Shown here one piece after another: positions 1 to 64,000 of a stretch of 64,000 nt of DNA. Under the pieces are notes generated by a model that searched no databases, was not told where the DNA came from, and saw nothing but the letters and a program-made list of their open reading frames with translations. How positions within the stretch are numbered: position 1 is the stretch's first letter; each line of letters begins with the position of its first letter. This stretch comes from an uncultured delta proteobacterium. GTDB lineage: Bacteria > Desulfobacterota > Binatia > JACPRU01. Made by a program: the position numbers and the translations under genes. The stretch spans positions 128,001 to 192,000 of the forward strand of contig CAVUWD010000010.1 in the NCBI GenBank assembly GCA_963745025.1. Direction: 5' to 3'.

Positions 1-10
1 CCGCGAAGGG

Positions 11-610
11 GTGAGCTCGCTCGCCGTGCTCGGCCTCCTCGTGCTGCTGGTCTTTCAGTTCGCCTTTCCGGAGCGCCCCACGCCCGAGGCGGCCGCGGCG
101 GCGCTCTGGCTCGCCTTCGTCCTGGCCGGGACCATCGGCGCACAGCGCACGTTCCTGCTCGAGCGCGAGAACGCCTGCATGCACGGGCTGGTGACCGCTC
201 CGCTCGATCCCGCCATGATCTTTGTCGCCAAGATGCTCGGCAACGTGGTGATCCTCACCGTGCTCCAGTTCCTCGTGGTGCCGTTGAGCGTGGTCTTCTT
301 CAATGTCACGCCGACGGGTCATCTAGGCTGGTTGGCCGTGGTCTGTTTCCTCGGCAACGTCGGCTTCTCCGCGGTGACGACGCTGTTTGCCGCGATCTCG
401 GTGCGGATCCGGGCCCGCGAGGTGATGTTGCCGCTGCTCGTCCTGCCGCTCGTCTCGCCGCTCTTGATCGCGGCCGTCAAGGCTTCGGCGCGCTTGCTCG
501 GCGACGGCTCGGTGGCCGAGGTCTCGGTCTGGATCCAGGTGCTGGCCGCGTTCGACGTGATCTTCGCCGCCAGCGGCTGGCTCTTGTTCGAGTACGTGGT
601 TCGGGAATAG
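11..610 (+). CDS. ccmB: Heme exporter membrane protein CcmB (5' end may lie before the window)
   Basis: Hydrophobic ORF with ERENxCxxGL, IFVAKxxGN and REVMLPLLVLP motifs, directly upstream of ccmC. Confidence 0.9.
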   Translation: MSSLAVLGLLVLLVFQFAFPERPTPEAAAAALWLAFVLAGTIGAQRTFLLERENACMHGLVTAPLDPAMIFVAKMLGNVVILTVLQFLVVPLSVVFFNVTPTGHLGWLAVVCFLGNVGFSAVTTLFAAISVRIRAREVMLPLLVLPLVSPLLIAAVKASARLLGDGSVAEVSVWIQVLAAFDVIFAASGWLLFEYVVRE

Positions 611-623
611 AAGCGGAGGGGCG

Positions 624-1319
624 ATGAAACGACTTGGCTCGTGGACGGAGCGGTTGCTCCCCTTGCTCGTCGGCCCGGGAATGCTCGGTTCCCTCTACCT
701 GATCTTCATGGTGGTGCCGACCGAGCGGGTGCAGGGGATCGTCCAGCGGATCTTCTACTTCCATGTTCCGGCGGCCTGGGCCGCCTTTCTCGGATTCTTC
801 GTCGTCGCGATCGCCGGCAGCCTCTTCCTGTGGAGCGGTCGCGCCGCCTACGACCGTGTCGCCCGTGCCGCAGCCGAGATCGGCATGATCTTCTGCACTC
901 TGGTGCTCCTCACCGGCCCGATCTGGGCGCGACCGATCTGGGGGGCGTGGTGGACCTGGGATCCACGCCTCACCATGACGATGATCCTGTGGACGATCTA
1001 CGCCTCCTACCTTCTCCTGCGCGCCTTCGGCGGCGCCGAGGAGGCGGTGGCGCGCTACGCCGCCGTGCTCGGCATCGTCGGGGCGCTCGACATCCCGCTG
1101 ATCATGATCTCGGTGCGGCTGTGGCGCGGCATCCACCCGTCCGTGATCACTGCCCGTCCCGGCGAGGGGGGGCTCGCCGACCCGAGCATGCGCTTCACGC
1201 TCCTCTTCACGGGCCTCTGCTTCGTGCTTCTATTCGTTTGGATGCTGCTCGTCCGGCTGCGGGCGCTGCACGTCGAGGACGAAATCGAGGCCGTTCACCG
1301 CCGGATCCATCCCGCCTGA
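624..1319 (+). CDS. ccmC: Cytochrome c biogenesis heme exporter CcmC
   Basis: RIFYFHVP and WWD motif WARPIWGAWWTWDPRLT; second His in RGIHP; GGAGG RBS. Confidence 0.95.
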   Translation: MKRLGSWTERLLPLLVGPGMLGSLYLIFMVVPTERVQGIVQRIFYFHVPAAWAAFLGFFVVAIAGSLFLWSGRAAYDRVARAAAEIGMIFCTLVLLTGPIWARPIWGAWWTWDPRLTMTMILWTIYASYLLLRAFGGAEEAVARYAAVLGIVGALDIPLIMISVRLWRGIHPSVITARPGEGGLADPSMRFTLLFTGLCFVLLFVWMLLVRLRALHVEDEIEAVHRRIHPA

Positions 1320-1329
1320 GGCGACCTGC

Positions 1330-1479
1330 ATGGAAAACTTCCCGTATCTCTTCTCGGCTTACGCGATCGTGTGGATCGTGCTCTTCGTCTACCTCTTCTC
1401 CCTGGATCGCCGCGGTCGCCGGGCCGAGCACGATCTCGAAGAGCTCCGTAAGCTCTTGCGCGCGAAGGAAGCGAAGTGA
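1330..1479 (+). CDS. ccmD: CcmD family small membrane protein (49 aa, below the ORF-track cutoff)
   Basis: MENFPYLFSAYAIVWIVLFVYLFSLDRRGRRAEHDLEELRKLLRAKEAK: one TM helix plus charged tail, immediately after ccmC. Confidence 0.88.
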   Translation: MENFPYLFSAYAIVWIVLFVYLFSLDRRGRRAEHDLEELRKLLRAKEAK

Positions 1480-1566
1480 AGCCGGTGCCGGTCGCCCCCA
1501 CCCGCCGGCCCTCGCCGATTCGCGCCTCGATGCCGGGCTGATCGCCGAGCGGTTCGCTCGAGCCGC

Positions 1567-2958
1567 TCAGCCCGCCGGATCGAGCCCCCCTGCTCTGCGA
1601 GGCTCCTGGGCTTCGCCCCGAGCGTGCTGCTTCGCAAGCGCGCGCCCGGCTTCGATCAGCGCGGGCACGCCGATCCCTCGCAGGTAGTTCCCGAGCAGAT
1701 GCAAGCCGGGGATGCGCGCGAGCGCGAGATCGACCGCGTCGAGGCGCGCGGGATGGGCCAGGTCGTAGCGCGGCAGAACCGAGCGATAGCGAAGCACGCG
1801 CGACCAGGGCGGGTCGCCGGACAGGCCGAGCAGCGGGAAGACTTCGCGCTCCACGATGGCGAGAATCTCCGGGTCGGACATCTCGGCCACTTCCGGATGC
1901 CGTGCGCCGCCGAGCAGGGTCCTCAGGAGCACCGTGCCGCGAGGCGCGCAGTCGGGATCGATGGAGGAGGAGAACAGCGTGCCGAGATGGAGGCGCTTCT
2001 CGCGCGAGGGGACGAGATAGCCGAAGCCGTCGAGCGGGTGCGCGACGCGCTCGCGCGGCCAAGCGTGGATCACGCAGGCGAGGCTCTCGAAGGAGATCGT
2101 CGCCAGCTCGCGCGATGCCTCCGGGCTCGCTTCACCGAGCAGCTCGGCCGCCGCTCGCGCGGACGTGGCGACGACCACGCGTGCGCAGTCGAAGAGCTCG
2201 CCGCCGGCGATCACGCGGAAGCGGGCGCCCTGTCTCCGCAGCGACTCCACCGGCGTCGAGAGCCTCAAGCGCGGCAGGAGGCTCTCGGCGAGCGCGCGCG
2301 TCAGCGATCCCATGCCTCCGCGCGGCTTGCACAAGGTCGGCGCGGCAGACGCGGCGCGGTCGCGCTTTCTCTTGAACAACGCCTTGGTGACGCTCCCGTG
2401 ATCCTCGACCATCCGCGCGAGGTCAGGGAACGTCGCCCGCAGCGAGAGCTGCTCCGGGTCGCCCGCCCAGACGCCGCTGACGAACGGGTCGAGCAGCGAT
2501 TCCACGACCTCTTGTCCGAAGCGGTGGCGCACGAACTCCGCCAGCGAGCCGCCGAGCGCGACCCGCGGGTCGCGGCGGAACTCCCCGAGAATCCGCAGTT
2601 TGCCACCCCAGGAGAGCAGCGGGCTCGACAAGAAGGAGAGCGGCGAGAGCGCGACCAGGTGTCCTCGATGGCAAAGAAAGCGCTTGTGCGCACCGCGCGG
2701 AGCCGGCACGAGCTCGAGGGCGAGCTCCGAGAAGAGCGCCACGACCTCGGGCGATCCCGACCGCAGCGCTTCGGGCCCGCGCTCGTAGCGCAGCTCGCCC
2801 CCCGCGCCGTCCCAGACGCCCCGCTCGGTGCGAACCCAGCCGCCGGTCGAGTCGGAGGCTTCGACCACCGCGAGGTCGGCATCGGGGCCTCGCGCGTGCG
2901 CGTAGGCGAGGCCCGAGATCCCCGCGCCGATCACCAGCGTGTCGAGCGAGCGGCTCAT
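1567..2958 (-). CDS. hemY: Protoporphyrinogen/coproporphyrinogen oxidase (HemY family)
   Basis: VIGAGISGL FAD motif, YERGP, PFVSGVWAGDPEQLS, GFGYLVP, GNYLRGIGV; start taken at ATG 2958. Confidence 0.93.
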   Translation of the reverse strand: MSRSLDTLVIGAGISGLAYAHARGPDADLAVVEASDSTGGWVRTERGVWDGAGGELRYERGPEALRSGSPEVVALFSELALELVPAPRGAHKRFLCHRGHLVALSPLSFLSSPLLSWGGKLRILGEFRRDPRVALGGSLAEFVRHRFGQEVVESLLDPFVSGVWAGDPEQLSLRATFPDLARMVEDHGSVTKALFKRKRDRAASAAPTLCKPRGGMGSLTRALAESLLPRLRLSTPVESLRRQGARFRVIAGGELFDCARVVVATSARAAAELLGEASPEASRELATISFESLACVIHAWPRERVAHPLDGFGYLVPSREKRLHLGTLFSSSIDPDCAPRGTVLLRTLLGGARHPEVAEMSDPEILAIVEREVFPLLGLSGDPPWSRVLRYRSVLPRYDLAHPARLDAVDLALARIPGLHLLGNYLRGIGVPALIEAGRALAKQHARGEAQEPRRAGGLDPAG

Positions 2959-3101
2959 ACGGGGGCCTCGCGCGCGCACACCGCGCGATGCTCGGCGAGG
3001 TGCCGGCCGGCTTGCCGCATGAGCCGGACGGGAGTTCGCGGAACCAGCTCGCGGCGCAGCGCCCGCAGGAGCAATCGACCGGGAGCGGTCGGGTGGATCA
3101 C
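2955..3101 (-). pseudogene. hemE: N-terminal remnant of uroporphyrinogen decarboxylase (48 aa)
   Basis: LLRALRRELVPRTPVRLMRQAGRHLAEHRAVC resembles the HemE signature LRALxxExVxRTPVWxMRQAGRYLPEYR; overlaps hemL stop (GTGA) and hemY start (ATGA). Confidence 0.85.
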
Positions 3102-4396
3102 GCGGGGCGCGCCTCCCCGAGCGCTTGCAGCGACGCCTGGAGCGCGGCGGCCGCCTGCTCGAGGTGGCTCGTCTCGTGCGCCGTCGAAACGAAGGCGACC
3201 TCGTAGTAGGAGGGCGCGAGCCAGATCCCGCGTTGCAGAAGCAGCGGATGGATCTCCGCGTAGCGCTCCGCGCCGCGCGGGTCGATGCGGTGGTAGGCGC
3301 GGGGCGCGGGAGCCGGCTCGAGCCAGAGCCCGAGCACGGAGCCGACGCGCGAGACGCATCCCGGCACCCCGGCGCGCTCGAACGCGAGCCGGATGCCCTG
3401 CTCGAAGCGCTCGCCCAGATCCTCGAGCCGCGCGTACGCGCCGGGCCGGTCGAGCTCGCGCAGCGTAGCCAGACCCGCCGCCATCGCCAACGGATTGCCG
3501 GAGAGCGTGCCGGCCTGGTAGACGGGCCCGAGCGGAGCAACGTGCCGCATGAGGTCTTCGCGCGCTAGATAGGCGCCGACGGGCATGCCGCCGCCGAGGA
3601 TCTTGCCGAGCGTCACGACGTCCGGCCGGATGCCGGAGATCTCGCTCATCCCGCCCGGCGCGACGCGGAAGCCGCTGATCACCTCGTCGAAGATCAGCAG
3701 AGCGCCGTGTTGGTGCGTCAGCTCGCGCAACGTCTGCAGGAACTCGCGACGCTGCACCAGGAGACCGGCGTTCGCGGGCAGCGGCTCGATCACCACGGCG
3801 GCGATCTCGGCTCCCTTGCGCGCGAAGAGCTCGCGAGCGGCCGCTTCGTCGTCGAGCGGCAGCACCTCCGTCAGCGCCGTGACCTCGGGCGGCACTCCTG
3901 CGGACGAGGGCGTGCCGAAGGTCGCGAGCCCGGAGCCCCCCTTCACGAGCAGCCCGTCGGAGTGTCCGTGGTAGCAACCCTCGAACTTGACGAGGCGCGA
4001 GCGTCCCGTTGCGCCGCGCGCGAGACGCACCGCGCTCATCACGGCCTCGGTGCCGGTCGAGACGAAACGCAACTGGTCGCAGAAGGGGAAGCGCGCGAGC
4101 GCGGCCTCCGCGAGCTCGATTTCCGCGGCACAGGTGGCTCCGAAGGAGAGGCCGTCGCGCGCGGCGCGCGTCACCGCCTCGACCACGGCGGGATGCGCAT
4201 GGCCGAGGATCAACGGGCCCCACGAGCCCACGAAGTCGACGTAGGTGCGACCCTCGGTGTCGGTGACGAGCGCACCGGAGCCCCGAGCGACGAACCGCGG
4301 GTCGCCGCGGACGGCGCGAAACGCCCGCACCGGGCTCGACACGCCGCCCGGCATTACCTTGCGCGCTCGCGCGAACAGATCCCCGGTGTTCTTCAT
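3098..4396 (-). CDS. hemL: Glutamate-1-semialdehyde 2,1-aminomutase
   Basis: MPGGVSSPVRAF, SWGPLILGH, FEGCYHGH, LIFDEV, LGKILGGGMPVG, YQAGTLSGNP; GGAGG RBS before ATG 4396. Confidence 0.97.
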   Translation of the reverse strand: MKNTGDLFARARKVMPGGVSSPVRAFRAVRGDPRFVARGSGALVTDTEGRTYVDFVGSWGPLILGHAHPAVVEAVTRAARDGLSFGATCAAEIELAEAALARFPFCDQLRFVSTGTEAVMSAVRLARGATGRSRLVKFEGCYHGHSDGLLVKGGSGLATFGTPSSAGVPPEVTALTEVLPLDDEAAARELFARKGAEIAAVVIEPLPANAGLLVQRREFLQTLRELTHQHGALLIFDEVISGFRVAPGGMSEISGIRPDVVTLGKILGGGMPVGAYLAREDLMRHVAPLGPVYQAGTLSGNPLAMAAGLATLRELDRPGAYARLEDLGERFEQGIRLAFERAGVPGCVSRVGSVLGLWLEPAPAPRAYHRIDPRGAERYAEIHPLLLQRGIWLAPSYYEVAFVSTAHETSHLEQAAAALQASLQALGEARPA

Positions 4397-4609
4397 CCAG
4401 ACCTCCTCCAGCGCTTCGCGTGCGCGGCGGGTGTCCACGAGGTCGGCCCCGGCCTGTTAAACGAACCGCTCGTCGAGCCAGCCCTCCGACGCGCCCGCCC
4501 GCATCATGCCGGTACCTCGCCGGAGACTTGGAAGCAAACCCGTTGCCGGAGCCGTCCCTCGCACGACGGACTTGACGCTGCGCGGCCGCCCCGGCAAAGC
4601 CTCAATGCG

Positions 4610-5743
4610 ATGAGCCAGAACCCCGATTCTCGCCGCTTCTGTCCGTCCTGCCGCGCCCCCGCGGTCTCCCGAGCGAGCTTCTGCGCCGCTTGTGGCGCGG
4701 GACTTCCCGGCGGGTCGACGCCGTGGCTGCGCCCGACCCTGCCCGCCTACGCCGTGCTCGCGGCCTTTTTCGCCGTCGGCCTCGGACTCTGGATCTCGCT
4801 GCTGGCTCCGGGCGGCTCGCCGCAGAGTCCGCCGCTCGCCGAGCAGGACCCCGGCGATAAGCCCTCGGCCGGCCGCGAGCTTCCGTCCGATCATCCTCCT
4901 ATCCCGCTGCCGGGCGACGTCGCGAAGCTCCTCGGCGATCTCGAGCGCCAGGCGGAGGCGGCGCCAAAGGACGTTGCCACCTGGAAGCGACTCGCCGAGC
5001 ACGAGTACCGCGCGGGGCGGGTCGACAAGCAGTACCTGGCGAAGGCCGAGAAGGCGTTCCGCCACATCCTCGAGCTCTCCCCGGATGACCGCGATGCCAT
5101 TCGCGGGCTCGGCAACCTCGACTTCGACCGCGACGATTATGCATCGGCCATCACTCACTACTCCCGCTATCTCGAGCTCGACCCGAAGGACTCCGGCGCG
5201 CGCACCGATCTCGGCACCATGTACCTTTATGCCGGCGATGTCGCGAAGGCGATCGCCGAGTATCAAAGGGTGATTGCCGCCGAGCCCGCCTACTTCGAGG
5301 CGCACTTCAATCTCGGCCTCGCCTATCGCCGCAGCGGCGACGAAGACAAAGCGAAGGAGAGCTTGGAGCGCGCCCGTTCGTTCGCTCCGGATGAGCGCTC
5401 GAAGCAGCAGGTCGCGGCGGCGCTCGCCGGGCCCGGCGGCGCGCCTCCTGCGGGTGGAGCGAAGCTCTCCTTCCAGCAGATGATCGAGCGGGGCCTGCGG
5501 GGGCATCCGATCGTTGGGCCCAAGATCGTCGGCTTCGAATGGCCGGGGCCGACTTCCGGGCAGGTGAAGCTCGACGGCTTCCCGCTGGAGGAGATGCCGG
5601 CGCCGGTCCGCGAGCGGTTCCTCGGTCGGCTGGAGAAGGATCTCGCCGATGCGCGCGCCAAGAGCGGCGAATCGGGCGAGGCGCAGCTCGCGCTCGTCGA
5701 CCGGGCGAGCGGCCGCGTCATGGCCACCGTCGTCGTTCGTTGA
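4610..5743 (+). CDS. Zn-ribbon + TM + TPR protein, CcmI/CycH-like cytochrome c maturation factor
   Basis: CPSC..CAAC N-terminus, TM helix, LPSDHPPI motif, several TPR repeats (ARTDLGTMY, AHFNLGLAY). Confidence 0.7.
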   Translation: MSQNPDSRRFCPSCRAPAVSRASFCAACGAGLPGGSTPWLRPTLPAYAVLAAFFAVGLGLWISLLAPGGSPQSPPLAEQDPGDKPSAGRELPSDHPPIPLPGDVAKLLGDLERQAEAAPKDVATWKRLAEHEYRAGRVDKQYLAKAEKAFRHILELSPDDRDAIRGLGNLDFDRDDYASAITHYSRYLELDPKDSGARTDLGTMYLYAGDVAKAIAEYQRVIAAEPAYFEAHFNLGLAYRRSGDEDKAKESLERARSFAPDERSKQQVAAALAGPGGAPPAGGAKLSFQQMIERGLRGHPIVGPKIVGFEWPGPTSGQVKLDGFPLEEMPAPVRERFLGRLEKDLADARAKSGESGEAQLALVDRASGRVMATVVVR

Positions 5744-7992
5744 ACGTTTTCACGATCCGGAATTCCGACCGCGCGGTGCTGCTGTCGGGCGGCGTCGCGA
5801 CGGCGCTCGTGCTCGGCGGCATCGTCGGGATCGGCCTGTTCATCCGCTGTTCGTTCTTCCGCAACTTCGTCAATCCCGAGGGTGGGTTCTTCTTTTACAG
5901 CGTCGACGCCCACGATCACCTGCGGCGCGTCATGCTGGGGATTCAGGCGTTCCCGGCCGTGCCCGTGCGTGATTCGTACATGGGCTATCCCGTTGGCACG
6001 GGCCAGATCTGGTCGCCGCTCTTCGATTACATACTCGCCGCCATCGCGGTTGTCGCGTGCCGCTCGCGGGCGGCGGTCGAAACATTGTGCTTCTTCGCCA
6101 ATCCCGCCTACGCCGGCCTGACGCTGTTGCTGCTCTTCGTCGTCGCGCGCAGGTTGTTGAGCCACACGCCCGCCGCGCTGGCCGCCGCCTTTCTTCTCGC
6201 GCTCTCGCCTGGGCACATCTCTTACACTCACCCGATGAACTTCGACCACCATGTTTTCGAGCCCATAGCCATTCTCGTCCTCACGGCCCTCGTCTTCCTG
6301 GAGCGGGACGATCGGTTGAGCATCGCCGGCACGTGCGGGGTTGCCGTCGCGCTGGTGATCACCATTTTCATGTGGCGAGGCAGCACCATCTACTGGGGGC
6401 TCACCTTCCTGCGCGTGCTGATCTGGTCGCTGGCGGCGCGTCGACCGCGGCTCGCCCGCGAGTATGCCCGTGGCTTTGCGGCGGCGGCCGTGGCGCTCGC
6501 TGTCTTCGTCTGGATGGATCCGTGGGGCAACGCGCGCAACGTCTCTTTCGGGATCGTTTCCGGTTTTCACGTCATCCTGCTCGGCTTGGCGGCGCTATGC
6601 CTCGGCGTCGTAGGCCGTGCGGCCGACCGCCGGCAGAGCGCCATCGCGCTGGCCGCGGTTGCCCTGGGGGTCCTGCTTTCACTGACACTGTCGCCGGTCC
6701 GCGAGGTCCTCCACAGCCTCTCGGCCGGTCTGGCCTTCTTCGGCCGCAGCGGAGACCCATGGTTGGCTTCCAACAGTGAATTGAAAGGCACCTTTTATCA
6801 CGGAGGCTTTTTCGCCGGCGCCACGTACCTGACCTTGTACTGGTTCCTCGCCCCGGGCGCGGTTGCGCACGCCTTCGGGCGCTGGCTGCGCGCGGAGGGA
6901 AGCGACAGGCAGCTCTTTGCCTTCTGCTTCATCGGTCCCTTGTTCGCCATGGGGTTGGTGCTGCGCTACGTGCACATCGCCGGTCTGGCGACGGCCTTTG
7001 CCGGCGGGTACCTGTTCGCACTGGCTTGGGAGAAATGGCGCCAGCCCATGGCCAGAGCCGGAGCCGTCGCATCGCTGCTCCTGCTGCTGCTGCCCTCTCT
7101 GCCTCATTACCAGGACACCCTGCAAAGCCGACTACCCGATCCCATGCGAATGGGGCTCTTTGGTTCCAAAGGCGTGCTGACCTGGCTGCGGGACAACACG
7201 CCCAAGACCGCGCACTATCTGGATCCGATCGCGGTGCCGGAATACGGCGTCATGGCGGAGTGGGACCTGGGGGCCATGATCTATCAGGTGGCCGAGCGAC
7301 CGGCCGTCTCTACGGCTTTCGGATGGGAGACGCACGGATTCTACGAAGAGAACACCTTCATGGCGACGACCGAGGCGGAGGTCGCCGAGCAAATTCTGAA
7401 CGACAATCGGGTGCGGTACGTGCTGCTGCGGGCGTATCAGGCGCGGGCGATGCACTTCGCCATCGCCGAATACGGCGTCAAGGAAGGGAAGATCCCACGC
7501 GCGCTGGTCGGCACGTATCAGCCCGACAAATCAATATACACTCGGCTCATGTACAATGACGGCGCGGCCTATCGCTCGGGCGCAGAGATCGTGCCCGGTC
7601 TCGAGCAGTACCGCCTGCTCTACGAATCCGACTACCTCGCCAGCGACGACCCGGGCCACGGGCTCAGCTACTACAAGGTGTTCGAGTTCGTTCGAGGCGC
7701 GCGCGTCCTAGGAACGGCCACGCCAGGAAGCGACGTCGCCCTCGAACTGCCTCTCCTGACCTCCCGGCGTCGACTCCTTCGATACACCAACTGGACGAAG
7801 GCGACGCAAGACGGCCGCTTCATGCTCACCCTGCCGTACGCGACCAACGTGGCGCAGGGCGACACCGCGGCACAGGGTGCGTACGCGATCGTCGACGACA
7901 ACGGGCGCAGAGCCAGCCTGGAAGTGACGGAAGCGGATGTCGTCTCCGGCAACTCGCTCAGCGTGATACTGGCCGAGCCCGAGGGGAGATGA
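5740..7992 (+). CDS. STT3/PglB/AglB family oligosaccharyltransferase
   Basis: Multi-TM N-terminus with VDAHDHLRR, FDHHVFE and SNSELK motifs; soluble C-domain with VMAEWDLG (WWDxG equivalent); TTG start overlapping upstream TGA. Confidence 0.85.
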   Translation: MNVFTIRNSDRAVLLSGGVATALVLGGIVGIGLFIRCSFFRNFVNPEGGFFFYSVDAHDHLRRVMLGIQAFPAVPVRDSYMGYPVGTGQIWSPLFDYILAAIAVVACRSRAAVETLCFFANPAYAGLTLLLLFVVARRLLSHTPAALAAAFLLALSPGHISYTHPMNFDHHVFEPIAILVLTALVFLERDDRLSIAGTCGVAVALVITIFMWRGSTIYWGLTFLRVLIWSLAARRPRLAREYARGFAAAAVALAVFVWMDPWGNARNVSFGIVSGFHVILLGLAALCLGVVGRAADRRQSAIALAAVALGVLLSLTLSPVREVLHSLSAGLAFFGRSGDPWLASNSELKGTFYHGGFFAGATYLTLYWFLAPGAVAHAFGRWLRAEGSDRQLFAFCFIGPLFAMGLVLRYVHIAGLATAFAGGYLFALAWEKWRQPMARAGAVASLLLLLLPSLPHYQDTLQSRLPDPMRMGLFGSKGVLTWLRDNTPKTAHYLDPIAVPEYGVMAEWDLGAMIYQVAERPAVSTAFGWETHGFYEENTFMATTEAEVAEQILNDNRVRYVLLRAYQARAMHFAIAEYGVKEGKIPRALVGTYQPDKSIYTRLMYNDGAAYRSGAEIVPGLEQYRLLYESDYLASDDPGHGLSYYKVFEFVRGARVLGTATPGSDVALELPLLTSRRRLLRYTNWTKATQDGRFMLTLPYATNVAQGDTAAQGAYAIVDDNGRRASLEVTEADVVSGNSLSVILAEPEGR

Positions 7993-8105
7993 CGGGAGGG
8001 TGATTCGACGTCCGATTGGGCTCCTGCGATGAGGCGTGATGCGCTGCCCGCGTTGACGCAGGATTTGCGGTTGCAGGCACTCGTGAAAGCAGGATACTCG
8101 AAGTC

Positions 8106-9503
8106 GTGGCAGCCCCGCACCGCTTCACCAAGCCGCTGGCCGCCGGATTCTTTTGTTGCGCCGTGATTCTACGGGCGTTGCTGTGTTGGGCGAACCCTCC
8201 GGCGAACTCCTTTGACGATCATTTCGCGCCGATCTTCATGACAATGAAGTCCGGCGTCATTCCCCCGAAAGACGCCTGCTATCAGTGTTACCATCCGCCC
8301 GTCTTCTACGGCATCTCCGCGCTGATTGGTAACGTGGCTGTTCGTGCGGGCGCCACGCTACCGCAGTTGATGAAACTCCTGCAATCCGTCTCCTGTGTTT
8401 ATGGGATATTGACCGTCGGTGTTTGCTACCTGATTGTCAGGAAATTTCCGCTCTCCGACTTCTCGATGTTGATATCGTTTGGGACCGTCTGCTTCCTGCC
8501 TCGTCATATCTACATGTCGGCAATGCACTCGAATGACACCATATCATATTTGTTCGTGGCGCTTGCGATATACATTGCCGTCGTTGTGATTGAGCGGGGA
8601 TTTCCCCCGCTGGATGCCGGCGTCTTGAGCGTGATCCTCACGATCGCGGAATTTACCAAGTACACCGCTTTGGTGGTTCTCCCGGTGGCAGTGACGGCCT
8701 TGTTTTCGGCTGTTCGCCACCGGCTGATCGTTTCGCGAAAAAGGGCTGTCTGCTTGGCCCTCGGCATGCTGGCGCTGCCCCTGACGACTTTAGCGGGTTA
8801 CATGCTGTCGAATGTGCGGCACTACGACAGCCCGCTGCCCTCGAACGTCGCGATCTATGATTCGACCGCCCACAGGCCCCGTGATGCGGGGGGAATCAGT
8901 TTCTTTACGTTCAAGCCATGGGAAGACATGCGGACCCCGATGCTGGCGCCGGGGAAGCTGCATTCCTTCTGGACGCTGATTTACAGCGGGATGTGGTTCG
9001 ACACCGAGCCGTATTTTCTGCGCTTCCTCGATGCAGACACCGGCTGGTGGAAGCATTATTACCGTTGGTACCGGGGAGAGGAGGGCTATCCAGGTGAAAA
9101 TCCTTCCTTGTCTCATTTCACGAGCCTGGCGGGTTTCGGGCTGATCGGGATGGGGCTGGTTCCCTTGGTGTTGATTCTGCTCGGCTTCGTTTGTTGTGTC
9201 ACCGGGAGATGGAGCGGGGTGAAGCAAGCCACCGTTTCGCAACGGATCAGCATGAGCATGTTCCCCGTGCTGGCGGTATTCAATGCGGCGGGAGTCATTG
9301 CGCTGACCATGAAATTGCCGGTCTACAACTCGATGAAAGCGTCCTACTTTCTGAACTCGACGCCCGCGTTCATGGTGTTCCTCGGCCTGGGGGTGATGCG
9401 TTGTGAGCGGAATGCAACCGTGAAGCGGATCGTTGCGGTGACCTTTGGTGGGTTGTTCACGCTCGCGACCCTGCATATTCTCCACATCGTCCTTGCCATC
9501 TAG
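8106..9503 (+). CDS. GT-C fold (ArnT/PMT, GT39-like) membrane glycosyltransferase
   Basis: Polytopic membrane protein with FDDH, YHPPVFY, HSND and FTKYT motifs; visibly lower GC than flanks. Confidence 0.65.
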   Translation: MAAPHRFTKPLAAGFFCCAVILRALLCWANPPANSFDDHFAPIFMTMKSGVIPPKDACYQCYHPPVFYGISALIGNVAVRAGATLPQLMKLLQSVSCVYGILTVGVCYLIVRKFPLSDFSMLISFGTVCFLPRHIYMSAMHSNDTISYLFVALAIYIAVVVIERGFPPLDAGVLSVILTIAEFTKYTALVVLPVAVTALFSAVRHRLIVSRKRAVCLALGMLALPLTTLAGYMLSNVRHYDSPLPSNVAIYDSTAHRPRDAGGISFFTFKPWEDMRTPMLAPGKLHSFWTLIYSGMWFDTEPYFLRFLDADTGWWKHYYRWYRGEEGYPGENPSLSHFTSLAGFGLIGMGLVPLVLILLGFVCCVTGRWSGVKQATVSQRISMSMFPVLAVFNAAGVIALTMKLPVYNSMKASYFLNSTPAFMVFLGLGVMRCERNATVKRIVAVTFGGLFTLATLHILHIVLAI

Positions 9504-9614
9504 CAGCAGGTGAAGGGAAATTGCGGATGTGGTGGGCGGACTTCGGCTACGGCTACGAGTACGCGATCATCGTCGGGGACGCCGCCGTCACTTGGAGTGC
9601 GGTGAGGTAGCGGC

Positions 9615-9959
9615 TCACTTGACCGGCTGCGGATGGCACCGGCCGCACGTGTTGATGCTCGACGCAAAGGCGCCCCGCCCGTTGTGGCATACGCCGCACG
9701 CCTTGCCCGCCTTGATCTCGTCCATCTTGATCGGCGGCACATCCTCGGCCTTCATCGGGAAGATCGCCGGGTGACAGACGTTGCAGGTGAAGCGCATGCG
9801 GTGCTGCCAGTGCGAGAACACGCTGATGGGGGCCATCTCGGAAGCTGCCGGTTCTTCCGCCCGCTTGAACGTGATGTCGCCCGGCGCCGCGGCCAGCGCG
9901 ATCCAGGCGCTCGCCAGAACGGCGATCGCGACGGCGAGGTGAAGCCGGATCGGTCTCAT
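9615..9959 (-). CDS. c7-type triheme cytochrome, periplasmic
   Basis: Signal peptide; FSHWQH, CNVCH, CGVCH, CGRCH; start at ATG 9959. Confidence 0.9.
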   Translation of the reverse strand: MRPIRLHLAVAIAVLASAWIALAAAPGDITFKRAEEPAASEMAPISVFSHWQHRMRFTCNVCHPAIFPMKAEDVPPIKMDEIKAGKACGVCHNGRGAFASSINTCGRCHPQPVK

Positions 9960-10621
9960 CCTTTTTTCGCCGGCTCCTTCGTGTGACAGGCCGCGCAGAC
10001 CTTCAAGTCGAGTGCGATCTTTCCCTTGCCGTGGCAGACGCCGCAGTATTTGCCGTCGCCCAACTCGTCCATCGTCATCGTCGTCGCGCCCGCCGTCTTC
10101 GGGAAGATTGCGTCGTGGCAATTGTCGCACGCGAGCCAACGGTCGTGCGTCGCGTGATGGAAGATCACGCCCTCCTCGCCCTTCAGCGGGACCTCGGTGT
10201 CGCGGCTCTCACGGGACGGGGCGCCCGTCTCGAGTGAACGGAGGGGTGCGATCACGTGCTTGTCGACCGCGGCGATCCAGTCGACCGCGGTCTTCGGAGC
10301 CTTCGGCACCGTGAGCTTCGGGAGCGCGGCGAGCGCCTCCTCCCAGGTGTCGAGTTGCTCGATCTCTGGCCGCCCTTCCCGCGGAAACTCGCGGAGCGTC
10401 GGTCCGGCGATCTTCGGCCGCGCCGCGATTTCCGTGCCTGGCGGGGGCTTCTTCGCGGTCTCGGGATGGAGCCATAGCTCGTACGGCGGTACGCCGTCGA
10501 GGAGCGTGCTGAGCACCCGGTGACGGGTCTGCGAGGCGCAGGCGACGAGGAGAGACGCGGCGGCCGCGACGGCGACGGCTGCGGCTTTCCTTCGGCATGT
10601 TCTGGCGAGCAATCGCTTCAC
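9956..10621 (-). CDS. c7-type triheme cytochrome lipoprotein
   Basis: GTG start overlapping upstream TGA; lipobox LLVAC; FHHATH, CDNCH, CGVCH, CAACH. Confidence 0.85.
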   Translation of the reverse strand: MKRLLARTCRRKAAAVAVAAAASLLVACASQTRHRVLSTLLDGVPPYELWLHPETAKKPPPGTEIAARPKIAGPTLREFPREGRPEIEQLDTWEEALAALPKLTVPKAPKTAVDWIAAVDKHVIAPLRSLETGAPSRESRDTEVPLKGEEGVIFHHATHDRWLACDNCHDAIFPKTAGATTMTMDELGDGKYCGVCHGKGKIALDLKVCAACHTKEPAKKG

Positions 10622-12474
10622 GGGTACGAGAGGTTTTCGTGATCCACGCCGTGGCACAGGAGGTTGCAGCTTCCCGAGAACGTCCCGGTGTCGTCGAACG
10701 TGGGGGGGCTCCCGGCGGACCTCCCGAGCACGATCCTCGAGTCGAAGTTGATGAGGTGCGTGTGCGATCCGGTCCGCCCCGGGCCGAGATCGCTGACACC
10801 GTGCGGATCGTGACACGCGGAGCAGGGAGCGCCGGCGGCGAGGTGCCCGCTGTGGCCTCCGCCGGAAGCGGTCGTCCGCGCCGTCTTCCTCTGGAAGCTC
10901 CTGTCGCCGAGGATGCTCGACCGGTTGTGGCAGCGATAGCAGAGAGCGTAGCTGTTGAAGCTCTCCGGAGTGTGGTCGGTAGTCACGTAGCGTTCCCTTA
11001 GGATGGGCGGGAACGCGGAGCCGTGAGGGCCCCGCGAGCCCTGCTCGTCGTCGGCGTGGCAGCTCGTGCAATAGATCATCGTGGAACTGCTCATGCCGGG
11101 CTCGAACTGCGACGGAAGGCTCGGCACGTTCGGCTCCCGGCCGATGTCGACGACCGGATGATACGAGGGGTTGGTGGGGTCGAAGGCGAGGCGCGTGTTC
11201 GTCGTGGGGCGGGCGCGCGGAATGCGATCCATGTCCGGCGCGTTCTCGGCGTGGCACTTGAAACAGACTTCGTACTCGTACGCCGCCTGCTCTAGCGCCG
11301 TACCGTTGCGGTCGACTCCGCTCACCCCGAACAGCATCCCGGAGATATCCGGCGCCTTGGCCTCACGATTGGTGAGGAGATGGGGATCGTGGCAGTCCGT
11401 GCAGGTCACGTCGCGGATGACGCCGCTTTGCGCGCCGACCAAACGTGACGACGTGATCGCGCTGAAGCGATGGCTCTGGCGGTGTGCGGAAGGCTTTTCC
11501 ACCTGGCGGCCGATGTCGACCATTCGCGGCCCGAGACGAGCAACCGGACGAGCCGCGGCCGCTCCCGCGACGGCGTGTGCCGGCGGCGGCCCGGAGCCGT
11601 GACATCCTCCGCTGATGCACGAGAACGGCTCGGGCGGCTCGTCGGTGAAGTTGAGCAACTGTTGCGCCGTGGGCGCGAAGTGGGGCGTGTGGCAGGTTTC
11701 GCATCCCCATTCGTTCAGCTGGGTGTAGGTCGGCCACGTCTTCGGGGGTATCGGCAGGACGCCGACGACGGACGCCGTCGAGGTCGCATGCACCGACGAG
11801 CTCCATTGGTCGATCTGGTGGCAGGCGATGCAGAGCGCGGAGTAGCGGTTGTCCATTCGCAGAAACTTCCCGTACACGTCCTTGTGAGAATCGTGGCAGG
11901 TGATGCAGTGAACCTCGTCCTGCCCTCCGTAAACGAGCTCCACGGGAGGCGACGGAGCCAGCTCATTGCTGGGCAGCGCATTCTGGTACGGAAACGACAC
12001 CGGGTGATGTCCGGAGAGGTCGAGACCGAAGTTCGACAGGCTTGCCGTAGGCAGGAAGCCGCTGCCCGCCATGCCGATTCCTCCTGCCGGGTTCAGTACC
12101 GCGCCCATGGCGATGGTCCCGTCGTGACAGCTGAGGCAAAGCTTGGTCGGGCCCGAGGGCTGGGGAAGCGGACCCGCTCTGAGCGTGGGGCTCGCGTAGA
12201 CCTGGTAGACCCTGGGCTCGAGCGCCCGGTTCCAGAGAGGCGAGCGGGGGGCGGCGTTGTGCGGCGTATGGCAGAAGACGCAGATCCGGGTCTCGGTGAG
12301 CGCACGGATCGGTCCCGGGCCGGACACCGAGAGGTTGTGCTTCGTCATCTGGATGTCGGCGGGCAGGGGCACGGGCACCTGTGCCCCTGCGGTGGACACG
12401 AGGCCGGCGAGGAGCAGCAGCAAGAGTCCGGGGGGCAGCGCTCCGCGCTCAGGACGTGCCACGGCGGTCTTCAT
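10618..12474 (-). CDS. Multiheme cytochrome c (10 CxxCH + CX4CH + CX3CH) with N-terminal OmcE-like domain
   Basis: Signal peptide; KHNLS..ICVFCHTPHNA..PLWNR..LCLSCHDG..HHPVSF..CITCH..LCIACH, then six more CxxCH plus CISGGCH and CNLLCH. Confidence 0.92.
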   Translation of the reverse strand: MKTAVARPERGALPPGLLLLLLAGLVSTAGAQVPVPLPADIQMTKHNLSVSGPGPIRALTETRICVFCHTPHNAAPRSPLWNRALEPRVYQVYASPTLRAGPLPQPSGPTKLCLSCHDGTIAMGAVLNPAGGIGMAGSGFLPTASLSNFGLDLSGHHPVSFPYQNALPSNELAPSPPVELVYGGQDEVHCITCHDSHKDVYGKFLRMDNRYSALCIACHQIDQWSSSVHATSTASVVGVLPIPPKTWPTYTQLNEWGCETCHTPHFAPTAQQLLNFTDEPPEPFSCISGGCHGSGPPPAHAVAGAAAARPVARLGPRMVDIGRQVEKPSAHRQSHRFSAITSSRLVGAQSGVIRDVTCTDCHDPHLLTNREAKAPDISGMLFGVSGVDRNGTALEQAAYEYEVCFKCHAENAPDMDRIPRARPTTNTRLAFDPTNPSYHPVVDIGREPNVPSLPSQFEPGMSSSTMIYCTSCHADDEQGSRGPHGSAFPPILRERYVTTDHTPESFNSYALCYRCHNRSSILGDRSFQRKTARTTASGGGHSGHLAAGAPCSACHDPHGVSDLGPGRTGSHTHLINFDSRIVLGRSAGSPPTFDDTGTFSGSCNLLCHGVDHENLSYP

Positions 12475-13531
12475 ATCCCTCCGTGACGCGGAACACCTGG
12501 ATCCGCGCGTTGTACGTGTCGCAGACGTAGAGAGTGTCCTCCTTGATGAAGGCGCCCGACGGAAGCCAGAACTCGGCGAAGCCGATGCCTCTCTGGCCGA
12601 GCGTCAACAGGAACTCTCCCTTCCGGTCGAACAGCTGAACGTTGTCGAAGAGTCCGTCCACGACGTAGATGACGCCGTCTCGGTCCACGGCGATGCCCTT
12701 CGGCATCGCCAGGTCGCCCGAGCCGTCGCCGTGACGACCGAAGGAGGCGAGCGGCTTTCCGTCCTCGTCGAAGATGCGGACGCGGAAATTGAGCGCATCG
12801 GTCACATAGAGCTCTCCCGCCGGCGATCGGAAGATGTGCGTCGGAAAATTGAGGCCGCTCTCGCCCTCTCCCCGCTCGCCGAACGAGAACGCCGGCTCGC
12901 CGGTCGTCCGGAATGCGTGGACCCGGTTCGCCAGTGTGTCGACGACGTAGACGAGCTTCCGCTGCGGGCTGTACGCGATGCCCGTCGGCCGCTGGAGCGG
13001 CTCCCCCCCGGCCTCGCGAAGGACGAAGCGCACGCCGCCGTCCGCTCCGAACGCGAACACCTTTCCGGCCGAGTCCGAGAGAAAGAGCGTCGACTGCTCG
13101 TCGAAGACCAGTCCCACGGGCGACGTGAGAGCGTCCCGTTCGGAGCCGTACAGACGAACGTAGCGCCGCTCGGCCGGCACGTAGAGATGCACGCATCGCC
13201 GGCCCATGTCGGCGACTGCGATCCGCCCGTCGTCACCAGTCGCGACGGCGACCGGCAGCACGAAAGCATTCCGCGCCGGATCCTCCCTGCCGAAGACGAT
13301 CGCGCTCGCGACCGACCTCGCGTCGGTGTCGGTGGCGAAACCGGTGAGCGACCGGACGTACGTGACCTTTGGAGGGCTCGGCGGAAACGGCCATTGCAGC
13401 GCGCTCGGAGGCTCGGCCGTCCTCATCGCCCACTTCGACGCACAACCGGTGCCGGCTGCCATGAACGCAAGCAGCCACACGGCCGCTCGCCCCGCTCCGT
13501 TTCCGTGATCGCCGTGATTCATGCCGCTCAC
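12449..13531 (-). CDS. NHL-repeat beta-propeller lipoprotein
   Basis: Lipobox-like AGTGC, WPFPPSPPK, repeated PxGIAVD/YVxD..N..VQxF NHL units. Confidence 0.88.
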   Translation of the reverse strand: MSGMNHGDHGNGAGRAAVWLLAFMAAGTGCASKWAMRTAEPPSALQWPFPPSPPKVTYVRSLTGFATDTDARSVASAIVFGREDPARNAFVLPVAVATGDDGRIAVADMGRRCVHLYVPAERRYVRLYGSERDALTSPVGLVFDEQSTLFLSDSAGKVFAFGADGGVRFVLREAGGEPLQRPTGIAYSPQRKLVYVVDTLANRVHAFRTTGEPAFSFGERGEGESGLNFPTHIFRSPAGELYVTDALNFRVRIFDEDGKPLASFGRHGDGSGDLAMPKGIAVDRDGVIYVVDGLFDNVQLFDRKGEFLLTLGQRGIGFAEFWLPSGAFIKEDTLYVCDTYNARIQVFRVTEGYEDRRGTS

Positions 13532-15564
13532 AGGATCCGCCGCCGCAGATGGAGATAGATGTACTGGTTCTCGCGATTGGTCCCGACCGTATTCGTGCCG
13601 CTCGTTTGCGATCCGTACGCGGTCCCGCCCAAAACCAGCTGCAGCTGTCCGGTGGTCCAGCTCAAGAACCCATCTACGCTGTACGCGTCGCCGTCGACCA
13701 GTCCGTTCACCCGGGAATACGATCCGCCGACGTTCAGCGACAGCCCCTCCAGGAAAAGCTGCTGCTGGAGGTATCCCGACGCAGTCACCGTTTCGTCCGT
13801 GAAGGCCCTTCGGTCGGTTTCCGACAGTCCCTGGCTATAATACCTGTTCACATAGGTCAGCGCAGCGTGGACGTCGGTCGTCCGGCCGATCGGGCTCACG
13901 TACTGCAGGTCCGCTCTCCATTGCCGGTAGGGGCTCACGTCCCATTCGAGGTCCTGGAATTCTCCGTCGGCGCGGAGCGGGCCGCGCTGGAGACGGAGTC
14001 CCACCGTGTAGACCGTCGTGTCGGTGAGGTTCCCCGGAAAAGAGCCGGACGTCACGGTGGGACGGACCAGCGCGTAGCTGTAGTAAGGGGTCACCTGGTT
14101 TTCGAAGAGCTCGACGCTGCCGTTCTGCGTGAGGGTGTTGGTGCGAATGTCGAAATTTCCGCCGAGGTTCGAATACGAGACGAGAAAATCGTAGGTCCGC
14201 GGGAGGGCGAACCTCGGCGGCAGCGTGAGCAACCGGATTTCGAAACTGTTCTGCACCGGCACGAGCGTGTAGTGGACGTTCTCGACGAGGGGAACGAGCT
14301 CGAACGGCGGCAACGGCGACTTCAGGAAGACGTCGATGCTTGCGCGATCGACGTTCGGCTGCAGCAGCCGAAAGGATCCTGGCACGAGGACCGCCGAGTG
14401 CGGCTCGTTGATGACGCTCGCCGTGCCGCTGTTGTCGCTGGTTCCCGTTCCGAGGTTCACCCCGGCGAGCAGCCTGCCCCACGGAATCGACTTCGTATAG
14501 TTGACGTCCACCCAGTGGAAGAGCGAGGTCGTCGAGCCGCCCACCGAGTCCCACGAATTGAACTCGAAGTGGTATCCCGAGTCGACGCTCTCGTAGAGCC
14601 GGTGAACGAGGTTTGCCAGGATGTCATTGCCGTGGTTCGTCAGCCGTTGGGACTGTGGAGTCGCCAGGTCGGTGATCGTGGCGTCGTCGTCGCGGTAGCG
14701 GTAGGAAGCGTCGCCGCGGAAGTTCCACGGTAAATACGTGTTCAACAGCTCGTACACGGAAAACTGGTCGCTATTGAAATCCTGCGACGGGCGGCTCTGC
14801 TGCTGATCGAAGGACCTCTTGACCACGCTGGACGTAAGCTGCACGCTCCGCAGGTTCACGAAGTTGCCGAGCACGTATTCGTACGATGTGCCGTTGAGTC
14901 CCAGAGAGTCGCTGAACCAAGTCGGATTGAAGCCGCCGTTGAAGGACAGCTCGTTCCCCGCCGCGGTGCGCAGGAAATACTTGCCATTCACTGCGAGTTG
15001 GTTCACCTCCGAAGACGTAACGCCGTAATCGTTCGACTGGTTCACGAAGTTGGTGCCAAAAAAATACGGCTTCTTGCGGTAATGGAGCTCTACGCCGCGC
15101 CGGTTCTCGATTTGATCGAATTGAGGCGCGGCCTGTTCGGTGAACATCGGCTCGTACCGGTCCGCGAAGACCACCATGTTGTAGAAGTGCTCGGGTAGCA
15201 GAGTGAGCCGCGTTTCGTATTCGGGGCCGGTCCTATGGCGCCAGCCGGTATCAGGCAGGAAGGACGATTGGTAATTCTCCTGTGAGAGGACCCCGCCGAC
15301 GGTGAACCGATACTGCAGGAACTTGGGGTCGTACGAGTAGCCGATCGATCCGACCGAAAGCTTTTCCTTGATGAACGTGTCGGTCCATTCGACGGTGCGT
15401 CCCGCACGGTTCCTATCGCGCTCCCACGACGTAAACACGTCGATCCAGGCGCCGTTGTCCACGGGTGTCGGCACGAACTCCCTCCAGTCGCAGAGCGCGG
15501 ACGACGAGGTCAGCGCCTCGAGCAGGCACAGGCCGATCAGCCGCAGCGCGAGGTATCTACCCAA
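13528..15564 (-). CDS. Large putative outer-membrane beta-barrel protein (porin-cytochrome conduit type)
   Basis: Signal peptide; 678 aa rich in Y/F/W/N/S/G with alternating beta-strand pattern; between NHL genes in a cytochrome operon. Confidence 0.7.
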   Translation of the reverse strand: MGRYLALRLIGLCLLEALTSSSALCDWREFVPTPVDNGAWIDVFTSWERDRNRAGRTVEWTDTFIKEKLSVGSIGYSYDPKFLQYRFTVGGVLSQENYQSSFLPDTGWRHRTGPEYETRLTLLPEHFYNMVVFADRYEPMFTEQAAPQFDQIENRRGVELHYRKKPYFFGTNFVNQSNDYGVTSSEVNQLAVNGKYFLRTAAGNELSFNGGFNPTWFSDSLGLNGTSYEYVLGNFVNLRSVQLTSSVVKRSFDQQQSRPSQDFNSDQFSVYELLNTYLPWNFRGDASYRYRDDDATITDLATPQSQRLTNHGNDILANLVHRLYESVDSGYHFEFNSWDSVGGSTTSLFHWVDVNYTKSIPWGRLLAGVNLGTGTSDNSGTASVINEPHSAVLVPGSFRLLQPNVDRASIDVFLKSPLPPFELVPLVENVHYTLVPVQNSFEIRLLTLPPRFALPRTYDFLVSYSNLGGNFDIRTNTLTQNGSVELFENQVTPYYSYALVRPTVTSGSFPGNLTDTTVYTVGLRLQRGPLRADGEFQDLEWDVSPYRQWRADLQYVSPIGRTTDVHAALTYVNRYYSQGLSETDRRAFTDETVTASGYLQQQLFLEGLSLNVGGSYSRVNGLVDGDAYSVDGFLSWTTGQLQLVLGGTAYGSQTSGTNTVGTNRENQYIYLHLRRRIL

Positions 15565-15570
15565 GGGCGT

Positions 15571-16707
15571 TTACCGGGGCTTCGGCGTCTTGTATTTCTC
15601 CTGGATGAGCTCCAGCAGCTCCGCCTCGGTGGGATACGTCTTTCCCTTCTCCTTGCCGTACGCCAGGACGCTCACCGGGTGGTCGCCGACCTGGCTCGTC
15701 ACCAGGACGAGATAAGCGGCCTCGAATTTCGGGTCGACGAAGGACTGGAAATACCGCAGGTTGTCATAATCGATCGCGACCTTCGCGGGGAGCAGCAGGG
15801 CGCCGGGCGCATCTTCTTCCGTCGGCGTCCCCCCGAAGAAAAGCAGCAGTTGCCCATCGGGATTGAAGACCTGGACGTTGTTGAAGGCCGCATCGACGGC
15901 GTACACATGGCCTTCGCGGTCCACCGCGATGCCCTTCGGCCGTGTGAAGTGTCCGAGGTTGTCGCCGGGCTTTCCGATCGCCGCCTTGAAGCGGCCCTCG
16001 CGATCGAACTCGACTACCTGGAACCTGCCGATGTCCGCGACGTAGAGCATGCCTTCGGTATCGATCGCGAGGTTGGTCGGCCGGTCGAGCCGCTCCGCCG
16101 GCTCTCCCTTGTCGCCGATGGTCCTCACGGTCTCGCCGCTCTGCCGATCGAGGACGTGGACCAGACCGTTGACGATGTCGGCGACGTAGATCTCGTTCCC
16201 GAACGGAACTACGTCCACCGGTCTCCAGGGGCGGTCAGGCGTGCCGTAGGCTTTCAGGTACGCGTCGTTCGGGTCGAACACGACGACCTGGCCGCGGACC
16301 GAGTCCGCGACGTACTTGTTGCCCTCGGCGTCGATACTGATGTTGATCGGCTGGCGGAGCGCTCCGAGACCGGTCGCCCCCTTCAGCGGCTCGAACGTCT
16401 TGTGCTCGAGGTCGAAGACGACGACCGTATTGTTGGTGTCGCAGACGTAGATCTTGCCCTGGTGGATGGCGACGCCATAGGGCTTGTCCACCCGAACATC
16501 CTGCTTCTCCCCGACCACGAACCGGTTGAACACGGATTGCGTCTCGATGTCCTTCCGCCCGCGAAACGACGTCAGGTATTGAATGCGCGGAAGCTCCGGA
16601 GGCGGCGGGAAAAAGGCGATCTTCCTCTCCACGACGACGGCCGGCGCGCAACCCGCCAGGAAGGAGAGAAGCACTCCAGATGCCGTCTTCCTGAGACGAT
16701 TCGTCAT
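15571..16707 (-). CDS. NHL-repeat beta-propeller lipoprotein
   Basis: Lipobox FLAGC, FFPPPPELPRIQYL, NHL repeats (KPYGVAI, RPTNLAID, RPKGIAVD). Confidence 0.88.
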   Translation of the reverse strand: MTNRLRKTASGVLLSFLAGCAPAVVVERKIAFFPPPPELPRIQYLTSFRGRKDIETQSVFNRFVVGEKQDVRVDKPYGVAIHQGKIYVCDTNNTVVVFDLEHKTFEPLKGATGLGALRQPINISIDAEGNKYVADSVRGQVVVFDPNDAYLKAYGTPDRPWRPVDVVPFGNEIYVADIVNGLVHVLDRQSGETVRTIGDKGEPAERLDRPTNLAIDTEGMLYVADIGRFQVVEFDREGRFKAAIGKPGDNLGHFTRPKGIAVDREGHVYAVDAAFNNVQVFNPDGQLLLFFGGTPTEEDAPGALLLPAKVAIDYDNLRYFQSFVDPKFEAAYLVLVTSQVGDHPVSVLAYGKEKGKTYPTEAELLELIQEKYKTPKPR

Positions 16708-16749
16708 GGCGACACGCTCCAGCCAAGCGCAGCTCCGAGACGAACCGGT

Positions 16750-17079
16750 CTTGGAGTGTGCTCCGTCAACTTCTCGGTGAAGTGGTGATCGTTGAAGTTC
16801 GTCGAGCGCAGCTTCACGATCCGCTCGCGAATCTCGTCTTCAAGCCGGCGCGCCGGAGCGCGTCCGGTATTGCCGTGCACCAGCGCCGCCCGCCCGCGCT
16901 CTTCCAAGGTGCGTCGCACACGCCGTACCTGCCGCTCGATCAACCACGAAGCCGCGTCATCTTCAGCCGCCGCCGCTTCAGCCGCTCCACCGCGTCGCGC
17001 CGCTTCTACTGACTCTCGCTCATCGTGTCCATCCCTTCATTCTCGCCGAGAGGGCGGACATTTCACTGACTGCAATACA
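16750..17079 (-). mobile_element. Degenerate IS1202/ISNCY-type insertion sequence remnant (left end + transposase N-terminus)
   Basis: RQVRRVRRTLEERGRAALVHGNTGRAP...NDHHFTEKL HTH fragment with upstream stop and frameshift; end TGTATTGCAGTCAGTGAAATGTCC read from 17079. Confidence 0.7.
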
Positions 17080-17139
17080 AGCGCTGCCCTCTCCGTTGCG
17101 GCTCCGCGCGGCCGGCTGCGGTGATCGAGGCGGCGCCCC

Positions 17140-17336
17140 TAACCTTGATCCGAAATTCCTAACCCGCTTCCCCGATCCGAAATCCGCGCGGGTCCTGTCG
17201 TCAGCGTAGCCCGCGCGGTGCTCGCTGGCGGCCCCACCGCGCCGCTCCACTGCCCCGCGACTTCGCGCCCGATTCGCTGCGCGCCGCGCGGGCGCCCACG
17301 CCGACGCCACCCGCACGAATTTCGAATCGGGGCTCA
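17140..17336. repeat. MITE-like element A with imperfect terminal inverted repeats
   Basis: Starts TAACCTTGATCCGAAATTCC, ends GAATTTCGAATCGGGGCTCA; 17252-17336 recurs inverted at ~26952-27035. Confidence 0.55.
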
Positions 17337-17356
17337 TGGCCTCTACGCCGCCGCTT

Positions 17357-17492
17357 GCCGCGTCGCGAGCGCCAGGTCTACCACGATGCCGTCTTTTGGG
17401 GCATGGAAGGCTTCGAGAAAGAAGCTCGTGGCGGACAAGCCAGGCGCGAGCCCGCCGCGTTCAAGTCACAGAAGAATTTCGCATCGAGGCTA
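17357..17492. repeat. Dispersed repeat B, copy 1 (~136 bp)
   Basis: Closely similar to 49124-49259 (GAGCGCCAGGTCTACC..GATGCCGTCTTTTGGGG..GGAAGGCTTCGAGAAAGAAGCTCGTG..ATCGAGGCTA). Confidence 0.85.
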
Positions 17493-17659
17493 GGAAGAAG
17501 CTCCTCATCGCCATGGCCCGAAAGGTGATCGCGTTGGACTTCAAAGAGCTCGAGGCGATGATGGCACTCGGCATCGCCACGCTCATCGCAGCGCTCGCCG
17601 CGCGCTACTATCTGATGAAGCGCGCGGGCGCCGCCCCACGTAGCTCTCTGCTCGATTGA
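17493..17659 (+). pseudogene. C-terminal fragment of a PsiE-family membrane protein
   Basis: LLIAMARKVIALDFKEL..LGIATLIAALAARYYLMKR; 5' part replaced by repeat B. Confidence 0.5.
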
Positions 17660-17678
17660 GGAGTCGGCCGGGGCCGCC

Positions 17679-18101
17679 ATGCCGCCGTTACGCGCCGGAT
17701 CGCTCTGGCTCTACGTACATCCCGTCCTGGCATTGGTCGGCATCGGGCTACTGCTGTACGCCGCCAGCCTCGGTCTGGCCACCCGGCAGCGGCGGCGCGC
17801 CAAGGCAGCGCTTCTTCGCCGCCACGCCCGCCTCGGACCATACGCCTACGCCCTCATCGTCCTGAGCTGGGTGCTCGGGTTGGGGTCAGCTTGGTGGGGG
17901 CGCAGCGACCTCGAGTTGGCGGCGAGCGGTCATTTCAAAGCCGGCTGTTATCTCGTGCTACTGCTCAGCGCCACGGCGCTGCTGTCGCGGTGGATGGATC
18001 GCGTGCCCGGCGGCCGAACCATCCATCCGCTCCTCGGCGCGGCGGCGGCGTTGCTGGCCGGGTTCCAAATCTTCCTCGGCCTCCAGCTCATGCCGAAGTA
18101 G
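17679..18101 (+). CDS. DUF4079-like 4-TM membrane protein with His residues
   Basis: YVHP, RRHARLG, SGHFKAG, TIHPLLG in four helices (cytochrome b561-like pattern). Confidence 0.6.
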   Translation: MPPLRAGSLWLYVHPVLALVGIGLLLYAASLGLATRQRRRAKAALLRRHARLGPYAYALIVLSWVLGLGSAWWGRSDLELAASGHFKAGCYLVLLLSATALLSRWMDRVPGGRTIHPLLGAAAALLAGFQIFLGLQLMPK

Positions 18102-18330
18102 TGGCCATTGTCGCGGCGGGCTACCCGACGGGCACGAGCCCAGCTCGTCACGAAATCAATTGCTGGAGTGCTGGAGAACCGGCGGCAATGCGAGGATGGG
18201 AGGATCAGCAGAACGGCCTTGGCCGGGCCGCCGCTCGCACCCCCCGAGAAGACGTGGGCCGGGAGCTATACAATTGCCCCACGTCGACTCGGGTCGGTGC
18301 TCATCAGCGCAAATCAGTCGATGGGAATCC

Positions 18331-18759
18331 TCACTTCTTCAACGTTCGCATGTAATTGACGACGTCCCACATCTCTGTCGGCTCCATGAGCTTCTTGCCC
18401 GCAGGCATAGGCTTCTTCCCCTCCGCGATCTTCCAGTAGAGCTCGCCGTCGCTCTGCTTGACGATCGACGGATCCGTGAGGACCTTCATCCGATCCTTCT
18501 CTTCCTTCTTCATCTCGGCCACCTTCTTGCCGTCGCTCTGGCCGTTGGCCCCGTGACAATCCGTGCATTGGGCGTCGTACGCCTCCTTGCCGGCCGCGAG
18601 AGACTCCTCGTTCGTCGCTTGGGGGTTCTTTTTCTGAGCCTCGGCGGCGGGCGCGGTCCACTCTTTCTCCGCGGCGATGATCAGCGAAGCGCCGAAGGCG
18701 GTGGTTCCGACGATCGTCAGGATGGCCAGCCAACTCTGTTGACGAATAGATCTCACCAT
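18331..18759 (-). CDS. Monoheme cytochrome c
   Basis: Signal peptide, KKNP, CTDCH, SDGELYWKI..KPMPA (Met ligand). Confidence 0.9.
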   Translation of the reverse strand: MVRSIRQQSWLAILTIVGTTAFGASLIIAAEKEWTAPAAEAQKKNPQATNEESLAAGKEAYDAQCTDCHGANGQSDGKKVAEMKKEEKDRMKVLTDPSIVKQSDGELYWKIAEGKKPMPAGKKLMEPTEMWDVVNYMRTLKK

Positions 18760-19109
18760 TTCTTCTTCCTTTCAGGTTGCCAATCGTTGGACGATGACGC
18801 GCGAATCTCGTCTCCTCGATCGAACCGGCGGAGGACGCGCCCGCGCGAAATTGTCGCGGCCGGTCAAGTAGCCGTTCAGCGTAGACTCTTTTCTTCGCGA
18901 ACCGTCTGCCACATCGCACTCCGCGCAGATGCAAGAGCCGTGCGTGATATGGGCCACTCTCGTAGCAACGATGATTGCGGCATTCAAGGTTGAGAAAACG
19001 AACGGAGCTTCTTAGATCCGGGAATTTGCGTCCTCCGATTTTCCCGAAGAGCGGAACCAAGGGGAACCTCCGCCACGTTGTTTCGTGTTCGGACGCGCGA
19101 AGCTGGCGG

Positions 19110-19125
19110 TGGCACACCAAATGCT
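19110..19125 (+). promoter_or_regulatory. Sigma-54 -24/-12 promoter candidate
   Basis: TGGCACACCAAATGCT (GG-N10-GC) just upstream of the tetraheme/FeS/NrfD operon. Confidence 0.55.
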
Positions 19126-19138
19126 CGCGGGGATTGCC

Positions 19139-19860
19139 GTGTCGCTACGCAAGTACGGTTTCTATCTGGGTCTCGGCTTGTTCATGGGCATTTCGCTGGC
19201 GATCCTCGCTTTCGAACTCTCGGGCCGGAGGGGATCGGCGATGGAGAAGACGCCGGCCGCCATGCCGCGCACTCCCGGCGATTTCCGTTCGCTCTTCGCC
19301 TTCAACCCCTTGAAGGGCCTGGGAGAGGGTAGCGGCGACGTCCACGCCAAGATGCCGCCGTTCAGCGAAGGCACTTGGCCCTGTTCGGATTGCCACAATG
19401 GCAAGAAGCTGAAGGACAATCCGATCCGGCGCGTTCTGGTGAAAGAACACTCGGGCATCACGCTCCACCACGGTGAAGAAGATGAGAGTCTGTGGTGCCT
19501 CGATTGTCACGATTTCAAGAACCGGGATCGGCTCCGTCTGGCGGGCGGTACGCTCGTCGAATTTGAGGAGTCCGATCGCCTCTGCGGCCAATGCCACGGA
19601 CGGATCCACCGCGACTGGAAAGCGGGGGTTCACGGGCAGCGCACCGGCTTCTGGAACGGCCCAAGCGCTACCTCCTGTGCCTGAACTGTCACTGGCCGCA
19701 CTCGCCGCGCTTCGACGCCCTCGAGCCGCTGCCGCCGCCCGTGCGTCCCGAGCAGATCGGGCTCGGGCTCTTGCGGGCGAAGGCCGGCGGGGTCGAGCGC
19801 CCCGCCGATGCCCCAGCCGCCAGCGAAGGAGCAAAGACCGCCGAAGGAGCCAAGCAATGA
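19139..19860 (+). CDS. Membrane-anchored tetraheme cytochrome c (CbcS-like); frameshift at ~19662
   Basis: TM helix, CSDCH, CLDCH, CGQCH, RDWKAGVHGQRTGFWNG, then in the next frame KRYLLCLNCHWPHSPRF; start uncertain. Confidence 0.8.
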
Positions 19861-20759
19861 GCGAGCAGGACGGCGCGGAGGGAATCAGCCGGCGGGAGGC
19901 CCTCACTTTGGGCACGGCCACGCTCGCGGCGCTGTTCGTTTCGGCGTGCACCGGCGAGTCGATCGAGGCGTTCTTCCAGAAGCGGTTCGACGAGCTGTCT
20001 CCTGACGAGGTCAAGAGAGTGCTGGCGCGGCTCGAAGCCAGGTACACTCAGCGCTTCGGCAAGAAGGTCACGGTCGATGACACGCCGGCGGAGGAGGGCG
20101 TGGTCTTCGGGTACGGGCTGGACCTCTCCCGCTGCATCGGTTGCCGGCGCTGCGTGTACGCGTGCGTCAACGAGAACAACCAATCGCGAGACCCGCAGAT
20201 CCAATGGATCCGGGTGCTCCGGCAGCAGCGCGAAAAGGGCGTCGTCATCGAAGGAGCCGAGCAGTATTACGACGCCAAGAAGGTGCCGGAAGAGGGCTTC
20301 TTCTACATCCCGGTGCAGTGTCAGCAATGTGAAAATCCCCCCTGCACCAGGGTCTGCCCCGTCGGCGCCACGTGGAAGGAAAAGGACGGAATCGTCGTCA
20401 TCGACTACGACTGGTGCATCGGTTGCCGATGCTGCGTCGCCGCGTGCCCGTACGGGGCGCGTCACATGAACTGGGGCGACCCGTTCCTCCCCGCCAAAGA
20501 GCTGAACCCGAACACCCATTACCTCGGCAATCGCCCGCGCCCTCGGGGCGTCGTCGAGAAGTGCACGTTCTGCATCCAGCGCGTCCGCAAAGGACGCTAT
20601 CCGGCGTGCGTGGAGATCTGCCCGGTCGGCGCCCGCAAGTTCGGGAACCTGCTCGACCCGAAGAGCGAGATCCGATACCTGCTCGAGCACAAGCGGGTCC
20701 TCGTGTTGAAAGCCGAGCTCAAGACCGAGCCGAAGTTCTTCTACTTCTACGGGATCTGA
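19857..20759 (+). CDS. 4Fe-4S dicluster protein, NrfC/DmsB family (CbcT-like)
   Basis: Tat-like SRREAL; CIGCRRC, CQQCENPPCTRVCP, CIGCRCCVAACP, CTFC..CVEICP. Confidence 0.92.
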   Translation: MSEQDGAEGISRREALTLGTATLAALFVSACTGESIEAFFQKRFDELSPDEVKRVLARLEARYTQRFGKKVTVDDTPAEEGVVFGYGLDLSRCIGCRRCVYACVNENNQSRDPQIQWIRVLRQQREKGVVIEGAEQYYDAKKVPEEGFFYIPVQCQQCENPPCTRVCPVGATWKEKDGIVVIDYDWCIGCRCCVAACPYGARHMNWGDPFLPAKELNPNTHYLGNRPRPRGVVEKCTFCIQRVRKGRYPACVEICPVGARKFGNLLDPKSEIRYLLEHKRVLVLKAELKTEPKFFYFYGI

Positions 20760-20780
20760 CGCGGCGATAGGGACAAAATC

Positions 20781-22037
20781 GTGAACCAATTCCGCTTCCT
20801 CGTTCAGGCGCTCCGCTACGCATTTCGCGGCGGGCTGTTCTATTACCTCTGGCTCGCATTTCTCGTCGCTCTGGTGGCGTGGGGTGGCGCTGCCTATCTC
20901 GAGCAGCTGAGGCGCGGGCTGATCGTCACGGCGATGCGCGACCAGGCGTCGTGGGCGTACTACATCGGCAACTTCACGTTCCTCGACGGCGTGGCGGCCT
21001 CGGCGGTGATCGTCGTGATCCCTGCGTTCATCTACGACTGGAAGCCGATCAAGGAGGTCGCGATCCTCGCGGAGATCCTGGCGATCAGCGCCATCGTGAT
21101 GTCCTTGCTCTTCGTCATCGTGGACCTGGGTCGGCCCGACCAGCTGTGGCACTTCTACAAGCTCAACGTTCCCTCGTCCCTGCTCGCCTGGGACGTCTGC
21201 GTCCAAAACTTCTATTTCATGGTGAACATCGTCATCGTCGCGTACGTGCTCTATCGCACCTATAACGGCCGGCACGTCCGCGAGGGTTTCTTCGTGCCCC
21301 TGGTGCTGCTCTCGATCCCGGCCGCGATCGCGATCGTCGCGGTCACCGCCTTCATCTACAACGGACTTGCCGCACGTCCGTTCTGGAATGCATCGATTCT
21401 GGCCCCCCGATTCATCGCGAGCGCTTTCTGCTCCGGCCCGGCGATCCTCCTGATCCTCTTCCAGATCCTTCAGCGCACGACCAAGCTCGAGATCAAGGAC
21501 GAGGCCATCTGGAAAATCGCCGAGCTCATGGCCTACGCCATGTTCGTGAACCTCTTCCTGCTCGGTGCCGAGGTCTTCAAGGAGGTCTACTCGAGGACCG
21601 AGCACATGATTCACTTCAACTACCTCTTCTGGGGCATCGGCGGTCATCGGGCTCTCGTCCCCTACGCGTGGGCAGCAGTCGCGGCGAGCGCGACCGCTTT
21701 TGTCCTCCTGCTGATCCCGGCGACCCGCACGAACCCGTTCACCCTGAACCTCGGGTGCCTGTTGATCTACTCGGGGGTCTACATCGAGAAGGGAATGGGG
21801 CTCGTGATCCCCGGCCTCACTCCGGACACGCTCGGCGAGATCTACGAGTACGTGCCGACGTGGTACGAGGTGCGGATCGGTGCGGGCATCTTCGCGATCG
21901 GATTCCTCGTCTACACGATCATCACCAAGATCGCCGTCGGAATCCTGATCGGAGAGCTGCGCACCGAAGCGGCGCGCGCCGCCGAGATCGCGGAAGCGGC
22001 CGGCCGTCGCCTGAAGCCCTCGCTGCACTCGGTCTGA
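20781..22037 (+). CDS. NrfD/PsrC family quinol-binding membrane subunit (CbcU-like)
   Basis: WAYYIGNFTF, VDLGRPD, SLLAWD, RPFWNAS, IEKGMGLVIPG, YVPT. Confidence 0.92.
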   Translation: MNQFRFLVQALRYAFRGGLFYYLWLAFLVALVAWGGAAYLEQLRRGLIVTAMRDQASWAYYIGNFTFLDGVAASAVIVVIPAFIYDWKPIKEVAILAEILAISAIVMSLLFVIVDLGRPDQLWHFYKLNVPSSLLAWDVCVQNFYFMVNIVIVAYVLYRTYNGRHVREGFFVPLVLLSIPAAIAIVAVTAFIYNGLAARPFWNASILAPRFIASAFCSGPAILLILFQILQRTTKLEIKDEAIWKIAELMAYAMFVNLFLLGAEVFKEVYSRTEHMIHFNYLFWGIGGHRALVPYAWAAVAASATAFVLLLIPATRTNPFTLNLGCLLIYSGVYIEKGMGLVIPGLTPDTLGEIYEYVPTWYEVRIGAGIFAIGFLVYTIITKIAVGILIGELRTEAARAAEIAEAAGRRLKPSLHSV

Positions 22038-22689
22038 AGCGCCCTGACGATCGCTGGCACTGGCATAGTTCGTGGTTATGTAGCTGAGTCGGAGGGTGTT
22101 CTTCGAAGCGGGAGTCGATCGATCACCGAGGTTTATGATCTTTTCCTTCTGTCCCTATCGTCTAGTGGCCCAGGACGCCATTTCATGGCTTCGGCAGGCG
22201 CGTGAATTCCGGTTTCCGGGAACGATTTTTGCGGCCGAGGCCTGCTCACAGTGGAGACCGAGGTTCAAATCCTCGTAGGGACATAATCGAGTGGTGAGAT
22301 GTAAAGCCGTCTGCGAGTTTTCGCTCTAAGATGTCGATAATACTGCTGTTTTTGCCACGAGGCTCGTCTTGGCGGGGAGAGGGATTTTGCTCTGTATTAG
22401 GTAATAGTAAGCGGTGCTACTGCGCCGCCGCTGTGCGTCCGCCGATTATCGTCGATCTGCCAGCAAGCGCAGTGTACAAGGCGGGCGGTTCCTAGAGTTG
22501 GGAAACTTATTCGAAAATTTTCTAAAATTTGAAAAACTAATGCTACTTGCTTTCTAGCTCATAATGAGTGAAATCTCATATTTCTCAGGTGAATTCCTCT
22601 TGCCGCCATGCCGGAGTTACGGACCCGCCGATCGATTCGTCGGAAGGTATAATTTTTGCTCTCTTTTTTCCCAGACGGAGGAGCCATCG

Positions 22690-25600
22690 ATGATAGCGAG
22701 AACGAAGACCCGGTCGGTGAAAGCCCCGCTCGTGACCGCACTGACCGTCTTGGTCATGCTCCTGGCCACTGGTCCGGTGGGCGCCTTGTACCCGCCCAAC
22801 GGCGCGAAGCCGACTGGGGACTCCGCTGATCCTTACATGAACCCGGATGACGGCATGTGCGTCGTCGGCGTCGCAGCCGACGGCACGATGCGCGTCGATT
22901 GGTCGATCACGAACGCGCGGGATTGCGTTGCGTATACGACCGGGCTCGGCACGATGACGGGGGTCGACATCACCACTTCGAGCACCTGCGGTGCTCTCGG
23001 AACCGGGTTGTGCAACACCTCGGCACTTTGCACTCGACCGAACGGAAGCGCGGTCTGGAATGCCGCGGCATTGAAGTGTTTCGATGTCTCTAGCTGCCTG
23101 AGCGCGGGCGCCGACAACGCGACCTGCACGGCAGCCGGTGTACCGTTGCCGTGCTGTACCGGCAACGGGACCGGAACGTGCGGCGTGAACGACGGCTACA
23201 GGCACGCCTTCGCCACGACCAACACGTGCGTCAACGCTGCCGACCCCACGACCGCCATCAGCCTGGTGGATCTCGACCGCACGCTGCCCATGTGCCAATC
23301 CAAGGGCGGGACGACGCTGTCGCCGATCCCAGGGACGTGCGTGGCGTACGGCTGGGTGTACAGGAACAGGAACGCCGATGGCCCCCCCCCGACGCTCCCG
23401 GTTACGGGGGTTGGCGTCGGACACGACCGACGGCGTGCAGGCCAGCGCCGGTCTGGGCTTTTGTTACACGGCGATTCGAATGACCGGAGGTGGCTATACT
23501 CCGCCTAGCCCCATTACCCCCACCTCCTGTCCATCCTGGCACAACAGTCCGACCGGCAACGCGGCCGAGTGGCCCGCTTGCCAGAGTAGCACCACGGGAT
23601 GCCAGACCCCGCAGTCGTACGATGCCGGCCTGGGTTGGTCATTCTCGACCCCCAATTGCGTGTATAACTTCGGCATACTGGGCACCCAAAATGCAAACGT
23701 AACCAACGCCGCTGGTGTAGTGACCCCAGCGGGTACACTTGTGGATCTCACCGGCATCGACAACCAAGGCGATTGTCTCGCAGCAGGCTATTCCTGGGAC
23801 AACTGGCTCCCCTTCCCTGGCCCGACAGGCATCAGGACCAGTGCCAGTGGAGGAGATTACGCCGGGATGCCCCCAGGTCCGCCCGCCGCCCAGATCGTGA
23901 AATTCGATGCGCTCACTCCGATCGAAGGCGGCGGGGGCGAATTCTTCAGCGGCACCGGCTTCAACTGTCTGAGGTGCCATGCCGATCAGTCGAGGGCGTT
24001 CCAGGAGCGGAACAAGCCCGGCTTCGTCAAGACGAGGCACCAGAAGGCCGGCGACGCGATCGGCAAGCCGTTCCAGCCCTTTTTCAACGATGCCGACTCG
24101 TCTTGGGGGCTGCAGGGCGTTCAGTGTACAATGTGCCATAGCACCGCGAGGCCTTCGCAGGACGACTTGATTCAGGTTGTCCCCGCGGGAGTGGTTGGCC
24201 CGCCTGCCGCTGGCGCCCCCAAGAGCGCCACGGGCCACAACCAGACCGAATACGGGGCGCACTTGCTCGACATCTGCTACACGTGCCACGGCACCCCGGC
24301 TCAACCCCCCCTCGACCCAACAATCGTAAACCCGGCGGAGCACATCCCGGTGTCCAATGGGGACTTCAGATTGACATTGAATAATCCCGGACCGGCGACC
24401 TCCAATCTTTTCAATAACATACCGCCGCTACCAGTACCGCCAAACGTGGGGGGGCTGGCGCCAATCATGAACCAGTTCCTGAACAGCCCGCATGCACAGT
24501 ACGCGGGCTCGAGCCTCAAGGTCGACATCGGGAACAAGGACAACTACGGTAGCACCTTCGAGGGCTATGTCTGCCGGACGAGCAGTACTGTCGGCGGAGG
24601 CTCCATCATCACCACGGTCTACAGGAACGGCGTGGCGGAGAAGATTCCGAACGTCGACAGCACGGACAACCCGGCTTGCACGAACGCGGCCGACGGGTCG
24701 GCGACGAGCGGCGCCGGCGGCTTCTGGGTGAAGGACGGCGAAACTAGCCCAGGTGTTCCCACCGATACTGCGCAGGGCAACTGCATGACCTGCCACGACG
24801 TCCACTGGGCGCTGGCTTCCACCGATAAGGACAAGCCCTGCATTCAATCCAGAGGGCGAGCCGTTCCGGAGAGAATGCACCACCTGCCACGTGAACCCCG
24901 GAACGTCGGCGTCGGGCGCGCCGCAGATCGACCTGGCGACGATCAACCACCTGAAGACGGCGGGCACGCCACTCGAGAATTGGGCGACCGATCCCGACTC
25001 AGCGTGCGAGACCTGCCACATGCCGAAATCAGGCGGTGAGTCGAGTAACACCTCGCCCATGCACCTCTGGCGGATCAATACCGACCCGAATTACCACACG
25101 ATGGGAGCCACGGAGGCCAACCCGCGCCCGATCGGGGAAGGCTACACCGACGCGGCGTGGGTGGACATCGAGCACGCGTGCGGTCAGTGCCACGGAACCG
25201 ACGGGAATCGACGGCGCGATATCTGCACGTGGACTGCGCGCCCCCTCGTAGCACGGAAGTGCTGGCGACGGTCGCGAAGGGCATGCATAGCGCCACGGCC
25301 GTTTCGTACTTCGTGAACTTCAACATCGGCCCGGTCAGTGGACTGCAAGTCCCCGTCACCGCCACCGTCGACTGCGGCGGGGCGACGTGCCCGAGCTTCA
25401 CGTACGACTGGGACTGGGGAGACGGCACGCAGGCGCTGGGCGCTACCGCGAGCGAGACCCACACGTACGCGAGCGGAGGATCGAAATCGATCACGTTGAC
25501 CGTGCTATTGAACGGCAGTAGTGTGGGTTCCGCTACCCGGAGCGTCAGGTTGTTCAATCCGGATCTCCCCCCGACCGCCCTGGGCCACTGCAGGTACCGT

Positions 25601-25864
25601 GCGGACAGGCGGCAGATGAAGCTCGTGGACAAGTCCACTGACGACGGCCCGGACGCGGATACCCTTCCGGGCGACGGCGAGGCCACCCTGCAGATCGTCG
25701 TCGATTGGGGCGACGGCAGCACGAAGACGATCACCAAGCAGGGCGCGATCGTGAAGCATATCTATCTGCTCCCGGGAACCTACACGGTCACCCACACCGC
25801 GATCGACGCGAAGCTGCAAAAGGACGTGAGGCACTGCAACCCGACCACCGTCACTGGACCGTGA
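22690..25864 (+). CDS. Large secreted heptaheme cytochrome c with Cys-rich N-terminus and C-terminal PKD domains; split by about three frameshifts (~23420, ~24836, ~25220)
   Basis: GGAGGAG RBS and signal peptide; CLRCH, CTMCH, CYTCH, CMTCH, CTTCH, CETCH, CGQCH across frames; YDWDWGDG and VDWGDGS PKD motifs. Confidence 0.8.
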
Positions 25865-25928
25865 GCTTTGCTCTGACAAGCAGATGAACGAAATGCGAAT
25901 AACGAAGGCCTACGGAGGGAGAATCGAG

Positions 25929-26732
25929 ATGAAAGCGTTCAAACCAAGCGCGGCGCTGGCAGTGCTGGTCATCGTAGGCTGGGTGTCCCAGGTTCCCTCC
26001 GCCCTAGCCTACACCGGAACGTACGTGCCGGGTGTGGGAATCAACGAAACGCCGCACGACCTCGGCCACCCGCACAATGGAATGAACTACGTTGCGGTGC
26101 CGACAGATCCGCAGCAGAGAATCTGCATCTTCTGTCACGCGCCGCACAATACGTACAGGATCGCCGGGACGCCGGGTAACGGCCCGGTAGCCCCTGCGGC
26201 CTTCAACTACCTGCCGCTGTGGAACCACACGCTGCAGGCGAACACCGCATACATGATGTACGACGCCGGGCCCGGCGCGCCGACGGTCGGACCGAAGCGC
26301 ACGAATGCCAAGGACGTCGGCATGACCCCCGGCAGCGTCTCGCTCCTCTGCCTGAGCTGTCATGACGGAAGCGTCGCTGTGAATTCCTGGGGCAATACCA
26401 GTCAGGCGACGCAATCGGTCGGTAATACGTTCATGACTTTGGCATACCAGATCGGTACGAGTCAGTCCCTGATCAACCACCATCCGATCGGGTTCAACTA
26501 CAACGCGGTGCAGGCGGGAGACATCGAGATCCGCGACGCGAGCACCGTGCAGCTGACGGTGGATACGTTCGTCAGCGACCACCTCTACAACCAAAACCTC
26601 GAGTGTGGCACTTGCCATTCGGTGCACAACAAGGGGAACACGGGCGAGAAGCTGCTGTGGAGGAGTGACCAGCGCAGCGAGCTCTGCTTGACCTGCCACG
26701 ACAAGGGTTTCTACACCCCGCCGGCAGGGTAA
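25929..26732 (+). CDS. OmcE-like tetraheme cytochrome c
   Basis: Signal peptide; TPHDL, ICIFCHAPHN, PLWNH, SLLCLSCHDG, HHPIGF, LECGTCHSVH, LCLTCH: motif order of Geobacter OmcE as recalled. Confidence 0.85.
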   Translation: MKAFKPSAALAVLVIVGWVSQVPSALAYTGTYVPGVGINETPHDLGHPHNGMNYVAVPTDPQQRICIFCHAPHNTYRIAGTPGNGPVAPAAFNYLPLWNHTLQANTAYMMYDAGPGAPTVGPKRTNAKDVGMTPGSVSLLCLSCHDGSVAVNSWGNTSQATQSVGNTFMTLAYQIGTSQSLINHHPIGFNYNAVQAGDIEIRDASTVQLTVDTFVSDHLYNQNLECGTCHSVHNKGNTGEKLLWRSDQRSELCLTCHDKGFYTPPAG

Positions 26733-26739
26733 GGCGTAC

Positions 26740-26913
26740 TCGAGCAGCTGCCGGCCGATCGTCCGGAGCTGCAGGTTCGCCGTCCCCTCGTGGATCTGCC
26801 GCGACCCTCGATGTCTTTCCCACCCGCCGTGGCCCGGTCAGCACGACGGACGGAAAGCTCCGCGCCGCCAGCATGACGGCCCGTTCCAGTTCGCGACGGA
26901 GGTAGCGCATCAA
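26740..26913 (-). pseudogene. N-terminal fragment of an AAA_14/DUF4143-type ATPase
   Basis: MRYLRRELE..FPSVVLTGPRRVGKT Walker A, after which similarity is lost. Confidence 0.55.
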
Positions 26914-26951
26914 TGAGTTTTCGAAAGTATCGGTTTAGATTTCTCAAGTCC

Positions 26952-27035
26952 TAAGCTCGAGCCGGAATTCGCGCGGGTGGTGTTGGCGTCGGGGGCCCGC
27001 GCCGCGCGCAGCGAATGCGGGGCGAAGTCCCGGGC
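26952..27035. repeat. Partial copy of MITE-like element A
   Basis: TAAGCTCGAGCCGGAATTCGCGCGGGTGG..GCGCAGCGAAT..GCGAAGTC aligns with the reverse complement of 17252-17336. Confidence 0.7.
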
Positions 27036-27039
27036 TACT

Positions 27040-27837
27040 TCAGCCCGCCAAGGTCTCCGGCGGCGGCCCGCCGTCGACGACGATCGTCTCGCCCGTCATC
27101 CAGGACGAGGCGTCGGAGGCCAGGAAGATGCACGGGTAGGCGATCTCCTCCACCCGTCCCCACCGGCCCATGCCCACCCGGGAGGCCACCGCCTTGTAGG
27201 TCTTCTCGGCGTCCGGGTCCGACTTCTTGAGGACATCCAGGAAGCCTTCGGTCTCGACAGGCCCCGGGGCAACGCAGTTCACGCGGATGCCCTGGCGCGC
27301 CCAGGCCGTGCCCAGCTCGCGGGTGAGCATGACGACGCCGCTCTTGGCGGCGCCGTAGTGAGACATCATGGTGGAGCCGTAGACGCCGGCGGTCGACGAG
27401 ATGTTGATGATCACGCCGCCCGCCGGCTGCTGCGCCATCATCTGCTTCGCCGCCCACTTGCAACCCAGGAAGACGCCGGTCAAGTTGATGCCCACCACCG
27501 TGTTCCAGCCGTTGATCGAGATGTTCTCGGGCCTGGCTTCGAATGACGCGCCGGCGTTGTTGACCATGATGTCGAGCCGCCCCCACCGGGCGGCGGTTGC
27601 CTCGACCATGGCCTTGACCTGCTCCTCCTGGCGCACGTCGACCGCCGTGGCGAAGGACCGCTTGCCGAGATCCTGGATGGCCTTCACCACCGGCTCCAGG
27701 TGCTCGATCTTCCTGCTGCAGATGGCGACGTCGGCCCCGGCGCGGGCGAACTCGATCGCGATCGACTCGCCGATGCCGGTGCCGCCTCCGGTGACGATCG
27801 CGGCCTTACCTTGGAGAGAAAACGGAGTCTTGGTCAT
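27040..27837 (-). CDS. SDR family NAD(P)-dependent oxidoreductase
   Basis: TGGGTGIG, NNAG, YGAAK, IRVNCVAPG. Confidence 0.93.
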   Translation of the reverse strand: MTKTPFSLQGKAAIVTGGGTGIGESIAIEFARAGADVAICSRKIEHLEPVVKAIQDLGKRSFATAVDVRQEEQVKAMVEATAARWGRLDIMVNNAGASFEARPENISINGWNTVVGINLTGVFLGCKWAAKQMMAQQPAGGVIINISSTAGVYGSTMMSHYGAAKSGVVMLTRELGTAWARQGIRVNCVAPGPVETEGFLDVLKKSDPDAEKTYKAVASRVGMGRWGRVEEIAYPCIFLASDASSWMTGETIVVDGGPPPETLAG

Positions 27838-27931
27838 TCATCACCCGGACGCTAGCCAAGCGAGCGTCAGCGCTGGGTCGAATCGAGGTTCGTCGAGCGC
27901 GCGCCCGGCCCCTCGCCAGGACCCTCGACTT

Positions 27932-28440
27932 TCACTTCGACGGAGCGCTCTCCTCCTCGATCACCGGGATGGTGGAGGCGAGGTCGTAGCGCATGACGGC
28001 ATCTATCTTGTTCTCGATCTGATAGAAGCGAGCCACCTTGCGCCCGGGCAGGCTCTTGGCGAACTCCTCGACGTAGGAGCGGCGCACCTTGACGCGGTCC
28101 GCCTCGATGGCCAGGTAGTCGTCGACGAGCTTCATGGCCTTGTCGTCGGCGAGGTCGCGAAAATGTCGCGCCGTAGTCCTGGATCACTCCGACCAGCCGA
28201 TCGCCGATTGCGTTGAGGTCCTTCTGGTAGCGATCGTAGACCGGCCAGAACTTCGCGGCCTCGTCGTCGGTCAGCTTGAGGTTCACCGCGACCAGCGCCT
28301 TGCGGTTGGCGCGAATGGCGTTGATCAGGACATCCAGGTTGGCCTGCGCCGCCTCGCCGCGAGGCTGCGCAGCGCGGCACGGCGGCGGCGGAAAGGCCGA
28401 GGATCAAGGCGGAGGCGAGCAAGAGGCGTATCTTCGACAT
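27932..28440 (-). CDS. Exported helical hypothetical protein (two frameshifts)
   Basis: Signal peptide MSKIRLLLA, then LKLTDDEAAKFWPVYDRYQ and KVARFYQIENKIDA in different frames. Confidence 0.6.
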
Positions 28441-28490
28441 GGTGTTGGCTCCCTTCTTCATCGGCATCGTTCTGGGCGGCGATGGTTTCT

Positions 28491-29050
28491 CTAATCGGAG
28501 AGTCTTCGTGATCTTCGAGCCCTGAATGCCGATGCCGGCCATCAGGCCCTTCTGATCTGAAGATGAAGGCGTAGACGTCCTGCGTGAGCGTCGTGGTGGT
28601 CATCGACTTACCCGCTCCCGTGTCGACGACGACGATGCTCGGACCGACTCCGACCTCCCAGCCGCCGCTCTTGTCGAGATAGGCGAGGGCGGCGTCGTTC
28701 ATGAAGAACAGCGCGTAACCGAATACCTGTACTCCGGCCTGCAGGCCGTAGGACGCCGCCACCGAGTTGTAGTAGCCGGCGATCTTGCCCTTCTTCGTGA
28801 GGACCCCGTCGCCCATCTGACCGCCGAACATGAAGCCCGCCTTGACGATGTTCGGAAAGACGAGGATGCCCTTGGCCTTCCCGCCGAGCAATTTCGCCAT
28901 GCTGTTTGTCGCGTAGAGGTCCTTCAACGCCCGATTGGCGTCCCGCACGAGCTGGTCCCGGCTGCCCGCCAGGGCGAGCGGCGCATTCAGCGACGCCACG
29001 ATCGCCGCGAGCAGGAGGATGGCCGCCTGCATTCGCATCCGTTTCATCAT
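28491..29050 (-). CDS. Ysc84/SYLF lipid-binding domain protein (frameshift near C-terminus)
   Basis: AKGILVFPNIVKAGFMFGG, SYGLQAG, DVYAFIF..GLMAGIGIQGSKITK. Confidence 0.8.
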
Positions 29051-29476
29051 GTTCCTTCTCCTCTAGTCACGTCGGTGAGCGCGCTCCGCGCTCGATTCGA
29101 GCCAGGAGGTTCCCCGACTCTCATGGGACGGCGCCCTATCGGGTTGAGATGGCAGCGAGCGCGAGTCGATCAGGCATTCGGCTCATCGATCGGATCGCGA
29201 TTTTTCTTCCCGCATGCCCCCTTGCAACACCCGTCTTGTCGATCCCTGTTGCGGACCGTGACACGAAAATTACAGCGCATCAAGCGGAGCGGCACCCGAA
29301 GGCGTCGGCATCGAGTAGGCCGAAACCGGCCATTCGTTCGTCTCGAGCGACGGCCGTCTTCGCGCGGCGGCGCAGCGCGAAGGGTTCGTCGCCGTCGGTT
29401 GAGAGGAGGAGAGGGCGCAACGTCCCCTGCGGACTAGACTAGATCCGCTGAAGCGCTGAGCGGATACTGTCGGCCC

Positions 29477-30184
29477 ATGACGATCCGCGAGCGCCTGCGC
29501 CGGCTCGATTGGCGCGCCCTCGAGGAGTCGCTCTGGGAGCGCGGCTACGCGCGGACGCCGCCTCTCTTGAGCGAGGAGGAGTGCCGGAGCTTGATCGCGG
29601 CCTACGCAGACGAGGGGTGCTTCCGCAAGCACGTCGACATGGCGCGCCTTCGCTTTGGAGTGGGCGACTACCGATACTTCCGCGAGCCGCTGCCGCCGCT
29701 CGTTCAAGAGCTGCGCGTCCACGGCTATCGGCACCTCGCGCCGATCGCCAATCGCTGGCTCGAGGCCTACGGTGAGCGCCGTCGCTTTCCGGCATCGCTG
29801 CGCGAGTTTCGCGCCGCCTGCGCCGCTCAGGGCCAGACCGATCCTACGCCGCTGCTGCTGCGCTACCGCGAGGGGGGCTACAACCGTCTCCACCAGGACC
29901 TATACGGCGCGCTGGCGTTCCCGCTGCAGATGACGTGCTTTCTTTCGCAACCGGGAAAGGACTTCGCCGGGGGCGAGTTCCTTCTCGTGGAGAGCGAGCC
30001 GCGCGTGCAGTCGCGCGGCGAAGCAATCGCCGCCGAGCGCGGCGAGATCGTCATCTTTCCCACCCGCGAGCGCCCGGTGCGAGGCAAGCAGCGCATTCGC
30101 CGCGCGCGCATGCGGCACGGGGTTTCGCGAGTGACGTCGGGATCGCGCTACGCGCTTGGCGTTATCTTTCACGACGCCCGTTGA
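29477..30184 (+). CDS. 2OG-Fe(II) oxygenase (DUF2086-like)
   Basis: PTPLLLRY..YNRLHQDLYG, GGEF, MRHGVS, RYALGVIFHDA. Confidence 0.88.
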   Translation: MTIRERLRRLDWRALEESLWERGYARTPPLLSEEECRSLIAAYADEGCFRKHVDMARLRFGVGDYRYFREPLPPLVQELRVHGYRHLAPIANRWLEAYGERRRFPASLREFRAACAAQGQTDPTPLLLRYREGGYNRLHQDLYGALAFPLQMTCFLSQPGKDFAGGEFLLVESEPRVQSRGEAIAAERGEIVIFPTRERPVRGKQRIRRARMRHGVSRVTSGSRYALGVIFHDAR

Positions 30185-30242
30185 GCCTTTTGTGGCGACG
30201 GCAGGAGGCGCGGCCGAGCGCGAGAACGCTCGCGCAGAGGCA

Positions 30243-30294
30243 GGCTACGGGCTACGGGAAACGACGAGAGGATCGTCGCCGGTAGCCCGTAGCC
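30243..30294. repeat. Palindromic hairpin between convergent genes (terminator or REP-like)
   Basis: GGCTACGGGCTAC ... GTAGCCCGTAGCC, 13-bp perfect arms. Confidence 0.55.
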
Positions 30295-30299
30295 GTTCC

Positions 30300-31190
30300 T
30301 CAGCTCGTCTTGCTTCTCACGTACTCGCCGATCCGCTCGATCGATTGCTGGCCCTCGTCGAGCATGGACGCGAACAGCTGCCAGACGTGGATCATTCCCT
30401 CCGCGGGCTCGTAGGTGACTGCGACGCCGGCCTTGCGCGCGCGCTCGGCGATCCTCGAGGCGTCGTCGAGCAGCGTCTCCCAGGTGCCGACCAGGATCAG
30501 CAGCGGGGGCAGCCCGGAGAGATCTGCATAGAGCGGCGCGGCGAGCGGCGTGCGCGGGTGCTTGCCGCCGAGGTAGAGCGTCGCGAGCTGCACGAGGCCG
30601 TCCTTCTTCACCATCGGATCGAGCTCGGCCCTGCTCGTCATCGAGTCGCCGATGCCCTCGAGGTCGACCCACGGCGAGAGGCAGACGCCCGCGGCGGGCA
30701 GCGTCTCTCCGGCGTCGCGCAGCGCGACCAGCGTGGCGATCGTCAGACCGCCGCCCGCCGAGTCGCCGGCGATCGCGATCCGCTTCGGCGAGAGCCCTTG
30801 CGCGAGAAGCCAGCGATAGGCGGCGGTGGCGTCTTCCACGGCCGCGGGATGCGGATGCTCGGGCGCCAGACGATAGCCGATCAACAGGACGCGCGCCTTT
30901 GCCGCGCGTGAGAGACCCGCGGCGAGCGCCCGGTGCGTGTTGATCGAGCCGATGACGTAGCCGCCGCCGTGCAGGTGGAGGATCACACGATCGGACGCGG
31001 CGCCGGGCGCCGTCACCCACTCGGCTTCCACGGTTCCCGCCGTGACGGGCTCGCACTTCACGTCGGCAGGGACGGGGAACAACGATGCCATCTGTTCGAA
31101 TCCGGCACGCACCGCTTCGATCTCTGGCTGCTCGAGCAGCGGGTTCGCCTTGAGTTGCTGGATGATCGCCTGCAGTTGCTCCTGAGACAT
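30300..31190 (-). CDS. HSL-family alpha/beta hydrolase (esterase/lactonase)
   Basis: HGGGY, YRLAPEHP, GDSAGG, MIHVW. Confidence 0.93.
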   Translation of the reverse strand: MSQEQLQAIIQQLKANPLLEQPEIEAVRAGFEQMASLFPVPADVKCEPVTAGTVEAEWVTAPGAASDRVILHLHGGGYVIGSINTHRALAAGLSRAAKARVLLIGYRLAPEHPHPAAVEDATAAYRWLLAQGLSPKRIAIAGDSAGGGLTIATLVALRDAGETLPAAGVCLSPWVDLEGIGDSMTSRAELDPMVKKDGLVQLATLYLGGKHPRTPLAAPLYADLSGLPPLLILVGTWETLLDDASRIAERARKAGVAVTYEPAEGMIHVWQLFASMLDEGQQSIERIGEYVRSKTS

Positions 31191-31495
31191 GACGTCCTCC
31201 TCTCGTTTCGTCAGCTGGCGCGGAAGCGTGCGGGCGTTTTTGCAAAACGCCCGCACGGCCCTGCGTGGTCAACGGGTCCGTATAGATGATCCAGGGCTTC
31301 GGCTTCAAACCCGAGCTGTCCTGCGAAGCTGCCGTCGAGGCCCTGATCGATGGCTCGCTGCGTCAAGAGCATCGACGGCGGAGCGCATTTCTTGATTTCC
31401 TCACGGAGCTCGCGAACGCGGCCGAGGAGGCCGGCGCGTGGCGCCGTTGTCAGCGTTTGTCAGAGCCCCTCGAGCATGGTTGAAGCTCTGCGAGG

Positions 31496-32128
31496 ATGCG
31501 ACGCGCGGACGAGGAGCCGGTCCAGTTCCCCAGCGGAGCGCTCTCGCTCGAAGGTCGGCTGTCGATTCCTCCCGCGGCAACGCGGGCGGCCGTCGTCTGC
31601 CACCCGCACCCGCAGTACGGCGGAGACATGGACAACACGATCGTGCTCGCGACGGCGGGTGCGCTGCGCCGCCGCGGCATCGCGACGCTGCGGTTCAACT
31701 TCCGCGGCGTCGGGCGAAGCGAGGGTCGCTACGGCGAGGGCCTCGGCGAGGTCGACGACGCGCGCGCGGCGGTCGAGCGCTTGCGCGAGGAGTTGCCGAA
31801 CGCGCCGATCGCGCTCGGCGGCTACTCCTTCGGCGCGATGGTCGCGCTGCTCGCGGGGCACGACCACGCCGAGGTCGACCGACTCTTCGCGATCGCCTTG
31901 CCGGCATCGATGTTCGACGTCTCCCCGATCGCCGCGTCCCCGAAGCCGAAGCTCTTTCTGTTCGGCGATCGCGACCCGTACTGTCCCTACGCGGCGCTCG
32001 CAGCGGTCGTGAAGGGGCTGGCGGGCGAGAACGAGCTCCGCCGCCTGAACGGCGCCGACCATTTCCTCTTCGGCTTCGAGGAGGAGGTCGGCGAAGCGGT
32101 GGCGCGCTTCTGTGCGCCCGCGGCGTAG
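31496..32128 (+). CDS. Alpha/beta hydrolase
   Basis: CHPHPQYGGDMDN, RFNFRGVG, GYSFG, GADHF. Confidence 0.9.
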   Translation: MRRADEEPVQFPSGALSLEGRLSIPPAATRAAVVCHPHPQYGGDMDNTIVLATAGALRRRGIATLRFNFRGVGRSEGRYGEGLGEVDDARAAVERLREELPNAPIALGGYSFGAMVALLAGHDHAEVDRLFAIALPASMFDVSPIAASPKPKLFLFGDRDPYCPYAALAAVVKGLAGENELRRLNGADHFLFGFEEEVGEAVARFCAPAA

Positions 32129-32133
32129 AGGGC

Positions 32134-32418
32134 CTACGCGTCGACCTTCACGCCCCGCCAGAACGCCACGTAGCCCCTGATGTTGTCCGCCGCGGGCTTG
32201 GTCTGCGGGTAGTACCAGGCGGCGTCCTTGTTGACCTGCCCGTCGACGACGACGTCGAAGTAGCTGGCTTCGCCTTTCCAGGGGCAGGTCGTGTGGGTCG
32301 CGCTCTCGCGGAAGTACTCGCGGCGGATCGCGTCGGGGGGAAAGTACTGGTTTCCTTCCACGACCTCGCAGCGGGTGCTCTCGGCGAGCACGGCCCCGTT
32401 CCACGTCGCTTTGGGCAT
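32134..32418 (-). CDS. DUF427 domain protein
   Basis: VEGNQYFP, TTCPWKGEASY, AAWYYP, GYVAFW. Confidence 0.92.
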   Translation of the reverse strand: MPKATWNGAVLAESTRCEVVEGNQYFPPDAIRREYFRESATHTTCPWKGEASYFDVVVDGQVNKDAAWYYPQTKPAADNIRGYVAFWRGVKVDA

Positions 32419-32486
32419 GATCGATCTCCTTCCTCAAAACAGCCGGCGTGTCGCGATGTCGGCGCCCTCGTCCGGCCGCGGGCGAC

Positions 32487-33899
32487 TCAAACCTCTGGCC
32501 ACTCCGGGTGCCAGGGCCGCTCGCGCTCGAATGCCCGCGCCGCCTGAAGCACTAGATCCTCGCGGTGACGGGGACCGACGAGCTGCATGCCGATCGGCAG
32601 GCGCGCCCGCGACAGGCCCGCTCGGACGGTCGCCGCGGGATGCCAGGACAGATTGAACGGAATCGTGAACGAGGCGACGCTCAACGGCACCTGCGGACGG
32701 CCTTCGGTCTCGGCCGGAAATGGACCGCGAGCAGGAGGCGGATCGTAGGGAACCGTCGGCGTGACGAGCAGATCGAACCGCTCGAAGCTTCGCGCGCACC
32801 AGTCGTTGAGCTCCGCGCGCAGACGAGCCCCTTCTCCCCAGAGCTCGGGCGTCATTTTCCAGCCGAGACGCACGGTCTCGAGGAAGGCTCGTCCGAAATC
32901 GGGCGCTCGCCCCGGGAGCAGCGAATGGAGCTGCGAGGCGAGCTCGAAGCTGCCGAGGATGCTCCATTCCCGTCCGATCATCGGCGGCCCGTCCGGCAGC
33001 GGTTCGACGCCGTGACCGAGCTTGCCGAACACCGCCGCCGCTTCCTCGACGGCGGCGGCGACGTCCGACTGCACCACGGCGTAGCCGAGATCGAGCGAGA
33101 TGCCGATGCGAAGCTTCCCGGCAAGCGGCGTGCGCACCGTCTCGAGGTAGGAAAGGCCCGGATGCGGCAGGCTGTTCGGATCGTGAGGCGAGGGGCCGAC
33201 CACCTGATCGAGGAAAAACGCTCCGTCTTCGACCGTCTTGGTGAGCGGCCCGCAGACCGCCGTATCGCCGTAGCCCCAATGTTTCGAAGGTCCGACCGGG
33301 ATGCGCCCGAACGACGGCTTCAGGCCGAACGCGCCGGTGAAGCTCGCCGGGATGCGGATCGAGCCGCCGCCGTCGCTCGCGGTCACCAGGGGAAGCACCG
33401 AGCCAACGAGCGCCGCCGCCGAACCGCCGCTCGATCCGCCAGGGGTGCGATCGAGATTCCAGGGGGAACGCGTCACGCCGTAGACGAGGTTCTTGGTGAT
33501 CGCCGCGTAGCCGAACTCGGGCGTATTGGTCTTGCCGACGACGATCGCTCCCGCCGAGCGCAGCCGCGAGACCTGCGTCGAGTCGCGCTTGGCGACGTTG
33601 CCGCGAAAGGGCACCGAGCCTTGCGAGGTGACGAGCCCCGCGACGTCCTCGAGATCCTTGACGCCGAGCGGGACGCCCTCCAGGGGGCGGGCTTCTCCGC
33701 GGGCGATTCGCTCGCCGGCCGCGCGCGCGTCGGCGCGGAGCGCGTCACGGTCGCGCAGGGTCACCACGGCGTTCAGCGACGACCCGGTCGCCTCGACGCG
33801 GGCGAGCACGAGCTCCAGCAGCTCGACGGGCGAGATTTGCCGCCGCCGCAGCGCATCGCTCAGCTCGATCAGGCTCGATCTGCGAAGGTCGAAGTCCAT
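32487..33899 (-). CDS. Amidase signature family protein
   Basis: GVKD, GKTNTPEFG, PGGSSGGSAA, SDGGGSIRIPAS. Confidence 0.93.
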   Translation of the reverse strand: MDFDLRRSSLIELSDALRRRQISPVELLELVLARVEATGSSLNAVVTLRDRDALRADARAAGERIARGEARPLEGVPLGVKDLEDVAGLVTSQGSVPFRGNVAKRDSTQVSRLRSAGAIVVGKTNTPEFGYAAITKNLVYGVTRSPWNLDRTPGGSSGGSAAALVGSVLPLVTASDGGGSIRIPASFTGAFGLKPSFGRIPVGPSKHWGYGDTAVCGPLTKTVEDGAFFLDQVVGPSPHDPNSLPHPGLSYLETVRTPLAGKLRIGISLDLGYAVVQSDVAAAVEEAAAVFGKLGHGVEPLPDGPPMIGREWSILGSFELASQLHSLLPGRAPDFGRAFLETVRLGWKMTPELWGEGARLRAELNDWCARSFERFDLLVTPTVPYDPPPARGPFPAETEGRPQVPLSVASFTIPFNLSWHPAATVRAGLSRARLPIGMQLVGPRHREDLVLQAARAFERERPWHPEWPEV

Positions 33900-33904
33900 G
33901 AAGC

Positions 33905-34123
33905 TCACCAGTAGAGGGCGGCGTCGCCGCTCGCCGGGTCGAAACCGACCCGGGGCAGCGGTCCGAGGCGGAAGCGGCGGCCGCTCACGCCGCGCCACGG
34001 ACAGGTGACGCAACCGTCGTCGATCGCGACCCGTGTCAGCTCGGTCGTCTCCACGCGGCGCATCTTCGTGCAGCCGGCGGTCGAGTTGCAAGAAGGGTCA
34101 ACTGGGAGATGGTCGACTGGCAT
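33905..34123 (-). pseudogene. Small ORF, possible degenerate Rieske-domain remnant
   Basis: DDGCVTCPWRG..RFRLGPLP resembles Rieske box II CPWHG; coupled to MFS stop (TGATG) and an in-frame amidase GTG. Confidence 0.3.
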
Positions 34124-35376
34124 CAAGCGCCCGGCATCGGCGCTCGGCTGATCTCGATCGGCCCCATGCCGGCTCCGAGCGGGACGGCCTCGACCGTCAC
34201 GGGCGCAAACCGGCCGAGGAGGAGAAACGCCGGCGCGGTCGCGAGGAAGAGCGCCGCCGACAGCAACCACGACGCGGGGATCCCGTGGTCGCGCGCGACG
34301 AAGCCGATCACGACGAGGCCGGCGCCCCCGCCGAGCGTTCCGATCATCGACCGAATCGACAAGACGGTGGCGCGGCGCTCGGCGGCGACGTGCTCGTTCA
34401 TCCACGCCTGCATCACCGGCTCGCTCAGGCCGAAGCTCACCTCCTGGAGGAGCCAGCCGCCGAGCGCTGGAGAAAAGGTGGTCGCCAGCGCGGCGACGCC
34501 GAGCGCCACGCCGCGCCACGCGGCCGACAGGCAGAGCACGCGCTCGCGGCGCAGCCGCTCGAGGAGCCGCGGCAAGAGTGCGCTGCCGGCGACCGCCGCG
34601 AGGTTCAGCAACACCCAGAGCCAGCCGATGATCCACACGCCCTCCGCGGAGAGGTCGATCATGCGCTGCTGCCAGAGCATGTGCGCTGGGATGGCCGCAA
34701 AGAACGAAGCGCCCGTGAGCGCGCAGACGAGCCCGAGAACGGGCGTGCCGTGCACCGATCGAAATCCCTCGCGCATCGCGGTGAGCAGGCCCGGTCGCGT
34801 CGCCGCCGGTATCGCTCCCTTCGGCGCCTCGTGCATCCGCCAGAGGGCGATCGCGCCCGTCGAGACGAAGCCGCCGGTGGCGACCCACCAGGGAAGCGAG
34901 AAATCGACGGCGGCGAGATATGCGCAGGCGAGGCCGCCGACGATCATCATCACCCGTGCGAGCATCTGTGCGCGCGCGAAGAAGCGCGCGACCGGTCGCT
35001 CGTCGCCCTCGGCGCGCATGCCATCGATCGCCCAGGCATCGAGCGCACCGCTGGCGAGCGTGGTGCCGACACCGTCGATCACCTCGGCGACGGCGCAGTC
35101 CCGGAAGTCGTGCGCCACGGCGTAGAGGCCGAACGCGAGCGCCCGGACGGCGCAGGCAAGGAGGAAGGACGTCTTGCGGCCGACGAGGTCGGCGGCGGCC
35201 CCCGTCGGCACCTCGAAGGCGAAGATGACGACCAGGTAGATGGCGAGCACGAGGTTCACCTCGAGCGCGTCGAGGCCGCGGCTACGCAGAAACAGCGGGT
35301 AGACCGGTGCGATGAACCACGCCCAGAGGCTGTAGAGGCCGAAGACCAGATAGTATGTGCGCTCGGTGCGGGTCAT
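34123..35376 (-). CDS. MFS transporter
   Basis: About 12 TM; FEVPTGAAADLVGRK motif A, ASGALDAW, RATVLS. Confidence 0.9.
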   Translation of the reverse strand: MTRTERTYYLVFGLYSLWAWFIAPVYPLFLRSRGLDALEVNLVLAIYLVVIFAFEVPTGAAADLVGRKTSFLLACAVRALAFGLYAVAHDFRDCAVAEVIDGVGTTLASGALDAWAIDGMRAEGDERPVARFFARAQMLARVMMIVGGLACAYLAAVDFSLPWWVATGGFVSTGAIALWRMHEAPKGAIPAATRPGLLTAMREGFRSVHGTPVLGLVCALTGASFFAAIPAHMLWQQRMIDLSAEGVWIIGWLWVLLNLAAVAGSALLPRLLERLRRERVLCLSAAWRGVALGVAALATTFSPALGGWLLQEVSFGLSEPVMQAWMNEHVAAERRATVLSIRSMIGTLGGGAGLVVIGFVARDHGIPASWLLSAALFLATAPAFLLLGRFAPVTVEAVPLGAGMGPIEISRAPMPGA

Positions 35377-35533
35377 GGGTAACCCGTAACCGTAGCGCCG
35401 CCGCGGGACTGAGGCAACGGGAATCGGCTCGTGCGATGTGACCCGCACCCGATCAGTTTTCGCACGACGCTCGAGGAGACGGACGCGGTCGGTTGTGGTC
35501 GGCCCGTACTCGGGTCGATCACAATCAACCGCA

Positions 35534-35649
35534 ACCGCGCGGAGCGCGGAAGACAATAACCCTCGACACTGGTCTATTGTCTTCCGCGCTCGCGCGCGGT
35601 GGCTGGATTTTCCGGTCGACCCGAATCCGGGCCGACCGGAAAGTCCAGC
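35534..35649. repeat. Two adjacent long hairpins in the pfp-MFS intergenic region
   Basis: GAGCGCGGAAGACAATA/TATTGTCTTCCGCGCTC (17-bp perfect) and CTGGATTTTCCGGTCGACCCG/CGGGCCGACCGGAAAGTCCAG (19 of 21). Confidence 0.7.
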
Positions 35650-35828
35650 GCTTCCGGATCTCGAGCGCCGGAGGCGAAGAGTGAGGCATCACTCGTGCGC
35701 AGGGCGGATACGGCGAATCGGAGGCAGCCGTATTCAAGGACCCGCGAACCCGGTGCGACCCCATCGGGCGCCGCCCGAAACGCCGCCCAGCCGCCCGCTG
35801 CGATCGCCAGATTCCGAAGGCCGCAGGC

Positions 35829-37127
35829 TCACCCGACTTTCGCCCGCTTTTCTGCGGCGGTTCGATACAGCAGGTCCTTCTCCATCAGGTAGCCGAACTG
35901 CATGCGGAATTCCTCGACCGAGATGCCGCAGACGGCGGCGAGCTTGCCGAGCTCGTCGGGATCGTCGAAGTCCGACTTGTTGAGCCGCAGCATGTAGCGG
36001 CGCGCGATCGAGTAGGACTCGGAGGCGACGTCGACCATGCGCACGCGCGTGCGGCCCGTCTCGTGATCGAGGATGTGTTTGAAGTAGAGCGGCACGAAGT
36101 GCCCGTCCTGAATCGACACCATCGCCGCGTTGCCGCCGTCGAGGACGAACTGCGCGGCGGAGAAGCCGAGGTCGCGCGTGTACTCCATGTCGAAGGGAAT
36201 CGGGTCCGCGCAGCGCAGCTCGTAGCCGATCTCCTTGTCGGCGATCGTGACCTTGATGCCGAAGCCCTTGAGGCGCGCCTGCACCTGTCGCTTGATGATG
36301 TCGCCGAAGTCGATCTCTCCGAGCCGAATGTGCCCGTGCGCGTCGCGCTCCACCGACTCGAGCTCCTCGAGCTCGCGCGCGTCAAAGCGCTCGACGAGAC
36401 CCTCGGCCAGCACGGCGACCCCGTCGGTGCGGCCGTAGGAGAGCCGTTTGACGATCGCCCCGACCAGGATGTCGACCACGTGGCCGAGGCGGATCGGCGT
36501 GTCGGCGAACTCCTCCGGGATCACGGTCAGGGTCGCGCCCGCGGCCTTGCCGATGCCGAGCGCCAGATGCCCGGCCTTGCGGCCCATCGAAACCACGAAG
36601 TACCAGCGCGACGTGGTCTTGGCGTCGACCATCAGGTTACGGACGATGTCGACGCCTACGTCGCGCGCCGTTTGATAGCCGAAGGTCGGGATGCCGTGCG
36701 GCAAATCGAGGTCGTTGTCGATCGTCTTCGGCACGTGGACGACGTGGATCCGACCGGCGGCAGTTTCCTCGATCTTCATCGCGCTGTAGGCCGTGTCGTC
36801 GCCCCCGATCGTGATCAGCTTGTCGATGTTCAGCCGGAGGAGAGACGCGACCACGCTCTCGAGCAGCTTCTTGTCGTTCGTCGGGTTGTCGCGGGCGGTG
36901 CCGAGCGTCGAGCCGCCGCGGAAGTGGATGCGGCTCACCTGCTCGATGGTCAGATCGCGCGCGTGAGAGATGTCGCCGAGCATCAGCCACTTGAAGCCCT
37001 CCTCGATGCCGAGCACCGCCACGCCATCGAGATTGGCGCGAATCGTCGCCGCGGCGATCACGCTGTTGATTCCCGGCGCGGGCCCGCCGCCGACGAGGAT
37101 GCCGAGATTCTTGGGGTGCGTTGCCAT
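35829..37127 (-). CDS. pfp: Pyrophosphate-dependent phosphofructokinase
   Basis: GGGPAPGIN, IGGDDT and PKTIDND (PPi-type Asp and Lys), MGR, GYELR. Confidence 0.9.
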   Translation of the reverse strand: MATHPKNLGILVGGGPAPGINSVIAAATIRANLDGVAVLGIEEGFKWLMLGDISHARDLTIEQVSRIHFRGGSTLGTARDNPTNDKKLLESVVASLLRLNIDKLITIGGDDTAYSAMKIEETAAGRIHVVHVPKTIDNDLDLPHGIPTFGYQTARDVGVDIVRNLMVDAKTTSRWYFVVSMGRKAGHLALGIGKAAGATLTVIPEEFADTPIRLGHVVDILVGAIVKRLSYGRTDGVAVLAEGLVERFDARELEELESVERDAHGHIRLGEIDFGDIIKRQVQARLKGFGIKVTIADKEIGYELRCADPIPFDMEYTRDLGFSAAQFVLDGGNAAMVSIQDGHFVPLYFKHILDHETGRTRVRMVDVASESYSIARRYMLRLNKSDFDDPDELGKLAAVCGISVEEFRMQFGYLMEKDLLYRTAAEKRAKVG

Positions 37128-37248
37128 GAGCGCTCCGCTTCGCGGCCTTTGAATTGTGCGCCGAAGCCGCCCGCCGGGGAAGGGCTCGGGGAAGGTGTCG
37201 GCCACCGCTTCGCGGGGCAGCCGCTTCAGGAAATGGGGCCCGACGCCC

Positions 37249-37671
37249 TCAGTTCTTCTGCGCCCCGCGCATCATCAGATAGAGGCCGACGAACACGCCG
37301 AGGACCGCGATCACGAACAGCGTGAAGACCACGATGTTGGATAGCGGAGGCGCAAGCTCGAGCCCGCGCTGGCGGACGAGCGCGGCGATGATCGAAGCGA
37401 CGATGTTTCCCCACGCGGCGACGATGAACGACCAGGCGTAGAGCGGCACGCGCCGCTCGTCGAGCGACAGATGCTTCAGGGCCGCGCCCGCTGCGATCGT
37501 CAGGAGCCCGTTCAGTACGCCTTCGAGGTGCGCCATGCGCCAGGCGCGAACGTCGCCCTCGAGCCGCCCCATGGCCACCAGACCGAAGGGCAATCCGGCG
37601 AGCAGTCCCACCCAGATCACCGCCGCGCCGTGGAAGAGCATCTTGCGTACGTAGCCGTCGATCGTTTCCAT
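37249..37671 (-). CDS. Styrene-oxide-isomerase (StyC)-like membrane protein
   Basis: RKMxxHG, WRMAHLEGVLNG, WGN and RGL motifs in four TM helices. Confidence 0.6.
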   Translation of the reverse strand: METIDGYVRKMLFHGAAVIWVGLLAGLPFGLVAMGRLEGDVRAWRMAHLEGVLNGLLTIAAGAALKHLSLDERRVPLYAWSFIVAAWGNIVASIIAALVRQRGLELAPPLSNIVVFTLFVIAVLGVFVGLYLMMRGAQKN

Positions 37672-37758
37672 CCGCCTCCCCCGTCGTTAGACCTGCTGCG
37701 AATTTCGGATCGACGTTAGGCGGTTGCATGAATGCCGAAACGATGTCAACGAGCGCCG

Positions 37759-38568
37759 ATGTCCGCCCGTCTCGAGCTGCCTGCCGATCACCCGCACGTC
37801 GCCCTCGTCACGATCGACCGCCCCGAGCAGGCCAACTCGCTCGACCCGCGGACGCTCTTCGAGCTGGCGTCCGCGTGGCGGCGGATCGCCGGCGATCCCG
37901 AGATCCGCTGCGCTGTCGTGACGGGCGCCGGCGATCGCGTCTTTTGCGCCGGCATGGACATGAAGACGACGATTCCGGCCTCGCAGCGGTTCGCGCGCGG
38001 TGAGCGCATCGACGAGGAATCGATGGAAGGGCTGCGGAGCGTGGCGACGGCCCTGCTCGCCGACTTCGACTTGGGGACTCCGCTCGTCGCCGCGGTGAAC
38101 GGACACGCGCGCGCCGGCGGCTTCGATCTCCTCCTCGCCTGCGAGATCCGCTTCGCGGTGCCGCACGCGACGTTCGCGCTGGAAGAGGTCGCGCTCGGTC
38201 TCTACCCGACGGGCAACGCCACGGTCCTCCTGCCTCGGCAGATCCCGTGGGTGCACGCCCACGAGCTACTGCTCGCCGCCCGGGCGATCTCCGCCGAGCG
38301 CGCGCTGGCCATCGGCCTGGTGAACGAGATCGTTCCGCCCGAGCGGCTGCTTCGGCGTGCGTTCGAGTGCGCGGACGCGATCGCCGGCAACGCTCCGCTG
38401 GCCGTCCGCGAGACACGTCGCGGAGTGCGCGAGATCCTCCACCTGTCGCTCGCGGACGCCTATCGGCGGCAAGAGGAGATCGGACGCGAGCTTCGCAAGA
38501 CCGAGGACGCGCGCGAAGCGCAGCGCGCCTTCGTCGAGAAGCGGAAGCCGCGGTGGCGGGGGAAGTGA
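37759..38568 (+). CDS. Enoyl-CoA hydratase/isomerase family protein
   Basis: FCAGMD, AAVNGHARAGG, EEVALGLYP, AFVEKRKP. Confidence 0.92.
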   Translation: MSARLELPADHPHVALVTIDRPEQANSLDPRTLFELASAWRRIAGDPEIRCAVVTGAGDRVFCAGMDMKTTIPASQRFARGERIDEESMEGLRSVATALLADFDLGTPLVAAVNGHARAGGFDLLLACEIRFAVPHATFALEEVALGLYPTGNATVLLPRQIPWVHAHELLLAARAISAERALAIGLVNEIVPPERLLRRAFECADAIAGNAPLAVRETRRGVREILHLSLADAYRRQEEIGRELRKTEDAREAQRAFVEKRKPRWRGK

Positions 38569-38641
38569 ACGGCTACCGGTAAAGACTTCGCGGTTCCTTT
38601 GCGGTAGTCGGTAGCCGGAAGCCGGTAGCCTCCTGCGAGGC

Positions 38642-39556
38642 TCATGCGCTGCGCGTCTTGGTCGTCGCAGGGGCCTTGCTTGCCGAGCGGATACGACGCG
38701 TGCTCGCATGAACGAGGTACGCCGGCGCGTACACGGGGCGGCGGTCGCGCATGTAGCGGCTCTGGAGCGTCGGCGCCTCGGCGATCTCCAGCACCCGGTA
38801 CCCGAGGCGATTGAGGAATGGGCCGGCATCTTCCGGATGAATCGCGAACGTTACCGGCTCGCCGACGAGATAGAGCGCGCTTGCCGACAGCCGGTGTGCG
38901 GCGGAGACCAGGTCGGAGCCCTGCGGGATCTGCCACAGGTCCATGGCGATCTCTGACCCTGCGGCGGAGATCTCGCGCAGCTCGGCGAGCGTCTTCTTGA
39001 CGGCGTCTCGGGAGAGATACATGGCAACCCCCTCCCACACGTAGAAGGTGCGCACGCCCCGCTGAAAGCCCGACTCCTGCAGGCGGTCGCGCAGCGAATC
39101 CGCCTGGAAATCGACTTCGACGACCCGAACGTCCGCGACGGGAAGGTCGCGGGTGTGGGCGGCGAGAATGCGAGCCTTGCGCCGGCTGGTGGCGGGATGA
39201 TCGACCTCGAAGACGGGGCGATGCTTGAGCTCGTCCGCGAACCGATACGCGCGCATGTCGTACCCCGCTCCGAGAATCACGACCTGCTCGGCGGTGCGCG
39301 CGAGCGCGCGCCGCAAGCAGTCGTCGATGAAGCGGTGTCGGCAGAGCACGAAGGCAACGACGCCGGGGGCGAAGCGCTCGGCGAGATCCCCGAGCTGCCC
39401 GCTTGCCTCCCACGTGGCGAGCGCGGCACGCAGCATCGGTCCGAGAAAGAACTTGGCATAGGGATCGTCGACGATGCGATCGGCGGGTTGGTGCCGCTGA
39501 TCAGTCGCCCGCATCCAGCAAACGGCCTCCGCCGTCTGGCTCGGCTCGCCGCGCAC
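38642..39556 (-). CDS. SAM-dependent methyltransferase (LCM-like)
   Basis: DDPYA, RHRFID, QVVILGAGYD, FEVDHP, WEGVAMYL. Confidence 0.9.
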   Translation of the reverse strand: MRGEPSQTAEAVCWMRATDQRHQPADRIVDDPYAKFFLGPMLRAALATWEASGQLGDLAERFAPGVVAFVLCRHRFIDDCLRRALARTAEQVVILGAGYDMRAYRFADELKHRPVFEVDHPATSRRKARILAAHTRDLPVADVRVVEVDFQADSLRDRLQESGFQRGVRTFYVWEGVAMYLSRDAVKKTLAELREISAAGSEIAMDLWQIPQGSDLVSAAHRLSASALYLVGEPVTFAIHPEDAGPFLNRLGYRVLEIAEAPTLQSRYMRDRRPVYAPAYLVHASTRRIRSASKAPATTKTRSA

Positions 39557-39659
39557 GTCAGCACCTCACCGGGACGTCGCCCCAAGCCGAACGCGCGATG
39601 GTGGCGATGCCCCGTATCTCATACGTTCGTCGAAAAACGAGAATTCCTACCGGAGTAGC

Positions 39660-41309
39660 TCAAGGAGACCGGCCCTCGACCTTCTCGCGCAGGTTCTGCG
39701 CCAGGCGCTTCATTGCCGGCGAGGGGTCGGACGGGGAAAGCCGGACCTCGATGAGGCTCGGCCGATCGCGGATCGCCAGCGCCTTTGCAAATGCATCTTC
39801 GAACGCGTCTTCGGTCGCGGCCTCGTACCCCGCGATTTCGCCGAAGAGCTCGCCGATCCGGTGGAAGCGCCACGGCGCGACGTCGTTGAAAGGCCCGTCG
39901 AGGATGAAGCGCTCCGTCGAGTAGCCGGCGTTGTTGAACACGACGACGATCGCGTTCGAGCCGATTCGCGCGAGCGTCGAGAGCTCCGTGCCGGTCATCT
40001 GGAAGGCGCCGTCACCCACCAGCACCAGCGGACGGCGGTCGGGACGCGCCACCGCCGCGCCGAGCGCCGCGGGCATCCCGAAGCCCATCGTGGTGTAGTA
40101 TGCAGAGGCCAAGAACTCGGTCCGTTCGTGGACGCGGAGCTCGACGGCCGCGAACAGGCAGTCGCCCACGTCGCACACGACGACCATGTCTGGCGTGAGA
40201 CCTTCGTTCAGCCGACCGATCAGCCGGCCGATCTTCATCCGCTCGCCCGCCTTCGGAAAGCCGGGCGCCGCGGGACCGGGGACACCGGTCGGCAGCGGCC
40301 GCCCTTGCGCGCCGCCCTTCTTGATGAGCAGCGGCACGAAATCGCGCAGCTGAACTCGCGGATAGCGATGATGGCGGATCACCACCTCGCCCTGGCTCGC
40401 GCGCACCATGAGCTTCGGGTCGAGCCGGGCCGTGTAGACGCCGAGATCGACGTCGTTCAGCGCCACGCCGAGCAGCAGCAGCAGATCGGCGGCTTCGACG
40501 CGCTCGCGCGCCGCATCCGGGCCCATCGCCCCCTCGTAGATCCCGAGGTAGGCGGGATGGCGCTCGCCGATCACCGATTTCCCGGTGAGCGTCGCGGCGA
40601 TCGGCAAGCGCAGGCGCTCGACGAGCTGCACGAGCGTATCCTGCAAGCCGCCGCGGTGGAGCTCGACGCCGGCGAGCAGCACCGGCGACGTGGCGGAATC
40701 GAGGAGGCTCATGGTCTCGGCGACCGCTTCCTCGAGCGCTGCCGGATCGCTCGAGGGGGCGGCCAGCGACTCGCCCGGCATCGGGTATCCCGTGAGCTCG
40801 ACGACATCGCGCGGGAGCTCGATGTAAACGGGCCGGCGGTGGTGCTGCGCGGCGGCGAGCGCGCGATCGATCTGGCGAAACGCAATCGCCGGATCGTCGA
40901 GCACTGCGGCCGCACAGGTGATGCGATCGAAGATCTCGCGCTGGAAGGTGAACGGCCCGAAGCGGTGGTGAATGAGCGGATCCTCGCGCTGCTCGCGCAG
41001 GCCCGGGGCGCCGCTGATCACCACCACCGGAGACGACTCGGCGTACGCGCCCGCGACCGCGTTGACCACGTTCAACGCGCCGACGCCGTAGGTGACGGCG
41101 AGCGCCCCGAGACCGCGGCACCGCGCATAACCGTCGGCCGCGAACGCCGCCGTGTCCTCGCGCGTCGTGCCGACGTGCTGGATCGGGCTCTTGACGATCT
41201 GATCGTAGAACTTGAGGACGTAGTCGCCGGGCACGCCGAAGATGTGGGCAACGCCGGCGGCGTAGAGCTTGTCGAGGAGGTACTCGCCGATCATCGGGGT
41301 GGCGGGCAT
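39660..41309 (-). CDS. ThDP-dependent alpha-keto acid (indolepyruvate/phenylpyruvate) decarboxylase
   Basis: FGVPGDY, AADGYAR, TYGVG, IHH, GDGAFQM..FNN ThDP motif. Confidence 0.9.
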   Translation of the reverse strand: MPATPMIGEYLLDKLYAAGVAHIFGVPGDYVLKFYDQIVKSPIQHVGTTREDTAAFAADGYARCRGLGALAVTYGVGALNVVNAVAGAYAESSPVVVISGAPGLREQREDPLIHHRFGPFTFQREIFDRITCAAAVLDDPAIAFRQIDRALAAAQHHRRPVYIELPRDVVELTGYPMPGESLAAPSSDPAALEEAVAETMSLLDSATSPVLLAGVELHRGGLQDTLVQLVERLRLPIAATLTGKSVIGERHPAYLGIYEGAMGPDAARERVEAADLLLLLGVALNDVDLGVYTARLDPKLMVRASQGEVVIRHHRYPRVQLRDFVPLLIKKGGAQGRPLPTGVPGPAAPGFPKAGERMKIGRLIGRLNEGLTPDMVVVCDVGDCLFAAVELRVHERTEFLASAYYTTMGFGMPAALGAAVARPDRRPLVLVGDGAFQMTGTELSTLARIGSNAIVVVFNNAGYSTERFILDGPFNDVAPWRFHRIGELFGEIAGYEAATEDAFEDAFAKALAIRDRPSLIEVRLSPSDPSPAMKRLAQNLREKVEGRSP

Positions 41310-41362
41310 GCTGGGTCAGCCTATCATCTAGAACACCAGGGGAGCGAGGCGCGCACCGCCCA

Positions 41363-42142
41363 TCAAAGGCCGTGCTCACGGAGAAATCTCAGCACGCGCT
41401 CGGAGCAGAAGCGAGCCGTATTCGGCTCGCTGTGCGGGCTGTGGCCTCCCTCCGGGACTGGTGCGAGCGTCGCGTGGCGGAGATGGCTCGCCAGCTCCTC
41501 CGGCTCGCTCGGCGGCGTGTGCGGGTCTTCTTCCCCGTACATCACGAGCGCCGGAGCCCGGATCGCTTCGAGCCGGCCTTCGTAGAAGTCGCCGCCGATC
41601 GCGTGGAATGCGAGCCACGCCCGACTGTGCATGGTGATGACCGTCCGCCAGCGCGCGTCGCCATGATCGGCGCGCAGACGCTCGATCCTGCCTTGCGAAA
41701 GTGAGTCGGGCTCGGCCGCGAACTTCGCGAAGAAATCCTTCGACTTCGCACGGTAGAAGTGGATCGCCTCGAGCACCAGCGCGGATACGCGCTCGGGGTG
41801 GCGAGCGGCGAAGAGCGCGGCGATGATCGCGCCGTCGCTGTGTCCCCAGAGGATCGCCCGCTCGATGCCGATCGCGTCGAGAACGTGTCCGAGCTCGATC
41901 ACTCCGTCGTCGTGATACGTGACCGGCAAGTCGTCGAGCGGCGTGGAGCGTCCGTAGCCGCGCCGGTCCGGAAAGATCATCCGGTAAGAAGAGCCGAGCA
42001 CCGCGACCGCGTCGTCGAACGGCATGACGCCGCGCCCCCAGCCGCTGTGAAGACAAACGAGCGGGGGGCCTTGGCCCGTCTCCTCGTACCAGATCCGCGC
42101 ACCGGGAATCTCGACGAAAGGCACGAGGTCAGCGGGCTCCAC
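41363..42142 (-). CDS. Alpha/beta hydrolase at the end of the pqq operon
   Basis: DRRGYGRS, GHSDG nucleophile, GEEDP, GGHSPH. Confidence 0.88.
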   Translation of the reverse strand: MEPADLVPFVEIPGARIWYEETGQGPPLVCLHSGWGRGVMPFDDAVAVLGSSYRMIFPDRRGYGRSTPLDDLPVTYHDDGVIELGHVLDAIGIERAILWGHSDGAIIAALFAARHPERVSALVLEAIHFYRAKSKDFFAKFAAEPDSLSQGRIERLRADHGDARWRTVITMHSRAWLAFHAIGGDFYEGRLEAIRAPALVMYGEEDPHTPPSEPEELASHLRHATLAPVPEGGHSPHSEPNTARFCSERVLRFLREHGL

Positions 42143-42647
42143 TCAAGACGCCGTAGAGCCACTGGCCGATGACTCCCATGACCGGCGGGAGCAGGACTCC
42201 GGGCACGAAGCGAGCGAGAGTCAGCGGCCAGCCGAGCAGGGGCGCTTCGTACGTCAGCATGCGAATCGGGCTGACCAGCGTCTTCGCGGTCAGCAGGCTG
42301 ATCAGTGGGCCGGGCGCCGCGCCCTTTTCGAAGAGGCTCGCGACGACCGGGAAAAGGAGATACGGGCCGCCGGGGATCACGAGGCCGGCGCCCCAGCCGA
42401 TCAGGATGCCGCGCCCGGGGCGCTCGGCCCCGAGCCACTTCGATAGCGTGGGCGCGGGGATCAGCACGTCCATCAGGCCGGCGAAGAGGAAGCCGAGCAA
42501 GAGATCGAGCCACACGCCGCGGACGAGTTTCAGGCTCGCCTCCCAGCCGCGGAGCGGCAGCGCCGGATCCTTCCAGAACGCAACGCCGGTCGCGATCACC
42601 ACCAGCCCCAGCAAGACCACCAGGCTCGCGTCCACCCGCCGCCTCAT
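42129..42647 (-). CDS. Small permease (DUF318/ArsP-like)
   Basis: Hydrophobic; IPGGPY..FP, GAAPGPLISLLT; ATGA-coupled to pqqE. Confidence 0.7.
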   Translation of the reverse strand: MRRRVDASLVVLLGLVVIATGVAFWKDPALPLRGWEASLKLVRGVWLDLLLGFLFAGLMDVLIPAPTLSKWLGAERPGRGILIGWGAGLVIPGGPYLLFPVVASLFEKGAAPGPLISLLTAKTLVSPIRMLTYEAPLLGWPLTLARFVPGVLLPPVMGVIGQWLYGVLSGAR

Positions 42648-43872
42648 CGCTCGCGATCGATTCTCATCGTGCGATACTCGTACGCGATCGCTCCGCCCGT
42701 GTCGGCGGCGGCGGCGCGCGCGGCTTCGACGAGCGCGTGATCCGGCGAGAGCGAGCAGACCGGATCGGTCGCGGTCGGATCTCCGGTCAAGTGAAACGCC
42801 TGGCAGCGGCAGCCGCCGTAGTCGACCGCCCTCCGCTCACAGCTCCGGCAGGGCTCGCGCATCCAGTCTTCACCGCGGAAGCGCCGGAAGCCGTGTGACT
42901 CGCGCCAGATCTCGCCGAGCGAGCGCTCGCGCACGTTGTCGAAGGGCGGCCCGGGAAGGGTGTGAGCCGCGTGGCATGGCAGCGCGAGCCCGTCCGGCGA
43001 GACGAGCACGAAGCGCCGGCCCCAGCCGTCCATGCAGGCCTTGGGGAAGGTCGCGTAGTAGTCCGGCGTGACGAACAGGACCTCCATCTTGCCCTTGAGC
43101 CGCTCGCGAGCCTCGCCAGCGACCGCTCGCGCGCGCTCGAGTTGATCGCGGCGCGGCAGCAACGCCGAGCGGTTGCGGAGCGCCCAGCCGAGATACTGCG
43201 CGTTGGCGAGCTCGAGACGGTCGGCGGCGAGCGACTCGGCGAGCGCGATCACCTCCGCGATGCGGTCGAGGTTCTGGCGGTGAAGGACGACGTTCAGCGT
43301 GAGCGGGAACCCGATCTCCTTGGCGCCGCGCGCGACCTCGAGCTTGCGCTCGAAGGAGCGGTGGCCGGCGATCGCATCCGAGGCCGCGGCGGTCACGTCC
43401 TGGATCGAGACCTGCACGTTGTCGAGGCCGGCGCCGCGGAGCTCGCGCAGGCGCTCGCGCGAGAGCGGTACGCCGGCGGTGGCGAGGTTCGTGTACAGGT
43501 CGAGCCGACGCGCGCCCGCGACGAGCTCGACGAGGTCGTCCCGCAGACAGGGCTCGCCGCCGGTGAACGACAGCTGCACGACGCCGAGGTCCTCGGCCTC
43601 GGCGAAGACGCGGAGCCAGGTCTCCGTATCGAGCTCCCGACGGTGGCGCTCGAGCTCGAGCGGGTTCGAGCAGTAGACGCAGCGGAGCGGACAGCGGTAG
43701 GTGAGCTCGGCGATCAGCGTGTAGGGACGGAGCTCGCTCGGTAGGGTAGCGGATTGCCTTTGATCGCGACCGGCGGGAGCGATCCGTGAGGTACGCTCGC
43801 TCGGTAGGGTAGCGGATTGCCTTTGATCGCGACCAGCGGGAGCGATCGTGAGGCGCGCTCTTCGGCGCTCAC
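42644..43872 (-). CDS. pqqE: PqqA peptide cyclase, radical SAM/SPASM; 1-nt frameshift at ~43847 inside an N-terminal repeat insertion
   Basis: PYTLIAELTYRCPLRCVYCSNP, FTGGEP, PKACMDGWG, LPCHAA, DYGGCRCQA; GTG 43872 overlaps pqqD stop. Confidence 0.92.
43732..43853. repeat. Two tandem 63-bp GTAG-led palindromic units inside the 5' end of pqqE
   Basis: GTAGGGTAGCGGATTGCCTTTGATCGCGACC(G/A)GCGGGAGCGAT(C)CGTGAGG starting at 43741 and 43804. Confidence 0.9.
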
Positions 43873-44153
43873 GGTACGCCCTCGACGACCAGGCAGCGCT
43901 CCGCCATCGTGTTCAGAAACTCGAGCACTTCGCGCTCGACCGTGGCGCGGTCTTCGGGCGCGTACCTCTGGAGCAGCCGCTCGACGATCTCGGCCACCGT
44001 GTGCTCGCCCGTACAGAGGTGCACGACGTCGGCCGCGGTCGGCGACAGCTCCAAGCCCTTCTCCGGAAAGAGAATCATCGTTCGCTCGCTCTTGCGATCG
44101 AAGCGCAGGCGCGCCTTGGCGGCGAGCCGCGGGCGGCTGGTGAGCGACATCAT
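43869..44153 (-). CDS. pqqD: PqqA-binding chaperone PqqD
   Basis: RPRLAAKARLRFD..ILFPEKGLELSPTA..LCTG..VLEFL. Confidence 0.93.
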   Translation of the reverse strand: MMSLTSRPRLAAKARLRFDRKSERTMILFPEKGLELSPTAADVVHLCTGEHTVAEIVERLLQRYAPEDRATVEREVLEFLNTMAERCLVVEGVP

Positions 44154-44872
44154 GGCGACAGGCGCGAACCGGGATCGATATAGGCGTGGTGCACGCAATC
44201 GACCAGGTGCCAGAGGATCTCGGTCTTGCGCACCAGCGCGGCGACGCAACGCTCCTGAGCCTCGTGGCTCGTCGCGTGGCTCACCACGAACTCGATCGCT
44301 TCCTCCGAGTCGCGCCGAGCGCGCGGCACGCGCGAGCGGAAATATTCGAGGGTCTCGGGCTTCACCCAGGGGTAGTGTTGTTCCCAGGCGAGCACCCGCC
44401 TGGCGAGCAGGTCGGGCGCGAAGAACTCGGTGAGCGACGAGGCCACGGCCTCGACGAGCGAGCGCTCGCGCACCAGCTCGACGTAGGCGTCGCAAGCGAA
44501 GCGCACCCCCGGCAACACGCCGCGGCAGCTCCGCACCTCGTCGCGGTCGAGGCCGACGCCGTCGGCGAGCCGCAGCCAGAGCTCGAGCCCCCCCTCGCCC
44601 TCGCGGTCGCCGTCGTGATCGCGGATGCGCCGCAGCCACATTCGACGAAACGCCGGATCCTCCGACTTCGAGACGATGATCGCGTCTTTGATCGGAATTC
44701 GCGTCTGATAGTAATAGCGGTTCCGCACCCATTCCTGGAGCTGGCGGCGCGTGAGCTTTCCCTCGTGCATGAGCAGGTGGCAGGGGTGGCGGTCGTGGTA
44801 GCGGGTTTCGCCCTCGCGACGCAGCCACGCGACGAACTCGCCCCTCGGCAGGGGTGCGCGCGATCCGCTCAC
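44150..44872 (-). CDS. pqqC: PQQ synthase PqqC
   Basis: RYHDRHP, WVRNRYYYQTRIPIKDA, RIRDHDG, RFACDAY, ASSLTEFFAP. Confidence 0.95.
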   Translation of the reverse strand: MSGSRAPLPRGEFVAWLRREGETRYHDRHPCHLLMHEGKLTRRQLQEWVRNRYYYQTRIPIKDAIIVSKSEDPAFRRMWLRRIRDHDGDREGEGGLELWLRLADGVGLDRDEVRSCRGVLPGVRFACDAYVELVRERSLVEAVASSLTEFFAPDLLARRVLAWEQHYPWVKPETLEYFRSRVPRARRDSEEAIEFVVSHATSHEAQERCVAALVRKTEILWHLVDCVHHAYIDPGSRLSP

Positions 44873-45792
44873 AGCTCGATCTCCATTCCGTCCTCGGCAA
44901 CCTCCCACCCGGCGGCGCGGACGGCCTCGGCCTCCGCCGAGTCCTCGCGGAGGATCGGGTTCGTGTTGTTCACGTGGATGAACATGCGCCGTCTCGCCTC
45001 GAGCGCGCGCAGCGCGGCGAGGCTTCCCCCGGCGCCGCCGATCGGCAGGTGCGCCATGTCTTCGGCGCGCTTGCCGCCGAGACCGAGGTCGACGAGCTCC
45101 GTCGCCGACCAGAACGTGCCGTCGAAGAACACGCAATCCGCGTCCTCGAGCGCGCGGTACACGCGGTCGGTGATCGCGCCGGCCCCCGAAACGTAGGCGA
45201 GCACACGGCGGGTCGCGTCGTCGCGGATCCGCAGGCCGATGTTCTCCTCGGGATGCTTCGGCTCGATGCCCTCTAGGTGAATCGGTGGCTTCCCCGGCGC
45301 GGCGACCGCGGCGATCGACAAGCCGCTCGGACGTTCGCCGTCGAGCACCAGGCGTGTCGCAGCGCCGTCGCAATCCAACCGGCGCCACGTCACCTGGCCG
45401 TCGAACCGCTGAAGCGTGCGGAAGAAAGCGTTGCGCTGCGAAAAGCCGCGCCAGACCGACTCGGTCGCATAGACCGTCAGCGCCTGAGACTCGCGCAGCA
45501 GGAGCAGGCCAAGGCAATGGTCGAGATCGCCGCTGGTCAGCACGATGCCCGCGATCGGAGAATGGCGGGGAGCGTGCGGGTGAAGCGCGGGGAAGCCTTC
45601 GATCTGCAGGCGGAGGTCCGGCGAGGCGTTCAGCAGGTACCAGTGCTCGCCGTCAGCACTGACGGCGAGGCATTCCTGGCTTCGGGGCTTGGCGCGAATC
45701 GTCGAGGCGCGGAGCCCCCGGCAGTTCGGACAGCCGCAGTTCCACTGCGGAAACCCGCCACCCGCCGCAGAGCCGAGGACCCGGATGCGCAT
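44869..45792 (-). CDS. pqqB: PQQ biosynthesis protein PqqB
   Basis: VLGSAAGGGFPQWNCGCPNC, LNASPD, DLDH, FDGTFW, IHVNNTNP. Confidence 0.96.
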   Translation of the reverse strand: MRIRVLGSAAGGGFPQWNCGCPNCRGLRASTIRAKPRSQECLAVSADGEHWYLLNASPDLRLQIEGFPALHPHAPRHSPIAGIVLTSGDLDHCLGLLLLRESQALTVYATESVWRGFSQRNAFFRTLQRFDGQVTWRRLDCDGAATRLVLDGERPSGLSIAAVAAPGKPPIHLEGIEPKHPEENIGLRIRDDATRRVLAYVSGAGAITDRVYRALEDADCVFFDGTFWSATELVDLGLGGKRAEDMAHLPIGGAGGSLAALRALEARRRMFIHVNNTNPILREDSAEAEAVRAAGWEVAEDGMEIEL

Positions 45793-45885
45793 CTCGTCCC
45801 GGAACATTACAGACCTTCGTTCCGGCGGCGCGTCCGGGAGAAGGTCTGTCGAGTGTGGTGCAACGAGGAGAGCGGTCGGAAGCGA

Positions 45886-45990
45886 TCAGGATTCGACGCC
45901 GTTGAAGTCGTCGCGCTGAAAATCGTCCTGATAGGAGTTGATCTCGCAGTCCATTTTGATCTCGACGAAATCGGGTTTTTCCCAGGTCAT
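45886..45990 (-). CDS. pqqA: PQQ precursor peptide PqqA (34 aa)
   Basis: MTWEKPDFVEIKMDCEINSYQDDFQRDDFNGVES with WxKP and ExxxY; upstream of pqqB. Confidence 0.9.
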   Translation of the reverse strand: MTWEKPDFVEIKMDCEINSYQDDFQRDDFNGVES

Positions 45991-46027
45991 GCCGGCATCC
46001 TAAGAGCGGTCGCTCGCGGAGTCAACA

Positions 46028-46151
46028 CCGGGGACGTTCTTGACCTTCGTAACCTTCGTCGCACCTCTCTGCTTGCAGGGTTTCCTAGCCCGAGGGGAAC
46101 GCGATGAAGCTTACGTGCGATGAAGGTTACGAAGGTCAAGAACGTCCCCGG
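46028..46151. repeat. 37-bp inverted repeat pair (36/37 identical), REPIN/MITE-like
   Basis: CCGGGGACGTTCTTGACCTTCGTAACCTTCGTCGCAC at 46028-46064 and its reverse complement at 46115-46151. Confidence 0.85.
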
Positions 46152-48099
46152 GGAGGTATTTGCGAATCGCCGTGATCAACTGCTCGCGCGTAACGGGCTT
46201 GGTGAGGAAACCGGTGCAGCCGTCGGCGAGAGAGCGTTCGAGCTTCTCGTCGAGGGCGTGAGCGGTGAGTGCGAGAATCGGCGTCGGCGGGTGGCGGCGC
46301 TCGGCCTCGAACTCTCGTATGGCGCGCGTCGCCTCGTAGCCGTCCAACACCGGCATCTGGAGATCCATGATCACGAGGTCGTACGGGTTCGATTGAAACT
46401 TCAGGACCGCGACCGCCCCGTTGTCCGCCGTGTCGAGCTGATACGGCGTGCGCTTGAGATAGAAGCCGAAGAGCGCACGGTTGTCGTCGGAGTCGTCGAC
46501 GAGAAGGATTCGGGCGGCGCGACGCTCGGGCGGCGATGGCTCGGATGTGCCGGGTGCGGGTGAATCGTCGCGACGCGGCGATCCCGACGTCGGTTCCGCG
46601 AAGGGCCGCTCGAGACGAACCGTAAAATGGAATCGGCTGCCGCGGCCGGGCTCGCTCTCCACCCACAGCCGGCCGTCCATGAGCTCCACGAGTCGCCTGG
46701 CGATCCCGAGCCCGAGGCCGGTGCCGCCGTACTGGCGGCTGATTTCGGGATCCGCTTGCTCGAAATCCTCGAAGACCGACGCGAGCCTCGCCGCGGGGAT
46801 GCCGATCCCCGTGTCGATCATCGTGAAGAGGATCATGCCGGGCACGAGATCGTTCTCCACGCGCGCCGTCACGCTCCCCTTTTCCGTGAACTTGATCGCG
46901 TTTCCGAGCAGGTTCAGGAAGATCTGCCGCAGGCGGTCTTGATCGCCCATGACGGTCTGGGGCACCTCGGGGAGTATGATCGCCGTCAAATCGAGGCCCT
47001 TCTTGGCCGCGGCTGGCTGCAGCAGCTGAACGACGTCGTTCACCAGCTCGTGAAGATGGAGGGGAGCCTTTCGCAGGTCGATGCGGCCGGCCTCGATCTT
47101 CGACAGATCGAGGACGTCGCCCACCAGCCCGAGGAGGATTCCGCTCGCTCGGCGCAGCATCTCGAGGTACTGCCGCCGCTCGGCTTTGACGGAGTTGTCC
47201 GCGAGCAGGTCGGTGATTCCGACGATCGTGTTGAGCGGCGTGCGGATCTCGTGGCTGAGATTGGCGAGGAATTCGCTCTTGGCGCGATTCGCGGCCTCGG
47301 CGGCGTGCCGCGCGCGGCGCAGCTCCTCGATGGCGCGCCGACGCTCGGTGACGTCGCGGAAGCTCCACACCCACCCGATCACCTTTCCCTCGAGCAAATG
47401 AGGAATCGACGAGCGCTCGTAGGTGCGACCATCGGGAAATTCGAGCAGGTCATACCCCTGCGCCTCTTCGCCGAGACGCTCGTCGAACCGACGACGCAGT
47501 CGCTGCGGATCGACGACCTGGGGCAGCATGAAATCCCGCAGCGCCTCGCCATCCTTCGCGTCGAGGAGAGAGCGAGGGACGCTCCACATCTCGACGAAAC
47601 GCCGGTTGTAGTGGACGATCTTTCGCGATTGGTCGAGCACCAGGATTCCGTCCGCGATCGACTCGAGCATTGTTTGCAGTAGCGAGAGCGAGTGCTGGAT
47701 CGCTTCCTCGGCGAGCTTGCGCTGGATCGAATAGCGGATCGTTCGTGCCAGCAGCGGAGCATCGAACTTGCCTTTGACGAGACAGTCTTGCGCCCCCTTC
47801 TCGAGCGCGTCGAGGGCGGCTTCTTCGTCCTCGACGCCGATGAGCACGACGATGGGTACGTGCGGCGCGCTGCGGCGCAGAGTCGCCACGGTCTCGGTTC
47901 CGTGGCTATCGTGAAGTGAGAGATCGAGAAGGACCACGTCGACGGTGTCCTTCGACAACCGAGCGATTGCCGAGCCGAGATCGCCCGCGACCTGGAAGCC
48001 GAAGCTGTCGTGAAGAACATCGCGCAGCATCTCTTCCACCAGACGCGCGTCCCCTGGATCGTCTTCCACGAAAAGAATCTGGCTCGGCATCGCCTTCAT
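46111..48099 (-). CDS. Hybrid sensor histidine kinase (REC-PAS-HisKA-HATPase-REC)
   Basis: VEDD/LLDL receiver, KSEFLANLSHEIRTPLN, NLLGNAIKFT, DTGIGI, GGTGLGL, MDLQMP. Confidence 0.95.
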   Translation of the reverse strand: MKAMPSQILFVEDDPGDARLVEEMLRDVLHDSFGFQVAGDLGSAIARLSKDTVDVVLLDLSLHDSHGTETVATLRRSAPHVPIVVLIGVEDEEAALDALEKGAQDCLVKGKFDAPLLARTIRYSIQRKLAEEAIQHSLSLLQTMLESIADGILVLDQSRKIVHYNRRFVEMWSVPRSLLDAKDGEALRDFMLPQVVDPQRLRRRFDERLGEEAQGYDLLEFPDGRTYERSSIPHLLEGKVIGWVWSFRDVTERRRAIEELRRARHAAEAANRAKSEFLANLSHEIRTPLNTIVGITDLLADNSVKAERRQYLEMLRRASGILLGLVGDVLDLSKIEAGRIDLRKAPLHLHELVNDVVQLLQPAAAKKGLDLTAIILPEVPQTVMGDQDRLRQIFLNLLGNAIKFTEKGSVTARVENDLVPGMILFTMIDTGIGIPAARLASVFEDFEQADPEISRQYGGTGLGLGIARRLVELMDGRLWVESEPGRGSRFHFTVRLERPFAEPTSGSPRRDDSPAPGTSEPSPPERRAARILLVDDSDDNRALFGFYLKRTPYQLDTADNGAVAVLKFQSNPYDLVIMDLQMPVLDGYEATRAIREFEAERRHPPTPILALTAHALDEKLERSLADGCTGFLTKPVTREQLITAIRKYLPGDVLDLRNLHRT

Positions 48100-48275
48100 C
48101 GGGATTCTCGTGGCAGCGGTGTGACGGTCATTCAGCCAAGAGTGGATTCGATATCTGCCCGGTTACGACGCCCCGATTTCGAAGGAGGAGGTCGCTCAAC
48201 TCCATTCATCCGTCGTCGAAATCCGACATCGTATCAGCGGACTCCTCTTTGCTACCATGAACACATAGCCTAGGA

Positions 48276-48291
48276 AGCATTGGCTATGCCA
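48276..48291 (-). promoter_or_regulatory. Sigma-54 -24/-12 promoter candidate for the hybrid kinase
   Basis: Minus strand TGGCATAGCCAATGCT (GG-N10-GC), ~180 bp upstream of ATG 48099, next to an AT-rich tract. Confidence 0.55.
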
Positions 48292-48479
48292 GTTCCTCGA
48301 AATCAGAAAATCCTTTAGAAACCCAGTAATTTTCTGCCTGCAAATCCGTCAAAAACAGTGCGAGTCGTCAGGATTTTGTGCGCCGGAAGTTGATAGTTCG
48401 GCGAGTTCGGCGCCACCGGCTAGACACCGTGTCGATTCGGGGCTAGCACGCTGGAACCGTGCGTGCGCCGATTCGTCCC

Positions 48480-49055
48480 ATGCCGGATCCCATCTCGCGC
48501 TTCGCGAAGTTGTTCGCCGAGGCCAAGCGGCGGCGCGAGCCGCATGCCGACGCCATGGTGGTCGCGACCAGCACACCGAACGGCCGTGCTTCGGCACGCT
48601 TCGTCCTGCTGAAGCAGTTCGATCACCGCGGTTTTCTCTTCTTCACGGACGCACGCAGTCGCAAGGGAGAGGATTTGCGAACGAACGCCTACGCCGCCGC
48701 CGTCTTCTACTGGCACCGAACGGAGAAGCAGGTGCGAATCGCGGGGCGCGTCGAGCGAGCTTCCGACGACGAGATCGATGCCTACTGGGAGGGTCGGCCG
48801 AGAGCGAGCCGGATTTCGGCTCTCGCCTCACGGCAGAGCGCCGAGATCGTCAGCCGGCGCGAGTTGTTGGCCACCGTGCAACGCTTGCGACGTACGCTTC
48901 GCGGGCGGCCGGTGCCGCGGCCAGGGGCATGGGTGGGTTTCCGCATCGTCGCCGACCGTATCGAGATCTGGAACCGGCGCCTGCATCGCTTGCATCACCG
49001 CGAGCTCTTCGTACGCCGAGGAGACCGTTGGGAGCAGCGCCTGCTCCAGCCATGA
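48480..49055 (+). CDS. pdxH: Pyridoxamine 5'-phosphate oxidase
   Basis: SARFVLLK, SRKG, KQVRIAG, ASRQS, VPRP..WVGFR, RLHHR, RLLQP. Confidence 0.92.
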   Translation: MPDPISRFAKLFAEAKRRREPHADAMVVATSTPNGRASARFVLLKQFDHRGFLFFTDARSRKGEDLRTNAYAAAVFYWHRTEKQVRIAGRVERASDDEIDAYWEGRPRASRISALASRQSAEIVSRRELLATVQRLRRTLRGRPVPRPGAWVGFRIVADRIEIWNRRLHRLHHRELFVRRGDRWEQRLLQP

Positions 49056-49123
49056 AGGGAGCGCGCCAACCCGAAGCGAAGTGATCCGGGGGGCGAAACG
49101 GGGCAGGCTCGCGCCTGGCGCGG

Positions 49124-49259
49124 GCCGCGTCACGAGCGCCAGGTCTACCGCGATGCCGTCTTTTGGGGGGAAGGCTTCGAGAAAGAAGCTCGTGTGGCGG
49201 ACAAGCCAAGCGCGGGACCGCCGCGTTCGGGTCACGGAAGAAATTTCCGATCGAGGCTA
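49124..49259. repeat. Dispersed repeat B, copy 2
   Basis: Matches 17357-17492; its terminal CTA is the TAG stop of the adjacent kinase. Confidence 0.85.
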
Positions 49260-51664
49260 ACTGGACAGGCGGTGGAGCGGCAGCTCGACGTGGAAGGCGG
49301 CGCCGCGGGGCTCGCGAGGGCTGAACAGGAGGTCGCCGCCGTGGGCGAGCACGATCTGCTTCGAGACCGCGAGGCCGAGGCCCGACCCCTGCGCCTTGGT
49401 GGTTTCGAACAGGCGAAACAGCTGTACGGAATCGGGGATGCCGCAACCGTCGTCTTCGACGGAGATCCGCAACTTGTCCGGCGGTACGATGCTGGCGACG
49501 ATCTTCACCTCGCCGGGACCCGAGTCGATGGCTTCGATCGCGTTCTTGAGCAGGTTGTCCAGAACGCGGCGAAGCTTCCCTTCGTCCGCCTCGATTTGCT
49601 TTGGCGATTCCGTAGCGTCGAGCTTGAGAGCGATCTGATGCGCGCTCGCCACCGGTTGCCAAACATTGAGCACCTCTCGAAGAAAGCGCGGGAGCTCGAT
49701 CTGCTGAAGATCGAGACGCTGCTCGCGGGCGAAGCTCAGGAACTCGCGAATCAGCCCCTCCAGCCGACGCACTTCGGAGACCAGCTGCTCGACCGGCTTG
49801 ATCACGTTGCCGAGGGGTTGGGTCGGATCGCGACGCGCCCGCTGCAAGACCAATTGCGCTTGCATCGATAGACCCGAGAGCGGGTTTCCGAGGTCGTGCG
49901 CGATCTTGGCGGTGATCGCTCCGATGTCGGCGAGGCGGGCGCGCTCCTGGGCGAGCTTTTGCAGCTCGAGAAGCTGCGCCTCGGCCTGCCTTCGCTCGGT
50001 GACATCGATGCCCATGCTGGCGAGGAAACGCTGCCCGGCGGCATCGGTGATGGGGAACTTGAATGACAGCCACTCGCGCATCCCCTTGTCGGGCGTCGGC
50101 GCCTGCTCGAGCACCTCGATCGGCTTGTTCGACGTGAGAACCTCGAGGTCGTGGGCGCGGAGCTGCTCGGCGACCTCTAGGGGCCAGAGCTCGAAGTCGT
50201 TCTTGCCATAGACCGCTTCGAGCGACGTGTGGAACACGCGCTCGTAGGGTTTGTTCACGTAGATCATCCGTCCGGATTCGTCCTTCATGAACGCGGTTGC
50301 CGGGCTGTTGTTCATGAACGCCTCGAAGCGGGCCTCGCTGTAACGAACCGCATCTTCGGAGCGCTTGCGCTCGACGAAGTCGCCGATCTGCCGCCCTAGC
50401 CCCTCGAGCACGCGCACCAGGTCCCCCCCGACCTCGCGGAGACTGCGGTCGAAAAAGCAGATCACCCCGGCGACATCCCCCCCGATGAAGATCGGGGACG
50501 CGAAGGCCGCGCACAGCTCGAGATTACGGAGCAGGGCCGCGCGCACGAGCTCGTTCGCCTTACGGAGATCGGAGATCAGGACCGCATCTCCGCTCGCCCA
50601 TACCATTCCGGGAAGCCCCTCGCCGCGCGCAAGAGACATCGTCTCGCTGACCGATACGTATTCCGCGGCGTCGAGCGCCGGGACGTACCAAAGCCCGTCG
50701 AGGCGGAGCGTCTGCGTCTCGCTATCGACGTACCAGAGCTCGCCGAGATCCCACCCCGCCGCCATGCAGATCGCTTCCAGGAGCCGCGGAGTCGCGCCGG
50801 TGAGCGAGTCGGCCTCGGCGAGCACGCGAGTCACGGCGTACTGCGCGGCGAGATGACGCTCGGCGCTGCGCCGCTCGGTGATGTCCTGGCCGATCGACAG
50901 GACGCCGGACACGCTTCCCTTGGCGTCGCGCAGGACACGGGTATGCCACTCGATCTCGCGGCTCGAGCCCCCCCGCGGGTCAGGAGCGAGCCGAAGTAGG
51001 CCTTGGCTTCCCCGTCGCAGAGCGTTTGGATGAAGACCTCCCGCGCCCGTTGTCGCTCCGGCGCCGGCAAGAACGTGGAAAACCAGTTCTTGCCCTTGGT
51101 CTCGGCCAGCGGCAAGCCCGAAATCTTCTCCATGTATGGGTTGTAGAGCACGATCCGCCCCTCGAGATCGCGCACGAGCACGATCGCCTCTGCCGCCTCA
51201 ACCAGCCGTTCGGCGAAATCGCGTTCACGGCGCAGCGCTTCCTCCATCCGCTTTCGCTCGGTGGCGTCGCGAATGATAGCCGTGAAGAGTACTTCGTCGC
51301 CGACCTGCGCTTCGGAAACGGACACCTCGATCGGGAAGACCTCGCCGTTCTTGCGCCGCGCCTCGACGTAGCGAATGCGCCCGATCACCTTGGTGACGTG
51401 GGTCTTGTGATAATTCTGGAGGTATTGATCGTGCTCCTCGTGATACGGAGGCGGCATCAGCATGCGAATGTTCTCGCCGAGCACTTCCGACGCTGAATAC
51501 CCGAAGATCTCTTCGGCGGCACGGTTGAAGAGTGTGACGATGCCGTCGCGGTCGATGCTGACGATCGCGTCGCGAGCGGTGTCGAGCACCGCCGCCCAGC
51601 GCGCTTGATCGAGTTGACGCAAGGAGAGCGCGTTCCTCGCGCGTTTCGATACGCTTTGGCTCAC
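49257..51664 (-). CDS. Multi-PAS/GAF sensor histidine kinase with FixL-like heme-PAS; frameshift at ~50960
   Basis: NIRMLMPPPYHEEHDQYL..VIGRIRYVEARRKNGEVFPIEVSVSE; GAF (GEGLPG); AHDLGNPL; NLLKNA, DDGCGI, GSGLGL; start approximate. Confidence 0.85.
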
Positions 51665-51892
51665 GGACTTCGGCAGGCCTTCGGGAAAGGAGCTAGCGGA
51701 GCATCGCAGAGGTCGCAAGGGGGCCGCGTTTTCCTGTGTAGCTCCCGCCTTTCCGATGCGCGCCCGGGGCTCCAGCGCGAGGCGAGACGGTGCACGCGGC
51801 GCTCGTGCCGACCGAACCCGCTCCATCGCGCCCTCGGGACGTTCGAGGATCGAGCGGTCGCGCAACGAATCGGCAAGCTCCGAGGCGAACGC

Positions 51893-52432
51893 TCAGCGCG
51901 TTTTCACCGACGGCACCGTCTCTGTGCGGAGGAGGCCATGACTTTCGACGTCATAGCCTGCTCGGGCGAGTGCCCGGCGGGCGGCGTCGATCGTCTGGGC
52001 GCCCTCTCGTAGCGGAGCAACGGGCAGATCGGGGGCCGAACGAAGCCGCGCGAGGAGCACCGCCCGGGCCTCTTCGCCCAGTTGCTCGGAGGCCTCGTAG
52101 AGGCCTCCGGGGCCCCCTTCGAGTCGATCGTGGTCGGCCAAGACGGCACGGAGCGCACGCACGATCCCGGCTGAAGGTGTAGAAGCGAGCAGCGCAGCCA
52201 GCGCGTCGTAGCGGCGCCGAAGCCTAGCCACGGTTTCCGTGGAAACTCGATGAGCGCGCTCGAGCGCAGGGAGCAGTATCTTCTCCTCCATGCCGATATG
52301 TTTGAGAAGTCCTGCACGAAAGGAATGGTAGGCCGAAATGTCCATTTCACCCGAATCGCAGGTGACGCGCGCGAGCAAACCGACGAGCCGGCCATGATCT
52401 GCGATGAGAAACTCGAACAGCGGTCCGAACAC
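51893..52432 (-). CDS. Hemerythrin/HHE-domain protein (partly degenerate ligands)
   Basis: FLIADHGRL, LLKHIGMEEKILLP, LADHDRLEG. Confidence 0.7.
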   Translation of the reverse strand: MFGPLFEFLIADHGRLVGLLARVTCDSGEMDISAYHSFRAGLLKHIGMEEKILLPALERAHRVSTETVARLRRRYDALAALLASTPSAGIVRALRAVLADHDRLEGGPGGLYEASEQLGEEARAVLLARLRSAPDLPVAPLREGAQTIDAARRALARAGYDVESHGLLRTETVPSVKTR

Positions 52433-52654
52433 TTGCCAAGAGACCTCTGGCCTGGACCAACGCAAAAATCCTGCCAGTCGGCATGCCGAAAACCCGTCGC
52501 TTCTCGCTCCGACAAAATTCTCCGAGCCAGCCATCCTCTCAGGTCTGAGAAACTTATGCCTCTTGCGTCTCAGTTTCGGCTTTGAGACCAAGAAAGCAGC
52601 GCATTCGCAATGCTCGGGCGATTTGCCAGGATGTCTGCGTAGGTCGTGGCGCCG

Positions 52655-54349
52655 ATGGTGAACCACCGCACAATAGTCGCGTACTTCTCGATGGAAGTCG
52701 GCATCGATCCCGCGATGCCAACATATGCCGGCGGTCTTGGCGTACTCGCCGCCGATACCATCCGGTCTGCCGCCGATCAGGAAGTGCCGATGGTCGCTGT
52801 CACCCTCCTCCATCGCAAAGGCTACTTTCGTCAGAAGCTCGCTGCCGACGGTTGGCAAAATGAGGAGCCGGAGCAGTGGGTGGTCACCGATTACCTCACC
52901 GAGCTCCCCGAGAGGGCTACGGTGACGATCGGAGGCCGTGAAGTCGCCCTGCGCGCGTGGCAATACCTGGTGACCGGCGTCGGCGGCTATACCGTACCGA
53001 TCTACTTCCTCGACGCCGATCTAGCGGAGAACGCCGAGTCCGACCGTAGGCTGACGGATTCTCTGTACGGAGGAGACGACCGCTACCGCCTCTGCCAGGA
53101 GGTGATCCTCGGAATCGGCGGCGTGCGCATGCTGCGGCAGCTCGGCCACACCGAGCTCGCGCACTTCCACATGAACGAGGGACATTCGAGCCTGCTCGCG
53201 CTCGAGCTTCTCGACGAAGAAGCGAACCGCCAAGGCCGAACCACGATTCGCCACGAGGACGTGGAGGCGGTTCAGCAGAAATGCATTTTCACGACGCACA
53301 CGCCGGTCGAATCCGGCCACGATCAGTTTCCGATGACGCTCGTAGAGCAGGTGCTCGGTCGCCGCGAGATCCACGAGATGGAGGATTTGTTCTGCTGCGA
53401 GGGTCGGCTGAACATGACCTTTCTCGGATTCAACCTGAGCCACTACATCAATGGCGTCGCCAAGAAGCACCGCGAGGTGGCGCAGCGGCTCTTCCAGCGC
53501 TTCAAGATCGACGCGATCACCAATGGAGTCCATGTCGCGACCTGGGTCGCGCCCGCGATCGCCGAGCTCTTCGATCGGCACATCCCCGATTGGCGGGCCG
53601 ACAATTACAGCCTTCGCTATTCGGTCTCGCTGCCGCGCGAGGAGGTGTTGCGGGCCCACGCGGCGGCGAAGCTCGAGCTCGTCGATTGGCTGAATCGCGA
53701 GCACGGAGCAGGCTTCGACCCCGAAGTCTTCACGATCGGCTTTGCCCGCAGAGCCACCGGCTACAAGCGAGCCGACCTGCTGTTCGCCGACGTCGAGCGG
53801 CTCAAGTCGATCGTACGCGACAACGGCCCCCTACAGGTCGTCTTCGCCGGCAAGGCGCATCCGCGAGACTCGAGCGGGAAGGAAGCCATCAAGCGCATCT
53901 TCGCCGCCCGAAAGCGGCTGGCTCAAGAGATCCCGATCGTCTACGTCGAAAACTACGATCTCGCGATCGCCAAGCGCCTGGTCGCCGGCGTCGACCTCTG
54001 GCTCAACACCCCCGAACCGCCGCTCGAGGCTTCCGGAACGAGCGGCATGAAGGCGGCCGTCAATGCCGTGCCGAGCCTGAGCGTCCTCGATGGCTGGTGG
54101 ATCGAGGGACACCTCGAAGGGGTCACGGGGTGGGCGATCGGCGAAGCGCGCGACACCTCCGATGGCGATAGTTGGTCGAAGGACGCCGCCTCGCTCTATG
54201 ACAAGCTCGGGGGCGTGATCCTCCCCATGTTCTACGGCGAGCGCGATTCGTTCACCAACGTCATGATCCGTTCGATCGCGTTAAACGGATCGTTCTTCAA
54301 TACGCAAAGGATGATTCAGCAGTACGTCGTCAAGGCGTACTTCGAGTAG
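52655..54349 (+). CDS. glgP: Alpha-glucan phosphorylase
   Basis: [51 protein letters not shown]. Confidence 0.95.
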
Positions 54350-54354
54350 CGACA

Positions 54355-54976
54355 TCAGGGGCCGACGTCGGGCGGGGCAATCTTCGCGGCCGCGGGCTGG
54401 GGGACCACCCGGTCGCGGCGGTAGATGTCTCGACGAAACTGCACGGCCCCCTGCTCGTCGACCCACGCCGTCCAGTAAACGATCGCGATGTCGGCTGGGT
54501 CCTGCAGACGGATCGTGGCGGTGCCGCCCGTTTTGATCGCGGCGGCGAAGGTCTGGGGCGTCCAGTCGTCCTGCCCGCGGAGCAACCATGACGCGATTTC
54601 GGTCGCCCCGTCCACTCGAATGCAACCGTGACTCAAGGCCCGCACCGGGCGCTCGAAGAGATGCTTCCTCGGAGTGTCGTGTAGAAACACGCGATACGGA
54701 TTGTCGAACACGAACTTCAGCTGCCCGAGCGGGTTCGTCGCCCCCGGCGGTTGCCAGAAGCGCAAGCGTGCGGCCCGTGGGCTCCACCAATCGACTTTCT
54801 GCGGGTCGATCGGGCGCGCGGCGGCGTCCCGCCCGTCGAAAACGATGATGCCTTCGCGGTCGAGACGCGAGGTCGTGATCGCGCGGCTGCGGCTCGGCAG
54901 CGATGGCTGAGCGGACGGTGAGTGAAAGCGCGACGACGAGCAACGCTTGCGTCCGTGGCGAGTTGCTCAACGACAT
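54355..54976 (-). pseudogene. Internally deleted YcbB-like L,D-transpeptidase
   Basis: QPPGATNPLGQLKF..FLHDTP..RALSHGCIRV..DIY catalytic end, preceded only by an out-of-frame signal peptide. Confidence 0.7.
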
Positions 54977-55278
54977 CGCTCGGCCGAAGGCGCCACGAGC
55001 AGGGATCGACGGAGTTGGATGCGCTCGGAGGCGCCCCGGAGCCTCAGCTTCGTTCGTGCGTTTGGCAAGTGACATCGTTCGAGCCCGAGCCTATGGCAAG
55101 CCCTACAGAGCAAGCGACAGGCGAATGTCCTCGAACGCAAGAAACAGGAATCTCGAATCTGCTTTCATGGGAACCGCACCAGGCCCGCTGCGAAGGCGTT
55201 GGTAGCACCTTTCGCCCAAGGCGCCATTCTCGGCTGCGAGAATGAGCTCGGGGAACGGTTCCCGGGAATGGTAAGCCG

Positions 55279-55686
55279 CTACTTTTCCTGGATCGTTTCC
55301 AGGTAAGCGGCAAGGGCGCTGATCTCGGCGCGGGCCCCGCCCGATCCATCCTTCCAGCGGAAGAGCCGTCCCCACACCGGCATTCGGCGGGATCCATGAG
55401 AGGCCACCATGGTTTCCCCATCGATGAAATCGATCACCCAACGCGTCTGGAACTCGCCGCCGTGCCTCTTCTGGATCAGCGTCAGGTCCGGCGGCGCCGT
55501 CTTCAGAGATGCCGCTGCCGGACCTCCACCTCTCGCGTCGACGCCGTGGCAGGTCGCGCAGTATGTTTCGAAGACTTCCTTGCCCCACGCCGTCGGTATC
55601 TTCCGCGTCTCGTACATCTCCATGGTGCCACTCGCGCCGAGCGCAATCATGGACAGAGTCGCTAACCATGGAAAAGCGATGCGCAT
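55279..55686 (-). CDS. Monoheme cytochrome c
   Basis: Signal peptide, CATCH, PPDLT, HGSRRMPVWG. Confidence 0.9.
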   Translation of the reverse strand: MRIAFPWLATLSMIALGASGTMEMYETRKIPTAWGKEVFETYCATCHGVDARGGGPAAASLKTAPPDLTLIQKRHGGEFQTRWVIDFIDGETMVASHGSRRMPVWGRLFRWKDGSGGARAEISALAAYLETIQEK

Positions 55687-55701
55687 AGCGCAGGGCGTCC
55701 T

Positions 55702-56181
55702 CTAGGTTTCTCGAACGAGCTCAACAGGCGCTGATGGCCGTGTGAGTATTCGGATCTCTTCGACGAGCCTCGTGCAGGCATCGAGCAGATTGCTGCGTGT
55801 GAGAATGCCAACGACCTTCCCTTTTTCGACGATCGGCACAGCTCCGATGCGCTCGCGGCGGATCAGTTGAGCCGCATGGTCGATCGTGCCATCCGGCGGA
55901 AGCGTCAGAACGTTTCGCGTCATCACTTCCTCGACGGGGATCTCCCCCGCGCTGGCCGAGGGTCGGCGGCGGCTTCTCCTGCGGCGTCCCAAGATGTTTA
56001 GAACAGATGGAAACGCGTCACGCAGGTCGCGGTCGGTGATGATGCCGACGAGTCGGCCTCGAACGACGACGGGGAGCTGGTTAATCCGCTGCTTCTCCAT
56101 GAGCTCGCGAGCATGAAGGATCGTGTCACGCGGCTTGATGCTCACGATCGGGCTGGTCATCCATTCTCGGACTCGAATCAT
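55702..56181 (-). CDS. CBS-domain protein (AcuB-like)
   Basis: VREWMT, LPVV..LVGIITDRD, VEEVMT, VPIV..VGILT. Confidence 0.92.
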   Translation of the reverse strand: MIRVREWMTSPIVSIKPRDTILHARELMEKQRINQLPVVVRGRLVGIITDRDLRDAFPSVLNILGRRRRSRRRPSASAGEIPVEEVMTRNVLTLPPDGTIDHAAQLIRRERIGAVPIVEKGKVVGILTRSNLLDACTRLVEEIRILTRPSAPVELVRET

Positions 56182-56303
56182 GTGGCTTGGTCTCCTCTTT
56201 GATTGCTGACAGCAATTCGCTTGCCACCCCTAGAACTCGACTTTCCCGTCGGTGCGCTCGTGCTAGTATTGCGATACGCGCTGCCGATCGAGGGCGCGTT
56301 CGT

Positions 56304-57353
56304 ATGTCTTTCCGTAGTCTGCGTCTGCGACGTGTCGGTAACGACGGTTTTCTGGTGGCTCGGTCTGAAGGAAAGCTGCATCTCAACCGCTCGGCCGAGG
56401 CCGCATCGCCATGGCGACTGCGGCGTCGGAAGCTTCGGCGACCGCGGCGCACGACCGGCAAGGAGCGCCGCTGGCTGAACCCTTACTGGGGGCCGTTCAA
56501 GTGGACGGAGCGGAACGTGGACCGCTTCGCTGCGCGGCACATCTATCCCCACCTGCTCGGCATCTGGCACACTTACTGTTGGCTGCTCGAGCGACGTTTC
56601 GAGGTGGCCGAGGCGACGATCGAGCCGCCCCTTTGGCCAAGCGATGCGGCGGATCTCCGGGTCCTGCTGCTGAGCGACATTCATGCTGGCGCCTTCCTCA
56701 AGCCGGAGGTGTTGGGCTCGCTTCTTGGCACGCTCATGGACCTGAATCCCGACGTCGTCGCCGTCGCCGGTGACATCGTCGAGGGCAAGACCGAGGATCT
56801 CGACGGTTTCCTGCCCGCGCTCTCACTACTCGCCCGAGCTCCCCTCGGTGCGTGGTACTGTCATGGGAACCACGATTACTACACATTCGCGCCCGAGCGC
56901 ATCCGCGCAGAGCTCGGCTCGATCGGCATCCGCACGCTCCGCAACGAATCGGTCATCCTCGGCCACCGCGGAGCGTGCGTGGTGGTCGGCGGCATCGACG
57001 ACCGCATCCTCGGCGGTCCCGATTGGGAGCAGCTCGTCGCGGTGAACGGCCCGCCCCATCTTCTGCTCGCGCACAACCCCGACGACTTCTACGAGGCCGA
57101 GCGGCGCCGGGTGGCGCTGGTGCTTTCCGGGCACACGCACGGCGGGCAGATCCGCTTCCCGAAGGGGCCGCCGCTCATCCGCCAGAGCAAGTTCTGTCTG
57201 GACGAGGGCCTCTACGTGCACGGAGAGACTCTGCTCGCGGTCTCGCGGGGCGTCGGCGCGGTGGGGCTGCCGTGGCGCGCCGGGGCCCATCCGGAAGCGA
57301 TGCTCCTCTGTGTCCGTGCGCCGCGCCGCTCAGGTGGCGCGCCCCAGCGGTAG
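56304..57353 (+). CDS. Metallophosphoesterase (YkuE/YaeI-like)
   Basis: SDIH, GDIVE, GNHDY, LAHNPD, SGHTHGGQ, VSRGVG. Confidence 0.9.
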   Translation: MSFRSLRLRRVGNDGFLVARSEGKLHLNRSAEAASPWRLRRRKLRRPRRTTGKERRWLNPYWGPFKWTERNVDRFAARHIYPHLLGIWHTYCWLLERRFEVAEATIEPPLWPSDAADLRVLLLSDIHAGAFLKPEVLGSLLGTLMDLNPDVVAVAGDIVEGKTEDLDGFLPALSLLARAPLGAWYCHGNHDYYTFAPERIRAELGSIGIRTLRNESVILGHRGACVVVGGIDDRILGGPDWEQLVAVNGPPHLLLAHNPDDFYEAERRRVALVLSGHTHGGQIRFPKGPPLIRQSKFCLDEGLYVHGETLLAVSRGVGAVGLPWRAGAHPEAMLLCVRAPRRSGGAPQR

Positions 57354-57358
57354 GCCCG

Positions 57359-57532
57359 ATGCCTTGGACGGAGCTCCGCTACCCGCCCGCCATGGAGCAT
57401 TTGCCCGCGGGTGTGCGCGAGAAGGCGATCGAGATCGCCAACGCTCTGCTGGAAGAAGGTCGGGAGGAGGGCGCCGCGATCCGCATCGCAATCGCGAAGG
57501 CGAAGGAGTGGGCCGCGCGCCGCGATCTGTAG
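57359..57532 (+). CDS. Small YdaT/DUF2188-like stress protein
   Basis: MPWT..YPPAM..LP..VREKAIEIANALLEEG..EG.AIRIAI.KAKEW. Confidence 0.8.
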   Translation: MPWTELRYPPAMEHLPAGVREKAIEIANALLEEGREEGAAIRIAIAKAKEWAARRDL

Positions 57533-57543
57533 CTTGGGCGAGC

Positions 57544-58273
57544 CTAGACGGTCTCGAGGCCGCCCGTGCTTCTGAGCGGGGCGGCGCAGATCGGCAGCGA
57601 AGCGGGCCTCTCGAGCCATCTCGCGGCACTTCGTCGTCCGACACCGGCCGGAAGTCGGTCGCGAAGCCGCCGATCGTCAAAAGAGGGCCGGCGTGGTGCA
57701 TTGTCGACCGAGCTCTCGACCAGCTCCTCGAGCAGTCTCACGGTCTCGAGCCGCAGAACCACGGGGACGGCGAGCACGAGGCGCTCGATCGGCTGGCGGC
57801 GCAAGGCGCCGATCGCGGCGACCACGGTGGCGGCCGTGGCTGACGCCGTCGTCGACGAGGATGGCCGTCGCGCCGGCTGGAAGCTCGAGCGGCTCGCCGT
57901 CGCGGAAGAGCTGCTGGCGGTCGCGCGATGCTCCACCCGCTGCTCCGCCGTCTCGCGCGACACGTGCGCGCGCCAGGCTTCGCTCCTCTCGGCGGTCGCC
58001 GGATGTCAGATAGGGCTCGCCGCCCTCAGCAACGGCGCCGATGGCGAAATCGGGATTCTGCGAGGCGCGCAGCTTGCGGGAGATGATGACGTCGAGCGGA
58101 GAGCTCGAGCTCACGGGCGATCTCCGCCGCCGGCACGACGCCGCCGCGTGGCAGGCCGAGCACGGACCGCGCGCTGCGCCTGCCGATAGCGCTGCGAGCC
58201 GCCTCGAGAGCAGCGCAGCCCCCCTCGCGACGGTCGCGGAACCGGCTGGGAAGGCATCGCGGTCGGGGTCCAT
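57544..58273 (-). pseudogene. Degraded phosphoribosyltransferase
   Basis: FRDRREGG, VLGLPRGG, LDVIISRKL..AIGAVAE, ILVDDG and VLAVPV pieces in several frames. Confidence 0.7.
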
Positions 58274-58621
58274 GGGCGATCGCACGGAAGCTCAAGGATG
58301 CAAGCCACGAGCCATCGAGTGTCTGCTGTGGCAGGGCAGCGCGATCGGCTCGAGGCGGGTATCGCAGGTCTCGAAAATGCAAAGCTCGGCGACCACGCGT
58401 TCCCAAGGGTAGGAATGGCCGCGGCGGCGCCAGGCCTGGGTCCGCGAGGAACTCGACGCGGCGGTCGGCCAGAAACACGGAAATCCAGGTTCCCTCGTTC
58501 TCCTCCGTGTCCGGGACCCGCAGGCGCCAGGGGAAGATCGGCCCCGACGGTCTTCTCTCCGCACTCCTTCTTTGGCAAAAGAAGCTTGCCTTCGCATAGA
58601 GTAAAGAAGGGGCGGGTAGGA

Positions 58622-59116
58622 ATGCGTATCCGGCGAATTCTCGTACCGATAGATTTTTCCGCCGGCTCCGACTACGCGTTGAAGTACGCGGCGGTTCTCG
58701 CTCGCGAGTTTGGAGCCCGGATCATCGTCTTCCACGCTCTCGAGCCGCTCATCCTTGGCGATATCTATGGATCCCCGGGATCCCCGGAGATCGCCGGCCT
58801 GAACGAAGAGTTGAGGCGTTCTGCGAGCCGCCGCGTTACGCTCCTCGTCGCCCGGCTCAGAAAACGGGGACTGCGCAGTCAGGGCGTGATCGAGCACGGC
58901 TCGGCCGCACACGCGATCTTGGAGCAAGCGGCGAAGTCGGCCGATCTCGTCGTGATGGGGACCCACGGTCGAAGCGGATTCTCGCGCCTGCTGATGGGAA
59001 GCGTCGCGGAGAAGGTCGTGCGCGGCGCGCGCCATCCTGTGCTGACGGTCCGCGAGCCCCGACGACCGGCGAGACGGCCCGCGCGAGCGCGATCCCGCCG
59101 CGGAGCGAAAGATTGA
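58622..59116 (+). CDS. Universal stress protein
   Basis: RRILVPIDFS, DLVVMGTHGRSG..LMGSVAEKVVR..PVLTV. Confidence 0.93.
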   Translation: MRIRRILVPIDFSAGSDYALKYAAVLAREFGARIIVFHALEPLILGDIYGSPGSPEIAGLNEELRRSASRRVTLLVARLRKRGLRSQGVIEHGSAAHAILEQAAKSADLVVMGTHGRSGFSRLLMGSVAEKVVRGARHPVLTVREPRRPARRPARARSRRGAKD

Positions 59117-59523
59117 AGTTTCGCCGAATCCTCGTGCCGCTCGCGCTCGACGCGGGCGAAGCCCCTGTGTTGGCCTTCGCCACGAAGCTCGCGAGCGTGG
59201 ACGGCGGAACGATCTTCCTGCTCCACATCCTAGCCGAGAGCGAGAAGCAGCCCGCGGCGCCGCGCACACAAGAGCTCGCACGGACGGCGCTCGAGGAGAT
59301 GGCGCGCGTGAACCTCGATCGCGAAGTTCCCCGAGAGATCTTGTTCGGGACCGGCGATGTGCCCTCCGTGATCATCGATTTCGAACGGGTGATCCCCGCC
59401 GACCTCGTCGTGATGAGGACGCACGCTCGAGTGGCGCTGCTACGGAAGGCGCTCGGCTCGGTCACCGAACGTGTCGTTCGCGAGTCGCTGTGTCCGGTGC
59501 TCGTTGTTCCGCAGGCGATCTGA
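59113..59523 (+). CDS. Universal stress protein
   Basis: RRILVP, DLVVMRTH..LGSVTERVVRESLCPVLVV; TTG start overlapping upstream stop. Confidence 0.88.
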   Translation: MKFRRILVPLALDAGEAPVLAFATKLASVDGGTIFLLHILAESEKQPAAPRTQELARTALEEMARVNLDREVPREILFGTGDVPSVIIDFERVIPADLVVMRTHARVALLRKALGSVTERVVRESLCPVLVVPQAI

Positions 59524-59534
59524 GAGAGCCGGAG

Positions 59535-61661
59535 TCATTTCCCGCGGCGCGCGGAATTATTTCCGCCGAACTTGGTAGCCGAATCGCGGGCGGGCACGCG
59601 CTCGAGATCGGCGAGCCACACCTCGGCGACGCCGTCCGAAGGCGCGCGCCAGTCGGCGCGCGGCGAGAGTGAGCCGCCCGATCCGACCTTGGGGCCGTTC
59701 GGAAGCGCGCTCCGCTTGAACTGGGTCGTCTGGAAGAAGCGCTCGAGGAAGACGCGCAGCCACTGCTTGATCACCGCGAGCGAGTACTCGTCCTTCCATG
59801 CGCTCCACGCCAGGAAGGCGACCTTCGAGGGCGCGTAGCCGAAGCGCAGCACGTGGTAGAGGCTGAAATCCTGCAGGGTGTAGGGGCCGATCACCGATTC
59901 GCTGAGCTGCCCCGGCTGGCGCGGGCTTTCGCCGGGTACGAGCTCGGGGCTGATCCCGGTGGCGAGCACCTGGGCGAGCGTTTGGCTCGCCGCCGAGTCG
60001 AACTGACCGGAGTCCGCCACCCATTCGATCAAGTATCGGATGAGCGTCTTCGGCACGCTCGCGTTGACCGCGTAGTGTGACATCTGGTCGCCGACACCGT
60101 AGGTGCACCAGCCGAGCGCGAGCTCGGAGAGATCGCCCGTGCCGACAACGAGCGCACCGTGCCGGTTGGCGAGGCGGAAGAGATGGCTGGTTCGCTCGCC
60201 GGCTTGAACGTTCTCGAACGTCAGGTCGTAGACCTTCTGCCCGCGCGCATAGGGATGACCGAGATCCTCGAGCATCTTCCGGCACGAGGGCCTAACGTCG
60301 ATCTCTTCGGCGGTCGCACCGATCGCTCGCATCAGCTGCCAAGCCTGCCGCTTGGTGCGAGCGCTGGTCGCGAAGCCGGGCAGGGTGTAGGCGAGGATGT
60401 TCTTCCGCGGCAGCGAGAGCTCGTCCATCGCGCGTGCGCAGACGAGCAGCGCCTGCGTCGAATCGAGGCCCCCGGAAACGCCGATGACGAGCTTCTTCGT
60501 GCCGGTAGCCCGCATGCGCGTCACCAGACCCTGCACTTGGATGCGGTACACTTCCTCGCAGCGTGCATCGCGCGTCTGAGGATCCGCCGGCACATAGGGG
60601 AAGCGAGCCACCGGGCGCTCGAGAGCGAGCCGGCCGCTCGGCAGCTCGAGCGAAAAGTCGATCGTGCGAAATCGTGCGACCTCCGTTGCGTGTCGGCGGA
60701 CCGACTCGCCGAAAGAGTTTTGGCGCATGCGGTCCGCGGCGAGCCGATCGAGATCGACGTCGGCGACGGTGAGCTGGGGGTCGCTGGAGAAGCGTTGCGA
60801 TTCGGCGAGCAGCGTTCCGTTCTCCCAAACCATCGCGTGCCCGTCCCATGCCAGGTCGGTGGTGGATTCGCCGGGTCCGGCCGCGCTGTAGAGATACGCG
60901 GCGAGGCAGCGCGCCGACTGGTTGGCGGCGAGCTCGCGACGATACTCGTGCTTGGCTACCACGACGTTGGAGGCCGAGAGGTTGGCGACGACCGTGGCGC
61001 CGGCGAGCGCGGCGAAGCTCGAGGGCGGCGCCGGGACCCACAGGTCCTCGCAGATCTCCGTGAAGAGCACGAGCCTCGGCTGCTCGCGGAGCCGGAAGAG
61101 AAGGCCTGGGCCGAATGGGGCGGTCTGTCCGGCGATCGTGACCTCGTCGCGGCTGCAGGTGCTGCCCGGAGTGAATTGGCGTAGCTCGTAGAACTCCCGA
61201 TAGTTCGGCAGGTACTGCTTCGGCACGACGCCGAGGAGCCTGCCCCGACAGATCAGCGCGGCGCAGTTGTAGAGGAGCGCATCGACGGCGACCGGCAGTC
61301 CGACCAGCACGGCAATCGATAGGTCTCGCGTGCGCGTGAGGAGAGTCGCGAGCGCGCTCTCGGCACCGCGCAGCAGCGCCTCTTGGTGAAAGAGGTCCTC
61401 ACAGCTGTATGCGGAGAGCCCGAGCTCTGGAAACACACAGACGATCGCTCTCTTCCGCGCGGCCTCTCGGATCAGCGCGACCGTGCCCTCCGCGTTGAAC
61501 GCGGGGTCCCCGACGCGCACCGGCGGGGTGGCCACCGCCACGCGCACGAACCCATGCGTATAAAGACTGAAGAAGCTCGAAGGAGCTCGAATGGGTCGAC
61601 TCGTTCTCCCCACTGGGGGTATCGCCGGTCGAGAAGCAGCGGTGAGGTCGGTACTCTTCAC
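59535..61661 (-). CDS. nadE: Glutamine-dependent NAD+ synthetase
   Basis: [62 protein letters not shown]. Confidence 0.96.
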
Positions 61662-61677
61662 GAAAGCGCGCGCGAAT

Positions 61678-63120
61678 TCAACGGCTTCTGCACCCCTCTC
61701 CCCGTTGGGGAGAATTCGGCGCCCGAAGCAAGCGGTGCGCCGCCAGACCGAGCCCGAACCAGCCGAGGCTCAGCCACACCGAGGAGTCGCCGCGCAGAGC
61801 GAGAATCGCCACCACCGAGAGGCTGGCGGCGGCGAAGATGAGAGGGGGAACGGGGTAGAGAGGCACGCGGTACGGGCGATCGAGATCGGGCTGGCGCCAC
61901 CGCAGCACCATCACGGCGAGCACGGAGAGCGCGGCCGTGACGAGCATCGCGCTCGAGGTGTAGGCGAGAAGCTCGTCGAAACGGCGGAAGGTGACGAGCA
62001 CGATCGACCATGCCGCTTGAAGCCAAAGCGCGGCTACCGGCGCGCCGGTTCGCGGATCGCGTCGGGCGGCAAACGCGAGGCCCTCGCCGTTCCGCGCCAT
62101 GGCTTGCACGATGCGCGATCCACCGAGCACGGTGCCGTTGATCGAAGCGAGGACGGCGCAGAGGATGAGCAGCGTGGCCACGGCTTCGCCCGCGGTGCCG
62201 AAAAGCTCGCGCGCAGCTGCCGTTCCCGCCTCGCCGACGAGCGCCAGGCGGCGCAGCGGGAAGAGCGCCGCGAAACCGACACAGAGAACGAGGTACACGG
62301 CGGCCACGCCGGCGGTGCCGCCGATGAGCGCTCGCGGCAGGCTCCGCTCCGGATGGCGGATCTCGCCCGCCACGTAGATCGCGGCGTTCCAGCCGGAGTA
62401 GGCGAAGTAGACCGGCAGGAAGGCGGCGGCCAGCGCGCCGGCATCGAAGGCCCCGGCAGGGGCCGCAACCCCTGGCAACCCGCGCACGGCGACGACGACG
62501 CTGCTGGTGGCTGCGAGAAGAACGACCGGCACGCCGGCAAGCAGCAGCTCGACTCGGCCCGAGACGACGATCCCGAGATGGTTGATCGCCGTGAAGGCGA
62601 CGACGATCAGGCTTGCCCAGAGGGGCGCCGCGGCAAGCTCGACGCCGAGAAACCGAATCGGCTCGGCGGCGGCAGGACCGAGGAGCGCCGGCAGCTGGAA
62701 GGAGGCAGCCGCCACGGCCAGCGCCGCCAGCGATCCCGGAAAGATCGCGAGAATTTGCACGACGCCCGCGGCGAATGCGATCGGCTTTCCGTAGGCCTCG
62801 CGCAGGTAGACGTACTCGCCGCCGGAGCGCGGCATCATCGCGCCCAGCTCGGCGACCGAGAGGGCGCCACAGAGCGCGACCACTGCGCCCGCGGTCCAGA
62901 CGAGAAGGTACCAGACGGTCGAGCTCACGTGAGCGGCGACCTGTGGTGGGCCGATGAAGATGCCGATGCCGAGCATCGAGCCGGCGACGAACGAGGCAGC
63001 CTGCCAGCCCCCGGCGCGCGGCGGGCCCTGTTCCGTCGGCGCCGCGGCTGCGAACGTGGCTTCGGGCGCCGGTCGTGCTCGCGGACTCTTGCCGCCTTGG
63101 ATCGCGTGCGTGCCGCTCAT
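61678..63120 (-). CDS. APC family amino acid permease
   Basis: [49 protein letters not shown]. Confidence 0.92.
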
Positions 63121-63377
63121 CGGAGGTTAAGGCCTGGAAGCACCGCCGAGCCGCCCGTTACGTGAGTGATCGCGTTGCGGTCGTATTCGTCGTGCGACCG
63201 ATACGAGGCGAAGGAGCGCAGCATCACCTCGACGCGGTCGATCCAGACACCCACGGCTTTGAGTCCCACGGCAACACCATAGTTCGTGAAGGCGAACTTC
63301 CTAGCGCGGGGATCGGGCTCACTGCAAAAATAGCCGCGCGTCGAGACGCCGCAGGACCTCCGCGACTTCGGCGTGCA

Positions 63378-64000
63378 TCACGCCGGTCCGTAAAGCGAGA
63401 AGGGATGCGATCGCGGGAAGCCTCGGGCCGCGGGCTCGGTGATCGGGTGCACGCTACGGGCCTCGTCGAACCAGATGTACTCGTCGAACTGGTGGGGCAA
63501 GGATGCGTGCAGGTAGTGGCTCGCGAGCTCGGTCTCGGGGCGGTAGACGACGCCGATCGCACGCTCGAGGCGCGGCGCCTCGAGCTCGAAACGAACCTCT
63601 GGCCGGTTCGGCTCCCGCAAGTGGAGTAGGAACGCTGCGACCGCCGAGTCGTGGCAGAGCCGCTCGTAGCTCTCGGGATGTGCGGGCCGGACCTTCATGA
63701 TCTGCATGGGACCGTCCCACGCGCTCGCCGCCGCCACCGTGCCGTGATCCGTTCCGAAGCCGATCAGGAACGCGCGATCGCCGTATGCCTCGCGACAGAG
63801 CGACCCGACGTTCAGCTCCCCGCGTATCCCCATTTCCGTGGCGGCGGCGTCACCGAGGTGCGAGTTGTGCTCCCACAAGACGGCCTTCGAATCGGGCCCA
63901 TGAAAAAGCAGCAGCGCCTGCAGGGTTTCGAACATGTGCCGGTCGCGGAGATTCCACGACTCGACTCCGCCGTAGTACATGACTCGGTAGTAGCGCTCGG
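63378..64000 (-). CDS. Erythromycin esterase family protein (C-terminal part; runs off the window)
   Basis: SWNLRDRHM, WEHNSHLGDA, GELNVG, ERAIGVVYRP, QFDEYIWFD. Confidence 0.92.
   Translation of the reverse strand, partial: ERYYRVMYYGGVESWNLRDRHMFETLQALLLFHGPDSKAVLWEHNSHLGDAAATEMGIRGELNVGSLCREAYGDRAFLIGFGTDHGTVAAASAWDGPMQIMKVRPAHPESYERLCHDSAVAAFLLHLREPNRPEVRFELEAPRLERAIGVVYRPETELASHYLHASLPHQFDEYIWFDEARSVHPITEPAARGFPRSHPFSLYGPA

Follow-up and report, generated by a model that had tools for sequence, protein, structure and literature searches.

A probable OmcE-type extracellular electron-transfer cluster, with an adjoining STT3-family gene, in the genome of an uncultured delta proteobacterium

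Two divergent gene blocks in the genome of an uncultured delta proteobacterium (GCA_963745025.1 CAVUWD010000010.1:128001-192000) probably form, together, an omcE-type cluster for extracellular electron transfer. The first block is a six-gene minus-strand operon (9.6-16.7 kb) that begins with an NHL beta-propeller lipoprotein (NHL2) and continues with an outer-membrane beta-barrel, a second propeller (NHL1), a 12-heme cytochrome and two c7-type trihemes (c7a and c7b); the second (22.7-26.7 kb, plus strand) encodes a 7-heme cytochrome with PKD domains and an OmcE-like tetraheme. Throughout, 'the window' is the whole 64,000-nt stretch analysed, in which the features described lie at 1-26732 (Table 1); the assembly is a MAG of 20 long contigs, and the whole genome measures 5.65 Mb. 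Gene calls were annotated with Pfam (32 ORFs of the window) and NCBIfam (27 ORFs), and every gene that a preliminary description had listed was recovered in about its proposed place. That description had also counted seven c-type cytochromes with about 34 heme motifs; we find seven genes and 34 motifs, with three in each of c7b and c7a, 12 in the 12-heme protein, one in a monoheme, four in the tetraheme of a quinol module, seven in the 7-heme/PKD protein and four in the OmcE-like protein. Since seven of the 16 ORF pieces with at least three CxxCH motifs in the entire genome fall inside this region, the concentration of cytochromes here is not a matter of chance, and the host genome is otherwise poor in multiheme cytochromes.

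Table 1. Features of the window, in order of position
Feature	Position	Strand	Evidence and remarks
ccmB	2-610, cut by window start	+	Pfam CcmB 81.6 bits
ccmC	624-1319	+	Pfam Cytochrom_C_asm 102.5 bits
ccmD	about 1330-1479	+	TIGR04391 CcmD family 44.3 bits
hemY	1567-about 3000	-	TIGR00562 230 bits
hemL	3098-4396	-	NF000818 569 bits; precedes hemY
Zinc-ribbon/single-TM/TPR protein	4610-5743	+	Pfam TPR and zinc-ribbon matches
AglB/STT3-type GT-C oligosaccharyltransferase homologue	5740-7992	+	STT3, AglB_core-like, AglB_L1
PMT_2/GT39-like GT-C glycosyltransferase	8106-9503	+	PMT_2 24.5 bits, cut-off 26.1
c7b, c7-type triheme cytochrome	9615-9959	-	Pfam Cytochrome_C7
c7a, c7-type triheme cytochrome, lipoprotein	9956-10621	-	Cytochrome_C7; signal peptide, LVAC lipobox
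12-heme cytochrome, 618 aa	10618-12474	-	10 CxxCH and 2 Cx3-4CH
NHL1, NHL beta-propeller, probable lipoprotein	12449-13531	-	Pfam NHL 73 bits
Outer-membrane beta-barrel, 678 aa	13528-15564	-	AF2 fold, Foldseek
NHL2, NHL beta-propeller lipoprotein	15571-16707	-	Pfam NHL 51 bits; LAGC lipobox
DUF4079/cytochrome b561-like membrane protein	17679-18101	+	Pfam
Monoheme cytochrome c	18331-18759	-	Pfam
Tetraheme cytochrome of quinol module	19085-19860	+	Frameshift near 19660
4Fe-4S protein of quinol module	19857-20759	+	DsrO 182.7 bits, below cut-off 200
NrfD-family membrane subunit	20781-22037	+	DsrP model 381 bits, cut-off 350
7-heme cytochrome, large, secreted, C-terminal PKD domains	22690-25864	+	Four frame pieces, 7 CxxCH
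OmcE-like tetraheme cytochrome, candidate filament subunit	25929-26732	+	4 CxxCH; PDB matches

The minimal omcE cluster of Desulfuromonadia is described as OmcE with a large beta-barrel, a pair of multiheme cytochromes and a pair of beta-propeller lipoproteins (PMC13712944, mBio 2026), and the window holds this same inventory complete. We compared the window by tblastn with loci drawn from the genomes of 43 species, which are titled Binatia, Acidobacteriota, Nitrospirota or Myxococcales in their records. Both NHL proteins have matches in all 43 loci (some of those to NHL1 being weak cross-hits), the barrel in 41 and the 12-heme cytochrome in 37, while a full-length OmcE-like ORF is present in 28 and pieces of the big 7-heme/PKD cytochrome in 26-28. 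The conserved order is big cytochrome, OmcE, NHL, barrel, NHL, 12-heme; the window differs from the Desulfuromonadia clusters described in PMC13712944 in that its set falls into two divergent halves, which lie 6 kb from each other with the quinol module between them. OmcE-type machinery has so far been studied in Desulfuromonadia; the loci compared here add 43 species genomes. The same paper reports OmcE homologues in five phyla, among which Nitrospirota is the only one shared with our related loci; its text contains neither 'Acidobacteriota' nor 'Binat'. The proposal that the whole gene set of the region is conserved together held for the cytochrome, NHL and barrel core but failed for ccmB, ccmD, the hem, TPR, STT3 and GT-C genes, the quinol module and the c7 pair. 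It counts against our main reading that conservation of the cluster does not extend to the quinol module, the c7 pair, the oligosaccharyltransferase or the GT-C.

The OmcE-like tetraheme resembles the subunits of solved OmcE filaments, namely those of Geobacter sulfurreducens (PDB 7TFS) and the bundles of Desulfuromonas soudanensis (PDB 9YUQ) (PMC13712944). Its alignment with 7tfs_A (E 2.3e-16) runs from residue 13 to residue 232 of the 232-residue chain, and that with 9yuq_N has E 1.4e-13; this full-length similarity, with its four CxxCH motifs, places it in the OmcE class of ~220-260 residues. All four motifs, as well as H76, H106, H218 and H266 (300-aa ORF numbering), align with histidines of 7TFS and are kept in 31 of 31 aligned OmcE-like sequences, the window's own included; judged from this alignment, the four additional histidines would complete bis-His ligation as in OmcE, where one such histidine serves the heme of an adjoining subunit. 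The protein would be exported and would polymerise, or at least stack, on the cell surface as the Geobacter and Desulfuromonas OmcE filaments do.

The barrel has no Pfam or NCBIfam match, and its 78 homologues have no Pfam domain on record and are listed as hypothetical proteins wherever a source names them. Its AF2 model is a large all-beta barrel (pLDDT 86.1), in agreement with the preliminary description, with an inserted beta domain at residues ~384-466. Foldseek ranks MtrB first (6R2Q_B; E 3.9e-9, 9% identity), followed by the FimD usher, TonB-dependent receptors and LptD, so that all leading matches are large outer-membrane barrels; the TM-score to MtrB is low (0.35) and counts against our main reading. 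Both propellers bear N-terminal signal peptides, with an atypical lipobox in NHL1. As in MtrCAB and the Geobacter Pcc systems, a large barrel stands beside multihemes and the 12-heme protein has similarity to MtrC/MtrF domain II/IV (Pfam, 53 bits). The window barrel is set apart from MtrB by the absence of a family match and by that TM-score, and the locus adds two NHL propellers and an OmcE-like subunit, neither of which is known from Mtr systems.

These similarities bear on an alternative in which the barrel, the NHL proteins and the 12-heme cytochrome form an MtrCAB- or Pcc-like wire across the outer membrane with no filament at all; the 7-heme/PKD protein, like the OmcE-like tetraheme, would then be an ordinary surface or periplasmic cytochrome that does not polymerise. 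Besides the match to MtrB and the MtrC-like similarity, it draws on the wide distribution of OmcE-like tetrahemes, not all of which need polymerise and which had to be filtered by context (PMC13712944), and on the non-filament outer-membrane cytochromes of Desulfovibrio ferrophilus, which are also accompanied by NHL propellers (PMC5815863). We consider it unlikely: the OmcE heme ligands are all retained; the context that marks nanowire subunits in PMC13712944 is present, the barrel and two NHL proteins lying within 10-13 kb here and adjacent in related loci; and a predicted head-to-tail docking joins heme-1 and heme-4 motifs. In the omcE-type cluster that we favour, the barrel, aided by the two NHL propeller lipoproteins, would house or anchor the 12-heme cytochrome across the outer membrane.

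The preliminary description went further, regarding the entire 27 kb as one island with its own heme supply, maturation and N-glycosylation for a glycosylated nanowire. Adjacency from hemY to NHL2 is indeed kept in a close relative (L057), in the order hemY-hemL-TPR-STT3-...-c7b-c7a-12-heme-NHL1-barrel-NHL2. A hemN-like gene and an ABC ATPase gene (ccmA) lie immediately upstream of the window and are continued by ccmB-ccmC-ccmD, which are the genome's only copies; ccmE and ccmF are on another contig (C11). Hence, these are general System I genes and not an island-specific heme supply, and a search of the genome for further maturation genes linked to the cluster returned no second copy; the ccm genes are probably housekeeping neighbours of the cluster. 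The one hemY paralogue in the genome is only 31% identical. None of the 43 related loci has hemL, hemY, ccmB, ccmD or the TPR, STT3 or GT-C genes within 10 kb of the barrel (tblastn). The ccm and hem genes would, on this evidence, be the general heme genes of the genome, placed beside the cluster by happenstance. What survives of the proposed electron-transfer island is its OmcE-type core, but not the single co-inherited 27-kb unit.

Glycosylation provides the remaining argument for a single island. In Geobacter, glycosylation genes come after the omcE clusters, GT39 and TPR proteins among their products (PMC13712944), G. sulfurreducens OmcE is reported to carry extensive glycosylation (PMC9473688), and the window resembles the freshwater Geobacter pattern in that a GT39-like glycosyltransferase and a TPR gene adjoin the cluster; where Geobacter has a glycosylation block of 15-70 genes (PMC13712944), however, the window has an AglB/STT3 homologue and one GT-C. 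The TPR protein had been taken for a cytochrome maturation factor, which it does not resemble (TPR_CcmH_CycH 27 bits, cut-off 42). It has an 89% identical copy in L057 and a 47% identical paralogue on contig C6, and it looks like a partner of GT-C enzymes because it is translationally coupled to the STT3 gene, its stop overlapping the likely STT3 start, and because the C6 paralogue lies 2 kb from a PMT_2 GT-C gene.

The STT3 ORF is open from 5539, with homologues beginning near 5740, and its product combines an STT3 membrane domain that has conserved acidic residues with an AglB-type periplasmic domain. Like archaeal AglB and bacterial PglB (STT3 family, GT66), it matches Pfam STT3 (36.7 bits, cut-off 24.5), AglB_core-like (40.6, cut-off 27) and AglB_L1 (64.2, cut-off 23.6); its score against TIGR04154 is 233 bits, below the cut-off of 450. 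It belongs to a rare clade, with 21 homologues found in all. The conserved membrane-domain residues of this clade are D123, H127, R129, D145, D163 (these five being invariant), H237/H238/E241, D406 and E414; we take the acidic, histidine and arginine residues to correspond to catalytic residues of PglB or AglB. The C-terminal domain aligns with the Archaeoglobus fulgidus AglB C-terminal domains 3VGP and 3VU0. It departs from AglB and PglB in its zinc-ribbon/TPR partner and in having EWDLG where 3VGP has WWDYG; of this motif, W575 and G578 alone are the same in all 15 clade members compared.

Relatives of the STT3 gene occur in only six of the 43 related genomes, all in loci without a multiheme ORF in the flanks examined, and in the phylum sample the three genomes with STT3 differ from the three with the barrel. 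Closer relatives nevertheless lie beside or inside multiheme loci in four of five informative lineages, which speaks for the single island. In an unrelated lineage (L061/L062, 55% G+C) one stands between an OmcE-like gene and the first NHL gene, and in two more (L063 and L066) it adjoins 12- to 13-heme cytochromes and a TPR-GT41 protein. The nearest Atlas clusters of the GT-C are PMT_2/GT39 (0.99). Its region has a lower G+C (0.593 over 8-10 kb), and in L057, which is 94% identical, its slot holds a 193-aa CarboxypepD_reg protein instead, so that the gene is strain-variable. The OmcE-like protein shows no enrichment of N-X-S/T sequons. The idea of a glycosylated filament retains its enzymes, an AglB/STT3 homologue and a GT-C, but the WWDYG motif is degenerate and sequons are not in excess, and glycosylation of the filament by STT3 is only a lead. 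With ccmB, ccmC and ccmD single-copy, its hem, ccmB, ccmD, TPR, STT3 and GT-C genes missing within 10 kb of the barrel in all 43 related loci and the GT-C strain-variable, one 27-kb island is quite improbable. In the omcE-type reading, the TPR-STT3 pair and the strain-variable GT-C would be an addition particular to this lineage, with glycosylation of the cluster's proteins as its possible role.

The core omcE cluster being already published, what is new here consists of two leads: the STT3 association and the docking of an OmcE-like domain in the 12-heme cytochrome. The preliminary description had named two OmcE-like proteins, and sequence matches to 7tfs_A and 9yuq_N do extend from the tetraheme to the N-terminal part of the 12-heme protein. 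Residues ~24-220 of the latter form an OmcE-like tetraheme domain (ORF residues 67-263; 9yuq_N E 2.4e-25, 7tfs_A E 5.4e-24), followed by a C-terminal part with eight hemes, and 12 motifs are present in 33 of 33 sequences, the window's own included. The OmcE fold is here a reading of sequence, since AF2 gave no usable model of the 12-heme protein (pLDDT 36.2), which counts against our main reading. In a predicted complex, whose domains have pLDDT 85-90, the OmcE-like domain docks head-to-tail on the OmcE-like subunit with an ipSAE of 0.68 (best control 0.00), and the model brings heme-1 and heme-4 motifs together. Such a domain in the 12-heme cytochrome distinguishes the window from the Desulfuromonadia clusters; PMC13712944 reports no candidate for an anchor or tip in OmcE operons. 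It is possible, although on balance doubtful, that the rare STT3 clade is dedicated to extracellular multiheme cytochromes and that the 12-heme cytochrome is a built-in filament base. The N-domain might then stand in for a subunit, with its heme 1 stacked against heme 4 of the OmcE-like protomer next to it, while the 8-heme tail might reach the periplasmic c7 proteins by passing through the barrel or alongside it; the STT3 enzyme could supply the sugar coat of the nanowire by other means than the glycosyltransferase block of Geobacter, and possibly at a non-canonical acceptor site. A 12-heme base would, if real, explain the anchoring of OmcE filaments and their electrical connection to the cell, and a candidate STT3-family enzyme could make nanowire glycosylation testable by expression and assay.

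On the periplasmic side, the c7 pair exceeds the TIGR04257 nanowire_3heme cut-off of 40 bits (60 and 69 bits), and the start of each gene overlaps the preceding stop. None of the 26 related loci with sequence downstream of the 12-heme gene has the pair, and nine have a 13- or 14-heme cytochrome in its place. The c7 trihemes may ferry electrons through the periplasm, and the inserted tetraheme/FeS/NrfD module, which was proposed earlier and is indeed present (19085-22037, plus strand; NrfD subunit above the DsrP cut-off), may connect them to the quinone pool; this link, and the direction of electron flow, we infer. The module shares an NrfD-family subunit, a DsrO- or QrcC-like 4Fe-4S subunit and a small multiheme cytochrome with the DsrMKJOP, Qrc and Geobacter Cbc modules. 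We rejected its assignment as a DsrMKJOP complex: the locus has DsrP-like and DsrO-like subunits (the latter below cut-off) and a tetraheme, where DsrJ is a triheme, has no DsrM or DsrK, and lies inside the electron-transfer cluster rather than with dsr genes. An orthologous module adjoins the cluster in one of the 43 related loci (L016), where the tetraheme is a single ORF with four CxxCH.

Four frameshifts occur within 6 kb, all in two cytochrome genes: one in the quinol-module tetraheme and three in the 7-heme/PKD gene, at about 23380-23450 (C9 run), 24832-24846 and 25196-25238 (C5 run). That two of the seven cytochrome genes are frameshifted, and that the shifts could be real, counts against our main reading. 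Were they all real, both genes would be pseudogenes and the system non-functional in this strain, and the confinement of four frame changes in 6 kb to cytochrome genes fits such decay; contigs from four sequencing runs span only one of the four sites, and run X1 has depth at 23419 with no indel. We hold decay to be very unlikely. Three sites lie in or beside short C runs (C9, C5 and a three-C run), which, with the 20-long-contig assembly, fits long-read consensus errors; in a contig of run X3, from a near relative, one base is missing at 23419, within the first shift zone; the coding signal stays high throughout each successive frame; and the seven heme motifs of the 7-heme/PKD protein are all intact. 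Orthologues of the latter in L010, L038 and L077 are single ORFs with seven CxxCH. If functional, the omcE-type cluster points to a capacity for electron exchange with solids among abundant uncultured bacteria of soils and wetlands. Among the genes between the two blocks, the monoheme cytochrome has relatives near the cluster in three of 43 loci, and an ORF with a PsiE-like match (17336-17659) overlaps a dispersed repeat and may not be a real gene.

Gene calling in the window combined ORF lists with third-position G+C and a codon-usage frame plot, followed by Pfam searches of 32 ORFs and NCBIfam searches of 27 ORFs. Every gene that a preliminary description had listed was found in the sequence, with an exact match in the count of 34 heme motifs in seven cytochrome genes (3+3+12+1+4+7+4). 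The observation is confirmed; its interpretation, as a 27-kb island with its own heme supply and N-glycosylation that serves a glycosylated cytochrome nanowire, is partly supported. The host genome, G000, is a metagenome-assembled genome (MAG); its 20 contigs total 5.65 Mb, completeness is 92.65 and contamination 7.6, and the window spans 128001-192000 of contig C10. Neighbouring genes of the six-gene minus-strand operon overlap or nearly abut. A HemN-like gene and a ccmA-like ATPase lie 5' of the window, while beyond 26.8 kb there follow genes of unrelated metabolism, PqqE- and PqqB-like genes and PAS histidine kinases. The earlier remark on PQQ genes and a FixL-like sensor fits these PQQ-like and PAS/GAF kinase genes, for which we saw no link to the cytochrome cluster.

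Locations of features in the window, in other host contigs (C6, C16) and in comparison loci (L numbers)
Feature	Location	Strand
ccmB, ccmC, ccmD	within 1-9.5 kb	plus
hemL then hemY	within 1-9.5 kb	minus
Zinc-ribbon/TM/TPR protein, AglB/STT3 homologue, PMT_2-like GT-C	within 1-9.5 kb	
Operon: NHL2, 678-aa protein, NHL1, 12-heme cytochrome, c7a lipoprotein, c7b	9.6-16.7 kb	minus
Intergenic repeats, DUF4079/cytochrome b561-like protein, monoheme cytochrome c, tetraheme/4Fe-4S/NrfD module	17-22 kb	
Large 7-heme cytochrome with PKD domains, OmcE-like tetraheme	22.7-26.7 kb	plus
Frame switches in 7-heme gene	~23380-23450 (C9 run); ~24832-24846; ~25196-25238 (C5 run)	
Short dispersed repeats, ~135 nt and ~100 nt	17357-17493, 17143-17248; also about 49124-49259	
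ORF with PsiE-like hit	17336-17659	
PqqE-like (radical SAM/SPASM), PqqB-like (metallo-beta-lactamase fold), PAS/GAF histidine kinases	42647-45885 and 46111-51892	
Second OmcE-like gene, then more NHL-like and 12-heme-like genes	L011:16955-22029	
Zinc-ribbon/TPR paralogue and second PMT_2 GT-C	C6:447578-452436 (L080)	
Monoheme paralogue and 9-heme ORF	C16:623263-625966	
Compact ORFs with 10-12 CxxCH	L063:7687-8649, L066:2911-3831, L079:8867-9787	

A scan for relatives of the barrel, restricted to one genome per species, returned 43 loci, the record titles of which name Candidatus Binatia, Acidobacteriota (Thermoanaerobaculia, Terriglobia), Nitrospirota, Myxococcales and others. When 26 window proteins or pieces were compared with these loci by tblastn, in which some low-identity matches are cross-matches between paralogues, both NHL beta-propeller proteins were matched in all 43, the barrel in 41, an OmcE-like protein (any match) in 38 and the 12-heme cytochrome in 37; the two C-terminal pieces of the big 7-heme cytochrome were matched in 26 and 28. 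In 28 of these loci the OmcE-like ORF could be recovered at full length. Gene order is nearly constant and on one strand: big cytochrome, OmcE, NHL, barrel, NHL, 12-heme. The pair of big cytochrome and OmcE is inverted beside NHL2 in a few loci and in G234, a genome of the same class, as it is in the window, where the two halves are parted by a 6-kb insert carrying the quinol module. Conservation of the proposed gene set therefore holds for the cytochrome/NHL/barrel core but not for its surroundings, since STT3, GT-C, TPR, ccmB, ccmD, hemY, hemL, c7a and c7b were matched in none of the 43 loci, ccmC in one and the monoheme cytochrome c in three. The quinol module was matched in one locus (L016), and its link to the core is plausible, with this one independent recurrence. 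Within the host phylum the barrel is scarce, being found in only three others in a sample of 400 genomes.

The position 3' of the 12-heme gene is variable. A 13- or 14-heme cytochrome follows in 9 of 26 informative loci (directly, with 435-505 aa from stop to stop, in L008, L009, L010, L011, L015, L016, L019 and L027), and a c7 pair in none of the 26; in the window and its close relative L057 the c7a/c7b pair occupies this slot. In the Binatia-titled L011 a second OmcE-like gene (46% identical) precedes further NHL-like and 12-heme-like genes, which suggests that part of the cluster was duplicated there.

The core matches the inventory in the accessible part of a recent survey of omcE clusters (PMC13712944, mBio 2026), and so it belongs to that published cluster type, as a new member or variant. 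As far as that part goes, homologues of the cluster occur in five phyla (Thermodesulfobacteriota, Pseudomonadota, Aquificota, Campylobacterota and Nitrospirota), and many omcE clusters are followed by 15-70 glycosylation genes, including glycosyltransferase families 2, 4 and 39, TPR proteins and others. Porin-multiheme clusters of peat Acidobacteriota and Verrucomicrobiota are described in general terms in a 2026 preprint (10.64898/2026.05.27.727921), the accessible text of which has 'OmcE' once and 'NHL' and 'barrel' never. In Desulfovibrio ferrophilus, NHL propellers stand beside outer-membrane cytochromes (PMC5815863).

That two of the cytochromes are OmcE-like, as first proposed, proved correct at the level of sequence. 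The stand-alone tetraheme matched the Geobacter sulfurreducens OmcE filament (7tfs_A) over chain residues 13-232 of 232 (E 2.3e-16) and also matched 9yuq_N (E 1.4e-13); we take 9YUQ to be the D. soudanensis OmcE bundle, because PMC13712944, in its accessible part, names the entry once and describes that bundle. Residues 67-263 of the 12-heme ORF matched the same two chains (9yuq_N, E 2.4e-25; 7tfs_A, E 5.4e-24), and the two window proteins find each other (E 2.4e-12). Aligned to 7TFS, the stand-alone tetraheme shares the positions of all four CxxCH motifs and of four other histidines, and these, with two further histidines, are invariant in 31 OmcE-like sequences, the window's included. All 12 heme motifs are kept in 33 of 33 long-cytochrome sequences, again including the window's, and in all 33 the OmcE-like domain starts the protein. 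An AF2 model of the 12-heme protein from a 32-row alignment was unusable (pLDDT 36.2), so that its likeness to OmcE is a matter of sequence. The piece of the 7-heme protein encoded at 23189-25036 had no match among PDB sequences at E up to 1.

PMC13712944 raises the question of how OmcE filaments are anchored or started and states, in its accessible part, that OmcE operons hold no candidate for this role. We predicted the complex of 12-heme residues 34-225 with the mature OmcE-like protein in three runs, alongside three controls. The ipSAE was 0.68, against 0.00 for the best control. Of 157 solved complexes 116 reach this mark, as do 2 of 215 mismatched pairs, counts that apply here roughly because our own alignments were used. 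At least 87% of contacts agree among the three runs, and partner pLDDT is at least 88. In the model C65, in heme motif 1 of the 12-heme protein, is set against C252, in heme motif 4 of the OmcE-like protein, which is the head-to-tail geometry of a filament; this is a predicted interface and no proof of binding, and since OmcE filaments have already been solved (7TFS, 9YUQ), the docking result may reflect likeness to those structures. We infer that the 12-heme protein may serve as the base of a filament, a lead worth testing. Proteins of 339-1082 residues with an OmcE-like domain number 5089 at E 1e-8 or better.

The 678-aa protein between the NHL proteins, which itself drew no Pfam or NCBIfam hit, has 78 homologues. 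No Pfam domain is recorded for any of these, and where a source gives them a name it is "hypothetical protein". AF2 with a 40-row alignment predicted about 30 long antiparallel strands and an inserted beta domain (pLDDT 86.1). In a Foldseek search of the PDB the top match was MtrB of the Shewanella Mtr complex (E 3.9e-9, TMq 0.35), followed by the FimD usher, TonB-dependent receptors and LptD. With outer-membrane barrels as its best matches, the model bears out the beta-barrel originally proposed: the protein is a large outer-membrane barrel, and its likeness to MtrB, at TMq 0.35, is one of predicted structure.

The notion of an island with its own heme supply was not upheld, this being a matter of neighbourhood. 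Since ccmB, ccmC and ccmD are present once each in G000, and CcmF-like and CcmE genes lie on contig C11, the window's ccm genes belong to the one System I that the cell has; a third Cytochrom_C_asm protein is encoded on C16. Paralogues elsewhere in the genome are at 50% for hemL and 31% only for hemY. The GT-C gene looks like a recent insertion or replacement: G+C falls to 0.593 over window positions 8000-10000, the codon-usage score is low there, and in L057 (STT3 94% identical) the slot is taken by a 193-aa protein with a CarboxypepD_reg domain. The zinc-ribbon/TPR gene and STT3 are translationally coupled, and a paralogue of the former (47% identical) is encoded on C6, 2 kb away from another PMT_2 GT-C. 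On these grounds we read the zinc-ribbon/TPR protein as a glycosyltransferase partner; TPR proteins may pair recurrently with GT-C enzymes.

The STT3 homologue carries all three Pfam domains that mark AglB-type enzymes, together with the conserved residues of the membrane domain. Its WWDYG position reads EWDLG, of which W and G alone are invariant among 15 clade members, and the clade is rare, with 21 homologues found. STT3 does not accompany the cluster in general: in none of the 43 loci was it seen within 10 kb of the barrel, six of these genomes have a relative (30-35% identical) elsewhere, and in the 400-genome phylum sample three genomes have STT3 and three the barrel, with no overlap.

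A scan of metagenome contigs for closer STT3 relatives, made with a 14-row alignment, gave 12 loci; five short contigs were left out as uninformative. The window's arrangement is kept in L057. L061 and L062 (55% G+C), taken as one organism on account of a 99.5% identical overlap, have STT3 (47-49% identical) between the OmcE-like gene and NHL2. ORFs with 12, 13, 5 and 3 hemes occur in L063 (43% G+C), with a TPR-GT41 protein upstream, and in L066 a TPR-GT41 protein accompanies a 12-heme ORF. L058 and L059 (STT3 64% identical) place the gene among housekeeping genes, the neighbours in L058 being RecG, a MazF-like toxin and CarAB. In the genome G331, ORFs with 21, 12 and 4 hemes are found within 10 kb of a relative (29% identical) that has a GT-C downstream, and the flanks of eight more distant relatives (24-36% identity) contain no multiheme ORF. 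Multiheme ORFs thus adjoin STT3 relatives in four of five informative lineages at 43% identity or more, and in 5 of 14 overall. Chance adjacency is unlikely in G000, where multiheme ORFs outside the window region number about nine in 5.6 Mb. Sequons lend no support to N-glycosylation of the OmcE-like protein: the OmcE-like proteins of the two STT3-linked lineages have three N-X-S/T each, against 0-6 in the other 29, with no enrichment. A link of the cluster to glycosylation may be regarded, from these gene neighbourhoods, as a lead worth testing.

TPR hits beside STT3 in L063 and L066 were considered as orthologues of the window's zinc-ribbon/TPR protein and ruled out, being TPR-GT41 proteins. 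Compact ORFs of 306-320 aa adjoin the TPR-GT41 proteins and STT3 relative in these two loci, and another lies about 4 kb from the OmcE-like gene of the genome G220.

Two window cytochrome genes are broken. The tetraheme gene of the quinol module changes frame near 19660, its fourth CxxCH lying in the next frame, and the 7-heme gene runs through four successive frames; in L016 the tetraheme is encoded by one ORF with 4 CxxCH, and one ORF with 7 likewise encodes the 7-heme orthologue in each of L010, L038 and L077. The contigs are long and three of the four sites have C runs, for which reasons we read the frameshifts as consensus errors. Among contigs from sequencing runs X1-X4 aligned at 90% likeness or more, which were short and shallow, one from X3 lacks a base at 23419, where X1 depth shows no indel; none bridged the sites near 19660, 24840 and 25200.

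Rfam at gathering thresholds gave no match in window positions 1-30000. The ~135-nt repeat has 14 other matches across nine G000 contigs, seven of them full-length at 88-94% identity, and on contig C8 one copy directly follows an ORF with 8 hemes. The longer repeat is overlapped by the PsiE-like ORF, which may be no gene. On C16 a paralogue of the window's monoheme cytochrome c (69% identical) adjoins a 9-heme ORF of 649 aa, and this is a second, smaller cytochrome locus of the genome.

Follow-up and report, generated by a model that had tools for sequence, protein, structure and literature searches.

The window analysed here, a stretch of 64,000 nucleotides to which all coordinates refer, holds what sequence and structural modelling identify as a real gene of the STT3/AglB/PglB superfamily (GT66). 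It belongs to a branch in which the catalytic residues are kept while the first tryptophan of the WWD motif is free to vary, and the pocket that binds the +2 Ser/Thr of an acceptor sequon has probably been remodelled. Our best reading, put forward tentatively, is that the encoded protein would transfer a lipid-linked glycan to surface proteins of an OmcE-type cluster, under an acceptor rule that is relaxed or other than N-X-S/T. The gene and the motifs of its product are listed here.

5740..7992, forward strand: AglB-L-like STT3/GT-C glycosyltransferase gene, 750 aa, with membrane, core and L1 peripheral domains
5902..5919, forward strand: VDAHDH, first acidic motif, residues 55-60; D56 aligns with the metal ligand D47 of Archaeoglobus fulgidus AglB (AfAglB)
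6241..6252, forward strand: FDHH, residues 168-171; D169-H170-H171 align with AfAglB D161-H162-H163
6769..6780, forward strand: SNSE, residues 344-347, aligned with TIAE(360), the TIXE/SVSE motif
6964..6966, forward strand: R409, counterpart of R426 in AfAglB, close to the phosphate site
7258..7272, forward strand: EWDLG, worn WWDYG motif, residues 507-511; E507-W508-D509 align with W550-W551-D552
7309..7329, forward strand: STAFGWE, clade signature replacing the DGGK/NPFQ loop, aligned with AfAglB ANPFQ

The frame at 5740-7992 is intact on the forward strand, and its TTG start codon overlaps the stop codon of an upstream TPR gene. The initial annotation had called the product an AglB-like oligosaccharyltransferase and had proposed an STT3 profile search as a check. 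This identity is borne out by matches of the 750-aa protein above the cut-offs of Pfam PF02516 (STT3), PF22627 (AglB_core) and PF18079 (AglB_L1), and by its fold. The predicted model (pLDDT 84) matches Archaeoglobus AglB-L 3WAJ with a Z of 34.6 and an rmsd of 2.9 Å over 638 residues, with the domain order shared, and Foldseek matches it to 7E9S at E 7e-26. PglB chains reach Z 26 in the fold search, ranking under AglB-L and eukaryotic STT3 (Z 32-35), and AglB chains are listed in a profile search of PDB sequences from which PglB is absent. Against TIGR04154 (archaeosortase-associated OST) the protein scores 234.5 bits, below the curated cut-off of 450; for its relatives at L077 and L079 the scores are 349 and 304 bits. 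The genome carries this one STT3 gene only. A scan of a collection of genome contigs with the single protein gave one locus. A search of a plasmid collection gave zero matches, and a scan for promoters and terminators gave signals at chance level.

All four motifs named in the initial annotation (VDAHDH, FDHH, SNSE and EWDLG) are found in the gene, and its assignment of the D-H-H motif to the archaeal AglB type agrees with the alignment to AfAglB D161-H-H and with PMC8342417. Conservation was counted over 167 homologues, down to 22% identity, of which 37 are close homologues. D56 is D in 156 of the 167, with gaps in the remaining 11, and D169 is D in 159, with G in 6 of the 37 close homologues. 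At the position of E347, 147 homologues have E and 16 have Q, together 163 of 167, and R409, whose AfAglB equivalent has its role near the phosphate site described in PMC8342417, is R in 162 of 167. The peptide-binding glutamate of EL5 and the entire AglB C-terminal domain are also retained.

The +2 hydroxyl is bound by the same pocket in AglB, PglB and STT3, and W508 and D509 are two of its three hydrogen-bond partners. At the first WWD position, W is present in 13 of the 167 homologues, and the complete WWD is present in 11 (0 of the 37 close ones). The third position is D in 78 of the 167, and D509 is gone from 18 of the 37 close homologues, although the 750-aa protein and its six nearest proteins keep both W508 and D509. 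AfAglB E613 and K618 fall opposite Y566 and M571 by profile alignment only, and placing the DK/MI motif reliably needs a structure-level alignment (PMC3703281); the M571 position varies. The close clade shares a new motif, T-x-F-G-W-E, with T525, G528, W529 and E530 present in 37 of 37.

Altered acceptor specificity had been attributed in the initial annotation to the W-to-E change. As a unique change, W-to-E was rejected: the first position is free across the branch while the catalytic residues stay, E occupies it in only 8 of the 37 close homologues, S-W-D occurs naturally in the close clade, and variation extends to the third WWD position and to the one aligned with the DK lysine. For the single gene at 5740-7992, neither the W-to-E change nor the number of sequons described below carries any special signal. 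Altered acceptor recognition itself is supported as a likely property, with the residues of the +2 pocket drifting while the catalytic ones stay. By analogy, the pocket has probably been remodelled, because changing the first W to S (W457S) inactivates C. jejuni PglB despite strong expression (PMC3527161 Table 2); the WWD motif is termed essential in all studied OSTs (PMC3703281, PMC3527161).

The genes around the STT3 gene include cytochromes and genes for their maturation.

2..4438, both strands: ccmB and ccmC (forward) and two heme-synthesis genes (reverse); Pfam CcmB, Cytochrom_C_asm, Amino_oxidase and Aminotran_3
4610..5743, forward strand: membrane-anchored TPR protein with a weak CcmH/CycH-type TPR match and a presumed start; 4-base overlap between its stop and the start of STT3
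8106..9503, forward strand: second GT-C (PMT_2/GT39-like) membrane protein, of lower GC (57%)
9615..16707, reverse strand: operon of an NHL propeller, a 678-aa barrel-like protein, an NHL propeller, a 10-12-heme cytochrome and two c7 triheme cytochromes
22690..25864, forward strand: large cytochrome with PKD domains and 7 CxxCH, split in the assembly into four pieces by three frame changes
25884..26732, forward strand: OmcE-like tetraheme cytochrome (E 2.3e-16 to 7TFS, 1.1e-13 to 9YUQ)
26043..26051, forward strand: N-E-T sequon (G-I-N-x-T-x-H-D-L) at N54 of the OmcE-like protein, the best candidate acceptor site

The two heme-synthesis genes are, from family and context, probably hemY and hemL. 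The barrel label of the 678-aa protein comes from composition and gene order, a family match being absent. The 618-aa cytochrome has 10 CxxCH motifs, or 12 when CxxxCH and CxxxxCH are counted. L007, a relative at 96% identity, lacks the second GT-C gene. The description of the STT3 gene as embedded among cytochrome genes holds for its immediate surroundings: heme and Ccm genes precede it, and 1.6 kb downstream comes the nearest triheme cytochrome. The distance to the OmcE-like gene, however, is 18 kb. The "giant cytochrome" does not stand as a single ORF given its three frame changes, which are either an assembly error or a real break. Reads aligned to 7000-26900 came from four runs and gave short low-depth contigs only; a single record of 151 bases, which has 5 differences and 1 gap, spans the first frame change, and no listed read record decides the remaining two. 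RNA contigs originating from relatives match parts of the large and OmcE-like cytochrome genes at 90-95% identity; that none matches 7000-7992, the portion of the STT3 gene covered, carries no weight in either direction. Adjoining the STT3 gene, we recognised neither a gene for assembling or flipping a lipid-linked glycan nor a pgl locus. With 41 PMT_2 matches in the genome, the cluster proteins could also be modified by other GT-C enzymes. This point and the missing assembly and flippase genes were counted against our best reading.

The initial annotation had also argued for N-glycosylation from N-X-S/T sequons in the neighbouring proteins, and had named a lack of enrichment as evidence to the contrary. 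Its counts are correct on recount: eight in the large cytochrome (4+2+1+1, the four in-frame pieces counted separately), three in the OmcE-like protein, and five each in the 618-aa cytochrome and the barrel. The argument built on them did not survive, since there is no enrichment: the 21 sequons of these local proteins compare with 21.6 expected from within-protein shuffling (p 0.60) and 22.1 from 50-residue local shuffling. Sequon density is three times higher in the local than in other exported proteins (8.3 versus 2.8 per 1000 aa) because of higher contents of N (5.4% versus 2.6%) and S+T (17% versus 11%). Likewise, there is no sequon excess in the 478 predicted exported proteins of the genome, chosen by a hydrophobicity rule on our own gene calls (379 observed, 382 expected), in its 21 exported cytochromes (16 versus 17), or in the cytochromes adjoining close relatives of the enzyme (36 versus 37.2). 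Sequon enrichment as a sign of N-glycosylation was thus null at three levels, in a shuffle test run without a positive control. The cluster of a distant member, L047 (RWDLG), does show an excess (38 versus 24.9 expected). By analogy with HmcA, which has one known site, the lack of enrichment would still be compatible with a few true sites, and this too was counted against our best reading.

The OmcE-like protein of the window belongs to a subfamily that has diverged from OmcE and whose gene order differs; its likeness to 7TFS and 9YUQ is one of sequence. Of 120 OmcE-like orthologues, 117 carry its N54 sequon, GINx(T/S), in which x varies but is never Pro; this would keep a classical N-X-S/T reading alive. 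However, the sequon Thr belongs to the family motif T-x-H-D-L, and all 120 orthologues have Asn at six other columns, four of which never form part of a sequon, so the N54 site may be structural.

We compared the neighbourhoods of relatives at the nine close-clade loci with at least 5 kb of flank on both sides, scoring a cytochrome with at least 3 hemes within 2 kb. Such a neighbour is present at 6 of these 9 loci, which are kin and non-independent, compared with 66 of 5036 genes (1.3%) in the gene's own genome. The varied gene orders and hosts in which the neighbourhood recurs are those of the window, L002, L011/L012, L013/L016 and L077/L080. At L011/L012 the STT3-like gene comes immediately after an orthologue of the OmcE-like gene of the window, and the L077 relative (DWGLG) heads a cluster with a true OmcE, which carries 0 sequons versus 3.1 expected. 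The three loci lacking a multiheme neighbour (L008, L018 and L079) count against our best reading; L008, 64% identical, has zero multiheme genes within 10 kb on either side (22 kb). Of the 11 loci tabulated from beyond the close clade, only 1 has a multiheme neighbour. There, a type IV pilin gene precedes the distant member at L046, and the one at L052 adjoins two short Flp-like pilin ORFs, so labelled by eye, an NCBIfam match being absent. The cytochrome link is therefore real but non-exclusive: the association claimed in the initial annotation stands, and its description of the enzyme as cytochrome-dedicated does not. The spread of the enzyme is patchy, with 0 of 7 genomes of the same family (65-84% complete) and 5 of 87 of another family carrying it, and the gene 3' of STT3 differs between 96%-identical relatives.

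Our best reading envisages an inner-membrane, metal-dependent enzyme of the STT3/AglB family that would take its glycan from a polyprenyl-phosphate carrier and put a sugar or oligosaccharide on exported proteins at the periplasmic side. The acceptors would most likely be proteins of the OmcE-type conduit or filament of cytochromes encoded close by. Since the +2-hydroxyl pocket is worn across the branch, a strict N-X-S/T reading would not be expected, and the linkage may be to Asn under a loose rule or to a Ser/Thr hydroxyl. Weighed against this was a general cell-envelope transferase for pilins, other surface proteins, lipid or polysaccharide, carried in variable surface-gene islands, so that closeness to cytochromes would reflect the island and involve no dedicated substrate. 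The bare surroundings of L008, the single cytochrome neighbour among the 11 loci outside the close clade, the pilins at L046 and L052, the patchy spread, the variable 3' gene and the lack of a second STT3 in the genome are all consistent with such an island, but the close-clade cytochrome neighbourhood recurs far above the 1.3% background and the EL5 glutamate and entire AglB C-terminal domain are kept, and we consider this explanation somewhat unlikely.

A classical N-X-S/T oligosaccharyltransferase acting on the local cytochromes at a few sites such as N54, with W508, D509 and perhaps E507 reading the +2 position, appears unlikely as well. The retention of W508 and D509, the N54 sequon in 117 of 120 orthologues and the sequon excess around L047 speak for it and were counted against our best reading, and glycosylated multiheme cytochromes are known (HmcA) or proposed (OmcZ2). 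Against it stand the lack of sequon enrichment, the possibly structural role of N54, the absence of D509 from 18 of the 37 close homologues, and a triad that reads EWD here, when PglB without its first W is inactive. Moreover, the sequon P-L-W-N-x-T is also present in 9YUQ, which we infer to be the D. soudanensis OmcE of PMC13712944; if so, its map is without extra densities. An inactive or decaying STT3 copy without a transferase role is very improbable: a motif termed essential in studied OSTs is broken and G replaces D169 in 6 of 37 close homologues, but the 750-aa frame is intact, the catalytic residues hardly vary among the 167 proteins, the most distant of which are 22% identical, and T-x-F-G-W-E is invariant in the close clade.

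More speculatively, and with a good deal of doubt, the sequon pocket may have been lost once in a large, mostly bacterial AglB-like branch of sequon-independent, possibly O-linking, transferases for surface filaments, with one subclade specialised for OmcE-type cytochrome nanowires, whose insulation or bundling the glycan would serve. If so, the branch would hold the first STT3-family enzyme with an acceptor rule other than N-X-S/T, and the subclade would supply a first enzyme that can be named for glycosylating bacterial cytochrome nanowires. With at least 150 divergent members in which the catalytic site is kept and the pocket drifts, the branch offers a natural test of the +2 Ser/Thr rule, and glycoengineering may find in it transferases that follow new acceptor rules. 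The subclade is a concrete candidate for OmcE glycosylation in some lineages but not most, and the accessible parts of the OmcE literature name no transferring enzyme.

Compared with A. fulgidus AglB-L (3WAJ, 3WAK, 5GMY, 7E9S), the protein shares the fold over 638-689 residues, the order of membrane, core and L1 domains, and equivalents of D47, D161-H-H, E360 and R426. It differs in its 17-19% identity, in having E for W550, M opposite K618 in the profile alignment and TAFGWE for the ANPFQ loop, and in its bacterial host. Like the PglBs of C. jejuni, C. lari and Desulfovibrio, it is a single-subunit bacterial STT3-family enzyme, but it has TAFGWE in place of DGGK and is structurally nearer to AglB-L (Z 28-35 versus 26; our trees were built without PglB sequences). 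The Desulfovibrio PglB enzymes retain WWDxG (WWDWG), whereas the window protein has EWDLG. In D. gigas, HmcA is an N-glycosylated multiheme cytochrome with one known site, for which the authors infer PglB to be responsible (PMC4894442), and the Geobacter PglB candidate of that paper may belong to the branch described here. For archaeal OmcZ2, N-glycosylation has been proposed from extra density at 10 of 11 sequons (PMC13748539). Extra densities on G. sulfurreducens OmcE filaments have been read as glycans, with a proposed effect on insulation and bundling. The enzyme is present in only 5 of 87 genomes of the OmcE-cluster family, so it is not a general OmcE-modifying enzyme; the accessible text of PMC13712944 names GT2, GT4 and GT39 for OmcE clusters and contains neither "oligosaccharyl" nor "STT3". 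As far as that text describes them, OmcE clusters resemble the window in their multiheme cytochromes, two beta-propellers, large barrel and OmcE-like subunit, in their GT39-like and TPR genes and in having Ccm genes close by. The L077 and L080 relatives lie at one end of the OmcE region so described, after purD and before ccsB, and the L079 relative lies at the other, between glycosyltransferases, tRNA(Val) methylase and ffh.

The STT3 gene is a 750-codon open frame (window 5740-7992, + strand) that begins at a TTG codon overlapping the TGA with which the upstream TPR gene ends, and a database protein 95% identical to the enzyme uses the same start position. The initial annotation had recognized an AglB-like enzyme from four motifs, which we find at residues 55, 168, 344, and 507, and HMM searches bear out the family, with the Pfam STT3, AglB_core, and AglB_L1 models all above cut-off. 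For the NCBIfam model TIGR04154, the score of 234.5 bits falls short of the 450-bit cut-off. The enzyme is the single PF02516 match in its genome, which also holds 41 PMT_2 (GT-C) matches, many clustered on contigs C8, C13, and C16. An AlphaFold model (21 sequences) has a mean pLDDT of 84. The AglB-L fold is complete and its metal and phosphate site is intact, while the +2 pocket is partly dismantled.

In a profile alignment to AfAglB-L, D56 of the enzyme aligns to D47, D169-H170-H171 to D161-H162-H163, SNSE347 to TIAE360, and R409 to R426. According to the accessible part of PMC8342417, D47, D161, and H163 are metal ligands in AfAglB, E360 is an indirect ligand, and R426 lies near the phosphate; the pocket for the +2 Ser/Thr is described, in the parts available of PMC8342417 and PMC3703281, as WWD plus the DK/MI motif. 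At this pocket, W550-W551-D552 is matched by E507-W508-D509, and K618 of the DK motif by M571. We then counted these positions in 167 of 178 homologues, the 11 outside 560-900 aa being left out. D56 is present in 156 (the remainder are gaps), D169 in 159, and R409 in 162, and the E347 position holds E in 147 and Q in 16. Within WWD, 13 homologues have the first W, 152 have the second W, and 78 have the D; the motif is whole in 11. Among the 37 closest homologues (at least 32% identity, counting the enzyme itself), the residue at the first position is D in 9, E in 8, N in 6, S in 4, R in 4, P in 2, and G, W, or A in 1 each; 19 retain the D, and none has the whole motif. Since the first position varies across close homologues, EWDLG represents just one of the residues that this unconstrained position takes, and the argument that the W-to-E change is a special signal fails. 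From the portions of each source available, W457S in C. jejuni PglB is listed as inactivating although the protein is strongly produced (PMC3527161, Table 2), WWDWG is kept in Desulfovibrio PglBs (PMC12229607), and WWDXG varies among archaeal paralogues (PMC5131992). In a subgroup of homologues (P0008, P0010, P0012, P0016, P0018, P0019), the second metal motif reads G-H-H instead of D-H-H, and two AglB-like proteins of 1122 and 1214 aa (P0153 and P0169) are fused to a C-terminal PQQ-type beta-propeller.

A FastTree of 42 sequences was rooted on two WWDYG proteins from loci L021 and L023, which look archaeal by eye from their neighbour genes. The eight WWD proteins diverge at the base and leave the other 34 as a single group (support 0.91), which lends modest support, in a tree without named PglB or STT3 proteins, to what may have been a single early loss of the first W. 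Known hosts are few, namely a Nitrospirae MAG and members labelled Geobacteraceae and Deltaproteobacteria. The gene is rare and its distribution patchy: it occurs in 3/301 and 6/401 genomes of two overlapping phylum samples, 5/401 genomes from the phylum of the Nitrospirae MAG, 0/7 same-family genomes (completeness 65-84%), and 5/87 genomes from the family of genome G848. That family belongs to the same phylum as the window's host, which may itself be of Binatia type, and, judging from its purD-ccsB-OmcE gene order, the family is probably Desulfuromonadia-like.

The gene lies in the following neighbourhood:

Upstream of the STT3 gene: ccmB, ccmC, two heme-synthesis genes, TPR gene
Downstream of the STT3 gene: PMT_2-like GT-C gene
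Opposite strand, after the GT-C gene: two c7 triheme cytochromes, 10-12-heme cytochrome, two NHL propellers, barrel-like protein
Further downstream: DsrO/DsrP-like module (19085-22037, +), frameshifted PKD cytochrome (22690-25864, +), OmcE-like tetraheme (25884-26732, +)

The slot 3' of the STT3 gene is variable, holding a GT39-like gene in the window (8000-9560) and a short secreted carboxypeptidase-regulatory-domain gene at locus L007 (5241-6695), whose enzyme is 96% identical. Directly upstream of the propeller-barrel operon, 16704-17500 resembles a transposase remnant by eye, and the alignment of L007 to this region is broken into pieces. The 19085-22037 module comprises a triheme cytochrome, a 4Fe-4S protein, and an NrfD-type membrane protein (DsrP model above cut-off, DsrO just under) and could connect the cytochrome conduit with the quinone pool. 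The reading frame of the PKD cytochrome changes at three points, around 23390, 24850, and 25200, the first of them at a C homopolymer; a related 897-aa cytochrome at L064 is encoded in one frame and matches two of its pieces, and assembly error is likely. The OmcE-like protein matches 7TFS (E 2e-16) and belongs to a large subfamily (1372 matches with E values of 1e-15 or lower; identity is 57-93% for the top 120) with a G-I-N-x-T-x-H-D-L motif in its N-terminal part, many invariant Asn, and named matches in Nitrospirae and Deltaproteobacteria. From sequence, it is possibly a further nanowire subfamily.

We tabulated 19 close-clade loci, which become 15 on merging window/L007, L008/L009, L011/L012, and L077/L080. 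A cytochrome with at least 3 hemes lies within 2 kb at six (window, L002, L011/12, L013, L016, L077/80), against an own-genome background of 66/5036 genes (1.3%). Since gene order is the same at L013 and L016, these positives represent about five lineages. Three loci (L008, L018, L079) have no multiheme neighbour despite at least 5 kb of flank on both sides, and six (L010, L014, L015, L017, L019, L082) are too short to judge. L079 is flanked by glycosyltransferases, a tRNA(Val)-methylase-like gene, and ffh, and its neighbours correspond to the distal end of the OmcE region in the part of PMC13712944 available. Outside the close clade, 1/11 loci has a multiheme neighbour. At L077 (8643-18601) and L080, a DWGLG member sits between purD and the genes for cytochrome biogenesis, where a true OmcE cluster starts; at L047 (G573:C64:1-17527), an RWDLG member lies between barrel and propeller genes within an OmcE-like cluster. 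Two distant members adjoin pilin genes: one comes right after a type IV pilin gene and is accompanied by GT2, TPR, and YfhO genes (L046:9864-12760), and the other adjoins two short Flp-like pilin ORFs (L052:205-3469). The RWSMG members at L013 (5554-9960) and L016 (723-5236) are preceded by a MORN-repeat gene; facing them are genes for a 12-heme cytochrome and for a TPR-GT41 protein (O-GlcNAc transferase-like). Genome G921, the source of L077, carries a second paralogue, RWDYG, in an unrelated place (L078), and genes are split in several pieces in L080 and L081 (G925).

The initial annotation had counted 8, 3, 5, and 5 sequons in four neighbouring exported proteins. These counts are right; enrichment is absent, with 21 seen and 21.6 expected by within-protein shuffling (p 0.60) and, across all 12 local sequences, 23 seen and 23.4 expected. 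The high local density arises because the composition is rich in Asn and Ser/Thr. No excess appears in 478 exported proteins predicted from our own gene calls and a signal-peptide rule (379 seen, 382 expected), in the genome's 21 exported cytochromes (16 and 17), or in multiheme neighbours at six close-clade loci (36 and 37.2). At L047, a more distant member, the six surrounding cytochromes have 38 where 24.9 are expected (p 0.002; a single locus among the 10 tested), and the OmcE adjoining the L077 enzyme has 0 against 3.1 (p 0.026). Enzymes lacking the D of WWD have neighbour sequons at or below expectation (seen/expected 10/9.9, 1/1.4, and 1/6.2 at L013, L016, and L077), and those retaining it have them at or above expectation (10/10.7, 12/10.9, 3/3.0, and 38/24.9 at the window, L002, L012, and L047), a post hoc hint from few loci.

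The enzyme would catalyze Mn/Mg-dependent transfer from an undecaprenyl-linked donor, presumably made elsewhere in the genome, which has 4 PF00953 and 6 PF02397 matches, all of them on other contigs; acceptors would be exported proteins modified before folding or polymerising. We tentatively favor an acceptor rule that is relaxed or other than N-X-S/T, with cytochrome-cluster proteins as main targets, in keeping with the altered pocket and the recurrent multiheme neighbours. Somewhat unlikely is a general envelope or non-protein acceptor, the enzyme hitch-hiking in islands; the patchy distribution and the three cytochrome-free loci would suit it, and the neighbour frequency over background speaks for a cytochrome link. 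That the enzyme glycosylates a few local sites by the classical N-X-S/T rule is unlikely, and the flat sequon counts do not settle it: D. gigas HmcA carries its glycan at N261 (PMC4894442, as far as available), so null enrichment is compatible with single used sites. The G-I-N-x-T site of the OmcE-like protein is a sequon in 117/120 orthologues, its middle residue variable. Six other Asn columns are present in 120/120, four never within a sequon, and the sequon Thr is part of a T-x-H-D-L motif also in 7TFS. An inactive copy, to which the W457S precedent might point, is very improbable beside the intact metal and phosphate site.

STT3-domain proteins in these bacteria already carry automatic database labels, an N-glycosylated multiheme cytochrome is already known, and a Geobacter candidate was tested in PMC4894442. 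Our literature search included partial texts of preprints 10.1101/2025.10.15.682550, 10.64898/2026.10.06.756670, and 10.64898/2026.05.27.727921, plus PMC9473688 and PMC13748539; with most subscription papers and the original OmcE paper outside it, it turned up neither an account of bacterial AglB-L-like enzymes forming a branch whose first W is free nor any mention of STT3 genes within OmcE clusters. The branch is worth a bench test, but not on W-to-E or sequon-count grounds. The accessible part of PMC13712944, in which a word look-up finds no "oligosaccharyl", reports GT2, GT4, and GT39 genes added to OmcE clusters in many freshwater lineages, and the window's neighbourhood has the parts listed there for such clusters.

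Follow-up and report, generated by a model that had tools for sequence, protein, structure and literature searches.

Filament formation has been shown for OmcE (PMC9473688, PMC12954529, PMC13712944) and, according to the sections of Petersen et al. 2026 (PMC13712944) drawn on here, the family holds only two members with solved structures, both of them filaments: the Geobacter sulfurreducens OmcE nanowire (7TFS) and 9YUQ, a bundled OmcE nanowire made of DSOUD_2954 from Desulfuromonas soudanensis WTL. These two bacterial filaments both come from Desulfuromonadia; for OmcE a rise of ~34 Å is reported. As reported in the relevant parts of PMC9473688 and PMC12954529, a histidine of one subunit ligates a haem of the next in OmcS as well as in OmcE. 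The same sections of Petersen et al. describe four further bis-His ligands conserved among OmcE homologues, place such homologues in five phyla, and take as wire-competent those with a large β-barrel and a β-propeller lipoprotein encoded nearby. They add that the 218-residue 9YUQ subunit forms antiparallel bundles through non-conserved loops, that glycosyltransferase genes follow many omcE clusters, and that the anchor best suited to such a filament would resemble OmcE and carry four haems and nine His, for which Geobacter-type operons offered no candidate. How such wires are mounted and terminated is an open question of the 2026 literature.

Three further systems bear on the locus described below. 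EET1, a porin-NHL-cytochrome cluster of peat Acidobacteriota, was read as an Mtr-like conduit in the parts of the preprint used here, where filaments are not mentioned (Fiorito et al. 2026, bioRxiv 10.64898/2026.05.27.727921); the main text of that preprint, supplements aside, uses 'OmcE' once, in a figure legend on 8-13-haem proteins, and contains neither 'nanowire' nor 'tetraheme'. MtrCAB (6R2Q) carries electrons across the outer membrane and NHL propellers are no part of it. OmcS (6EF8) and the archaeal nanowires PcECN and AvECN served as a working analogy, being insulated haem chains with cross-subunit His ligands. Here we describe an OmcE-family cytochrome, P0001, together with its surroundings in the window, by which we mean the whole 64,000-nucleotide stretch of DNA that was analysed; where OmcE is known to form filaments, P0001 is known here from its sequence and genomic context.

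An OmcE-family tetrahaem cytochrome

The features of P0001 and its neighbourhood are collected in Table 1. The open reading frame, its coordinates, the four CxxCH motifs and the distal His in PHDL, APHN, HHP and SVH given in the preliminary description were all confirmed, and the strong GGAGG ribosome-binding site claimed there is present as GGAGGG. Inspection of the translation likewise agreed with the proposed Sec signal without a lipobox: K2 and K5 are followed by a hydrophobic core and then by PSALA/YTG, and the first Cys of the protein is C66, so that no lipobox can be present. A promoter and terminator scan of positions 22000-27100 gave nothing that exceeded the shuffled background. The genome (5.65 Mb in 20 contigs) has no stand-alone copy besides P0001.

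Table 1. Features of the window discussed in the text (positions in the window; strand as + or -, a point where strand does not apply)
Feature	Position	Strand	Basis and remarks
CcmB and CcmC homologues	11-1319
AglB/STT3-type oligosaccharyltransferase	5539-7992	+	Pfam AglB_L1, AglB_core, STT3; adjoins partner cluster
PMT_2 GT-C glycosyltransferase	8106-9503	+	Pfam PMT_2; adjoins partner cluster
Two c7-type trihaem cytochromes	9615-10600	-	c7a 9615-10139; c7b ~9956-10600 (start not fixed)
618-aa cytochrome	10618-12474	-	10 CxxCH and 2 variant motifs (motif count)
Second NHL β-propeller protein, NHL_a	12449-13531	-	Pfam NHL, synteny
678-aa large outer-membrane β-barrel, BB678	13528-15564	-	AF2 and Foldseek
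NHL β-propeller lipoprotein, NHL_b	15571-16707	-	Lipobox ..LAGC; Pfam NHL, translation, synteny; follows the stand-alone cytochrome in relatives
Inverted repeat (44 nt), left arm	17254-17297	.	Inside dispersed ~200-nt repeat copy 17130-17335; arms 86% complementary
Small multihaem cytochrome	19085-19684	+	Quinol-side module (19085-22037); Pfam
4Fe-4S protein	within 19473-20759	+	Quinol-side module; Pfam
NrfD-type membrane subunit	20781-22037	+	Quinol-side module; Pfam
Upstream multihaem gene with PKD domains	22564-25864	+	Pfam PKD domains; co-oriented with P0001; read in four frames
Shine-Dalgarno-like GGAGGG	25914-25919	+	~10 nt 5' of the P0001 ATG; read directly
P0001, 267-aa OmcE-family tetrahaem cytochrome	25929-26732	+	ATG 25929; stop TAA 26730-26732
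P0001 Sec-type signal peptide, residues 1-27	25929-26009	+	Inspection of translation; no Cys
P0001 H43 (PHDL), distal haem ligand, candidate inter-subunit ligand	26055-26057	+	Invariant (141/141); aligns with KHDL His of 7TFS
P0001 haem motif 1 C66-I-F-C-H70 and distal H73 (APHN)	26124-26147	+	C66, C69, H70 invariant; H73 134/141
P0001 haem motif 2 C141-L-S-C-H145	26349-26363	+	Invariant
P0001 H185 (NHHPIGF), distal haem ligand	26481-26483	+	Invariant (141/141); aligns with NDHPVNF His of 7TFS
P0001 haem motif 3 C226-G-T-C-H230 and distal H233 (SVH)	26604-26627	+	Invariant
P0001 haem motif 4 C253-L-T-C-H257	26685-26699	+	Invariant; C-terminus 10 residues further
Inverted repeat, right arm	26991-27034	.	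259 nt past the P0001 stop; repeat copy 26963-27034, minus strand, 85%

Against all PDB sequences, phmmer matched P0001 to the Geobacter OmcE nanowire subunit (7tfs_A, E=1.8e-16) and to 9yuq_N (E=1.1e-13, residues 38-259), and HMMER alignment set every CxxCH and every additional His of P0001 against a counterpart in both 7TFS and 9YUQ; DSOUD_2954 carries the same eight His and eight Cys. These matches go far past what chance would give. The motif order stated for OmcE in the preliminary description was thereby found to be correct. Identity to the solved subunits is ~28-31%, and P0001 is longer than they are by 35-49 residues (35 in the case of G. sulfurreducens OmcE), both of which we count against reading it as a filament protein. 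A profile built from the family alignment A1 scored the 7TFS protein, as read from its own locus (L121), at 177 bits (E=2.5e-53), and Pfam and NCBIfam returned generic multihaem motifs only on P0001, namely Paired_CXXCH_1 and cytochrome c7. Two proteins that had been taken as OmcE proxies, P0201 and P0224, proved to be different proteins.

The AlphaFold2 model of P0001, computed on 141 homologues, had a pLDDT of 92.1 and is predicted to have the OmcE type of fold, mostly coil around a haem-core scaffold. Among the three PDB matches that Foldseek gave for this model at E<=10, 7TFS was the sole one at E<=0.001 (E=6e-8, TM 0.53/0.68). OmcS, PcECN and AvECN were matched neither by sequence in the PDB search nor by fold with Foldseek, and OmcS is a hexahaem protein whereas P0001 has four haem sites.

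In an alignment of 141 sequences all eight Cys are invariant, as are H43, H70, H145, H185, H230, H233 and H257, while H73 is kept in 134. The same 16 ligand positions hold across 117 stand-alone relatives and 60 fused ones, with the His columns common to the 7TFS protein. Loss of the inter-subunit His had been named beforehand as the finding that would speak against a filament; since all four distal, non-CxxCH ligand His are present in P0001, the one that crosses the OmcE interface is retained whichever of them it is. The family is large, with 2707 proteins at E<=0.001 in 90% clusters and 2894 representatives in 50% clusters, and 238 of the 271 members retrieved from the cluster searches have exactly four CxxCH motifs. 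P0001 is thus a full-length homologue of the two solved OmcE filament subunits, with four c-type haem sites and a complete bis-His set, and the OmcE-like tetrahaem identity first proposed for it has been borne out by sequence, profile, predicted fold and ligand conservation; as judged from sequence and model, membership of the OmcE family is fully supported by every feature tested.

Partner genes and their order in relatives

P0001 was first described as a stand-alone cytochrome, which is true of the open reading frame and misleading as to its setting: the window also carries the canonical partners of the family, which an inversion appears to have moved away from it. These partners are intact open reading frames on the minus strand, ~9 kb from P0001. 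The 678-residue protein among them had no Pfam or NCBIfam match, and its AlphaFold2 model (pLDDT 89.4) is almost all β-strand. Because the model is almost all-β and its Foldseek matches are led by MtrB (6r2q_B, E=3.8e-10), followed by LptD, FimD and TonB-dependent receptors, we take the protein to be a large outer-membrane barrel. Both c7-type cytochromes exceed the cut-off of 40 for the NCBIfam family TIGR04257 (nanowire_3heme), at 69.5 bits for c7a and 61.7 bits for c7b. On the quinol side, the module scored 381 bits against DsrP (cut-off 350) and 182.8 bits, under the cut-off of 200, against DsrO, and a pair of FeS and NrfD genes also adjoins the module in two related loci, L038 and L067. 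No member of the MtrA or MtrC families was found at cut-off among the window cytochromes tested.

We surveyed related loci with one genome per species, which gave 79 loci bearing NCBI labels of 21 phyla; eight of these were matched through a fused N-domain rather than a stand-alone gene. A recurring order was evident, in which the stand-alone tetrahaem gene is followed by an NHL propeller, a protein of ~650-700 residues, a second NHL propeller and a multihaem cytochrome of ~600 residues. An NHL gene lies in the flanks of 70 of the 79 loci, and several of the nine loci that have none stop at a contig edge. The barrel (a protein of ~680 residues) was detected in the flanks of 48 loci with a one-round HMM and the C-terminal part of the large cytochrome in 51; all three components occur together in 41, with labels of 13 phyla. 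Petersen et al., in the sections cited, name five phyla; the present survey carries 21 phylum labels overall and 13 for the complete module. The closest long loci belong to Acidobacteriota and Binatia MAGs. For the NAD synthase gene of the window's genome, named matches at 77-79% identity point in differing taxonomic directions (Burkholderiales, Betaproteobacteria, Myxococcota and Deltaproteobacteria MAGs).

Metagenome loci with at least 52% identity to P0001 showed the same arrangement at closer range. Of 28 testable loci, 23 have an NHL gene no more than 1.5 kb downstream, and the large multihaem/PKD gene is directly upstream in 25 of 26; one of the five exceptions to the former, L140, has the barrel, NHL and cytochrome genes ahead of the upstream and subunit genes, all on one strand. 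A metagenome scan for near-identical loci gave a best match that was only 69% identical.

An apparent inversion at the locus

The two arms of the inverted repeat bracket a 9.7-kb segment that comprises the NrfD/FeS/cytochrome module, the upstream gene and P0001. When this segment is re-inverted in silico, the small cytochrome, FeS protein, NrfD subunit, upstream gene and subunit gene stand on one strand, followed by ~850 nt, past which the order continues with NHL, barrel, NHL, the 618-residue cytochrome and the two c7 genes. The restored order is the canonical one, preceded by the quinol module in the manner of L038. Two domain fragments were detected within the ~850 nt, HTH_32 (E=9e-5, under the Pfam cut-off) and, weakly, AAA_14 (E=0.05). 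The 9.7-kb segment therefore appears to have been inverted, detaching P0001 from its partners: an ancestral single-strand array would have been broken apart, with the subunit gene on one side of the break and the first propeller gene on the other, by foreign DNA and by inversion between two copies of the dispersed repeat. This repeat would supply the recombination substrate, and its 17 matches in the genome, itself included, make the positions of the arms somewhat less special, so that they could be partly coincidental. Mis-assembly across the repeat copies seems unlikely because the copies are only ~85% alike.

The upstream gene changes frame near 23424-23429, 24847-24864 and 25196-25229, one of these sites being a run of ~9 C, and is collinear with single open reading frames of 1626 residues in L004 and 1397 residues in L003. 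At the third site a contig of a relative from an RNA library is shorter by a net 11 nt, which would place the two halves in one frame. Positions 16500-27200 were also compared with short contigs from four sequencing runs (three DNA, one RNA library), each run containing at most 0.28 of the sampled words. None of these short contigs bridged the inversion junctions or the first two frame-shift sites. Three DNA runs from soil or wetland, of which one is possibly the source sample, yielded contigs with 0-1 differences over P0001. A 1791-nt contig from the rice-paddy RNA library, ~93% identical, extends from the last part of the upstream gene across the P0001 homologue, a weak hint that this gene pair is transcribed in the relative, given that DNA can occur in RNA libraries.

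Comparison with the omcE and EET1 clusters

The 7TFS protein was located in a genome (G026) at 100% identity over 221 residues, and the 20 kb around its gene were read. The cluster there consists of resB, ccsB, two cytochromes with 9 and 8 CxxCH motifs, an NHL lipoprotein, OmcE, a 755-residue protein and glycosyltransferases. The module in the window has the same parts list in another gene order, which we count against the filament reading. The two also differ in their barrels, as a profile of the 678-residue protein gave no match to the 755-residue protein at E<=10, and in their cytochromes, since those beside OmcE lack a full OmcE-like domain and the 618-residue cytochrome of the window has one at its N-terminus. 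From these differences in order, barrel family and cytochromes we conclude that the module in the window is a related but distinct variant of the omcE cluster.

By the neighbourhood that Petersen et al. describe for wire-competent homologues in the sections cited, P0001 is well placed: the window encodes the barrel and both NHL propellers, as does the family's canonical locus. The trio that characterises EET1, as presented in the parts of Fiorito et al. used here, a barrel and NHL scaffold with an OmcE-like multihaem cytochrome, is likewise present (10618-16707), the module being of the EET1 type, and the conduit reading of EET1 is a further point that we count against filaments. With MtrCAB the module shares the task of moving electrons across the outer membrane and a barrel whose best structural match is MtrB; it differs in having two NHL propellers.

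A polymerising subunit or a part of a conduit

Homology and genomic context point to P0001 being the polymerising subunit of a nanowire, which we consider the most likely reading and, on balance, a probable one. By its sequence and the partner genes nearby it is a credible candidate for the nanowire filaments of the kind already described, and calling it a polymerising conductive filament protein, as had been done at the outset, was reasonable by analogy with the two solved filaments and with the gene neighbourhood of wire-competent homologues. P0001 would be exported by Sec, loaded with haem (homologues of CcmB and CcmC are encoded at the start of the window) and handed to an assembly in the outer membrane formed by the MtrB-like 678-residue barrel and the two NHL-propeller lipoproteins, where it would polymerise head to tail. 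The sixth ligand of one haem per subunit would be a His of the adjacent subunit, with the N-terminal H43 as the most plausible choice, and the result would be an unbroken, insulated chain of haems outside the cell. The NrfD/FeS/small-cytochrome module would draw electrons from the quinol pool, and they would travel on by way of the two c7-type trihaem proteins and the 12-haem cytochrome. The neighbourhood holds a complete candidate electron path from quinol module, c7 and 12-haem cytochromes through barrel and two propellers to the subunit. When two copies of residues 28-267 were modelled together on alignment A1, with four of the eight haems supplied and without controls, the ipSAE values, 0.22 and 0.18, lay under the mark of 0.42, an outcome that speaks to binding in neither direction.

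The same parts could be arranged otherwise. P0001 might be a non-polymerising component of a porin-cytochrome conduit, docked on or inside the 678-residue barrel together with the 12-haem cytochrome, as MtrA and MtrC are with MtrB, an account that we regard as rather unlikely, if one to be taken seriously. The structural match of the barrel to MtrB of the Mtr complex argues for it, as does the modelling of this cluster type as a membrane-spanning, Mtr-like conduit by Fiorito et al. 2026 in the parts of their preprint used here, and the gene order and barrel family do differ from those of the experimentally verified omcE cluster. Both solved structures of the family are nonetheless filaments (PMC13712944, sections as cited), and the family keeps all four distal His of the filament pattern, the N-terminal one included. 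Dozens of loci, moreover, keep a small secreted stand-alone gene beside its fused paralogue, which would be redundant if both were fixed parts of a conduit. A different doubt concerns the integrity of the locus itself, which may be decaying or partly mis-assembled, leaving P0001 intact but cut off and no longer serving electron export. The split of the operon between the subunit and first propeller genes, with HTH_32 and AAA_14 fragments at the two junctions, the three frame changes needed in the upstream gene, one at the ~9-C run, and the 7.6% contamination of the genome bin are all consistent with such an outcome, which we nevertheless consider quite improbable: P0001 is not truncated, retains each residue that is invariant in the family and has a good ribosome-binding site, and all four partner genes are intact at the lengths seen in relatives. 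Contigs that differ from P0001 by 0-1 positions in three DNA runs (one maybe from the source sample) speak in the same direction, and the rice-paddy RNA-library contig of a 93%-identical relative, spanning the gene pair, adds a weak hint only.

If P0001 does polymerise as we favour, cytochrome nanowires that can be put to the test would extend to uncultured soil and wetland bacteria. Overall, the assignment is a well-supported annotation and no new kind of system, as both OmcE homologues from several phyla that have a barrel and a propeller encoded close by (Petersen et al. 2026) and the cluster type (Fiorito et al. 2026) are already in print in the parts of those works cited above. What the locus adds usefully is an apparent operon split by inversion and a candidate anchor domain encoded within the cluster.

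A candidate anchor in the fused paralogue

Residues ~24-220 of the 618-residue cytochrome constitute an OmcE-like tetrahaem domain (BLASTP against P0001, E=3e-18). In the PDB search this protein scored better than P0001 did, at E=2.2e-25 for 9yuq and E=4.5e-24 for 7tfs, which counts against the filament reading of P0001 and raised the fused N-domain as a candidate for the true OmcE orthologue. That candidate was ruled out by the tree, in which OmcE groups with the stand-alone proteins: 60 fused N-domains and four solos fall on one side with SH-like support of 96, and P0001 and the 7TFS protein on the opposite side. The tree was built with FastTree only, from 177 rows (117 stand-alone proteins and 60 fused domains), and its root was not inferred.

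The fused domains retain the full set of eight ligand His, and a ninth His occurs exactly 10 residues past the fourth CxxCH in 54 of the 60 fused homologues, at the point where P0001 ends. This pattern is a suggestive match, at the level of sequence, to the nine-His anchor that Petersen et al. anticipate in the sections cited. The module may therefore encode both a wire and its socket, with the stand-alone protein as the filament subunit and the fused N-domain of the ~600-residue cytochrome as the anchor, a proposal that we advance tentatively and think unlikely as it stands. The ninth His could provide the ligand that the haem at the interface needs and so link the haem chain of the filament to the haems that lead through the MtrB-like barrel; it could equally serve one of the eight further haems of the 618-residue cytochrome. 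Were the proposal true, the locus would represent a second and much more widespread OmcE-type nanowire system (13 phylum labels) with defined initiation and anchoring, and a candidate anchor would be at hand for the question of how wires are mounted and terminated.

Sequons and the oligosaccharyltransferase gene

P0001 had further been proposed as a likely substrate of an oligosaccharyltransferase on account of three sequons. The count is correct, with N-x-S/T at N39, N99 and N156, and is no more than chance provides (shuffle mean 2.7, P(>=3)=0.52); none of the three has D or E at position -2. The AglB-type protein encoded in the window scored 233.7 bits against TIGR04154, under the cut-off of 450. 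Genes like the AglB and PMT_2 genes were found in 0 of the 79 related loci, and a query with the AglB-like protein found no match in the genomes of five relatives, which are incomplete MAGs. With the sequons at chance, no acidic residue at -2 and no oligosaccharyltransferase in the 79 loci or found in the five genomes, a role of P0001 as an N-glycoprotein substrate of an AglB/PglB-type oligosaccharyltransferase is not supported, if still conceivable. N39 is kept in all 24 close homologues and in 30 of 140 overall, and N99 lies within the conserved PLWN motif.

Apparent inversion of a repeat-flanked segment within the OmcE-type cluster

The tetrahaem subunit gene and its partner genes lie on opposite strands, and a 9.7-kb segment (17298-26990) is flanked by the two arms of an inverted repeat. 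When we flipped this segment back in silico, the genes fell on a single strand in the canonical order: quinol module, 'up' gene (multihaem and PKD, directly 5' of the subunit gene), subunit, NHL, barrel, NHL, cytochrome, c7 and c7. Both arms are copies of a dispersed repeat of ~200 nt with 17 matches in the genome, itself included. One gene fragment lies at each junction of the split operon, HTH_32-like at one and AAA_14-like at the other, the latter extending into the 3' end of the subunit cytochrome gene.

Coordinates of features in the window and in the locus of the 7TFS protein
Feature	Position	Strand	Remark
CcmB and CcmC homologues (System I cytochrome c maturation)	11-1319	+	window start
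Archaeal-type AglB/STT3 oligosaccharyltransferase and PMT_2 (GT-C) glycosyltransferase	5539-9503	+	
12-haem cytochrome of the partner cluster	10618-12474	-	begins with a complete OmcE-like tetrahaem domain, residues ~24-232
Gene fragment, HTH_32-like transposase N-terminus	16704-16943	-	E=9e-5, under the Pfam cut-off
Inverted repeat arms, 44 nt	17254-17297 and 26991-27034		86% complementary
Small multihaem cytochrome, 4Fe-4S protein, NrfD-type membrane subunit	19085-22037	+	
'up' frame shifts	near 23424-23429, 24847-24864, 25196-25229		
Gene fragment, weak AAA_14 N-terminus	26575-26913	-	E=0.05
755-aa protein, next after the gene of the 7TFS protein	12508-14772 of L121 (G026:C1:643000-662999)		

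Arrangement and distribution of the module

Among relatives of 59-60% identity, four loci (L140, L136, L137 and L139) have a subunit gene with no NHL gene after it; at L140 the barrel, NHL and large-cytochrome genes come first, 5' of the 'up' and subunit genes on the same strand, so that the module is rearranged there in a further way. An HMM built for the family of the 678-aa barrel in the window gave no match at E<=10 to the 755-aa protein encoded beside the Geobacter filament subunit 7TFS, and thus the 7TFS-type and window-type clusters seem, by sequence comparison, to have barrels that are unrelated or very divergent. The full module, comprising a stand-alone OmcE-like gene, NHL, barrel, NHL and large cytochrome, was found at 41 of the 79 species-representative loci. 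These carry the labels of 13 phyla, including Bacteroidota, Calditrichota, Verrucomicrobiota, Planctomycetota, Ignavibacteriota and Acidobacteriota, a range that exceeds a list of five phyla given in Petersen et al. 2026 (PMC13712944).

Associated genes

The N-terminal domain of the 12-haem cytochrome outscores the stand-alone protein against both 7TFS and the Desulfuromonas soudanensis filament homologue 9YUQ, and a ninth His stands exactly +10 residues from the fourth CxxCH in 54/60 fused homologues. These features make the domain a possible cluster-encoded filament anchor.

The 'up' gene (22564-25864) is broken across four reading frames, the first shift adjoining a C run at 23382-23390, and its counterparts in two relatives (L003 and L004) are each read as one ORF, 1397 and 1626 aa long, and carry 8 CxxCH. 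The broken gene could be a pseudogene or else an assembly error.

On the quinol side, the NrfD subunit scores above the NCBIfam DsrP equivalog cut-off (381 versus 350 bits), and no DsrMK genes were seen near it. Loci L038 and L067 have this same FeS-NrfD pair next to the module.

An archaeal-type AglB/STT3 gene and a PMT_2 gene here adjoin a cytochrome cluster in a bacterial genome. Neither of the two occurs at any of the 79 related loci, and a search with the AglB-like protein found no counterpart in the genomes of five relatives. Next after the CcmB and CcmC homologues comes a TPR protein that weakly matches the CcmH type, and this group of genes suggests a haem-attachment apparatus near the cytochrome clusters.
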